Shown one piece after another: positions 1-34,130 of a stretch of 34,130 bases of DNA. The stretch lies in the sequence record SRR22947725_1903. One strand, given 5' to 3'. Made by a program: the position numbers and the translations under genes. Numbering within the stretch: the first letter of the stretch is position 1; each line of letters opens with the position of its first letter. Below the pieces are notes generated by a model. The model was not told the DNA's origin. It was given only the letters and a program-made list of their open reading frames with translations, and searched no databases.

Positions 1-194
1 TCAATTTTCAAAACTATTTAGTAATTAAATTTTTTAAACACGACACCCTTAAAAAATAGATAAAAAAAGAAATAGAACATGTTTCATTTCAATAAAATCA
101 GACATATATAAATATTTAAACTTCATAATCAATATGTAAAAAATTCTTCAAAAAATAATTTCTTACTGAGTCTGTAGTAAGTATTGACTTGTTT

Positions 195-220
195 AAAAAA
201 GCTGCCCTATAAAGGAGCAA
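195..220 (-). terminator. Possible intrinsic terminator downstream of the YceI gene
   Basis: Minus strand reads TTGCTCCT-TTAT-AGGGCAGC-TTTTTT: an imperfect GC stem then a T tract, just after the stop at 227. Confidence 0.45.
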
Positions 221-226
221 GAAGTC

Positions 227-775
227 TCAGTAAGCAAAGCTTACGCGAAGATCTAATTCGTCATATATAAGTCTATTGCCAAGGTTCGCAAAAAAGCTGC
301 CTGAAGCAAATTTAATATTGTATTTAGATCGATCTATTTTTAAATCTGCAGTGGCCTTGTTGTCCTCTATTTGCAGCATAAATATTTCGCTATTGGTAAT
401 TCCGCGAATGGTAAAGTCACCTGTTACTTCATAACCACCATCTGTCGCAGTAATTGAAGTAAACGTCAAGTTGGCTTCTGGATGTTTGGCAACAGCAAAA
501 AAGTTATCGGACTTTAGGTTCCTTACCAATCTAGCTGCATCTTTTTCCGATAAATCAGTACATAAAATTGAGTTCATATCAACAGTGAAGTTTCCGCCCA
601 CAAGAACATCGTTTTTAAAAGTCAGGCTTCCAGAGCTTATGTTAAGGGTTCCTTCGTGGTACTCATATGATTTAGAGCCCTTCCAATGGATTACTGCTTC
701 TGAAACATTTAGAGTTTGCGCGCTTAAGGAACTCAGTAAAAGTAAACTTGCCATTACGGCCATTAGGTTTTCCAT
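227..775 (-). CDS. YceI family (polyisoprenoid/lipid-binding) secreted protein
   Basis: Signal peptide; motifs I.WKGSK, H.GT, GG.F.VDM.S, LKS.NFF...HP.A, G.FTIRG.T, IDR..Y.I. ATG at 775 preferred over the ORF-track TTG at 781. Confidence 0.9.
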   Translation of the reverse strand: MENLMAVMASLLLLSSLSAQTLNVSEAVIHWKGSKSYEYHEGTLNISSGSLTFKNDVLVGGNFTVDMNSILCTDLSEKDAARLVRNLKSDNFFAVAKHPEANLTFTSITATDGGYEVTGDFTIRGITNSEIFMLQIEDNKATADLKIDRSKYNIKFASGSFFANLGNRLIYDELDLRVSFAY

Positions 776-861
776 TTTCAAATTATTAAAAGATTAATAT
801 TTATTGATAGTTCCAATTAAATTCTTGAAATTAAATTATACAAAATTGTGTAGAATATTTT

Positions 862-928
862 TAAAAATATCAAATCCAAAAGAGTCAACCATTCTTATGA
901 TTACCCAAAATAGATTATAATTTAACTT
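862..928 (-). promoter_or_regulatory. YceI-gene promoter: tandem activator boxes plus -7 box
   Basis: AAGTTAA (928-922) and TGGGTAA (907-901) are 21 nt apart; -7-like TATTTTTA at 869-862 (offset 42). Confidence 0.6.
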
Positions 929-942
929 GTTTATTGTTCATC

Positions 943-1008
943 ATGGTAATTTAATATATCATTTAGGTACTCTTTAATTATAAAATCATTTATAAGTAGA
1001 TTATTTTC
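943..1008 (+). promoter_or_regulatory. DUF5916-gene promoter: tandem activator boxes plus -7-like box
   Basis: ATGGTAA (943) and TAGGTAC (964) are 21 nt apart; TTATTTTC at 1001-1008 (offset 41). Confidence 0.5.
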
Positions 1009-1047
1009 GCTTTTTATACTATTAAATCACAATATGATTTTTTTAAG

Positions 1048-3507
1048 ATGTTATGTAGAATTACAATAATTTTTTTCTTTTTTCATGTTACTCTAGCTTC
1101 TCAAGAACGCAAGAGCTTAGTAGCATCTCCTGTAAAAAACGCCCCCGTTATTGATGGAATCCTTTCAGAAGAAATCTGGAACGATTTAAATCCTTCTACA
1201 GACTTTACATTAATATGGCCTGAAACAAGTCAAGGTAAGAATTTACCTGAAGAATATGAGACTACTGCTTATGTAGGATACGATCAAGATGCTATTTATG
1301 TTGGGGCTATGCTTAACCACCCAAATCCCGACAAGATGCCCAAACAGTTTAGTCAGCGTGATGATATCTGGGATGTAAATGCGGAAACTTTTTTTGTGAC
1401 CTTCAACACATACAATGATGATTTGAACTTTTTTGGGTTTCAAATCACCAGTGCGGGTACAGTTGGTGATGTGTATTCTTCAGGACCTATAGCGTCAGAT
1501 GATTTTTTATATGATACTGTTTTTGATGCCAAAGTACACATCAGTTCAGATGGTTGGAGTGTAGAAATGGCAATCCCTTACAGTGCACTTCGATTTCCAA
1601 AAAAAGAGGTACAATTATGGGGCTTGAACTTTGGTAGAAAAATTCAAAGTTTGGATGAAACCTACGTTTGGAGTCCTGTTAATGTCAATGAGTTAAAATA
1701 TCATGAGTCTAATGGGACGCTCACTGGAATAGAGAATATCAGTCCCCCTGTACGGCTGTTTTTTTATCCCTATGTACAGTCATCCATTAACCTACAAAAA
1801 GGGGCAAGCCCTGCATCTTCTTATACAGCGGGTATGGATGTAAAATACGGGATAAGTAGCAGTTTTACATTAGACGCATCTCTGATTCCAGATTTTGGCC
1901 AAGTTGCCTTTGATAACGTAGAACTAAATCTGGGTCCATTTGAGCAACAGTTCTCTGAAAATAGAGCTTTTTTTACTGAAGGCGCTACCCTTTTTGAGAT
2001 TGCAGACGGGGATATGGGAGGTGGATCGTTTTTTTACAGTCGGAGGATTGGTGAAAAAGTATCAGTAAGAGATGATTTATTAGAGAATGATGAGCAGGTT
2101 TTTAATTTTGATGACACCCCACAACTATTAAACACGGTTAAGGTTACTGGAACAACAAGCAAAAATCTAAGCATAGGTTTCTTAAATGCCATTACTGACA
2201 AGGTTGATGCTGAAATCCAAAACTCATCTTCAAATCAAAGAAGAAAACAAACCATACAAACTTTAGTAAACTACAATGTAATTTCCTTATCTCAGCAACT
2301 GTTGAATGACTACTCATCGGTTAGTGTACTCAACACCAATAAAACTGGAAGTGATGGTTTGTATGGAAACAATATGGCATTTGTAGGAGACCTGTTTGAT
2401 GACAATAGAGATTTCAATATTAAAATGAAAGTTTTTGGTAGTAAAACACCAAAAAAAAACAGTGACAACGGATTTAGAGCGGGTATAAACCTAAGTGAGT
2501 TAAAAGGCAATTTTAGATACAACGTCAGTTGGTGGGGTGTTGATAAACATTACAAGCAGAATGAATTGGGATATTTTAATTTTATAGACCATCAAAGTTA
2601 TGCTGCAAGAATAAGTTATCAACTCCTTAATGAGTATGGCTTTCTAAGAAAGTATAGCAACTACTTAAGATTTAACGACACACATACCTTTCACTCTTTT
2701 GATAGAAAGTTTTGGGGCCTCAGATTTGGAAATGATTTCTCAACACAAAATTTAATGGTTTTTGAGGCTGATTTTGCCTACAACTCAATTACTAAAAATT
2801 TTGATGAGCCTAGAGTCTATAACCGCTTTGTTATTGAACCAGAAAATTTTCAAGTAAAACTGGGTGTGCAATCCAATAAAAACAAAGACTTTTCATATAA
2901 AATTCAATGGAATAATTTTTCTTATTTCGATGAAGATTATGATGAAAATTGGTCTCAAAAAAGACTTAATATTTCTACGCTTTATCGTTTTTCAGAACAA
3001 TTTTCACTCGCAATAAAGTCCAACCATCTTAGTTTTAAAGACGATGTTGGATATCTTAAAACAATAAATCAAGATATTTATTTTGGCAGAAGAGATATTC
3101 GATCTGTGGAAAACAACATTAACCTTAGCTACTTTTTTGATAGCAAGAAATGGATTAACTTAAGACTAAGAAACTATTGGAGTAGAGCCAATTACGATCA
3201 CACTTTGTTTCGACTAAAAGAAGGCGGAAGACGAACCGAAACAGACTTTTCAATTTTAGGTTTTGATCCAGACACAAATTTCAACATCTGGAACCTGGAC
3301 ATTAATTTTGAGTGGTGGTTTGCCCCTGGAAGTAATATGGTTTTGTTGTACCGAAACCAATTGTTCAGTAGGGACAACGCCACTGAACTGGATTATCTCA
3401 AAAGCTTAGGCAATCTTTTTGATCAAACCACGCAGCACCAATTTTCGCTACGAATAAACTACTTGATTGACTTTAATAGCCTGCGAAAGAAAAATAAATC
3501 ATCCTGA
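1048..3507 (+). CDS. DUF5916 domain protein with N-terminal CBM9-like domain (probable outer-membrane beta-barrel)
   Basis: Signal peptide; CBM9-like APVIDG.L.E..W and GWSVEMAIPYSALRF..WGLNF.R; DUF5916 hallmark LIPDFGQV..D...LNLGPFE....ENR.FF.EG..LF and FYSRRIG; amphipathic beta-strand C-terminus. Confidence 0.85.
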   Translation: MLCRITIIFFFFHVTLASQERKSLVASPVKNAPVIDGILSEEIWNDLNPSTDFTLIWPETSQGKNLPEEYETTAYVGYDQDAIYVGAMLNHPNPDKMPKQFSQRDDIWDVNAETFFVTFNTYNDDLNFFGFQITSAGTVGDVYSSGPIASDDFLYDTVFDAKVHISSDGWSVEMAIPYSALRFPKKEVQLWGLNFGRKIQSLDETYVWSPVNVNELKYHESNGTLTGIENISPPVRLFFYPYVQSSINLQKGASPASSYTAGMDVKYGISSSFTLDASLIPDFGQVAFDNVELNLGPFEQQFSENRAFFTEGATLFEIADGDMGGGSFFYSRRIGEKVSVRDDLLENDEQVFNFDDTPQLLNTVKVTGTTSKNLSIGFLNAITDKVDAEIQNSSSNQRRKQTIQTLVNYNVISLSQQLLNDYSSVSVLNTNKTGSDGLYGNNMAFVGDLFDDNRDFNIKMKVFGSKTPKKNSDNGFRAGINLSELKGNFRYNVSWWGVDKHYKQNELGYFNFIDHQSYAARISYQLLNEYGFLRKYSNYLRFNDTHTFHSFDRKFWGLRFGNDFSTQNLMVFEADFAYNSITKNFDEPRVYNRFVIEPENFQVKLGVQSNKNKDFSYKIQWNNFSYFDEDYDENWSQKRLNISTLYRFSEQFSLAIKSNHLSFKDDVGYLKTINQDIYFGRRDIRSVENNINLSYFFDSKKWINLRLRNYWSRANYDHTLFRLKEGGRRTETDFSILGFDPDTNFNIWNLDINFEWWFAPGSNMVLLYRNQLFSRDNATELDYLKSLGNLFDQTTQHQFSLRINYLIDFNSLRKKNKSS

Positions 3508-3544
3508 TTTTTTTATCTTTAGTATTACTCTCTTTCACAATAAC

Positions 3545-3609
3545 TCGATAAAATCTGTTCTAAAATGGCTAATTTTTGACTAGTTCTAGTAAGTAAATCA
3601 ATTACTTTA
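3545..3609 (+). promoter_or_regulatory. Sulfatase promoter: tandem activator boxes plus -7-like box
   Basis: TCGATAA (3545) and TGGCTAA (3566) are 21 nt apart; TTACTTTA at 3602-3609 (offset 40). Confidence 0.55.
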
Positions 3610-3684
3610 GTAAATTCCATCTTCTTCCTAATTTTAACTCACTTAAAAGTTCAGTAAAAACTAAGATTTTAAAAACCGTCTCAT

Positions 3685-5340
3685 ATGATTACTCGTTATC
3701 TTATATTTATTTTGGCAATCCTATGCTTTTCTAATCTTCAGGGGCAACCTTCCAAAAAACCAAATGTAGTGCTTATCATAATTGATGACTTAAACGATTT
3801 TCCTGAAGGTTTCTATGGACATCCACAGGCTAAAACGCCACACATGAAAGCTTTGGGAGTCTCTAGCACACGATTTAAACATGCCTATTCAAACAACCCT
3901 ATGTGCGGCCCCTCACGAGCGAGTATGTTTACGGGTGTATACCCACACAACGCATCTCATTTTTGGATGAAATCGTGGTTAGATAACGAAGTGCTGGCCA
4001 ACACCAAGACCATTATGGAAAAATTTAAAGATGATGGTTACCATGTAATTGGAAGTGGCAAAGTCCTTCATCACAACAAAGAGGATGTGTGGTCTGAATT
4101 TAAATACAAAGCAGATTACAGCCCCTTTGTTTACGCAGGCGATTATGACCGTAAGAAAAAGCCTATCTCTCATCCTGATGTACCCGCTCCTTTTAGAACC
4201 AATCGTATCGTTGATGGACTCAATATGGGGGGTGGTTTTATAGATGGTTCTTATGGCCCTATGAAAAACTTTGGGGAACAAACTTTCAATGGCGAACGGC
4301 TATGGTGGGTCTATGGCGGGTTTCGAAGTGGGAAAGAACTAAAATATCATAATGATAAAGACCGTGATTTAACGCCCGATGAATTAAATGCACAATGGGC
4401 TGAAAAGCGCCTCTTGGAGTTGGCTAAAGAAGACCAGGACGCTCCTTTTTTCTTGTCAGTTGGGTTTCTTCGTCCGCACACCCCGCTTATAGCCCCTCAA
4501 AAATATTTCGACATGTATCCTCTAGACAGCATTCAGTTGGCAGATATTTTACCCGGTGATAAAGAAGATACTTTTCTGCATTTGGTAGACCAGTTTGAAA
4601 CAAAAAATAGAAGAACCCGATCGGTTGAAATGTTTGAAAATCTGGTAGCCTCTTATAAAGATCCAAACGAAGGCTTAAAGCGTTTTACGCAAGCTTACTT
4701 GGCCTGTGTAACCGCTGTTGATGACAATGTAGGTCAAGTGATGCGTGCTATTAACAATACTTCGCTCAAAGACAATACGATTGTAATATTGACGAGTGAC
4801 CACGGTTGGACTATGGGAGAGAAAGATCACATTTACAAAAACTCATTATGGGAAGAAAGCACAAGAGTACCTCTAATTATTCGAGTTCCAGAAATGACTG
4901 TGCCAAATACGGTCGTTGAGCATCCTGTTTCTTTAATAGATGTATATCCTACTCTTTTGGAATTGGCAGGAATTGATCTAGAAACGCGAAAAAACAAAAA
5001 AGGGCATGGACTAGATGGGTATTCTCTTGCTCCTTTTTTAAAAAATCCAAATACAGATAATTGGCAAGGTCCAGAGGGGGCTTTGTCAGTAGTTTACAGT
5101 TCGGATTTAAATAAAAACATCCCAGAAAATCATCACTATTCAATACGCACAAAAGACTATCGCTACATCGTATACAACACTGGGCAAGAGGAGTTGTATG
5201 ATAAAAATTTAGATCCAAAAGAACGAAACAATCTAATTTTTGGTAAATCACATCCCAAGACAACAAATATGAGAGCTTTGATGAAAAATATTACTTACCC
5301 AATGGTGCCGCAAGGAATTACATTGATTGAAGACAACTAA
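3685..5340 (+). CDS. S1 (formylglycine) sulfatase, S1_7/S1_81-like
   Basis: Signal peptide; KPNV..IIIDDLND, catalytic CGPSRASMFTG, GFLRPHTP, TSDHGW..GEK...KNSLWEE. Subfamily is from recall. Confidence 0.92.
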   Translation: MITRYLIFILAILCFSNLQGQPSKKPNVVLIIIDDLNDFPEGFYGHPQAKTPHMKALGVSSTRFKHAYSNNPMCGPSRASMFTGVYPHNASHFWMKSWLDNEVLANTKTIMEKFKDDGYHVIGSGKVLHHNKEDVWSEFKYKADYSPFVYAGDYDRKKKPISHPDVPAPFRTNRIVDGLNMGGGFIDGSYGPMKNFGEQTFNGERLWWVYGGFRSGKELKYHNDKDRDLTPDELNAQWAEKRLLELAKEDQDAPFFLSVGFLRPHTPLIAPQKYFDMYPLDSIQLADILPGDKEDTFLHLVDQFETKNRRTRSVEMFENLVASYKDPNEGLKRFTQAYLACVTAVDDNVGQVMRAINNTSLKDNTIVILTSDHGWTMGEKDHIYKNSLWEESTRVPLIIRVPEMTVPNTVVEHPVSLIDVYPTLLELAGIDLETRKNKKGHGLDGYSLAPFLKNPNTDNWQGPEGALSVVYSSDLNKNIPENHHYSIRTKDYRYIVYNTGQEELYDKNLDPKERNNLIFGKSHPKTTNMRALMKNITYPMVPQGITLIEDN

Positions 5341-5390
5341 GTCTTTACTTTTTAATAGAGAAATACACTTCTATTTCTGCTTAAAAATTG

Positions 5391-5398
5391 TATTTTTA
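5391..5398 (+). promoter_or_regulatory. Candidate -7 box of the AraC gene
   Basis: TATTTTTA lies 15 nt upstream of the in-frame TTG at 5414; no tandem boxes upstream. Confidence 0.4.
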
Positions 5399-5413
5399 AA
5401 AAAAACAAATAAG

Positions 5414-6289
5414 TTGCAACTCAAGTATTCCATAACCGAAAACGAAGATCACCAGAGTTTTTTTGTTGAGCGAAAAACCATACCCTATTTCGGAGTAGAT
5501 TGGCACTATCATGAAGAATACGAATTGTTGTATCCTATCATCGGAACTGGGGTACGTATTGTTGGGGATTGCATGGAGTATTTTAATGAAAATGAATTGG
5601 TTCTTTTGGGAAGTCAGTTACCTCATTTGTTTAAAAATGAAGTGCATGATTCTTCAGAAGAGGTGGACTATATTGTTATCAAATTTAGCCCCTCTCTGAT
5701 CCATTCTTTCGTGGATCATTTACCCGAATTTTCCAATATTAAAACAATGCTTGAAAAGGCCCGAAGGGGTCTTATTTTTCAATCCATGGACAGCTATGTT
5801 CTACTGGATGACATCATTCGTATTTGTGAGTCTAGTGGTGCAAATCGTTTGATTCAATTGCTTAAAACACTGGATCGATTGTCTCGTATTGAAAACACAC
5901 GACATTTGGCATCAGAAAACTTTAATCCAGCCACAGGAAATATCGAAAAGGAGGATCGGCTTCAACGCATTATAAACTTTATATCTGAAAATTACGTTCG
6001 TGAAATCAGTCTTCAGGAGCTATCGGATTTGGCTTTTATGACAACCAATTCGTTCTGTCGGTTCTTTAAAGAACGAACGGGTAAAACAGCTTTTCAATTT
6101 ATACGAGAATATCGAATCAGTAGGGCATGTCAAATGATTATTAACAGTCGAAAATCTATTTCACAAATCTGTCATGACACGGGTTTTAACTCGTTTTCGA
6201 GTTTCAACCGAGTTTTTAAGGCTGTAAAGGGAATATCAGCCAGTGAATATAAGAGCAAATATCAAAGACTGAACAATATTTCCTCTTAG
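5414..6289 (+). CDS. AraC family transcriptional regulator (cupin sensor + double HTH), CgrA-like carrageenan regulator candidate
   Basis: WHYHEEYEL cupin; C-terminal SLQELS..AFMT..SFCRFFK..TG and ICHDTGFNSFSSFNRVFK..KG.S..EY. TTG at 5414 preferred over 5327, which overlaps the sulfatase. Stop overlaps the convergent permease stop by 4 nt. Confidence 0.9.
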   Translation: MQLKYSITENEDHQSFFVERKTIPYFGVDWHYHEEYELLYPIIGTGVRIVGDCMEYFNENELVLLGSQLPHLFKNEVHDSSEEVDYIVIKFSPSLIHSFVDHLPEFSNIKTMLEKARRGLIFQSMDSYVLLDDIIRICESSGANRLIQLLKTLDRLSRIENTRHLASENFNPATGNIEKEDRLQRIINFISENYVREISLQELSDLAFMTTNSFCRFFKERTGKTAFQFIREYRISRACQMIINSRKSISQICHDTGFNSFSSFNRVFKAVKGISASEYKSKYQRLNNISS

Positions 6290-7329
6290 CTCAAACTATT
6301 TGAGTAACCAAGAATCACAGAAGCCAAGATGAGAACCACCAAGCCAACGAGCAATACGTTAAACGGTTTTTTTGCCCCTTTCCACTCACCCGATCTATAT
6401 GCCCAAATGTTACTTACAATCAGTGATAACCCTAACAACATGGGCCAACCGACAATATTACCTAGGTTATTTTCTGAAGCACCGTTCATGAGTGCGGCAC
6501 CTTGGCCATATAGGCCCAATGCTGCAAACCAACACAAACCAGCAATAATAGACCACATATAGGCCTTTTTAGATCCTGCTACCGAAAAGTTGGACCAGCT
6601 ATTATTTTTGACAATTAGTACAAGGCTATACAAAGCATTCATAGCATAGGCCCCGATAAATACAATCAGCCAAGCAATCAAACTTGCATTGCGACCATTG
6701 ATTCCATAATTCTCCGCAATTAGTGTAACATCGTCGTTCACGTTTGTATGACCAACTGCCAACAGCGATGATAATGCACCACAAACAACTGCGATAATAA
6801 TGCCTTTTATAATATTACCGCCCGATAGAGATGATGTGCCTTGCATCTTGTCGCGATCTATACCTGCTTTTGCCGTCAATACCACACCAATAATGGTGAT
6901 ACCAAGCCCTGCTATTACATAAGGAAATTGAGGTAAGCTGGTTGCATTTGGGTTTTGAAGCAGTGGAATAAGTGCACCCAGCGTTCCAGCTATACCCATT
7001 ACAATACCCATAGTTAAAGACAAACCAATATAAGGCACACTAACACCAAACATAATACCGCCAATTCCCCAAAGAAAGCCAAACAATATGGCAATAGATG
7101 CAGCACGTTGAGCAACTGGATCTGCAAAAACGTCTTCAATTACCGGCATATAACCAGAAACGGATAAGCAAGTCCACAACAAAGGAAAAAGTACCATAGC
7201 AATAGACACATGAACCAACCACCAGTTTTCCCATTTCAGTGGTGACATATATTTCATACCAACACCAAATGATCCCTGAAAAAAACTAGCAACAATAATC
7301 AATAAAAAAGGTAATACAATAGATTCCAT
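6286..7329 (-). CDS. RhaT-family (DMT superfamily) sugar/proton symporter, probable 3,6-anhydro-D-galactose permease
   Basis: About 10 hydrophobic segments; QGSF...MK....KWENWW, FGFLWGIGGI.FG....IGLSL, GEWKGA. Last gene of the anhydrogalactose operon. Confidence 0.85.
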   Translation of the reverse strand: MESIVLPFLLIIVASFFQGSFGVGMKYMSPLKWENWWLVHVSIAMVLFPLLWTCLSVSGYMPVIEDVFADPVAQRAASIAILFGFLWGIGGIMFGVSVPYIGLSLTMGIVMGIAGTLGALIPLLQNPNATSLPQFPYVIAGLGITIIGVVLTAKAGIDRDKMQGTSSLSGGNIIKGIIIAVVCGALSSLLAVGHTNVNDDVTLIAENYGINGRNASLIAWLIVFIGAYAMNALYSLVLIVKNNSWSNFSVAGSKKAYMWSIIAGLCWFAALGLYGQGAALMNGASENNLGNIVGWPMLLGLSLIVSNIWAYRSGEWKGAKKPFNVLLVGLVVLILASVILGYSNSLS

Positions 7330-7341
7330 GTCTGTATAATT

Positions 7342-8106
7342 TTAGTTTTTAAGTTGTTTTGTTATTTCTTTATAAGCATTAAGGATTATACCAACGTCAA
7401 CTGAATAGGATATGTACTGAACACCGAGGTCACGCCATTTGTGCGCATCAGATGGACTTTCGCAAAAAGTACCTATAATTTTGTTGTTGGCTTTGGCAAG
7501 TGCAACCGCTTTTAGCATTTTTGAAACAACAAGTGGGTGGTGCACTTCTCCAGGAACACCACATGATTGTGACAAATCATAAGGTCCTAGAAAAATAACG
7601 TCAATCCCATTAATGCTGATGATTTCAGCTAAGTTTTCAATGCCTGCCAATCCTTCGATGTGCACTATGGTTAGTGTGTTTGATTCAGCTGAAGAAAAAT
7701 AGGTTTGTTTCTCTGTATTCGTATAATCCGCAGCTCTTACATACCTGCACATACCCCGTTCACCTTGTGGGTGAAAATAACAGGACTTGACTACTTCTTG
7801 GGCATCTTCTTTTGTACTCACTTGGGGTACCTGAATGGAATGTACACCTACATCAAGTACTCGCAATATATTTGCAGGGTTATTTTCGGTTACACGAACA
7901 ACAACCTCTAGGTTTTGGGCTTTAGCCGCACGACTGATATTTTGAACGCTTTCTACACTAAGTGGCCCGTGCTCCATATCTAAAATAACAAAGTCAAAGT
8001 TTGCCAGCGCGGCAATTTCCACTACGCTTGGGTCTTGAAGTTTACAAAAGGGGCCATATACAGTCTGACCGTCCAACAATTTCTGTTTGAGCTTGTTGAT
8101 TTCCAT
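7342..8106 (-). CDS. HpcH/HpaI family class II pyruvate aldolase (probable 2-keto-3-deoxy-galactonate aldolase)
   Basis: FDFVILDMEHG, VRV, LDVG..SI.VPQV, P.G.RG, IE...G..NL.EI....GID..FLGPYDLS.S.G.PG; start directly follows the dehydrogenase stop. Confidence 0.88.
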   Translation of the reverse strand: MEINKLKQKLLDGQTVYGPFCKLQDPSVVEIAALANFDFVILDMEHGPLSVESVQNISRAAKAQNLEVVVRVTENNPANILRVLDVGVHSIQVPQVSTKEDAQEVVKSCYFHPQGERGMCRYVRAADYTNTEKQTYFSSAESNTLTIVHIEGLAGIENLAEIISINGIDVIFLGPYDLSQSCGVPGEVHHPLVVSKMLKAVALAKANNKIIGTFCESPSDAHKWRDLGVQYISYSVDVGIILNAYKEITKQLKN

Positions 8107-8107
8107 C

Positions 8108-9544
8108 TTAAAGTGCTACTGAAACTCTCTTTTTAACTAAATAATCTTCTAAAGCTAAGTGAGAGCAATCATGCCCGATACCACTGTTTTTGATGCCACC
8201 ATGAGGCAAGTATATGGCATATTTTACCCCATTGACTTGAACCTCACCAAATGCGAGCTGCTCTGAAAAACGATGGATGCGATCGCTGTTGTTGGTGAAA
8301 ATATAAGAAGCCAACCCAAACTCAGTATCGTTCGCAAGCATTAATACTTCTTCGTCTGTTTCAAATGACATAAATGGGGCGATAGGACCAAAGGTTTCCT
8401 CCCTAAACAGGCGCATTTCTGTGGTCATTCCTGAAATTACGGTGGGCATCATCCAATTTCCATCTTTCATTCCTTCTGGAATTTCTCCTCCCGCTAACAG
8501 AACGCCTCCTTTTTCTTTGGCATCATTGATCAAATCAAACATGCGATCTCTGTCATTTCTTGTGACCATAGGTCCCATGTCAGGTTTTTGGTCTATACCA
8601 AAACCAAGCTTAAGACTTTTAACGCGTTCAACATATTTTTCTAAAAACGAATTATAAAAGCTCTTGTGCACAAAAAATCTGTTGGCAGCAACGCAAATCT
8701 GACCACTATTACCAAATTTTATTCCGATTGCCAAATCGAGTGCTTTGTCAATATCTGCATCTTCAAATACAATAAATGGCGCATTACCGCCAAGTTCCAT
8801 ACTGAGTTTTTTGATAGATGTAGCACTGTCTGCGATCACACGTTGACCAGTAGCCGTCGACCCTATCATGGTCAAGACAGAGGGTATTTTACTTTTGCTA
8901 AGCGTAGTTGCAACTTCGCTAGTAGGCCCAGACAAAATATTGACCACACCAGCTGGAAAATCAATATCATGTATGATTTCACCTAAAATATAAGCTGAAA
9001 GTGGCGACAATGCAGAGGGTTTAATGATAATTGAGCATCCAGAAGCCAAGGCGGGGCCTAGTTTAAAACCCACATTGAGGAGCGGAAAATTCCAAGCCAA
9101 ATATGCGACTGCTACCCCAGCGGGTTGTTGAATCATTTTGTGGGTATGGGTATTTTCGTAATCTGGGATTTGCTCATCACGTAAATTTTTCATGGCGTTA
9201 GGATACCACTCTAAAGCATTAACTACCGCTTCAATGTCCTCCCAAGCAGCGTCATAGGTTTTGCCCATTTCATAAACAATGGCGGATCTAAGCAAGTGTT
9301 CGTTTTCAAGAACGGCTTCTCTGAGCTTTAACATCCATTGGGTACGTTCTGACAAAGAGCATTTTGACCAAAACTCGAATCCTTTTTGGGCAGCTTCTAG
9401 TGCCTTTTCAGCATCCGCTTTCCCTGCTTCTGCAATTTGAGCTATGGGTTTGCCGTCAGCTGGGCAAATAACATCCGACCTGGTTTTGGATACACTATCT
9501 ACCAACGCCCCGCCGATATACATTTTATGATAACCGAAATCCAT
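8108..9544 (-). CDS. dauA: NAD(P)-dependent aldehyde dehydrogenase, 3,6-anhydro-D-galactose dehydrogenase-like
   Basis: ALDH motifs AWNFP, IKPS, GST.TG, MELGGNAP (catalytic Glu), GQICVA (catalytic Cys), EETFGP. Sequence and context resemble flavobacterial DauA (recall). Confidence 0.8.
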   Translation of the reverse strand: MDFGYHKMYIGGALVDSVSKTRSDVICPADGKPIAQIAEAGKADAEKALEAAQKGFEFWSKCSLSERTQWMLKLREAVLENEHLLRSAIVYEMGKTYDAAWEDIEAVVNALEWYPNAMKNLRDEQIPDYENTHTHKMIQQPAGVAVAYLAWNFPLLNVGFKLGPALASGCSIIIKPSALSPLSAYILGEIIHDIDFPAGVVNILSGPTSEVATTLSKSKIPSVLTMIGSTATGQRVIADSATSIKKLSMELGGNAPFIVFEDADIDKALDLAIGIKFGNSGQICVAANRFFVHKSFYNSFLEKYVERVKSLKLGFGIDQKPDMGPMVTRNDRDRMFDLINDAKEKGGVLLAGGEIPEGMKDGNWMMPTVISGMTTEMRLFREETFGPIAPFMSFETDEEVLMLANDTEFGLASYIFTNNSDRIHRFSEQLAFGEVQVNGVKYAIYLPHGGIKNSGIGHDCSHLALEDYLVKKRVSVAL

Positions 9545-9550
9545 ATTTTT

Positions 9551-10720
9551 TTATTTCAATAATTCTTTAATATCAGCAACCCCGTTCGTTGGATTGGTAA
9601 ATTTATGAAGCGCATCTGGGTTAACTTCTAGTCCCAGTCCAGGACTGTCTGGCACTTGTATTATTCCATTTTCCATTTCTAATATAGGAAATGTAAGCTG
9701 CTCTCGCAACGCATTCTCTGTCTGATCAAATTCCAACAGAAAATCGGGGCTAAACATTCGTCCAGGAACAGACTCCAAGTTGGATATGAAATGCAGAGCT
9801 ACATGCAGGCCTATAGAACTACCCCAAGTATGGGGAACCACATCTACTCCATAGGTGGAGGCTAGCGAGGCGATGCGCTTGGCTTCTGTCAGTCCGCCAC
9901 AAGCACAAATATCGGGTTGGATAATGTCAACCGATTTGTTTCTAAGGAGTTGATGAAAGCCAAAACGCAAGTACTCACATTCACCTCCTGCAATTGGTAT
10001 GGTGGTTTTTTGCCGTAGTTCGGCATATTGCTCGTAGAATTCTGGAGAGACAGGCTCTTCAAACCAGGATATTTGGTAGGCTTCTAATTTTTTCGCCAAT
10101 TCAAGTGCCTCCATATAGGTGTAGGCATGGTTTGAATCAATCATAAGTTTGATATCGTCTCCAATGATGGAGCGTAAATGCTTCACATTAGAAACATCTC
10201 TGTCAATACCTAGACCCACTTTCATCTTGATGGCCTTAAACCCTTTTTCCAAATACCTTTTGGCCTCCTCCTCAAAATCTTTAGTCGGATTGTCTTTTTC
10301 TGTAAAATACATTCCAGTGGCATAAGGAACTACATAATTTCTGTGTACGCCCCCTAGCAATGCACCCACAGGCTGATTCAATAATTTTCCTTTAATGTCC
10401 CAAATGGCGATGTCTATAGCACTCATCGAGGCTACCAAAACACCACGGCGGGCAAAATCAAGTGTTTTGCGGTACATCTTGTTCCAAATCACTTCATTGT
10501 GTAAGGGATTTTGTCCAATCACCTGAGATTTTAAAAACTCAATTCCAGACTCCAAAATGAGAGCAGGACCATAGCCTTCTCCCCAACCGTAAGTACCATC
10601 AGAGCAGGAAATTTTAACAATACATATACAGCGCTCTGAATATTCCCATTGAGAAAAGAAAAAACTTTTTTCTAAAGTGTCTTTCAGTACAAAAGTTTCA
10701 ATGTTGGTGATTTTAGTCAT
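9551..10720 (-). CDS. dauB: Mandelate racemase/enolase superfamily, 3,6-anhydro-D-galactonate cycloisomerase-like
   Basis: SAIDIAIWDIKGK, KxK (KMKVG), metal ligands D(SN)..E(EP)..GE, QPD, PHTW. N-terminal F.FSQWEY resembles DauB rather than the agar L-AHGA cycloisomerase (recall). Confidence 0.8.
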   Translation of the reverse strand: MTKITNIETFVLKDTLEKSFFFSQWEYSERCICIVKISCSDGTYGWGEGYGPALILESGIEFLKSQVIGQNPLHNEVIWNKMYRKTLDFARRGVLVASMSAIDIAIWDIKGKLLNQPVGALLGGVHRNYVVPYATGMYFTEKDNPTKDFEEEAKRYLEKGFKAIKMKVGLGIDRDVSNVKHLRSIIGDDIKLMIDSNHAYTYMEALELAKKLEAYQISWFEEPVSPEFYEQYAELRQKTTIPIAGGECEYLRFGFHQLLRNKSVDIIQPDICACGGLTEAKRIASLASTYGVDVVPHTWGSSIGLHVALHFISNLESVPGRMFSPDFLLEFDQTENALREQLTFPILEMENGIIQVPDSPGLGLEVNPDALHKFTNPTNGVADIKELLK

Positions 10721-10746
10721 TAATTTTTAATTGTGTTTATCAAGTG

Positions 10747-10812
10747 CAAACTAAAAATTGTTTAGGTTGTTTATTCATTATTGTTTAGCATATATTGGTC
10801 ACTAATTATCTT
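10747..10812 (-). promoter_or_regulatory. dauB operon promoter: tandem activator boxes plus -7 box
   Basis: AAGATAA (10812-10806) and ATGCTAA (10791-10785) are 21 nt apart; TTAGTTTG at 10754-10747 (offset 41). Confidence 0.65.
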
Positions 10813-11118
10813 CTAACTTAAATAATCAACGATTTCCTCAGCTTCTTGTATGGATTGAATATATGCCACCACCTCGTCGTGTACTGGATATTTGGTGTAG
10901 GTCCAAAAAGTATCTTTGTTTTTAAAAGTAGAAACCAAACTGACATCAAAAAATGAAGCACCGTAGTCCCCCACATTGATTCCCGTTTCATAAGAGAGGA
11001 TTTCTGGAATGTGCGAAGGCAACTCGTCCAAGCGTCGCTTGACTTCTTGTGCGAGTTGAGCACGGTTCATGCCATTGGCATTTTCTTTCAATTTCCAAAG
11101 GACGTTATGCGTGTACAT
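10813..11118 (-). CDS. Dabb family (stress-responsive A/B barrel) protein
   Basis: 101 aa; M..HNVLWKLK, L..IPEI...E.G.N, FD..L.S.F......Y..YP.H, VDY: the typical Dabb pattern. Confidence 0.85.
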   Translation of the reverse strand: MYTHNVLWKLKENANGMNRAQLAQEVKRRLDELPSHIPEILSYETGINVGDYGASFFDVSLVSTFKNKDTFWTYTKYPVHDEVVAYIQSIQEAEEIVDYLS

Positions 11119-11131
11119 AATTCGTTACGTT

Positions 11132-11167
11132 AAAAAACTTCCCAAGTTAATTACTAAGGAAGTTTTT
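11132..11167 (-). terminator. Rho-independent terminator/hairpin between the T9SS CBM-like gene and the Dabb gene
   Basis: AAAAACTTCC (11133-11142) and GGAAGTTTTT (11158-11167) form a perfect 10-bp inverted repeat; on the minus strand the stem ends in T6. Confidence 0.7.
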
Positions 11168-11192
11168 GATTAATAGTTTTCTGTCAAAAAAA

Positions 11193-12005
11193 TTATTCTT
11201 TGATCAGTTTTTGTATAGCTACTTTTCCGTCTACAGCAGAAGCCTTTAGCATATAGATGCCTTTGGCTAGGTTTCCAACCTCTACTTGTCTGACATTATT
11301 TGACTGTGAGAGCACTTTGGAACCGGTAAGTGAAAATATCTCCACTCGCTCCAATGGCAATTCAGATTGAAACCTGATGACATCTTTCACGGGGTTGGGG
11401 TAAATATTGAATTGAAAATCGTTAACATCAGAAACCGAGGCTGTTGCAGGCACGACGGTTAAAGAAATATTATCGAAACTTAACCCTGCATTTCCCCAAT
11501 TTTTTGTAACTCTAAATGAATAATTTTGAGTTGCTGCAGCTGTGTAGGAAATGGTTAAATCGCTCCAGTCGCCCCCACTTGGCGTTACAGGACCAGCAAC
11601 GACAGCATTATTATTAACTGCATCAATTACTTCTAATTCATATGCCCCCGCTTGACCTGCAAGGTCAGGTTTTAATGAGATTTTATATTCGAATACGTCC
11701 CCGGCGGTCGCTGCAACAGCTCTTTGGATTACCGCGAAATTAGCTACCCCACCATGATTCATTTTTCCAAAGAAATCTGATGAAGCAGCCCCATTTCCAT
11801 CTTCATTAGCCATGGTGTAAGTAAAACCATCTCCCCAGCCTTGAAGGCCAAGGTTGTCGGCAGGTGAACCTGCTACACTTCCCGCCTTAAGAATATTGTC
11901 ACCAGCTGCCCAGCCGGCTTCAAAGGTTTCATTAATTAGGGTGTTTTGAGCATGTGTTTGAAAGCTTAAAATGAAAATAAATAATAGTGTAAATAAATGT
12001 TTCAT
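11193..12005 (-). CDS. Secreted protein: CBM-like beta-sandwich + T9SS type A sorting domain
   Basis: Signal peptide; about 165 aa jelly-roll-like domain (FE...QGW...GDW...SFDNISL); CTD IYPNPVKD...IFSLTG...LAKGIY.L......KLIKE. Confidence 0.85.
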   Translation of the reverse strand: MKHLFTLLFIFILSFQTHAQNTLINETFEAGWAAGDNILKAGSVAGSPADNLGLQGWGDGFTYTMANEDGNGAASSDFFGKMNHGGVANFAVIQRAVAATAGDVFEYKISLKPDLAGQAGAYELEVIDAVNNNAVVAGPVTPSGGDWSDLTISYTAAATQNYSFRVTKNWGNAGLSFDNISLTVVPATASVSDVNDFQFNIYPNPVKDVIRFQSELPLERVEIFSLTGSKVLSQSNNVRQVEVGNLAKGIYMLKASAVDGKVAIQKLIKE

Positions 12006-12016
12006 AATGTTTGAGT

Positions 12017-12538
12017 TTAAAGTTTAACGAGTTTATAATTGTCTATCGAGACTTCAGTTCCTTCTGCAAATCGAAATAATTGAAGTGTCACTTCAGATTT
12101 ATTTTGTGGTACAGTAAAATCCAAACTACGAGAAGCCCATGTACCATTATTAGGTTCTGCTATATTTTCCTTAGCTAGTTGTTGACTTTCGTCCCCTTTT
12201 CCACAAACTACACTCAATACATGTGTGCGCTTCCATGCAGGACCATTATTAACGGCTTTCGTTTCTAATGTCCAGCGGTAATGATCACCCGGAGTTACAT
12301 CTAATGATTTAATTAAAAAAACCTTTGCTTGAGTTGTAGAAGTAGCTACTTTATTGTCTTCTTCTTGCCCAACCATCCACACCGATTTATTCCAACCTTG
12401 AAATTGAAGAGTATTCCTTTTGGTAATTTCTGTACCTACTGTCTGGTCTTCAAAATCAAGTTCGTATACCAATTCTTGAGCAGTCCCAAAAAATGATAAA
12501 ACCATAATAACAAGGACCGAAAGCTGATAAAACTTCAT
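12017..12538 (-). CDS. Secreted single-domain CBM-like protein
   Basis: ATG at 12538 gives a signal peptide (MKFYQL...GTA); DFE...QGW...TPGD...GTW...SIDNYKL pattern of a galactose-binding-like fold. Confidence 0.75.
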   Translation of the reverse strand: MKFYQLSVLVIMVLSFFGTAQELVYELDFEDQTVGTEITKRNTLQFQGWNKSVWMVGQEEDNKVATSTTQAKVFLIKSLDVTPGDHYRWTLETKAVNNGPAWKRTHVLSVVCGKGDESQQLAKENIAEPNNGTWASRSLDFTVPQNKSEVTLQLFRFAEGTEVSIDNYKLVKL

Positions 12539-12566
12539 AAATACAAATGTTAAGTTGTTGATTATA

Positions 12567-12633
12567 CAAACCAACAACTAATATTGTATCCTCAGCTTGC
12601 AGCAATTATCATCTTAATATCATTTTTTAGCAT
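12567..12633 (-). promoter_or_regulatory. Promoter of the CBM-like gene pair: tandem activator boxes plus degenerate -7 box
   Basis: ATGCTAA (12633-12627) and ATGATAA (12612-12606) are 21 nt apart, with an intermediate ATGATAT; TTGGTTTG at 12574-12567 (offset 42). Confidence 0.6.
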
Positions 12634-12670
12634 ACTCAGTTCCTATACATTACCAAGATTAATAATTGCT

Positions 12671-12678
12671 TTACTTTG
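12671..12678 (+). promoter_or_regulatory. Candidate -7 box for the GH2 operon
   Basis: TTACTTTG 20 nt upstream of ATG 12699; upstream boxes are only degenerate (ATCTTAA 12611, ATACTCA 12632). Confidence 0.45.
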
Positions 12679-12695
12679 GCAGTAAAATTTAATAA

Positions 12696-15866
<3,171 letters not shown>

Positions 15867-15878
15867 ATTAACTGTATT

Positions 15879-17786
15879 ATGTACAAACAAATTAAATATC
15901 CAATTTTCGTATTGCTCTTAAGTTATTCTCTATGTGCTCAAAATCAATACTACTTGAGCAGCTCAACTGGAAATGACAGCAACGATGGTTCGCAAACACA
16001 GCCATGGAAAACATTATCTAAAATTAGCAATACCACGCTTGGTCCTGGCGATACAGTCTTTTTCAAAAAGGGAGATACGTTTCGTGGGCATTTTGTGGTT
16101 GATGGGTCAGGAACAGAACAGAGCCCAATCACTTTTACATCTTATGGAAACGGAAATCAGCCTATTATAAGCGGTTCGGACCATGATGATGGGGGTGGAG
16201 ATTATCGAGAAGCAATGCTTGTAACCAATCATGACAATATGGTTTTTGACAATTTAGAGATACAAAATCACAGAACAATATCGCGTTCTGGTGTAGGAGA
16301 TTTGATCAGTTTTGGAATAAGAATAGAAGTGTCTGATTCTAATGCAAACCTTAATAATTTTTCCTTTAGAAATATGACATTTAAAAACGTCTATGGTCTT
16401 TATTGGGTAGACCCAGCAAATCAAAATGCATTCAATGATTTTGAAGTATCAGGCCTGACATTTATTTCATCTTGGGGTGGGATTATCAATAATGTGATTG
16501 TTGAAGACTCTTACTTTACAGACTTGCAGCGAATTGGTGTTCATATTAAAAATACAATGGGTAAAACCTCTACTAAGAGAAATACAAATTTTGTGTTTAG
16601 AAACAATGAGTTTTTTCAAATTGGGGGTACTTGTGTGCTTCCAGTAAGAACTGAGAATTGCCTGATTGAGAATAATATTTTTAACCAACCAGGTGCCAAA
16701 ACCAACGACAAAATGATTGGTCGGGGTAGTGCTGTCTGGAATTGGTATAGCATCAACACCATTATTCAGTATAACCAAGCCATAAATGCCAAAGGGATTA
16801 TGGATTCCCATGGAATTCATGTTGACCATTCGAACGTGGACACCTTTATACAATACAATTACATGCAAGATTGCGAGGGTGGATTTGTTGAGATTCTTGG
16901 TGGAAACCAACGTGCTGTTTATCGCTTTAATATTAGCGTAAATGATGGATGGCGTGTACACCCCAATTGGGTTAACAGCGATCATACCATCTGGTTGAAT
17001 GATAAAATTGGAGGTGAAAGCGGACACCCTTCTATTGACAGCTATATATACAACAATACTGTTGTCATAAATAAAAGCGGAAATGATGCATTCGATACAG
17101 CAATTGATATCAATGGGCAAAACACCCGAATTTTTAATAATATTTTTTACGCTACCAATGGTTCTGGTATCGGTAATCAGCAAGGGAATTATGGCGACCC
17201 GAACTTAATGATGACCAACAACATGTTTTTTGGAAATATTAGAAATAATTTCAAAACCCTTGACTCAAATAGGTTGGAGGTTAATCCTGTTTTTTACAAT
17301 GAACAAATCGGTGACCAATATGGATTTCAAATCAATGGTTCTAGCCAAGCAATAGATGCAGGTGCAGCCTATACAGGGAATTATGCACATCCAGCCATTC
17401 CAGTGGGTGCATCTACCATTTTTACCAATGTGGAGGAATACCCGACAGTGGATTTCTTTGGCAATTCAATAACAGGAGATTTTACCCCAAATATAGGTGC
17501 TAGCAATGCGAAAAATGGAGAAATTACTCTTTCAAACAAATCCGATGCTTCATCCGATAAGGTTTACATTCAAAATCCTATGATGTCTGAAAAAGTAGTA
17601 CTTTTTGGTATAGATAAACCTTATCAATATGCTTTGGTTGATATATTGGGCCGAACAAAGCAACAAGGCTTTTTAGAAGCCAGTCAAAATGAAATTATTT
17701 TAGATCAGACTCTTAGCTCTGGTGTTTATCTTCTAAAGCTCGAGAACAAAGCCAATACGATTAAATCCAAAATTGTTGTGAATTAA
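15879..17786 (+). CDS. Right-handed parallel beta-helix protein with T9SS sorting domain (putative glycoside hydrolase, GH136-like)
   Basis: Signal peptide; YYLS...GNDSNDG....PWKT, PGD...FK.G; Asn-rich beta-helix repeats; D-x6-D..TFIQYNY..DCEGG; CTD ending LSSGVYLLK.......KIVVN. Confidence 0.8.
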   Translation: MYKQIKYPIFVLLLSYSLCAQNQYYLSSSTGNDSNDGSQTQPWKTLSKISNTTLGPGDTVFFKKGDTFRGHFVVDGSGTEQSPITFTSYGNGNQPIISGSDHDDGGGDYREAMLVTNHDNMVFDNLEIQNHRTISRSGVGDLISFGIRIEVSDSNANLNNFSFRNMTFKNVYGLYWVDPANQNAFNDFEVSGLTFISSWGGIINNVIVEDSYFTDLQRIGVHIKNTMGKTSTKRNTNFVFRNNEFFQIGGTCVLPVRTENCLIENNIFNQPGAKTNDKMIGRGSAVWNWYSINTIIQYNQAINAKGIMDSHGIHVDHSNVDTFIQYNYMQDCEGGFVEILGGNQRAVYRFNISVNDGWRVHPNWVNSDHTIWLNDKIGGESGHPSIDSYIYNNTVVINKSGNDAFDTAIDINGQNTRIFNNIFYATNGSGIGNQQGNYGDPNLMMTNNMFFGNIRNNFKTLDSNRLEVNPVFYNEQIGDQYGFQINGSSQAIDAGAAYTGNYAHPAIPVGASTIFTNVEEYPTVDFFGNSITGDFTPNIGASNAKNGEITLSNKSDASSDKVYIQNPMMSEKVVLFGIDKPYQYALVDILGRTKQQGFLEASQNEIILDQTLSSGVYLLKLENKANTIKSKIVVN

Positions 17787-17820
17787 TCGAATTTTAGCAC
17801 AAATCATTTAATGTCACGAT

Positions 17821-18765
17821 ATGGGTCTATGGAGAAGTTTTTTTGCCAACAAAAACACTGTAATTTCATTTCTCTTTATTTTTGTTACTTCATGTAATTC
17901 TCAAAACAATGGCCTCTCGGGTACTTCTGAAGATGATTTAAATGAAAACAATTCATCTACAAATCCTGTTTTAGCAAATTATGATCTAATTAGGCATGAT
18001 GATTTTGGATTTTTTGATGCAAGAAATTGGTCAAAGGGGCTTACTCATGGCGCCGATGAATCCATTCGAATGATTTGGAATAAAAGTACAGGGGGTGAGC
18101 ACCTGCTGAATGACAATTATGATGGATATCTTTTAGACGATAATGTCTATGTTAGTGACGGATTACTTTTTTTAGAAAACAGAAAAGAAACAATACAAGG
18201 AACAGACCCTGTAGGACAGTTTGACTATACTACAGGTTGGATAAACTCACTCCAAAAAATCAATTTTAATGGAACACAGAAAGGAGTGTACATTGAAATA
18301 CGAGCCCAATTCCCAAAGGGCGATAAAGTTTGGCCTGCCATTTGGTTAATTGATGATTCCACAAACAGAGGCTGGCCCCCTGAAATCGATATATGGGAAT
18401 ATTTTGGTCGCTTTTTTAATACCAATCGAACTGATGAAATGTTTATGCGTTACATATATGGACTTTGGAACGATAAAAAAGACCACAGTGTGCCCATTGA
18501 GAATTTTCAGGAAACTTATAGTGCATTCAATCAGTTTTACACCTATGGATTTCTTTGGACAAAAGATCGTATGAGTTGGTATATCGATGACCAGCTCGTA
18601 CATACAAAGACCAAAGGTGTGGAAGTTCCATCAGCTGACTGGCCAGACAAACCCATGTGTTTGGTTATAAACAACGGACTAATGCGAGTTGTTAGCGATG
18701 AAAACACTACTTTTCCCAATGCACTTGTATTGGACTACATAAAAATTTACGAGGATAATAATTAA
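17821..18765 (+). CDS. GH16 glycoside hydrolase, lipoprotein
   Basis: Lipobox FVTSC then a low-complexity linker; IEIRA.FP.G..VWPAIW, catalytic EIDIWE, TYG..WT..RM.WYID, LDYIKIY. Confidence 0.92.
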   Translation: MGLWRSFFANKNTVISFLFIFVTSCNSQNNGLSGTSEDDLNENNSSTNPVLANYDLIRHDDFGFFDARNWSKGLTHGADESIRMIWNKSTGGEHLLNDNYDGYLLDDNVYVSDGLLFLENRKETIQGTDPVGQFDYTTGWINSLQKINFNGTQKGVYIEIRAQFPKGDKVWPAIWLIDDSTNRGWPPEIDIWEYFGRFFNTNRTDEMFMRYIYGLWNDKKDHSVPIENFQETYSAFNQFYTYGFLWTKDRMSWYIDDQLVHTKTKGVEVPSADWPDKPMCLVINNGLMRVVSDENTTFPNALVLDYIKIYEDNN

Positions 18766-18781
18766 AAATTATTGCGCACTC

Positions 18782-20470
18782 CTACCAAAACAACGCATAC
18801 AGAAGCGCAGTAATCAGCAGCACTCCAAAAGCCCCTACATTAAACGTTTTGTTTGTAGCAAAGAGTTGTTTGCTCAGCACGATGCCTTTAGGGTCATCCT
18901 GATTGCCCTCAAGTTTACTGATGCCAGCAATTACCAGTATTGTACCGATACACGTCAGCATCATCTGGTGCATAAACGGAATATTCACAAACATCGCCGC
19001 ATCGCTCCAGCCGTTGGGTGCCACTTTAAAGTACATCGCTATCGGAATGGACAATATTACACCCCAAATGGCTGCGTTGTTGGTTGCCTTTTTATAGAAG
19101 AGCCCCATTAGGAACACGGCCAAAATCCCCGGGCTTACGACCCCTGTATATTCTTGGATAAATTGGAACACTTGTCCCAGACTTCCCAGCTGCGGTGCAA
19201 TCAGCATAGCGATGATAAGGGCAACTAGTCCTGTAAGGCGTCCTACTTTCACCATTTGCTTGTCGTTGGCATTTTTATTGAACATCGATTTGTAGATGTC
19301 CATGGTAAATATGGTGGATGTGGAGTTAATCATCGAAGCCAGTGAGGATACGATTGCTGCGGCTAGGGCAGCTAGGATAAGACCTTTGAGTCCCACTGGG
19401 ATAAAGTTTTTAATCAGCCAAGGCGCAGCGTTGTCATTGGCCACGTTACCAGCGGTTCCTAAAAAGCCCTCACTGCTTAGCATTCCCATGTTTAGGGTGC
19501 CTGTCTCTGGGTCTAGGTTCATCACATAGGCGATGATGCCTGGAAGTACCACAATCACAGGGATAATGAGCTTTAGAAAAGCTGCAAACACAATCCCTTT
19601 TTGTCCTTCTTTTAAGCTTTTAGCTGCCAGTGTTCTTTGAATGATGTATTGGTTAAAACCCCAGTAGTAAAGGTTGGCAACCCACATACCGCCTATGATA
19701 ACGGCCAATCCTGGCAAATCCCACCAAGCATCTCTTCCGTTGGGGGTGATGATTTCTCCTTTAGATAATATCATAGAAAAGCGTTCTGGTGCTTTTTCAT
19801 AGACATACCGAAGTCCATCAAAAACACTGCCCGAGTCTGTGACGTTGGCAAGGGCAAAGTAGGCCATGAGTAGACCACCAATGATAAGCAGTACCACTTG
19901 CACCACATCGGTCCAAGCCACAGCCGCCAGTCCGCCCCAAAGGGAATAAGCCGCTGCAAACAGACCGAGTCCAATGATGCTGTTAAGCAATATGCCACCA
20001 TCTCCTGCTCCAATAATGGTATCCAATGCTTTACCGCCTAAAAAGAGGACAGTTGTGAGGTTGACAAACACAAAGAGTGCAATCCAAAATACCGCCAGTA
20101 TGGTTTTTAGGTTGGTACTGTATCGTTTTTCGATAAACTCCGGTATGGTATAAAGTCCCTTTTCAATAAAAATCGGCAAAAAGTATTTTCCAACCACAAG
20201 TAGTGTGATGGCTGCCATCCACTCATAAGAGGCTATGGCCAATCCAAGTGCAAAACCCGATCCAGACATGCCGATAAACTGCTCGGCAGAGATGTTGGCA
20301 GCAATGAGCGAGGCCCCAATCGCCCACCAAGGCAGGGATTTACCTGCTAAAAAATAATCTTCCGCGCTTTTGGTCTCCCCCTTTTTTTGGCGAGACACAT
20401 AGAGCCCGATGGATAAAATAAGTACGGCATAAAGCGTAAATATGGTAATATCTATTGTTGAAAAATCCAT
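18782..20470 (-). CDS. Sodium/sugar (galactose) symporter, SSS family (vSGLT-like)
   Basis: YFLAGKSLPWWAIGASLIAANISAEQFIGMSGSG, YWGFNQYIIQR, AAIVSSLASM.NS.STIFTMDIY; about 14 transmembrane segments. Confidence 0.95.
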   Translation of the reverse strand: MDFSTIDITIFTLYAVLILSIGLYVSRQKKGETKSAEDYFLAGKSLPWWAIGASLIAANISAEQFIGMSGSGFALGLAIASYEWMAAITLLVVGKYFLPIFIEKGLYTIPEFIEKRYSTNLKTILAVFWIALFVFVNLTTVLFLGGKALDTIIGAGDGGILLNSIIGLGLFAAAYSLWGGLAAVAWTDVVQVVLLIIGGLLMAYFALANVTDSGSVFDGLRYVYEKAPERFSMILSKGEIITPNGRDAWWDLPGLAVIIGGMWVANLYYWGFNQYIIQRTLAAKSLKEGQKGIVFAAFLKLIIPVIVVLPGIIAYVMNLDPETGTLNMGMLSSEGFLGTAGNVANDNAAPWLIKNFIPVGLKGLILAALAAAIVSSLASMINSTSTIFTMDIYKSMFNKNANDKQMVKVGRLTGLVALIIAMLIAPQLGSLGQVFQFIQEYTGVVSPGILAVFLMGLFYKKATNNAAIWGVILSIPIAMYFKVAPNGWSDAAMFVNIPFMHQMMLTCIGTILVIAGISKLEGNQDDPKGIVLSKQLFATNKTFNVGAFGVLLITALLYALFW

Positions 20471-20500
20471 GTTGGTTTAATTTTGGTTTTATGAATATAG

Positions 20501-21538
20501 TTAATTCTTGTTGTTTGAATAGTGTGTGGTTGCACAATCACGTAAGCGTTGTGCGGCTTGCTCAGCGGTGATGTCACGCTGGGGATTGGCAAACATCTCA
20601 TAGCCCACCATAAATTTCTTAACCTCAGCTGAGCGAAGTAAGGGCGGATAAAACGACATATGCATATGCCAGTGGCTGTTATCCCTTCCATCTGTAGGCG
20701 ATTGGTGTATGCCTGCAGAATACGGAAATGAGGTCTCAAAAAGGTTGTCATATTTGATGGTGAGTGCTTTTAGGATGCTTGCATAATCCGATACTTCTTG
20801 CTGTGAGAGTTCTAAAATAGAAGTAACATGTCTTTTGGGCACAATCATCGCCTCAAACGGCCATACCGCCCAATAAGGGACTAATGCTACAAAATGTTCG
20901 TTTTCCAAAACGATGCGCTCTTGTGTTTCGAGTTCTTGTTTAAGGTAACCTCCCAATAAACTGCTGTTTTTTTGTTCCCAATAGCTTTTTTGGCGCACTA
21001 CCTTTTTCTGTACCTCTTGCGGAATGGAGCGTTGTGCCCATATCTGTCCATGTGGGTGTGGGTTAGAGCAGCCCATAATCGCCCCTTTGTTCTCAAAGAT
21101 CTGTACGTGATTGATGTTTGGGTCACTCCCAAGGTCAGTGTATTCCTTTTGCCAAAGGTTTATTACCTCAATAATATCACCAACCTCCATTAGTGGCAGC
21201 GTCAGACTATGATTGGAGGAATAGCAAATGACCTTACACTTTCCTGACTCGCTTTCGGCTTCTAACAGTCCCTCTTTAAAAGTTTCTTCTGGACCTTCAA
21301 GAAGGGCTGCAAAATCGTTTTGAAAGCTGTATGTGCCTGTGTAGTCTGGGTTTTTGGCACCTCCTGCGCGCTCATTGCCCGGGCATAGATAACAGTTGGT
21401 ATCGTATTCCAAGCGTTCCACTTCTTGAGGCTTGTCTTTTTTGCCTTGCCATGGGCGTTTGGTGCGGTGTGGAGATACCAGTACCCATTCGCCAGTGAGG
21501 ATGTTTTTTCTTCTGTGTGGGGTGTTGTTAAAATCCAT
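20501..21538 (-). CDS. galT: Galactose-1-phosphate uridylyltransferase
   Basis: [47 protein letters not shown] (HPH active site), KFMVGYE. Confidence 0.97.
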
Positions 21539-22669
21539 CTATGACTCAGAATTTACAGTTTCTACGCCATTAGAGGTTGCTACCAATATGGAGGTAAGGT
21601 TAATATCAAACTTTTGTTTGTAGGCTTTGCTTGCCAAATCCATAAACTCATTGACAAAGCCTTCTTCCACTAGGTTGATGGTACAACCGCCAAAACCACC
21701 ACCCATCATACGGCTACCCACCACCTGCGGGATGTCTTTTGATAGGTCCACTAAAAAATCGAGTTCACGGCAGCTTACTTCATAGTTTTTGGAAAGTCCT
21801 TCGTGGGTTTGGTACATCAGCTTGCCAAATCCCTTAATATCTCCACTTTGGATAAGCTCAGCAGCCTTTAAGGTTCTGGCGTTTTCACGAGATACAAAAA
21901 GTGCCCGCTGATAGACTTTCCCAGAGAGTTTTTCCTTGTAAGTCTCAATGGTTGCTTCTGGAACATCGGCTAAAAATGGATACTGAGGATGATCTTTTTG
22001 AATAACAGCAAGGGCTTCTTCACATTCTTCTCTTCGCGTGTTGTACTCGCTTGTAGCAAGGTTATGCGACACATTGGTGTTTAGTAGCAATATCTTATAA
22101 GGCGCAAACTCTGCATCGATGAGCTTATAGTCTAAGGTCTCACAGTTGAGAAGTAATAGTTTTTTACGCTTGCCCATTGTGACCGCAAACTGATCCATCA
22201 CTCCGCACTTGGTACCCACAAAGTTGTGCTCTGCCATGCGAGAGATCTCAATAAGCTCCAAATTGGAAAGCCCCAAATCAAACAAATCATTTAAGCCTTT
22301 GGCTACCCCACATTCTAGTGCAGCCGATGAGCTGATACCGGCCCCAATCGGAAGTTCACTGGATATCACACAATCAAAACCTCCAAGCTGATCAGGACGA
22401 GCTTTTACAACCCCATCGACAACGCCAAGTACATAGTTTTCCCAATGGGTATCGCTGATTTGTAAGGGCTTGTTGATATCAAAAGTAAAAGCGCCTTCAT
22501 CTTCGGAGTTAACCCGACATAGGCTGTTATCCTTTTTACGAAACCACATGGTGACTTTGCGATCAATAGCTGCTGGAAGCACATGCCCACCATTGTAATC
22601 GATATGCTCGCCAATTAGGTTGATGCGGCCAGGGGATTTTACAATGATGTCGGATTCATTGGTGTTCAT
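21539..22669 (-). CDS. galK: Galactokinase
   Basis: PGRINLIGEH.DY, PIGAGISSSAA (GHMP motif), CGVMDQ, GSRMMGGGFGGC. ATG at 22669 (the ORF track starts at TTG 22675). Confidence 0.97.
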   Translation of the reverse strand: MNTNESDIIVKSPGRINLIGEHIDYNGGHVLPAAIDRKVTMWFRKKDNSLCRVNSEDEGAFTFDINKPLQISDTHWENYVLGVVDGVVKARPDQLGGFDCVISSELPIGAGISSSAALECGVAKGLNDLFDLGLSNLELIEISRMAEHNFVGTKCGVMDQFAVTMGKRKKLLLLNCETLDYKLIDAEFAPYKILLLNTNVSHNLATSEYNTRREECEEALAVIQKDHPQYPFLADVPEATIETYKEKLSGKVYQRALFVSRENARTLKAAELIQSGDIKGFGKLMYQTHEGLSKNYEVSCRELDFLVDLSKDIPQVVGSRMMGGGFGGCTINLVEEGFVNEFMDLASKAYKQKFDINLTSILVATSNGVETVNSES

Positions 22670-22750
22670 GGTCAATGGTGATGTTTATTGGAAAATTAGT
22701 CTTTTTGAGCGCATTGAATGCGACAATGATAATAAACGTATAAGTATGAA

Positions 22751-24322
22751 CTATTTTACAATTTTTAACTGTTGATTTAAAATACTAGAAAGTTTTTGTT
22801 TGACAGTCTTATGTTCAGCACTACTTGATAGATTATACCATTCGTGAGGGTCTTTTTTGTGATCATAAAGCTCTTCATTACCATTCGCATATTTAATATA
22901 TCTATATCTTTTTCCTCTTACAGATAGGTGTTGTCGCTCAGGGAATTGAGACCTCCAGCTTGCAATTACTGTTAATGCCGCATCAGGACCATCCCACGAT
23001 TTGGTTTTAGGATTTTTTAAAAATGGCTCTAAACTGAATCCATCTAACTGGTTTTTTTCGTTTAGTATAAGGTTTGAAACATTGTTTCCTGTAAGGGTTA
23101 GTATTGTGGGATAAATATCTAGTAATGAAACCGGATGGTTTACTTTATTTCCTGCATTTGCGCTGTATTTTGGTGCTTTTATAATTAGTGGTACGCGTGT
23201 CGTTTCTTCCCACAGATTGTACTTCCATAGATATTTTTTTTCCCCTAAATTGTATCCGTGATCGCTAAAGAGAATAACAATTGTATTGTTGGCAAACTTC
23301 GAATTTTCTAATGCTTCAAGCAGTTCCCCAACACGATCATCAGCAAAAGCAACGCTTGCCAAATAGGCCTGTGTGTATTTTTTAAGTGCAAGCTCCTTTG
23401 ATTCATATCCTTCAACTAAACCTATATATGCCTTTCTACCTCTTGACATTCCACCTTTCTTAAGGTTGTTGTTTTCTAAAAAAGTATCCGCATAATCTTC
23501 CTCTTTTATTTGTGACGTTTGAATCTTTTTTAATGGAAACATATCAAAGTATTTTTGCGGAACCACTAAGGGGGTGTGGGGTCTGTGAAGACCAATGGCC
23601 ATGAAGAAGGGATCGCTGGCGTTCTCTTTTTCAAGCTTTTCCAATTGTTTTTTGGTCCAAATAGTACTTTTCTCATCCGTCATTAAATCTCTATCTGTAT
23701 CATTTACATATCGAAATGGTTTACCTCCCCAGCTACCATTATACCATCCTTTTGCTCCAGGTGCATCATCAGAAGATGAAACTTCTGGGATGTCTGCCAA
23801 AGAGAAAAATGTTGCATCAAGAGCTCCTAATTCACGCATACCTTTTGGAGATGAGGGATGCGGAACTGATTTTTTACCATTAAATGCTATGGGGCCATAA
23901 TCTTTTTTAATACCCATAAGGCTCCAAGCACCTTTTTTTGGGCTATGGAACACCTTTCCAGATTGCATACTAACATATCCGTTTGCAGTGAAAAACTCAG
24001 GAAGGGTGGTTGCTTGCGCCAACAAATCATTTTTCAACCAATTGGAGAAACCCCACATCCGAGAGCGCAATGGAGAAATGCCTGTCATAAAGCTTGCTCT
24101 GGATGGTTGGCATACAGGAACATTGGCATGTGCGTTTGTAAACAAAATACCTTCTTTAGCAAGCCTATCAATGTTAGGGGTTTTTGCCTGTGGATGCCCA
24201 TCCAAAACACCCACATAATCATTGAGGTCATCCAAAACAATCATTAACACATTGGGTTTTTCTTGCCCAGTTAAGTTTGAGATATTAAAAATAAATAGAA
24301 AAAGTAATGCGTATTTAATCAT
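22751..24322 (-). CDS. S1 sulfatase, S1_7/S1_81-like
   Basis: ATG at 24322 gives a signal peptide and an 8-nt overlap with the upstream stop; LDDLNDY, CQPSRAS..TG, GLHRPHTP, SDHGY.LGEK. Confidence 0.92.
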   Translation of the reverse strand: MIKYALLFLFIFNISNLTGQEKPNVLMIVLDDLNDYVGVLDGHPQAKTPNIDRLAKEGILFTNAHANVPVCQPSRASFMTGISPLRSRMWGFSNWLKNDLLAQATTLPEFFTANGYVSMQSGKVFHSPKKGAWSLMGIKKDYGPIAFNGKKSVPHPSSPKGMRELGALDATFFSLADIPEVSSSDDAPGAKGWYNGSWGGKPFRYVNDTDRDLMTDEKSTIWTKKQLEKLEKENASDPFFMAIGLHRPHTPLVVPQKYFDMFPLKKIQTSQIKEEDYADTFLENNNLKKGGMSRGRKAYIGLVEGYESKELALKKYTQAYLASVAFADDRVGELLEALENSKFANNTIVILFSDHGYNLGEKKYLWKYNLWEETTRVPLIIKAPKYSANAGNKVNHPVSLLDIYPTILTLTGNNVSNLILNEKNQLDGFSLEPFLKNPKTKSWDGPDAALTVIASWRSQFPERQHLSVRGKRYRYIKYANGNEELYDHKKDPHEWYNLSSSAEHKTVKQKLSSILNQQLKIVK

Positions 24323-25727
24323 GAGATTTACTTTGGATTCGTAACCACCATTTATCATTTCCAAGAGTTGGAAACACTCTGTCTTTAAGTTGTACATTCC
24401 ACTTGTCCCACTCTTTTTGAATTTCTTGCACCTTTTTAGAATTAGAACCCTTGATGTTTTCTTTTTCTGAAACGTCTTTCTTTAAGTTGTAAAATTCTGT
24501 CTCTGCGTTTTTCTTTACTTTAAGTAACTTATAATCGGCATTAATGGCAGCCATCGCATTTTGCTCCCACTTGCGCCAAAACAAATATTCATGTGGCGCT
24601 CCTTTCTTTTTACCTGTCAAATATGGAATTATATTAACACCGTCTAGTGGTTTTTTTGGATTTGTTTTAATGTCTAAAATATCAACTATTGACGCCATAA
24701 TGTCTAGTGACGAAACGGACTCTTCATAACTTGTATTTGCAGGAATTACGCCTTTCCATTGCATGGCAAATGGCACTCTTAAACCTCCTTCGTAAACACT
24801 TCCTTTAGTTCCTCTAAGCGGTGTATTTTGAGAAGCATTGTTATGTGCACCTCCGTTGTCAGATAAAAAAACTATTAGCGTATTTTCTTCGATTCCATTA
24901 TCCTTAAGGGTTCGAAGTACATTGCCGACACCATCATCTACAGCACTAACCATAGCTGCATAAGTCTTTCTTTTTTTATCCTCGATGTCTGGGAATCTTG
25001 ATAGATATTTTTCAGTCGCATGCATAGGTGTATGTGGAGCGTTATAGGCGAGAAATAAGAAAAAGGACTGGTTATTTTCAGCTTGCTTGTTAATAAAGCG
25101 AAGGCCTGCCTCACTGAGTTCATCTGTTAAGTAGTCGGTTTTATAATCCTCAAATTCAAGTGTTTTATGATTTTCCCGTAACTTGGTCTTATACCAAGCC
25201 CATTTGGATTTAACATTTTCAAGATTTTCAATAGTCAATTGATTCATAAAGTAATTATGCCCTCCAGATAAAAAACCATAGAAATAATCAAAGCCTCTTT
25301 TAAGAGGATGGAAATTTGGATGTGTGCCCAAATGCCATTTTCCCACAATAGCACTTTTGTAACCCTCTTTGTGTAAAACCTCAGCTATTGTTTTTTCATC
25401 AAGTGGAAGACCAGCAATATCATTTGTCGGATCAATAGTAGGGTTTGTTGTAAAGCCAAATCTGTCTTGATATCTCCCAGTGATAAAACCAGCTCGGCTA
25501 GGTCCACAAACTGGAAATGACACATAACCATTAACTATATGGGCACCGTTGTAAGCAATGGAATCAATATTTGGTGTAGGGATGTCTTTACAGCCATTAA
25601 ACCCAACATCTGCATAACCCATGTCATCGGTCATGATAACAATCAGGTTGGGTTTGTCTTTATCTTGCTGAGCCGAAAGCAACAAACCCGACAACATAAT
25701 TAATGTTAAAAAAAATTTAGACTCCAT
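24315..25727 (-). CDS. S1 sulfatase, S1_19-like (candidate carrageenan galactose-4-sulfatase)
   Basis: TDDMGYADVGFNG...IPTP.ID, CGPSRAGFITGRYQ.RFGF..NP, GKWHLG, LAYNAPH.P, SDNGG, YEGG.RVP. Closely resembles S1_19 carrageenan sulfatases (recall). Confidence 0.92.
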   Translation of the reverse strand: MESKFFLTLIMLSGLLLSAQQDKDKPNLIVIMTDDMGYADVGFNGCKDIPTPNIDSIAYNGAHIVNGYVSFPVCGPSRAGFITGRYQDRFGFTTNPTIDPTNDIAGLPLDEKTIAEVLHKEGYKSAIVGKWHLGTHPNFHPLKRGFDYFYGFLSGGHNYFMNQLTIENLENVKSKWAWYKTKLRENHKTLEFEDYKTDYLTDELSEAGLRFINKQAENNQSFFLFLAYNAPHTPMHATEKYLSRFPDIEDKKRKTYAAMVSAVDDGVGNVLRTLKDNGIEENTLIVFLSDNGGAHNNASQNTPLRGTKGSVYEGGLRVPFAMQWKGVIPANTSYEESVSSLDIMASIVDILDIKTNPKKPLDGVNIIPYLTGKKKGAPHEYLFWRKWEQNAMAAINADYKLLKVKKNAETEFYNLKKDVSEKENIKGSNSKKVQEIQKEWDKWNVQLKDRVFPTLGNDKWWLRIQSKSHD

Positions 25728-25729
25728 GT

Positions 25730-27328
25730 TTATTTTAATATTTGATTAAGTTGGTTTCGCAACAATTTTAGCTTTTTTCTATAATTTTTTTCATTGACCA
25801 CATTGTACCATTCGTATGGATCTTTTTTGTTGCAATACAACTCTTCTTTACCATTTGAATATCTAATGTATCTGTAATCAATTGTGCGCAGGGTGTAATT
25901 CTGCTTTTCTTTTGGCACCTGATTACCATAATTTCCTATAATCGTCAATGCATAATCTGGACCGACCCAATTTTTCGTATTAGGATTCTCTAAAAATGCG
26001 CGCAAGGAATACCCGCCCAAATTTCCACCGGAATTTGATTTTTTGGTGTTACCTGATAGGAAGCAATAGTCAATTAATGTTGGAAAAATATCAATTAGTG
26101 ACACTGGATGGTTTACCACACCTTTCACTTCGCTATTAGGAATGCGGAGAATGTACGGAATACGTGTACTTTCTTCCCAAGGAGAATTCTTAAATAAATG
26201 ATTTTTCTCGCCTAAATGCCAACCATGATCACTCGTCAAAATAACAATGGTATTGTTATTCAAACCTGTTGACTCTAGAGAATCTAATATTTTACCAACC
26301 TGATCATCAACAAATGTGATACATGCTAAGTAAGCTTGCAGGAAATATTTAAGAGCCAATTCTCTGTCTCCCCCATAAGAATCTACCAATGTTTTTAACA
26401 GCAATGGCCCTTTAAGATTTCCTCCTCTGTATCCATAAACTGTTTTTACATCACCCTCAAGTGATAAATCTCCTTGAAAATTTTCTTTCCAAAAGGTGTC
26501 CAACTCATCGCCGTCGAGCCAATTATCAAGCTCAATTTCATCGATTGGATACATATCAAAATATTCGTCGGGGGCATGAAGCGGTGTATGAGGCCTCACA
26601 AAGCCTATACCCATAAAAAAAGGCTTTGCTGTTTTGTTATTTGCAATTTTTTTGAACTTTTCAATGGCCCATTGAGCATGTAATTCTCCTTGAAGTAGGT
26701 CTCTGTCATCGTTGCCTTGAAATCTGTACGGCTTCTTGTCCCACCCATAAACCAAACCGATTTCTCCATATTTACCACTAGATACACCTGCCGCAGAAAT
26801 GCGTCCGTATGAACCGTCTATGGTTCCAATTTGACGGTAGGGATCTGGCACCGTTGGCAATACGCCAATTTTTTCACCATCAAAGTAAAAAGGACCATAA
26901 TTGTGTTTGGGATTATTGCCCCATTCTTGCCAATGTTGTTGAGGTGCCCCATGAGTTAACTTGCCAGTACCAAGCGTTTGATAGCCGTTTTCAGCAAAAT
27001 ATTCCATCATGGTTTTGTTGTGCTTAAGCACAGGTTGTTTTGACATAGGTGTCCAGCCAAAATCTCCAGAATCGTGTGGATAAACTCCTGTAAACAAACT
27101 GTTTCTAGAAGGCTGACAAACAGGTACGTTGGTATGTGCATTAGAAAACTGTACGCCTGATGCTGCCAAGCGATCCATATTGGGTGTTTTAACATCAGGA
27201 TGTCCACCAAAAGCACCAACATAATCGTTAAGATCATCTGCCATAATCAACAATACATTTGGCTGTTCTTGTGATGTGCCTAAAAAAGACAAAGAGATGA
27301 GAGAAAAAATTAAAATATGTCTTATCAT
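25730..27328 (-). CDS. S1 sulfatase, S1_7/S1_81-like
   Basis: Signal peptide; ADDLNDY, CQPSRNSLFTG, GFVRPHTP, TSDHGWHLGEK. Confidence 0.92.
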   Translation of the reverse strand: MIRHILIFSLISLSFLGTSQEQPNVLLIMADDLNDYVGAFGGHPDVKTPNMDRLAASGVQFSNAHTNVPVCQPSRNSLFTGVYPHDSGDFGWTPMSKQPVLKHNKTMMEYFAENGYQTLGTGKLTHGAPQQHWQEWGNNPKHNYGPFYFDGEKIGVLPTVPDPYRQIGTIDGSYGRISAAGVSSGKYGEIGLVYGWDKKPYRFQGNDDRDLLQGELHAQWAIEKFKKIANNKTAKPFFMGIGFVRPHTPLHAPDEYFDMYPIDEIELDNWLDGDELDTFWKENFQGDLSLEGDVKTVYGYRGGNLKGPLLLKTLVDSYGGDRELALKYFLQAYLACITFVDDQVGKILDSLESTGLNNNTIVILTSDHGWHLGEKNHLFKNSPWEESTRIPYILRIPNSEVKGVVNHPVSLIDIFPTLIDYCFLSGNTKKSNSGGNLGGYSLRAFLENPNTKNWVGPDYALTIIGNYGNQVPKEKQNYTLRTIDYRYIRYSNGKEELYCNKKDPYEWYNVVNEKNYRKKLKLLRNQLNQILK

Positions 27329-27362
27329 GTCGTGTTTTTATGGATGGTTCGATACAACTATT

Positions 27363-27429
27363 CAAAATAAATAAAACAATGGAATAGTAAGGTGCTAAAA
27401 ATTACCCATGATTTTGTGCTGATTAACAT
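27363..27429 (-). promoter_or_regulatory. Promoter of the three-sulfatase operon: tandem activator boxes plus -7 box
   Basis: ATGTTAA (27429-27423) and TGGGTAA (27408-27402) are 21 nt apart; TTATTTTG at 27370-27363 (offset 42). Confidence 0.65.
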
Positions 27430-27442
27430 ATATTCAATGTCT

Positions 27443-29302
27443 TTATTTTTGTTTGATATAATCTATTTCAACCAAGTCATTTTTCTTGCCTCGAAACGAA
27501 ATTTTTAGCTTTGTCGTACCGCTCAAACTCATGTTTTTGTTCAGAGGAATCAAAACTTCTTCAAAAGATGAATTACCCGAATATTCTGCACTACCCAAGT
27601 CACCATGATCATTTGCAACAAAAATTTTCAAGTTGGCGTTTGATTTCATTTTAATGGCAATGATTTTTTGATGATTTGCCTCTCTAATTTGTAATCCTTC
27701 TTTATAAATAGTGCCCTTTTTGCTATCAAGTTTAAAGTCCAGATAGCCCAAACTACCCGCCAAATTGGAAGAAATATCTGTCGATCTCCAACCCTCGGTT
27801 TGCCAACCACCACAATCAAATTCAAAATAAAGAATCCCATCATTTCGGTTTCTGTTGTTGGCTATTTCCCATCTGTCAGACAAACCATCTCCATCTGAAT
27901 CCACGCGATATTTTTCGTATTCTGGATTAACTCCTTCACCCCATTTTTTTCCATCGCCATTTGCTTTAAGATTTGCAATAGGCTCAGCTTCTGAACCCAT
28001 GTCACCAATTGCTAACCATTGGTCTAGCAACTTACGATGCCTTTCAAGTTCTATACTAAATGTAGGATTTCCAACCAAATTATAAATCATTGTAGGGTCT
28101 TTATTTACATTATATAGTTCTTCTGCAGGGCGTTCACCAAAATAAATTTCTTTATGGACTTTAGAAAGTCTTCCTGAATTGTACAAATGATGAAGGTTTT
28201 TAGTGAAGTTTTTCGAATCCCTGTATTGCGGTTGCAAAAAAATACGATCTAATTTATAATTTCGAACGTATCTGTAATTTTCAGTTCTAACCGTTCTTAC
28301 TCTGTCAATCGTATGATCTAATCGATCTTTATGTGCAGCTACAAATGATCGTGGTGTAAAGTTTTTTGAAAATAAATTTTTCCCTTCGTACCAATTTGGT
28401 ACATCAACTCCTGCCCAAGATAATGTAGTGGCAGAAAGGTCTAGCATGTTAACCAAATCATTGCGAACTTTACCGCTTGGGACATATTTATTTGGCCCCA
28501 TAACTACAAATGGCACATGCAATCCTCCTTCAGTGAGCATTTGTTTATGCCTTGGAAGGTTGTTGGCACCGTGGTCTGAAAAATAAACCACAATGGTGTT
28601 TTTGTAAAGCCCCGTGTCTTTTAGTTGCTGTATAATCTTCCCTATAATATTGTCATCTACTCGAATTGCTTCATAGTGTTGGGCTACTACCTCTTTAAAG
28701 ATTTTATTGTTTGGATAATCCGCGGGAACAGCAACATTATTCGGATTAACTTTAACTTCTTTATTTATGTTTTCAGTATTGTTTTTGCCTCCCCTAAGTT
28801 GAATTTGACCAAAGAACGGCTGTTTATTCACTAGCTCAGAGAAATCGGTTCTTTTTTTGAGCTTGTGATTATAGGTTTTACCCTGATTCCAAGCAAAATT
28901 ATAATCTGCTTTACCAAAGTTAAAAGTGGTGTACCCTTGCTCAGAAAGCAACTCAGGTAATAGTTTGTAGTTTTGAGGAAGTTGAATACGCGTTTTAGGG
29001 GTTCTAGAAGACCGGTGTTGATGTGCGCCAAAACGAATTGCTGACTGCCCAATAATCATTGCAGATCTTGTAGCAGAACAAACAGGTGCCGGAACATACG
29101 CCCTGTTAAAACGTACCCCTGCTTGCGCTATCGCGTCAATATTTGGAGTTGCATCAATGTTAACATCATTGCCGTAACATCCCATCCATGGAGAGGTATC
29201 CTCTGCATAAATCCAAAGTATGTTGGGTTTTTGAGCCTGTAAAAGTGATGTTTGGACTGTGAGAACAATGATAAAAAAATAAACAAATAAAACCCTATTC
29301 AT
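27443..29302 (-). CDS. S1 sulfatase (S1_8-like) with C-terminal DxDxDG motif and accessory beta-sandwich domain
   Basis: KPNILWIYAED.SP, CSATRSA, FSDHG, K..L.EGGL.VP, EELY...DP; extra ~155 aa after the sulfatase domain. Start 29302 (8-nt overlap) or 29308. Confidence 0.9.
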   Translation of the reverse strand: MNRVLFVYFFIIVLTVQTSLLQAQKPNILWIYAEDTSPWMGCYGNDVNIDATPNIDAIAQAGVRFNRAYVPAPVCSATRSAMIIGQSAIRFGAHQHRSSRTPKTRIQLPQNYKLLPELLSEQGYTTFNFGKADYNFAWNQGKTYNHKLKKRTDFSELVNKQPFFGQIQLRGGKNNTENINKEVKVNPNNVAVPADYPNNKIFKEVVAQHYEAIRVDDNIIGKIIQQLKDTGLYKNTIVVYFSDHGANNLPRHKQMLTEGGLHVPFVVMGPNKYVPSGKVRNDLVNMLDLSATTLSWAGVDVPNWYEGKNLFSKNFTPRSFVAAHKDRLDHTIDRVRTVRTENYRYVRNYKLDRIFLQPQYRDSKNFTKNLHHLYNSGRLSKVHKEIYFGERPAEELYNVNKDPTMIYNLVGNPTFSIELERHRKLLDQWLAIGDMGSEAEPIANLKANGDGKKWGEGVNPEYEKYRVDSDGDGLSDRWEIANNRNRNDGILYFEFDCGGWQTEGWRSTDISSNLAGSLGYLDFKLDSKKGTIYKEGLQIREANHQKIIAIKMKSNANLKIFVANDHGDLGSAEYSGNSSFEEVLIPLNKNMSLSGTTKLKISFRGKKNDLVEIDYIKQK

Positions 29303-30698
29303 TGACATTTAAATTATCGGTTCGAAATGATGAAACAGGGAGGCCATTCCTCCCAAAAAGCGTTGGTAATACACAGTTTTTGAATCCATAACGCACCGCT
29401 TTTGGATGGGGCACTTTTTCTGAAAAAACCCTGATTTTTTGATCTTTATGATAGGGACTCGTCATAACTGCGTTTGCTGGATAAAACACCATATCAGTTC
29501 CTGCTATTTCAAAATTTTCTGAGGGATCTACATTCTTGTTTAAGTGTACACGGTTTGAAAAAGTTAAAATAATCTCTTGTTCTTCAATAAAGTAATTTGT
29601 TAATGTGGGTGACTTGAAATCATATCCACTAATACCATAATCTTTAGCTAGTGCTACGTATGACAGACGCTTGCCAACTTCCCTTTTTTTTGATGGATGG
29701 ATTTGGGTGCAATCGCCAACATCTAACGTAACTACCATCTCTGCATTTTGTAAGCTTTGGCTACTCTTGAGTTGTGCTTCTCTTAAAAAAGCAGAATTAT
29801 TTTTTCCATAATTGAAAGGAGCAATCTGGACATAATAAAAAGGGAAATCTCCAATATTCCATTGTTTTCGCCATGAAGTAACCATAGCATTGACTATTTT
29901 TTCATATTCATTGGCATTAGGACGATTTGCTTCTCCTTGATACCACAAAACTCCTTTTATGCCATATCCAATAAGTGGATGTATCATGGCGTTGTATAAC
30001 ACACTTGGCGTTTGTTGCTTCATTTTGGCCATTTTTTCAGCTGATCCTAAACCTAAATCGTTTAATGTGCTAGAGTCTGTCCATGCTTCTGCTGTAGAAG
30101 CACCCCAGGCTGTCACGATTATCCCAATTGGAACATCTAATACCTTCTCAAGTTGTTGGGCAAAGAAGTATCCAACTGCGCTAAAGGATCCCGAAGTTGA
30201 AGGTGCTGCTTTTTCCCATCTACCATTGACATTGTCTATCGGCTTTAAACTTGCATTTTGTTTTACAGTAAAAAAACGGATTCTGTCGTTTTTTGAATTC
30301 ACAATTGCATCCAACCCACCTTCAATGAAATTACCATCCAATCCTCCTTTAAGAGGTAATTGCATATTAGATTGCCCCGAGATTACCCACACCTCACCAA
30401 TCAATACATCATCAATTGTTACTGTAGATGACCCCTTGATTGTAATGGTGTGTGGTCCACCCGCATTAGGAGTTGTTAATTGCATCTTCCATTTTCCATT
30501 TTTTGATGTGGTTGTTTTGGCTGTCTCTCTCCATGAGCTGACAACATTAATTTTGGTATCAACATTATCTGTGCCCCATAAATAGATGTCTTTTTGTTGC
30601 TGTAAAACCATACCATCCCCAAAGACAGTACCCACTGTGGTTTGGGCTTTAGTAACCAAGCTGAAACAAATAAGCAGAAGAAGTATTTTGACATCCAT
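29295..30698 (-). CDS. Sialate O-acetylesterase family (SASA/DUF303, SGNH) carbohydrate esterase
   Basis: Signal peptide; FGDGMVLQ, GEVW..SGQSNM, FSAVGYFF, LYNAMI.P, WYQGE.N, D...IHP..K..VG.RL, GLPVSSFRTD. Confidence 0.92.
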   Translation of the reverse strand: MDVKILLLLICFSLVTKAQTTVGTVFGDGMVLQQQKDIYLWGTDNVDTKINVVSSWRETAKTTTSKNGKWKMQLTTPNAGGPHTITIKGSSTVTIDDVLIGEVWVISGQSNMQLPLKGGLDGNFIEGGLDAIVNSKNDRIRFFTVKQNASLKPIDNVNGRWEKAAPSTSGSFSAVGYFFAQQLEKVLDVPIGIIVTAWGASTAEAWTDSSTLNDLGLGSAEKMAKMKQQTPSVLYNAMIHPLIGYGIKGVLWYQGEANRPNANEYEKIVNAMVTSWRKQWNIGDFPFYYVQIAPFNYGKNNSAFLREAQLKSSQSLQNAEMVVTLDVGDCTQIHPSKKREVGKRLSYVALAKDYGISGYDFKSPTLTNYFIEEQEIILTFSNRVHLNKNVDPSENFEIAGTDMVFYPANAVMTSPYHKDQKIRVFSEKVPHPKAVRYGFKNCVLPTLFGRNGLPVSSFRTDNLNVNE

Positions 30699-30725
30699 AT
30701 TTTTCTCAAATCACTTTTGTATAGT

Positions 30726-30792
30726 TAAAAATAAACCATAAATCAGTTGTTGTCATAATAGCAATTACCTTTTTGTCAATACAAATTATCAA
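30726..30792 (-). promoter_or_regulatory. Esterase-sulfatase operon promoter: tandem activator boxes plus -7 box
   Basis: TTGATAA (30792-30786) and AAGGTAA (30771-30765) are 21 nt apart; TATTTTTA at 30733-30726 (offset 42). Confidence 0.65.
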
Positions 30793-30795
30793 AAA

Positions 30796-30862
30796 ATGAT
30801 AATTATCAACAGTTTTAAGATAATATTACACCATTTAAACTTTCAATAGTTTTTTAGATTTG
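30796..30862 (+). promoter_or_regulatory. S1_15 sulfatase promoter: tandem activator boxes plus consensus -7 box
   Basis: ATGATAA (30796) and AAGATAA (30817) are 21 nt apart; perfect TAnnTTTG (TAGATTTG) at 30855-30862 (offset 42). Confidence 0.7.
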
Positions 30863-30882
30863 AGACGAATAATGCCACCACA

Positions 30883-32409
30883 ATGAAAAAATATACGTTT
30901 CTATTTATTGTCTTTATAGCTCTAAACCTTGTAGGTTGTGCAAAAGATCCACAAAATCCCAATATAATTATTATATACACTGATGATTTGGGCTATGGAG
31001 ATGTAAGTGCTTATGGAGCTACAGAAATTAGCACACCCAATATGGATTTTTTAGCAAATCATGGCGTTCAATTTTCCCAAGGTTATGCCTCATCCGCTAC
31101 GTGCACGCCCAGTAGGTATGCGCTTTTAACAGGAACCTATCCTTGGAAAGAAAAACGAGCTCGCATCCTTCCTGGAACAGCCCCTTTAATTATTGATACA
31201 GCTCAAATAACATTGCCCAAAATGCTTAAAAATCAAGGATACGAAACAGCAGTCATTGGAAAATGGCATCTTGGCCTAGGCACAGGGCAAGTAGATTGGA
31301 ATTCCCATATTAGTCCGGGACCAAATGAGATAGGATTTGATCACGCTTACATTATGGCAGCAACACAGGATAGAGTGCCAACTGTTTATATTGAGAATGG
31401 TTACGTGGATGGTTTAGATCCATCAGACCCCATTGAAATCAGTTACAAAAGGAATTATGAAGGTCAGGCAACAGGAAAAAATAATCCTGAATTATTGTCA
31501 ATGATGTGGCACCATGGGCATAACGGTACTATCGTAAACGGCGTTCCTAGAATAGGTTTTATGAAAGGGGGCGAATCTGCAAAGTGGAGTGATATAGATA
31601 TGGCAGATCATTTCCTTAATAAGGTTAAAAAATATATCAAATCAAAAAAAGATAAACCATTCTTTTTGTACTATGGCATGCAACAACCTCACGTACCACG
31701 TACTCCGCATCCACGTTTTGTAGGGGCTACTTCTTTAGGTCCCAGAGGAGATGTGATTGCTGAAGCTGATTGGTGTGTTGGCGAGCTTATTAAGACGCTA
31801 GAAGAAGAGGGGCTTTTGGAAAATACGTTAATCGTGTTTTCAAGTGATAACGGTCCTGTCCTAAACGATGGTTACTATGACGATGCGGTTGAGAAAAATG
31901 GAAATCATACGGCAGCAGGTGTGTTGCGAGGGGGTAAATACAGCCTATTTGAAGCCGGTACGAGGGTTCCTTTTATGGTGTATTGGAAAGGAAAGATTCA
32001 GCACAAAAAATCTGATGCCTTGGTGAGTCAATTGGATTTATTTTCTTCTTTGGCCAGATTGACAGGAAGTGATCTTCGAGCCGATTACAGTTTAGATTTG
32101 TTAGATACCTTTATGGGCAATAGTGATCTCGGGCGCAAGGAGTTGATTTTGGAGGCAACAACACGCACTGCTTTTAGAAGCGGTGATTGGGTTATGATTC
32201 CTCCTTACATTGGACCTGCTAAGTTAAAAGCTGTTAATATTGAAATCGGTAACAGTAACAACTACCAACTTTACGATCTTTCGCAAGATATAAGCCAACA
32301 AGTTAATTTGGCAGAGTCAAAGCCAGAAAAACTCAACGAAATGATTCTCAGATTCAAAGAAATTAGGGGGGAGGATTACAAGAAGATTAAAAAATTAGAG
32401 CTTAAGTAG
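30883..32409 (+). CDS. S1 sulfatase (S1_15-like arylsulfatase), lipoprotein
   Basis: Lipobox LVGC; TDDLGYGD, SATCTPSRYALLTG, GKWHLG, AATQDRVP, PHVPR.P, SSDNGP. Stop overlaps the convergent aldolase gene by 8 nt. Confidence 0.92.
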   Translation: MKKYTFLFIVFIALNLVGCAKDPQNPNIIIIYTDDLGYGDVSAYGATEISTPNMDFLANHGVQFSQGYASSATCTPSRYALLTGTYPWKEKRARILPGTAPLIIDTAQITLPKMLKNQGYETAVIGKWHLGLGTGQVDWNSHISPGPNEIGFDHAYIMAATQDRVPTVYIENGYVDGLDPSDPIEISYKRNYEGQATGKNNPELLSMMWHHGHNGTIVNGVPRIGFMKGGESAKWSDIDMADHFLNKVKKYIKSKKDKPFFLYYGMQQPHVPRTPHPRFVGATSLGPRGDVIAEADWCVGELIKTLEEEGLLENTLIVFSSDNGPVLNDGYYDDAVEKNGNHTAAGVLRGGKYSLFEAGTRVPFMVYWKGKIQHKKSDALVSQLDLFSSLARLTGSDLRADYSLDLLDTFMGNSDLGRKELILEATTRTAFRSGDWVMIPPYIGPAKLKAVNIEIGNSNNYQLYDLSQDISQQVNLAESKPEKLNEMILRFKEIRGEDYKKIKKLELK

Positions 32410-33073
32410 TCCTCACTTTTTGAATGATTGCAAGAGCTTGACGCACACTGTTTTCTAATTTCTTAAAATCTTGGTTCTTAACAATCTCTTTGCTGATAAG
32501 TTTTGAACCCATTCCAACGCAAGTAACGCCTGCATCAAACCAACCCTTGAGGTTTTCTTCAGTTGGCGATACGCCTCCTGTGGGCATAATACTGGTCCAT
32601 GGTTGTGGTCCTTTAACCGCTTTTATGAAGTTAGGGCCATAAATACCTCCCGGAAATAACTTCACAACTTCTGCACCCAGCTCTTCAGCCTTGGCAATCT
32701 CGGTGAGTGAACCACAGCCTGGTGACCACAACACTTTTCTGCGGTTGCACACCACAGCAATATCTTCCCTAAGTACGGGCGTTACAACAAAATTTGCACC
32801 GTTTAGCATATAAGCAGATGCAGCCCCTGCGTCTGTTACAGAACCAACGCCCATAATCATCCCAGAGAGTTCTTTTACTGCATATTTGGTGAGTTCGGTA
32901 AATACCTCAAGGGCAAAGTCACCACGGTTGGTAAACTCCATAAGGCGTGCACCGCCGTCATAGCAGGCCTTTAATACCTTTTTGGCGACTTCGATATCGC
33001 TGTGGAAGAAAAGAGGCACCATGCCGCTCTCTTTCATCGTTTGTGCTATTTCTATTCTTGTAAACTGTGCCAT
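32402..33073 (-). CDS. eda: KDPG/KHG aldolase (bifunctional 4-hydroxy-2-oxoglutarate/2-dehydro-3-deoxy-phosphogluconate aldolase)
   Basis: EFTNR, GVGSV.D, GA.F.V.P, PGC.S.TE, Schiff-base VKLFP, MPTGGV, VGMGS. Confidence 0.93.
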   Translation of the reverse strand: MAQFTRIEIAQTMKESGMVPLFFHSDIEVAKKVLKACYDGGARLMEFTNRGDFALEVFTELTKYAVKELSGMIMGVGSVTDAGAASAYMLNGANFVVTPVLREDIAVVCNRRKVLWSPGCGSLTEIAKAEELGAEVVKLFPGGIYGPNFIKAVKGPQPWTSIMPTGGVSPTEENLKGWFDAGVTCVGMGSKLISKEIVKNQDFKKLENSVRQALAIIQKVRTT

Positions 33074-33083
33074 ATCTATTGGT

Positions 33084-34130
33084 TTAACGGGCTACACGAC
33101 CTGATGCGTCGCCGCCCATGAGTTTTTCTACTTCCGCAACTGTCACAAGGTTGGCATCACCTTTTATGGTATGCTTTAAGCAAGAGGCTGCTACAGCAAA
33201 GTCTAGTGCATGCTGGTCGTTGTCTGGATATTTTAATAGTCCATAAATAAGTCCACCCATAAACGAGTCTCCACCACCTACACGGTCTACAATGTCCGTG
33301 ATTTGATACTGGGTGGTGTCGTACATGGTTTTTCCGTCATACAATACGCCTGCCCATGTGTTGTGTGAAGCCGATATCGAACCTCTAAGGGTTGTAATTA
33401 CTTTTTTGGCCTTTGGGAACTTCTCCATCATTTGCTTGCACACAGACAAAAACGCTTCCGCTTTTACATCATGACCTTGGGTTTGTACACTTATTCCTTC
33501 GGGCTTAATACCAAAATGCATTTCGGCATCTTCTTCGTTTCCGAGTACAACATCGCAATACGATGTAAGCTCGGTCATGATTTTTTCACGGTGCGCATCA
33601 TTGCAATATTTCCAAAGCTTGGCACGGTAGTTCAAATCTGTAGAAATGGTAATTCCTTTTTCACTTGCGATTTTCACAGCTTCCAGGCAAGCATCTGCTG
33701 CAGACTGTGAAATGGCAGGGGTAATCCCTGTCCAGTGGAACCATTCCACCCCTTCAAAGGCTTTGTCCCAATCCACCATTCCAGGCTCAATCTCAGACAT
33801 GGCCGAGTGGGCTCTGTCATAAACCACTTTACTGCCTCGATTGACAGCACCAGTCTCTAGGAAATAAATCCCCAAACGGTCTCCTCCACGAAGCATAAAA
33901 TCGGTTTCAACACCACGTTTGCGCATTTCCATAAGCGCACATTCTCCGATGTCGTTACTGGGAACACGCGAGACAAAACGTACTGGAACGCCATAATTTG
34001 CTAAAGAAACAGCAACATTAGATTCGCCACCGCCATAGATGACATCAAAAGAGTTGGTTTGAGAGAAACGTAAAAATCCCGGAGGGGCTAAACGCAACAT
34101 GATTTCACCAAAAGTGACTACTTTTTTCAT
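33084..34130 (-). CDS. kdgK: 2-dehydro-3-deoxygluconokinase (PfkB family)
   Basis: FGEIMLRL, GGGE.NVAVSLA, YDRAHS, DLNYR.KLW, NEED, DRVGGGDSF; ATG is the last 3 nt of the window. Confidence 0.93.
   Translation of the reverse strand: MKKVVTFGEIMLRLAPPGFLRFSQTNSFDVIYGGGESNVAVSLANYGVPVRFVSRVPSNDIGECALMEMRKRGVETDFMLRGGDRLGIYFLETGAVNRGSKVVYDRAHSAMSEIEPGMVDWDKAFEGVEWFHWTGITPAISQSAADACLEAVKIASEKGITISTDLNYRAKLWKYCNDAHREKIMTELTSYCDVVLGNEEDAEMHFGIKPEGISVQTQGHDVKAEAFLSVCKQMMEKFPKAKKVITTLRGSISASHNTWAGVLYDGKTMYDTTQYQITDIVDRVGGGDSFMGGLIYGLLKYPDNDQHALDFAVAASCLKHTIKGDANLVTVAEVEKLMGGDASGRVAR

Follow-up and report, generated by a model that had tools for sequence, protein, structure and literature searches.

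A tandem operator at a fixed distance from the -7 box in a carrageenan-type locus, most likely read by a CgrA-like AraC/XylS-family regulator

Eight promoters in the window, the 34,130-nucleotide stretch of DNA analysed here, carry a tandem motif followed by a -7 box, and this arrangement is real. The locus is a marine flavobacterial one for the degradation of carrageenan-type sugars. Comparison with related loci indicates that, across many genera, the tandem box and the -7 box make up one conserved promoter module of carrageenan-type loci, locked in its orientation. The best explanation, which we consider probable, is that these are activator-dependent sigma-A promoters switched by a CgrA-like AraC/XylS protein encoded in the locus.

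Tandem motif and -7 box in the window

A scan of both strands of the window for WNGNTAA-N14-WNGNTAA found seven exact sites, all of them in intergenic DNA (1,514 nt), and an eighth site with one mismatch (TAGGTAC). The original prediction of eight intergenic motifs at a 21-nt period is thus upheld. All eight sites are oriented toward a downstream gene. The promoters, one extra tandem and the proposed operator binder are as follows.

P1, 862..928, minus strand: upstream of the YceI-like gene 775..227; exact site 901-928, distal box AAGTTAA (928..922), proximal box TGGGTAA (907..901); -7-like box TATTTTTA (869..862)
P2, 943..1009, plus strand: upstream of the DUF5916 gene 1048-3507; one-mismatch site 943-970, distal ATGGTAA (943-949), proximal TAGGTAC (964-970); -7-like box TATTTTCG (1002-1009)
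P3, 3545..3610, plus strand: upstream of the sulfatase 3685-5340; exact site 3545-3572, distal TCGATAA, proximal TGGCTAA (3566-3572); -7-like box TACTTTAG (3603-3610)
P4, 10747..10812, minus strand: upstream of the dauB-like/dauA-like/HpcH aldolase/RhaT operon 10720..6286; exact site 10785-10812, distal AAGATAA (10812..10806), proximal ATGCTAA (10791..10785); -7-like box TTAGTTTG (10754..10747)
P5, 12567..12633, minus strand: upstream of the ORF 12538..12017 (no Pfam family) and the T9SS-tail protein 12005..11193; exact site 12606-12633, distal ATGCTAA, proximal ATGATAA (12612..12606); -7-like box TTGGTTTG (12574..12567)
P6, 27363..27429, minus strand: upstream of the sulfatase cluster 27328..22751; exact site 27402-27429, distal ATGTTAA, proximal TGGGTAA (27408..27402); -7-like box TTATTTTG (27370..27363)
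P7, 30726..30792, minus strand: upstream of the SASA-type esterase 30698..29295 and the sulfatase 29308..27443; exact site 30765-30792, distal TTGATAA, proximal AAGGTAA (30771..30765); -7-like box TATTTTTA (30733..30726)
P8, 30796..30862, plus strand: upstream of the sulfatase 30883-32409; exact site 30796-30823, distal ATGATAA, proximal AAGATAA (30817-30823); consensus -7 box TAGATTTG (30855-30862)
Extra tandem, 12650..12677, minus strand: AAAGTAA-N14-TTGGTAA, one mismatch, 44 nt upstream of P5
AraC/XylS-family regulator, 5414..6289, plus strand: 291 aa, TTG start; proposed operator binder

The shuffled controls called for in the original prediction bear the motif out. Dinucleotide shuffles of the whole window gave 0.64 expected exact sites and at most 3, and none of 100 reached seven; when only the intergenic segments were shuffled (n = 5,000), the mean was 0.064 sites and no shuffle exceeded 2. 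With up to one mismatch allowed, the pattern is only modestly enriched in the window (28 versus 16). Same-strand G.TAA pairs, which provide a test independent of the earlier pattern, occurred at a spacing of 21 seven times in the intergenic DNA of the window; none of the other spacings between 5 and 60 was seen more than twice. In the intergenic DNA of related loci L011-L080, the spacing of 21 occurred 179 times and other spacings 2-30 times. The motif had been described as absent upstream of the AraC gene and galK, and indeed no site with one mismatch or fewer is present in either region (5341-5413 and 22676-22750). The GH2-GH16 operon and the AraC gene have no co-oriented operator. Outside the boxes, pairwise identity among the eight promoters is 34.8%, against 32.3% expected from composition; thus, the promoters are not copies of a duplicated cassette.

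At all eight sites a -7-like box (at least 5/6 to TAnnTTTG) begins 58 or 59 nt downstream of the distal box. When the box is read in the TAnnTTTG register, its TTT begins 41-42 nt past the proximal box; the 40-42 nt originally given describes an identical geometry, with the first T of the run as the counting point. One of the eight boxes matches at 6/6 and seven deviate, as had been claimed.

P2 is the weakest of the eight promoters. Transcription from P3 possibly reads through into the AraC gene, and P6 possibly also drives galK-galT-SSF. P7 and P8 stand back-to-back with 3 nt between them, and the distal box of P4 adjoins the stop codon of a Dabb ORF. The ORF behind P5, earlier called a CBM and started at TTG 12577, actually starts at ATG 12538. 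The extra tandem upstream of P5, at most a candidate member of the operator system, is kept in L001-L008. Its reverse complement overlaps a -7-like TTACTTTG (12668-12675, plus strand), which precedes GH2 (ATG 12699).

Conservation and target genes

The wider set consisted of 80 related dauB loci and the window (81 sequences, 1.52 Mb), with 10-kb flanks, and it covers the surroundings of dauB genes only. Across these sequences there were 120 co-oriented intergenic sites versus 2.2 expected and 8 anti-oriented intergenic sites versus 2.0 expected, while coding sites were at chance level (40 versus 44.4). The composite pattern of operator and -7 box gave 172 intergenic matches, compared with 0-1 in each of 10 shuffles, and was present in 72 of the 81 sequences. 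The search upstream of dauB orthologs that had been proposed recovered an equivalent site in 37 of 80 loci with the exact pattern, and in more as near-misses.

The offset from the operator to the -7 box is also fixed in the wider set. A box of at least 5/6 was found at an offset of 58 or 59 in 97 of 111 non-identical sites, and at any other offset from 28 to 124 in at most 6 of them. When 34 dauB sites were aligned on the operator alone, the -7 box emerged unselected. In mapped promoters of Flavobacterium psychrophilum, the -7 box is described at -12..-5 (PMC9723704). A full 6/6 box was present in only 17 of the 111 sites, and the -33 TTG in only 14 of 97. The original prediction took the deviant -7 boxes as a sign of activator dependence. 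The deviation itself holds, but as an argument it is weak, given that only 17/111 match fully in a count that covered operator-bearing sites alone. The missing -33 TTG is the better argument for activator dependence.

When each promoter region was compared among 2-8 close relatives, footprints emerged in which the boxes and the -7 box are kept while the spacers and flanks drift. For example, the P1 boxes and the downstream TTTTGGATTT are kept in L001 and L003, where the gene behind them differs, and the P2 boxes are identical in the same two loci. At P3 the conserved block extends from the distal box to just past the -7 box with diverging flanks (L001, L003, L007, L008), and L005 is without the block. 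The P4 footprint was seen in eight close relatives. Only five of the eight window sites scored above 8 bits with a position matrix made from other genera; thus, the window sites are more degenerate than the family consensus.

The target genes were identified by blastp against the window proteins and comprised dauB (39), sulfatases (17), KDPG aldolase (5), RhaT (3) and GH2 (2); homologues of the P5 ORF (12538..12017) were the second commonest target, with 12 sites. Among the 32 genes that blastp left unnamed, Pfam identified SusC-like proteins (11), GH16 (6), KDGal kinase (3) and one each of a GntP permease, an aldose epimerase and a 2Fe-2S protein. In seven annotated loci, with classes assigned by the analyst, the boxes were present in 15 of 29 upstream regions of PUL-type genes and 0 of 18 of unrelated genes. 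The operator targets form a carrageenan regulon, in line with the regulon found by RNA-seq and the core system described for Zobellia galactanivorans (PMC5698469).

The AraC regulator and a proposed switch

Of the 25 window ORFs, just one encodes a DNA-binding regulator, the AraC protein at 5414-6289. It is predicted to combine an N-terminal cupin-like domain with a C-terminal two-HTH DNA-binding domain (Pfam HTH_18, 2.3e-20). Its PDB sequence matches are the DNA-binding domains of HTCS, GadX, MarA and AraC, and its AF2 model (pLDDT 81.4) matches the folds of ToxT, Rns, AraC and RhaR. Full-length AraC homologues are encoded in 41 sequences; 40 of these have the composite site, and 11 of the 41 homologues have an exact site 8-208 nt from the gene. 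Sites were still found in 32 of 40 sequences without an AraC homologue within the 10-kb flanks, in three of which (L004, L064, L075) a homologue is cut short where the DNA examined ends. In these 32 the regulator is further away or different.

The second sub-site of the operator changes with the AraC subtype, in counts that are not phylogenetically independent. TG at +11/+12 was found in 24/32 W-type sites versus 2/40 Z-type sites, and in 13/15 W-type sites outside the window's clade, while AAT at +7..+9 was found in 5/32 W-type versus 22/40 Z-type sites. The contrast holds inside the genus Algibacter (L023 versus L025). Only three of the eight window sites have the TG. HTH1 (MTTNSFCRFFK) is invariant or nearly so in both AraC subtypes, and HTH2 differs. 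The original assignment of the operator to this AraC, although indirect, is well supported by its place as sole window regulator, the co-occurrence, the 11 adjacent genes and the subtype covariation. Thus, on these comparisons, the operators are most likely docking sites of the locus AraC.

The proposed mechanism builds on the layout of these promoters, in which two direct-repeat half-sites with a 21-nt period precede a -7 box of the TAnnTTTG type. If the -7 box occupies -12..-5, the half-sites would start at about -71 and -50, and the proximal one would reach about -38 to -34, where ordinary promoters have the -33 TTG. The half-sites share the sub-site GnTAA, and in the window lineage each is extended by a second sub-site, T-G-(A), which follows after about 10 bp, or one turn of the helix. 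This arrangement would suit one two-HTH AraC-type domain per half-site. When a carrageenan breakdown product is sensed, two AraC protomers would fill the two half-sites and recruit RNA polymerase, as E. coli AraC does at araI1-araI2, and about 18 of the 25 window genes would be switched on. A possible effector, by analogy with Z. galactanivorans, is 3,6-anhydro-D-galactose or one of its derivatives. We infer the start sites, binding by AraC 5414-6289, activation rather than repression, and two protomers per operator.

Known systems and alternative explanations

The layout resembles that of E. coli AraC, described with 17-bp half-sites 4 bp apart that partly overlap the -35 (PMC11983282). As in araI1-araI2 (PBAD) and rhaI1-rhaI2 of RhaS, the operator is made of two half-sites, each about 17 bp long and containing two sub-boxes that lie roughly one helical turn from each other, and the 21-bp period of the E. 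coli AraC repeats is also that of the window operators (PMC11983282). The proximal half-site reaches the -33 region here and partly overlaps the -35 there. Bacteroides HTCS, which also place AraC-type DNA-binding domains over Bacteroidota polysaccharide loci, have predicted direct-repeat motifs with a mean centre-to-centre distance of 21 bp (Ravcheev et al. 2013, PMC3878776). The earlier claim that 21-nt direct repeats reaching the -33 region are the layout of AraC-type domains agrees with these two sources. The activator is likewise predicted to have a cupin domain, which is sugar-sensing in AraC, and the modelled fold matches 2arc and 5u93. However, the window belongs to a different phylum with Bacteroidota sigma-A -33/-7 promoter grammar, its recognition sequence differs (GnTAA...TG), identity in the structural alignments is about 15-23%, and neither a distal O2-type looping site nor a CRP site was identified in the window, unlike in E. 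coli. Among PDB sequences, the DNA-binding domain comes closest to an HTCS protein (12aw_A, 1e-15), but HTCS are membrane proteins with kinase and receiver domains from gut Bacteroides. The window regulator is instead a one-component protein, small and cytoplasmic, with a cupin domain as its sensor; it belongs to marine Flavobacteriaceae, and the motif sequence is another one.

Closest in context is CgrA (ZGAL_3159), described as an AraC-family carrageenan regulator of Z. galactanivorans (about 290 aa) in the Bacteroidetes core system; its deletion impairs growth on carrageenan, which makes it a positive regulator by genetics (PMC5698469). Both proteins are about 290 aa and are encoded inside 3,6-anhydro-D-galactose/carrageenan loci. 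CgrA-type proteins of Arenibacter, Echinicola and Tenacibaculum align over their full length with the window AraC and adjoin the same kind of operator. Identity is 35-41% in an 18-sequence alignment, and about 38-46% for the DNA-binding domain in the wider set. The window AraC represents a separate sub-lineage and is at most a putative CgrA ortholog; its HTH2 and the second sub-site of its operator differ from those of the CgrA type. The alginate operator of AusR in Z. galactanivorans was found by cross-genome promoter comparison and also has a fixed relation to a TAnnTTTG -7 box (PMC7641319). However, AusR is described as a repressor of the GntR family whose paired sites overlap the promoter (PMC7641319), whereas in the window direct repeats precede the -7 box, in an arrangement of the activator type. 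No published operator for carrageenan AraC regulators, including CgrA, was found in the literature searched.

The operator may be real and yet be read by another protein, such as a LytTR-type response regulator, a hybrid two-component system or a global regulator, while the neighbouring AraC has other targets; this is unlikely. LytTR-type response regulators use direct repeats about 21 bp apart, and the sites in sequences without an AraC homologue in range would fit another reader, as would a histidine kinase and LytTR regulator at the edge of one such locus (L073), an Rrf2 gene divergent from dauB in L028 and HTCS genes in L043, L061 and L068. However, no alternative family recurs among the loci (of seven site-bearing loci, with 103 proteins searched in Pfam, five have no regulator and two have differing ones), and the sole regulator of the window, the motif variant that tracks AraC subtype and the 11 homologues less than 210 nt from a site all point to AraC. 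Somewhat less likely still, AraC would bind but mainly repress intrinsically active promoters, or loop in a dual manner as E. coli AraC does without arabinose. Seven window -7 boxes only one mismatch off consensus are fairly good, and the extra tandem near P5 and the back-to-back P7 and P8 could allow higher-order complexes. Nevertheless, an operator at about -71..-36, wholly upstream of the -7 box, together with the missing -33 element, is a layout for activation and not occlusion, and the cgrA deletion in Z. galactanivorans is described as lowering carrageenan growth, not as de-repression (PMC5698469).

It is very improbable that the boxes extend the promoter itself and are read directly by RNA polymerase, either via an alternative or ECF sigma factor or as an UP-like element. 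Bacteroidota PULs are often under ECF sigma control, and the distance to the -7 box is as strictly fixed as in core promoter elements. However, the downstream element is of the sigma-A TAnnTTTG type and not an ECF -10 (PMC9723704), the boxes at about -71 and -50 are far beyond sigma contacts and limited to carrageenan-type genes in the seven annotated loci, and no sigma or anti-sigma gene was seen among the window ORFs. There is a negligible probability that the similarity arose by chance in AT-rich intergenic DNA, or that a single promoter cassette was copied: the pattern is degenerate, was fitted by eye and is modestly enriched with a mismatch, but both versions are refuted by the intergenic shuffles, the single spacing peak, the cross-genome enrichment, the fixed -7 offset and the non-box identity. 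The activator-dependent switch is thus preferred, and the operator represents a real but fairly conventional gene switch.

The tandem operator and its promoter geometry

The original prediction described a tandem operator, WnGnTAA-N14-WnGnTAA, whose distal and proximal boxes repeat with a 21-nt period in eight intergenic regions of the window. All eight were recovered, seven as exact matches and one (943-970) with a single mismatch to the pattern. The window holds 7 exact matches where 0.64 are expected, and all 7 lie within its 1,514 nt of intergenic DNA; in the proposed comparison with shuffled intergenic controls, segment-wise shuffles gave a mean of 0.064 and a maximum of 2 in 5,000. Same-strand pairs of G.TAA, which test the spacing independently of the degenerate letters in the predicted pattern, occur seven times at spacing 21 in the intergenic DNA of the window and at most twice at each other spacing from 5 to 60. 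All eight operators aim at the downstream gene, including all three in one-directional gaps.

Features of the window referred to in the text
928 (-), 943 (+), 3545 (+), 10812 (-), 12633 (-), 27429 (-), 30792 (-), 30796 (+): starts of the eight operators
1048-3507 (+): DUF5916 protein, 819 aa, with its operator at 943 (+)
5414-6289 (+): AraC/XylS-family protein
9551-10720: dauB-like MR_MLE cycloisomerase (Pfam)
12017-12538 (-): ORF of 173 aa, true start ATG at 12538, then a T9SS-sorted protein
12650-12698 region (-): one-mismatch tandem AAAGTAA-N14-TTGGTAA, 44 nt upstream of the 12633 site
32402-33073: KDPG-type aldolase, the second aldolase in the window

The search was extended to 80 dauB loci of other genomes with 10-kb flanks (L001-L080), which were chosen via an alignment of dauB-like proteins. 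The proposed search ahead of dauB genes elsewhere recovered the motif: in 37 of the 80 loci dauB is preceded by the exact pattern within 260 nt, and many others are one letter off. Genera with an exact dauB-upstream pattern include Seonamhaeicola, Tamlana, Hyunsoonleella, Flavivirga, Flavicella, Mariniflexile, Polaribacter, Lutibacter, Tenacibaculum and Postechiella. The spacing-21 peak is also present in L011-L080 (179 pairs versus 2-30 at other spacings). In the 81 sequences formed by these loci and the window (1.52 Mb, 9.6% intergenic), 120 intergenic co-oriented sites were found versus 2.2 expected from 10 shuffles, compared with 8 versus 2.0 for anti-oriented sites and 40 versus 44.4 in coding DNA. 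Among close relatives the boxes and the -7 box are kept as a footprint while spacers and flanks drift; in the promoter of the sulfatase gene at 3685, the conserved block starts exactly at the distal box and stops just past the -7 box. The operator motif in the window and in many genera is genuine and statistically overwhelming.

Outside the boxes the eight window promoters are 34.8% identical, against 32.3% from base composition, so they are not copies of one cassette. No Rfam family matched anywhere in the window, and a known RNA element therefore does not explain the conservation. Two matrices were also built. With the matrix built on 29 sites ahead of dauB in other genera, only five of the eight window sites reached more than 8 bits; its core columns are too strict for the window lineage and it was left out of the counts. 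The matrix from 15 sites of the window-like AraC sub-lineage (type W, below) outside the window clade placed the seven exact window sites in its top seven ranks and the eighth at rank 17 among 68,186 positions; it was trained on pattern-picked sites and hence is no independent evidence.

The operators were also predicted to stand at a set distance from a -7-like box (TAnnTTTG), and this arrangement holds well beyond the window. All eight window sites have a match of at least 5/6 to TAnnTTTG starting 58-59 nt after the start of the distal box, and so do 97 of 111 non-identical co-oriented sites. The match begins at offset 59 in 81 of these and at offset 58 in 16, and any other offset between 28 and 124 accounts for at most 6 of the 111. 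The fixed offset is seen at 33 of 35 dauB sites and 64 of 76 sites of other genes. When 34 non-identical dauB sites were aligned by the tandem box alone, so that the -7 box was unselected, T was found at +59 and A at +60 in 30/34 each and T at +63 and +64 in 34/34. The composite pattern of operator plus -7 box gave 172 intergenic matches versus 0-1 per shuffle. An A-tract at +42..+44, seen in the dauB set, weakened to at most 0.19 bit once all sites were included and was dropped.

The sigma-A consensus of Bacteroidota includes a -33 element, a TTG that precedes the -7 box by about 19-21 nt. Such a TTG begins in columns 33-41 in only 14 of the 97 sites, and column information there is at most 0.2 bit, which fits a promoter that requires an activator. 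A sigma-70 promoter scan of the window was uninformative (35 matches versus 39.6 expected), as expected for Bacteroidota. The proximal box begins 37-38 nt ahead of the -7 box. Because the mapped sigma-A box of F. psychrophilum is given as -12..-5 in the text of PMC9723704, the half-sites would start at about -71 and -50 relative to predicted start sites, with the proximal one spanning about -50 to -34 and thus abutting or overlapping the -35/-33 element. Transcription is predicted to begin 5-8 nt past each -7 box, near 857, 1014, 3615, 10742, 12562, 27358, 30721 and 30867 in the window.

The AraC protein and its two sub-lineages

The protein at 5414-6289 is assigned by its sequence to the AraC/XylS family, with a two-HTH domain (Pfam HTH_18, 2.3e-20; HTH_AraC, 2.3e-9). 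Twelve PDB sequences match at E<=1e-3, including GadX, MarA, AdpA, AraC (2k9s) and XylR. In the AF2 model (pLDDT 81.4), the seven C-terminal helices superpose on the DNA complexes of AdpA (TM 0.88) and MarA (TM 0.71), and Foldseek matched the model to full-length ToxT (1.5e-11), Rns and CsvR. The modelled N-domain is beta-rich and of the cupin-type ligand-binding/dimerisation type; its Foldseek matches are AraC 2arc (3.7e-5), the RhaR regulatory domain 5u93 and plain cupins. Within it, W30-H31-x-H33...E37 and P70-H71 are invariant in 18 sequences of both sub-lineages and resemble a cupin metal-binding site. Sugar binding by the sensor may be metal-mediated, in contrast to that by E. coli AraC. 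The homodimer prediction (score 0.34, mark 0.42) carries no weight either way on dimerisation.

The original prediction that this AraC activates the locus via the operators is the best-supported mechanism and is probably correct; its binding step is one that we infer from the AraC/XylS fold, the AraC-type layout of the operator, the standing of this protein as the sole regulator among the 25 window ORFs (Pfam; TTG start), co-occurrence and adjacency in other loci, and covariation of the sub-sites. Full-length AraC homologues were found in 41 of the 81 sequences, of which 40 have a composite site, and 11 of the 41 genes have an exact site 8-208 nt away. Two Chloroflexota loci (L058, L062) have neither AraC nor operator sites. 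Counting against AraC as the reader, composite sites are also found in 32 of the 40 sequences without an AraC homologue in range; the AraC genes of these may lie beyond the fetched flanks, and no alternative regulator family recurs in the scanned site-bearing loci that lack a nearby homologue. The window protein, which at 291 aa has no periplasmic sensor, histidine kinase or receiver domains by Pfam, is not an HTCS regulator; HTCS-sized proteins (1,326-1,370 aa) occur solely in L043, L061 and L068.

The covariation concerns two sub-lineages of AraC homologues, type W (window-like) and type Z (Arenibacter, Echinicola, Tenacibaculum, Seonamhaeicola and others), which do not co-occur inside any single fetched locus. 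HTH1 is invariant or nearly so in both types and HTH2 differs. The operators keep the shared GnTAA, but TG at +11/+12 is found in 24 of 32 W-type sites (13 of 15 outside the window clade) versus 2 of 40 Z-type sites. In those 24 W-type sites the T-G is accompanied by G at +2, and the second sub-site of type Z is an A/T-rich AAT at +7..+9. An araI-like half-site would have two sub-sites spaced by roughly a helical turn, with an HTH for each. Among these sites the second sub-site tracks the AraC type, a contrast also seen within the genus Algibacter; the window's own eight sites have TG at +11/+12 in just three cases.

A broader reading is put forward tentatively, with slightly less in its favour than against it: a GnTAA-N16-GnTAA "carrageenan box" located 58-59 nt upstream of a -7 box would be a cis-code for 3,6-anhydro-D-galactan catabolism, read by two CgrA-like sub-lineages that co-evolved with their own operators. 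The box is common to Flavobacteriaceae and at least two Cytophagales genera. The invariant HTH1 would contact the shared GnTAA, and the divergent HTH2 would contact T-G-A at +11..+13 or A-A-T at +7..+9, depending on the lineage. Since both regulator-operator pairs are present in Algibacter, regulator and operators would be exchanged as one module.

The locus and its predicted regulon

By Pfam annotation of its 25 ORFs, the window is a flavobacterial locus whose substrate is a carrageenan-type sulfated 3,6-anhydro-galactan. Its catabolic genes encode the dauB-like MR_MLE protein, a dauA-like aldehyde dehydrogenase, an HpcH aldolase, a RhaT-type permease, KDPG aldolase and a PfkB kinase; its degradative genes encode GH2, GH16, six sulfatases and a SASA esterase; and galK, galT and an SSF symporter are the galactose genes (all by Pfam). 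GH127 (dagA) was not found in the window. The closest public relatives are uncultured Flavobacteriaceae genomes. The dauB of L001 is 100% identical to that of the window, and three of four compared intergenic regions are only 89-94% identical, so L001 is a relative with a different sequence. The HpcH/HpaI-type aldolase lies within the dauB-dauA operon in the window (7342-8106) and in three other genera (L027:12725-13489, L055:12624-13388, L073:12619-13383); together with the KDPG-type aldolase it could mean a second cleavage route for the keto-deoxy sugar acid. In the sulfatase region, the ORFs listed at 22751-24397 and 24315-25727 overlap by 83 nt (24315-24397), and the downstream sulfatase probably begins at a later codon.

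The genes downstream of the 120 sites were named by blastp to window proteins: dauB (39), sulfatases (17), homologues of ORF 12017-12538 (12), KDPG aldolase (5), T9SS-tail proteins (4), Dabb (3), RhaT (3), GH2 (2), and AraC, esterase and YceI (1 each). The remaining 32 targets were typed by Pfam as SusC-like receptors (11), GH16 (6), KDGal kinases (3), and a GntP permease, an aldose epimerase, a GH42-like protein and a 2Fe-2S protein (1 each), with 8 lacking a family. The 34-kb window has no SusC/SusD pair, and SusC-like receptors are 11 of these 32 Pfam-typed targets elsewhere. The targets mirror the carrageenan-induced genes and core system of Zobellia galactanivorans, as outlined in the text of PMC5698469. 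In seven Pfam-annotated loci, genes preceded by a gap of 60 nt or more were sorted into classes assigned by the analyst, and a composite site was found at 15 of 29 PUL-type genes versus 0 of 18 unrelated genes. In Z. galactanivorans itself, one site is predicted in the 120 nt that separate ZGAL_3159 from ZGAL_3158 and another ahead of cgtA.

About 18 of the 25 window ORFs would come under the eight promoters. Outside the predicted coverage are Dabb, the GH2-GH16 operon, the short gap directly ahead of AraC, and the KDPG aldolase-PfkB pair, which has its promoter outside the window. The ORF for Dabb, a stress-responsive A/B barrel protein, is not preceded by an operator in the window and has one in L023 and L059; the distal box of the dauB promoter begins right after its stop codon (10806-10815). 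Similarly, the operon of GH2, a T9SS protein and GH16 has no co-oriented operator in the window, and GH2 has one in L029 and L043. The one-mismatch AAAGTAA-N14-TTGGTAA tandem is kept in six relatives, and its reverse complement overlaps a -7-like TTACTTTG located 24 nt ahead of the GH2 start.

The ORF at 12017-12538 has no Pfam match even at E<=1, and with homologues as the second most frequent operator target (12 sites in other loci) it is assigned as a conserved, family-less member of the regulon. The DUF5916 protein, which has an operator in this window without SusC/SusD, may be the outer-membrane component of the window lineage's system. YceI may be an accidental member. Its promoter module (862-928) is kept at L001:19644 and L003:19811 with a different gene behind it (in L001 a sulfatase, in L003 an aldose 1-epimerase at a distance of 540 nt), which indicates rearrangement breakpoints directly after the promoter. 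In Tenacibaculum, a protein without a Pfam family lies directly behind an operator and could be an unrecognised carrageenan-active enzyme.

Tenacibaculum proteins of 511-518 aa behind an operator
L046: 2733-4286
L047: 2299-3855
L049: 4962-6515
L051: 6813-8357
L071: 6402-7937

Two further observations concern dauB itself. The Tenacibaculum agarivorans locus (L049) has three in-phase boxes rather than two, TAGATAA-N14-AGGGTAA-N14-AAGATAA, roughly 111 to 63 nt ahead of dauB (locus position 9992), which suggests an additional half-site. Algibacter mikhailovii (L048, L068) and Flavivirga rizhaonensis (L030, L042) each have two dauB copies; in F. rizhaonensis some 15 kb separates the two, of which the second (L042) lacks a composite site.

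Relation to known systems and significance

The window operators have the araI-like class II layout of two direct-repeat half-sites with a period of about 21 bp, and would work like E. coli AraC at araI1-araI2. Passages of PMC11983282 and PMC3878776 describe direct-repeat layouts of this kind for AraC-type DNA-binding domains. This is the textbook AraC layout, which extends known biology and overturns nothing. Carrageenan use in marine Bacteroidetes was shown to depend on a dispersed regulon and the AraC-type regulator CgrA (ZGAL_3159 of Z. galactanivorans) by Ficko-Blean et al. 2017 (PMC5698469), whose supplementary file 4 lists a CGRA ortholog at the PUL edge in Echinicola pacifica. Like CgrA, the window AraC is encoded inside a 3,6-anhydro-D-galactose/carrageenan utilisation locus. 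It aligns over its full length with the AraC proteins of the Echinicola pacifica, Arenibacter and Tenacibaculum loci at 35-41% identity and probably represents a lineage sister to CgrA, not an established ortholog of it; to equate type Z as a whole with CgrA would be an extension by homology of the single E. pacifica listing. The main text of PMC5698469 contains "operator" and "binding motif" 0 times and gives no DNA target for CgrA. In the literature searched, which covers subscription journals thinly, no published operator was found for CgrA or other carrageenan AraC regulators.

A defined operator with fixed geometry is useful for regulon prediction and makes membership directly testable in genomes of cultured and uncultured organisms alike, also for distant genes and for those without an assigned function. 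It makes testable both CgrA-type activation by substitution of the missing -33 contact of Bacteroidota sigma-A and the orthogonality of the two regulator sub-lineages, and it is a candidate for a compact sugar-inducible promoter for marine flavobacteria, for which there are few genetic tools. If true, the cis-code would define the regulon in uncultured genomes, and the window regulon would gain members that nobody had linked to carrageenan: the outer-membrane-type DUF5916 protein, the small family-less conserved protein and the YceI-like protein. For the Bacteroidota -33/-7 promoter, no class-II-like activation layout would have been defined before this one.

Follow-up and report, generated by a model that had tools for sequence, protein, structure and literature searches.

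We analyzed a 34,130-nucleotide (nt) stretch of DNA, which we refer to as the window. On its minus strand we found four closely spaced genes, which encode a DauB-like 3,6-anhydro-D-galactonate cycloisomerase of the enolase superfamily (389 amino acids, aa; positions 9551 to 10720), a DauA-like 3,6-anhydro-D-galactose (D-AnG) dehydrogenase of the ALDH family (478 aa; 8108 to 9544), an HpcH/HpaI-family aldolase predicted to be class II (254 aa; 7342 to 8106), and a RhaT/DMT-type sugar:H+ symporter (347 aa; 6286 to 7329; Pfam RhaT). In the open reading frame (ORF) map, the genes are separated by 6, 1, and 12 nt; these ORFs and gaps match exactly the coupled cycloisomerase-dehydrogenase-HpcH-permease operon described in an earlier note on this DNA. 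That note also described the operon as lacking a DgoK-type kinase, and a Pfam scan of 25 ORFs from the window gave no DGOK (PF05035) match.

The cycloisomerase matches both Pfam MR_MLE_N and MR_MLE_C (PF02746 and PF13378), the capping and barrel domains of the enolase superfamily. Its best solved relative is Zobellia DauB (E 8.7e-146, 489 bits; PDB 5olc, according to PMC5698469), followed by AtGCI (4ggb; E 3.6e-93, 316 bits), and the L-AHGA cycloisomerase 5xd7 matches at E 3.7e-39. In a quick tree with paralogous enolases as outgroups, the window DauB and the DauBs of DgoK-DgoA loci formed one group (SH-aLRT 96), apart from these enolases. The dehydrogenase (Pfam Aldedh, PF00171), whose gene begins 6 nt downstream of DauB, scores under every NCBIfam equivalog cutoff. 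Its best solved relative is Pseudoalteromonas DauA (6pnu; E 7.7e-152, 509 bits), a structure listed among the PDB depositions of the study that solved DauA from that genus (PMC6923384), and the next solved match is at E 4e-99 and 336 bits. The closest solved relatives support the assignment of this pair as DauB and DauA. We infer their activities on 3,6-anhydro-D-galactonate and D-AnG from this close homology to assayed enzymes. The permease scores under the RhaT equivalog cutoffs, and many loci of every type have a homolog of it (49 to 92% identity) next to DauAB. It is probably the importer of the anhydro-sugar.

The operon is embedded in a locus in which S1 sulfatases are abundant. An AraC-family regulator gene (5327 to 6289, plus strand; Pfam HTH_18 and HTH_AraC) is convergent with the operon and overlaps the end of RhaT by 4 nt. 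It is kept beside the operon in loci L002 to L007, L011 to L016 (except the shorter L015), L019, L020, L024, and L091. At the other end, 92 nt upstream of DauB, lies a minus-strand gene for a Dabb protein (dimeric alpha/beta-barrel, 101 aa; 10813 to 11118; PF07876), and L020 (71% identity) and L091 (86%) have it at the corresponding position. Genes for a GH2 beta-galactosidase, a 635-aa secreted protein with no family assigned, and a GH16 (12699 to 18765, plus strand; Pfam) are the glycan-cleaving portion of the locus. This block adjoins the operon in L002 to L004, L007, L011, L012, L024, and L094, and the PDB entries closest to the window GH16 are laminarinases, at only 1e-24. Farther along, on the minus strand, are an SSF sodium:solute symporter, GalT, and GalK (18782 to 22675; Pfam SSF; GalP_UDP_transf and GalP_UDP_tr_C; GHMP kinase and GalKase_gal_bdg), of which GalT and GalK would take the polymer's D-galactose half into the Leloir route. 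There is no GH127 or GH129-like gene in the window.

The HpcH-family aldolase

The 254-aa protein matches HpcH_HpaI (PF03328) over residues 20 to 244, with 126 bits against a cutoff of 25. We found that it scores well below the cutoffs of the models for HpaI (TIGR02311, 171.8 against 368.8), GarL (TIGR03239, 168.5 against 406.75, and NF007849, 165.7 against 393), and RhmA (NF007521, 117.5 against 441). By these scores, it is part of a subfamily separate from the HpaI, GarL, and RhmA equivalogs. The current automatic annotation of such genes is "4-hydroxy-2-oxoheptanedioate aldolase."

The nearest solved structures all match at E values of about 1e-32 to 1e-35, and GarL and YfaU/RhmA are among them. 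AbHpaI, the Acinetobacter baumannii 4-hydroxy-2-ketoheptane-1,7-dioate aldolase (7et8 series), is of the same Pfam family, and 7et8 matches at E 5.8e-34. We found H46, R71, E151, and D177 unchanged across an alignment of 18 homologs, as well as in all tabulated homologs covering the residue, and AbHpaI has the aligned His/Arg/Glu/Asp set. R71 aligns with AbHpaI Arg72, which contacts the 4-OH; AbHpaI cleaves (4R)-2-keto-3-deoxy-D-galactonate (KDGal) in vitro to pyruvate and D-glyceraldehyde (PMC8560999). In contrast to these likenesses, the two proteins are distant, and the pocket loop is RGMCRYVR here and RGVGAALAR in AbHpaI. The physiological role that PMC8560999 gives for AbHpaI is 4-hydroxyphenylacetate degradation, with KDGal a side substrate of low kcat. 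The loop RG[MV]CR[YF]VR, which aligns to the distal-pocket lining of AbHpaI, is common to a much wider clade at 40 to 100% identity and is therefore uninformative on KDGal specificity.

Last-step modules beside DauAB

We sampled 401 Flavobacteriaceae genomes, of which 28 have DauB, at 29 loci, and inspected about 9 kb on each side of these loci as far as the contig allowed; in the counts that follow, related genomes are non-independent observations. DgoK and DgoA (a PF01081 aldolase) follow DauA at 9 of the 29 loci, as in Zobellia, and a PfkB kinase and a PF01081 aldolase are found at 6 (L092, L095, L107, L108, L109, and L119). HpcH lies directly after DauA at 9 loci, in 8 genomes of 8 genera, and the remaining 5 have none of these modules. 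Within the flanks, DgoK, PfkB, and PF01081 were absent from all 9 HpcH loci, and HpcH was absent from all 15 kinase/aldolase loci. As the earlier note had it, HpcH stands in the place of DauC/DauD: the slot after DauA is exactly the DgoK-DgoA slot of canonical loci. The order DauB-DauA-HpcH also occurs in 14 of 80 kept metagenome loci and could be traced to about 50% identity in L026 and L042. Because the order recurs in both sets of loci, we consider it nonrandom.

In the 8 genomes where HpcH adjoins DauAB, and in G649, where it lies elsewhere, no DgoK was found genome-wide (0/9 HpcH-carrying DauB genomes in total), and DGOK was not found in G001. Conversely, none of the 12 DgoK-positive DauB genomes (9 of the canonical type together with G716, G832, and G545) yielded HpcH at E ≤ 1e-50. 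At the threshold that we set for this HpcH (≥60% identity), it occurs in 11 of the 401 genomes, and 9 of these 11 have DauB, against 28 of 401 overall. The genome search for dgoK proposed earlier, run here on relatives, agrees with the absence seen in the operon. The mutual exclusivity proposed with it held for HpcH and DgoK among the sampled DauB carriers but not for HpcH homologs and PfkB/aldolase pairs. In L088, HpcH follows DauAB and a KdgK/Eda-like pair lies 7 kb downstream, and G643 and G727 have DauAB-PfkB-aldolase plus a 53%-identical HpcH homolog, which lies in a sulfatase/GH16/GH127 neighborhood at a distance from DauB of 11 and 29 kb, respectively. With both modules present in G643 and G727, the exclusivity is incomplete.

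Genome G541 (98% complete, 2.2 Mb) retains Dabb-DauB-DauA-HpcH-RhaT-AraC, with 82% identity to the window in HpcH and 89% in DauB. We found no match in it to DgoK, to a window-type PfkB (E ≤ 1e-20), or to a PF01081 aldolase (E ≤ 1e-10). The operon sequence is also present in 6 seawater metatranscriptome runs, at 68 to 76% of sampled words, and contigs from RNA libraries span HpcH-DauA-DauB in the runs examined, which is a weak sign of operon expression.

The gene inventory of the earlier note overlooked, at 32402 to 34130 on the minus strand, an Eda-type KHG/KDPG aldolase (223 aa; 32402 to 33073; PF01081) and a PfkB-family 2-keto-3-deoxy-sugar-acid kinase (348 aa, complete, with its start codon in the final bases of the stretch; 33084 to 34130; Pfam PfkB). 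These genes are about 22 kb from the operon, at the opposite end of one sulfatase-rich locus. The aldolase scores 380 bits with the Eda model NF005499 (cutoff, 275) and 74.8 with the DgoA model NF006600 (cutoff, 207), and DgoK-type loci encode aldolases that are only 31 to 38% identical to it. A DgoA-type DauD next to a kinase and DauA was not found, as the sole PF01081 gene in the window is the one 22 kb from DauA. The kinase gave subthreshold matches to bifunctional KDG/KDGal kinase models. Its orthologs (87 to 89% identity) occur in 4 of 5 HpcH-type genomes, each adjoining an Eda-type gene, and all 4 pairs lie apart from DauAB, on another contig or at a distance of 92 kb or 1.2 Mb. Other copies (82 to 83% identity) adjoin altronate-pathway genes in L021 and L123. 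We conclude that the pair is probably a generic KdgK/KdgA rather than DauC/DauD.

A candidate route from D-AnG to pyruvate

D-AnG is half of the repeating unit in kappa-, iota-, and beta-carrageenan, and to our knowledge, dauABCD is the sole D-AnG route that has been assayed. From the sequence comparisons, we propose, with a probability of about 0.55, that the four genes are one catabolic operon that would take D-AnG from a carrageenan-type sulfated galactan to pyruvate and D-glyceraldehyde, with HpcH replacing DauC/DauD. According to this model, the RhaT-like permease would import D-AnG, DauA would oxidize it to 3,6-anhydro-D-galactonate, DauB would open this to KDGal, and the class II HpcH/HpaI aldolase would cleave unphosphorylated KDGal to pyruvate and D-glyceraldehyde. 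Direct cleavage is the best reading because AbHpaI, a solved relative, cleaves D-KDGal in vitro. The HpcH-type last step in this marine flavobacterial operon is thus probably phosphate-free. HpcH would be a non-orthologous displacement of both DgoK-type DauC and DgoA-type DauD, and it would count among three or more alternative last-step modules that accompany dauAB in Flavobacteriaceae. The module of PfkB and a PF01081 aldolase also replaces DgoK/DgoA, which shows that the last-step module is interchangeable.

The onward route for glyceraldehyde that had been suggested (ALDH/glycerate kinase) was not backed by our searches. Glycerate kinase PF02595 matched in 3 of 5 HpcH-type genomes (no match in G541 or G627) and MOFRL PF05161 in 0 of 5. 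With Pfam, we found no set of glyceraldehyde-return enzymes (glyceraldehyde dehydrogenase with glycerate kinase, or reductase with glycerol kinase) in the window. The sole FGGY kinase of G541 adjoins a xylose-isomerase-like gene in a xylan-type locus.

HpcH might instead act on another 2-keto-3-deoxy sugar acid, from the same polymer or a co-metabolized sugar, and KDGal would then pass to a promiscuous KdgK/Eda or an unrecognized kinase. The subthreshold kinase matches of the window PfkB would fit this, as would the HpcHs of 61 to 66% identity that occur without DauB (G555, G927, L021, L022, and L018) or far from it, in a housekeeping neighborhood (G649). From these occurrences, we conclude that the subfamily is not bound to D-AnG alone. 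HpcHs of 44 to 48% identity also lie beside other enolase-superfamily dehydratases (L046, L049, L050, L055, L060, L068, and L069). However, HpcH is 1 nt from DauA, the order DauB-DauA-HpcH is kept in 8 genera and at identities as low as about 50%, HpcH is complementary to DgoK, and G541 has no detected alternative aldolase or kinase. We therefore regard another substrate as rather unlikely.

It is similarly doubtful that HpcH cooperates with the generic KdgK/Eda, either as a poorly stereoselective aldolase that, through cleavage and recondensation, equilibrates KDGal with its C4 epimer KDG and leaves the remaining steps to KdgK and Eda, or as an overflow branch parallel to a phosphorylative route. 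The two modules do meet: KdgK-like and Eda-like genes share the locus of the operon in the window and L088, HpcH-Eda-PfkB are adjacent in L044, L076, and L077 (HpcH, 45 to 47% identity), both modules are on the DauB contig in G643 and G727, and the pair is present in 4 of 5 HpcH-type genomes. Most HpaI-family enzymes, moreover, are described as lacking C4 stereocontrol (PMC8560999). On the other side, the operon-bearing G541 gave no PfkB KdgK-like or PF01081 match, and in 4 of 4 genomes the pair lies away from DauAB. Its 87 to 89% conservation across genera and altronate-pathway neighbors are housekeeping-like, and recondensation requires high free glyceraldehyde (in AbHpaI, the Km is about 10 mM; PMC8560999). 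We give only a slim chance to a combined scheme in which HpcH is a non-stereoselective "aldolase-epimerase" that would turn D-KDGal into D-KDG via pyruvate and glyceraldehyde, passing red-algal anhydro-sugar carbon to the housekeeping KdgK/Eda that shares its locus in the window and L088, and a plain non-phosphorylative aldolase in streamlined genomes without the pair, such as G541.

Finally, AtGCI as second solved relative of the cycloisomerase, GarL and YfaU/RhmA near HpcH, and a RhaT-like permease could point away from D-AnG, to a galactarolactone cycloisomerase with a GarL-like set or an RhmD-RhmA-like 6-deoxy-sugar-acid set with lactaldehyde dehydrogenase, but this is highly improbable given 489 bits to ZgDauB against 316 to AtGCI, an ALDH with 509 bits to DauA and 336 to its second match, HpcH scores far under the GarL (168 versus 407) and RhmA (117 versus 441) cutoffs, a locus filled with S1 sulfatases, GH16, GH2, and galK/galT, and the same RhaT-like permease beside canonical dauABCD loci.

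Relation to known pathways and meaning

An enolase-superfamily enzyme that yields a 2-keto-3-deoxy acid, followed by an HpcH-family aldolase that cleaves it unphosphorylated, is known from the RhmD plus YfaU/RhmA route and GarL. The same succession is predicted here. In contrast to those systems, where the upstream enzyme is a dehydratase, the enzyme in the window is a cycloisomerase predicted to act on an anhydro-aldonate. The Sulfolobus, Picrophilus, and fungal KDG/KDGal aldolases are Schiff-base (class I) enzymes. The predicted net conversion of KDGal to pyruvate and glyceraldehyde is shared with that archaeal and fungal route, whereas the one proposed here would be bacterial, metal dependent, and fed by D-AnG. 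Section 10 of a 2024 review (PMC11219438) names a non-phosphorolytic KDG/KDGal route only for fungi and archaea, with the Sulfolobus and Picrophilus KDG aldolases and the fungal L-KDGal aldolase as examples.

The dauABCD pathway of Zobellia galactanivorans was described by Ficko-Blean et al. in 2017 (PMC5698469); its dauC corresponds to dgoK and its dauD to dgoA. In that paper's account of the locus, as in the window, DauA and DauB are present, the cycloisomerase gene immediately preceding that of the dehydrogenase, along with a DMT/RhaT-type symporter (ZGAL_3157, a DMT sugar/H+ symporter adjoining dauB), an AraC-family regulator (cgrA, ZGAL_3159), and a sulfatase-rich locus. In contrast, one HpcH follows DauA here in place of DgoK (dauC) and DgoA (dauD), and pyruvate would be formed together with free glyceraldehyde rather than glyceraldehyde-3-phosphate. 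The module of PfkB and a PF01081 aldolase, whose aldolase is 20 to 35% identical to the window Eda, resembles HpcH in replacing DgoK/DgoA next to the same DauAB lineage and differs in still being a phosphorylative kinase and aldolase. A non-phosphorylative variant was suggested in 2017 for species without dauC, in a passage that names no HpcH (PMC5698469). Beyond that suggestion, we found no report of an HpcH-type last step after DauAB in the literature searched.

If the proposed route is true, it would be a first for bacteria as a metal-dependent, non-phosphorylative KDGal route, the annotation of these genes as "4-hydroxy-2-oxoheptanedioate aldolase" would be corrected, and an enzyme would be at hand for converting carrageenan to pyruvate and D-glyceraldehyde. 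No ATP would be spent, free glyceraldehyde would be formed, and the energy yield would differ. Among the HpcH-type bacteria are lineages with small genomes that occur in many seawater metagenomes and metatranscriptomes. If HpcH is a KDGal aldolase, 8 of the 28 dauAB-carrying Flavobacteriaceae sampled, or about one-third, would end the pathway differently.

The DauB-DauA-HpcH operon and its locus

Using the ORF list together with Pfam and NCBIfam scans, we found a five-gene run on the minus strand that encodes a 101-aa Dabb protein (10813-11118; Pfam), an enolase-superfamily protein (9551-10720), an aldehyde dehydrogenase (8108-9544), an HpcH/HpaI aldolase of 254 aa (7342-8106), and a RhaT-like permease (6286-7329). 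The Dabb gene lies 92 nt upstream of the enolase-superfamily gene, and the successive gaps among the last four genes are 6, 1, and 12 nt; their order and these gaps agree fully with an earlier note on this DNA. An AraC-family regulator (5327-6289) is convergent with the operon. As the note had also observed of DgoK-type kinases, Pfam and NCBIfam scans found no DGOK-family gene anywhere in the window. The note's description of the operon stands, but it passed over a PF01081 aldolase gene (32402-33073) and a complete PfkB kinase gene (348 aa; 33084-34130) at the right-hand end of the window.

Among solved structures, the enolase-superfamily protein matched Zobellia DauB (PDB 5olc) with an E value of 8.7e-146, compared to 3.6e-93 for the galactarolactone cycloisomerase AtGCI and 3.7e-39 for L-anhydrogalactonate cycloisomerase; 5olc is identified as DauB/ZGAL_3156 in PMC5698469. 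The aldehyde dehydrogenase matched 6pnu at 7.7e-152 and its second match at 4e-99. The 6PNU entry is one of several deposited with a Pseudoalteromonas study in which DauA was assayed and solved (PMC6923384). Because 5olc and 6pnu are far ahead of the next matches, we accept the two genes, on sequence similarity, as DauB and DauA homologues.

The 34-kb surroundings are a sulfated-galactan locus, with seven S1 sulfatases, GH2, GH16, a SASA-type esterase, an SSF symporter, galT, and galK. There is no GH127 or DUF5696/GH129-like gene in the window. One candidate for the enzyme releasing 3,6-anhydro-D-galactose (D-AnG) here is a 635-aa secreted protein (15879-17786) with a T9SS sorting tail. In related loci it likewise lies between the GH2 and GH16 genes; Pfam assigns it to no family, and it matched solved proteins (6kqs and 7v6m) only over about 80 N-terminal residues. 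Among solved structures, the GH16 protein (17821-18765) came closest to laminarinases, with an E value of only 1e-24, and at E≤1e-5 it matched no carrageenase or agarase; it is possibly a member of the uncharacterized GH16 group of carrageenan loci noted by Ficko-Blean et al. Despite the many sulfatases and glycoside hydrolases, the window has no SusC/SusD pair; SusC/D adjoins DauAB in seven related loci (L088, L096, and L098-L102). The Dabb gene is kept upstream of DauB in two other loci (L020 and L091), and in three more (L092, L093, and L097) a different ORF of about 115 aa, with no Pfam match and 43 to 63% mutual identity, lies beside or near DauB. Either protein could be a candidate accessory enzyme for the anhydro-sugar, for example, a mutarotase-like one. 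Scans of 5200-12700 were uninformative, giving 24 sigma-70 promoter-like sites against 20.8 expected and 12 terminator-like sites, mostly inside genes.

Half or more of the words sampled from the operon were present in each of 19 runs from 13 studies, one run being possibly the window's source. Six of these runs are seawater metatranscriptomes, which held 68 to 76% of the operon words. Contigs in the four RNA runs examined span the whole stretch, with HpcH-DauA-DauB bridged by single contigs (X17, 7388-12547; X18, 7424-11257) and RhaT-HpcH by others (e.g., X15, 6119-7664). Such contigs are no proof of one transcript and could come from DNA carry-over; they hint weakly that the operon is expressed.

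The HpcH aldolase and its precedents

In the Zobellia route, DauA and DauB yield 2-keto-3-deoxy-D-galactonate (KDGal), which is then handled by the kinase DauC (DgoK) and the aldolase DauD (DgoA). The earlier note proposed that HpcH replaces DauC and DauD and splits KDGal without phosphorylation. We found that HpcH is a full-length PF03328 protein that scores far under the curated NCBIfam cutoffs for HpaI, GarL, and RhmA and is roughly equidistant from all solved family members (E values of 1e-32 to 1e-35). All 18 aligned homologues keep residues H46, R71, E151, and D177, as does every tabulated homologue wherever it covers the residue. R71 aligns with Arg72 of AbHpaI, the HpaI aldolase of Acinetobacter baumannii. 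According to the AbHpaI report (PMC8560999), Arg72 contacts the 4-OH of KDGal, and in vitro the enzyme splits (4R)-KDGal into pyruvate and D-glyceraldehyde; the proposed chemistry therefore has a precedent in the family. By alignment, the loop predicted to line the distal pocket is RGMCRYVR in HpcH, unlike the loop of AbHpaI. We rejected RG[MV]CR[YF]VR as a KDGal-specific pocket loop, since it is common to the whole of a wider environmental clade at 40 to 100% identity and so carries no substrate-specific signal.

Compared across close relatives, the HpcH gene shows a mosaic structure. Two loci (L004 and L015) are 91 to 99% identical to the window in nucleotides over most of DauB, DauA, and RhaT, and the central ~450 nt of HpcH are only 63 to 73% identical. 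In two others (L007 and L017), the divergent HpcH block runs on through RhaT. Variants in the RNA-library contigs cluster at 8008-8101. This mosaicism looks like allelic replacement by recombination.

Ficko-Blean et al. (2017; PMC5698469) described some species without dauC and suggested a nonphosphorylative Entner-Doudoroff-like variant, with no enzyme named; neither "HpcH" nor "HpaI" was found in searches of the main text or in 12 supplementary files. Gobet et al. (2018) described a Rhodopirellula with dauAB only. A 2024 review of KDGal (PMC11219438) gives the nonphosphorolytic route for fungi and archaea only. In searchable open full text, we found no paper in which D-AnG or carrageenan catabolism was tied to an HpcH/HpaI aldolase; among the matches listed, papers naming both "HpcH" and "carrageenan" were, by title, on hydrogels, biomaterials, or drug delivery.

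Candidate last-step modules beside DauAB

We sampled 401 genomes evenly from the large family containing genome G504, which is probably the Flavobacteriaceae, judging from the genus count. DauB was present at E≤1e-70 in 28 of these genomes, at 29 places, and we annotated every place with its flanks (9 kb or less per side) by tblastn and Pfam. DgoK and a PF01081 aldolase directly followed DauA, as in Zobellia, at nine places (L110-L118; the L118 kinase was detected by tblastn alone). HpcH directly followed DauA at nine others (L091, L093, L094, L096, L098, L100, L101, L104, and L105); L094 stops in DauB at a contig edge, and its continuation, L122, reads DauA-HpcH-RhaT-AraC. A PfkB kinase and a PF01081 aldolase were found at six places (L092, L095, L107-L109, and L119), and five (L097, L099, L102, L103, and L106) had none of these modules. 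Within the fetched stretches (at most 9 kb each side), the HpcH loci had no kinase or PF01081 gene, and the kinase/aldolase loci had no HpcH. In two PfkB-type loci (L108 and L109), an esterase D-like gene, a Zn-dependent alcohol dehydrogenase, and a pyridine-nucleotide-disulfide oxidoreductase with a Reductase_C domain lie beyond the AraC regulator. This set looks like formaldehyde detoxification plus a reductase of the P450-partner kind and perhaps serves demethylation of 6-O-methyl-galactose.

A quick tree of DauB (41 rows, none dropped) placed all DgoK-type loci in a single clade of their own (SH-aLRT, 99). A 22-row clade (SH-aLRT, 98) contained 15 of the 17 HpcH-type rows and also took in the five rows without a module and two PfkB rows. 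Class-wide even samples were too sparse (HpcH in 3/401 genomes at E≤1e-60 and DauB in 2/401), and a contig scan with the single protein brought up just six close relatives, along with a spurious 25-residue match (L008).

Genome-wide, HpcH was present at E≤1e-50 in 14 of the 401 genomes, 11 at ≥60% identity, 2 at 53%, and 1 at 42%. Among the 11, HpcH lies beside DauAB in 8; one (G649) has DauB on another contig and HpcH in a housekeeping neighborhood, and two (G555 and G927) have no DauB. The mutual exclusivity that the earlier note had raised held for DgoK: these 11 genomes gave no DgoK match, and the 12 DauB genomes with DgoK gave no HpcH match at E≤1e-50. It was not absolute for the PfkB module: two genomes (G643 and G727) carry DauAB-PfkB-aldolase and, at distances of 11 and 29 kb, an HpcH homologue of 53% identity, in neighborhoods with a sulfatase, GH16, GH127, and an MFS transporter. 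In three of the four genomes with no module beside DauB and no HpcH, DgoK lies elsewhere (12 kb away in G716, 105 kb away in G832, and on another contig in G545); neither HpcH nor DgoK was found in G504, which also has a locus without a module. The nine genomes with both HpcH and DauB come from nine genera. Among the genera recorded as having HpcH homologues are Postechiella, Seonamhaeicola, Algibacter, and Lutimonas. Because related genomes are not independent, we attach no statistic to this complementarity.

The clearest case is genome G541 (2.2 Mb, 98% complete), in which the order is Dabb-DauB-DauA-HpcH-RhaT-AraC-sulfatase and identities to the window are 89% (DauB), 86% (DauA), 82% (HpcH), and 92% (RhaT). 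We found no DgoK, no window-type PfkB (E≤1e-20), and no PF01081 aldolase (E≤1e-10) in G541, leaving HpcH as the only candidate found there for KDGal disposal. The G541 operon is followed by a locus (L126-L127, G541:C6:11056-51055) with GH10, GH43, GH3, GH5, several sulfatases (one fused to GH10), SusC/D, a xylose-isomerase-like gene, and an FGGY kinase, which suggests use of sulfated xylan by G541.

Proposed fate of KDGal in the window's genome

The window itself carries the PfkB kinase and PF01081 aldolase. In the supplementary tables of PMC5698469, the canonical genes are ZGAL_3154 (dgoK) and ZGAL_3153 (dgoA). The window's PF01081 gene scores above the Eda model cutoff and below the DgoA one. 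Orthologues of its PfkB kinase, at 87 to 89% identity, are present in four of five Flavobacteriaceae genomes examined, each beside an Eda-type gene and none beside DauAB (one on another contig, the others 92 kb and 1.2 Mb away). In L021 and L123, the pair occurs with an altronate dehydratase and a mannitol-dehydrogenase-family gene. We infer that the window's pair is a generic KDG kinase (KdgK) and KDPG aldolase (Eda).

G001, the nearest genome, is a MAG with 8% contamination and is too fragmented to settle whether kinase and aldolase are present: its Eda is truncated by a contig end, and nothing close to the window's PfkB kinase was found in it (best match, 19% identity). A DauB search of the small GTDB family and order to which G001 belongs (66 and 121 genomes, respectively) matched G001 alone. 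The operon's closest relatives (G541 and G620) and the KdgK orthologues at 87 to 89% identity belong to the large family of G504, not to that of G001. The DauB contig of G001 (G001:C18) must come from binning contamination or from recent transfer.

Direct cleavage of KDGal by HpcH is the reading that we favor, with a probability of roughly 0.55; the nonphosphorylative interpretation of the earlier note is the best supported, if tentative for the window's particular genome. It is rather unlikely that HpcH acts on another substrate, broader or different. HpcH at 61 to 66% identity does occur without DauB. In three such loci without DauAB (L021, L022, and L123; 61 to 62% identity), HpcH lies beside a PhyH-family dioxygenase, an esterase D-like protein, two Zn-dependent alcohol dehydrogenases, a glyoxalase-fold protein, and a RidA-like protein, with KdgK, Eda, and altronate-pathway genes 4 to 5 kb away. 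We consider it unlikely that HpcH cooperates with KdgK/Eda. The pair does share a locus with DauB-DauA-HpcH in the window (22 kb away) and in L088 (7 kb away), and HpcH, Eda, and PfkB are consecutive in L044, L076, and L077; G541 has HpcH with neither partner found.

An onward route for glyceraldehyde, for which the earlier note had looked to DauA or another aldehyde dehydrogenase, was not evident. The glycerate kinase PF02595 was found in three of five HpcH-type genomes (not in G541 or G627) and MOFRL in none of the five. The single FGGY kinase of G541 adjoins the xylose-isomerase-like gene in the GH10/GH43 locus. We found no conserved glyceraldehyde-handling gene next to HpcH; the genes after it encode RhaT, an MFS transporter, or unrelated proteins. 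Together with the KdgK/Eda co-location, G643 and G727, the HpcH-Eda-PfkB runs, and HpcH without DauB, this keeps both the cooperation and the other-substrate readings alive. That the pathway does not serve D-AnG at all is very improbable, its first two enzymes having Zobellia DauB and 6pnu as their best solved matches. Direct cleavage by HpcH would give the last step of the known D-AnG pathway a new variant form, relevant to marine polysaccharide catabolism and to aldolase biocatalysis.
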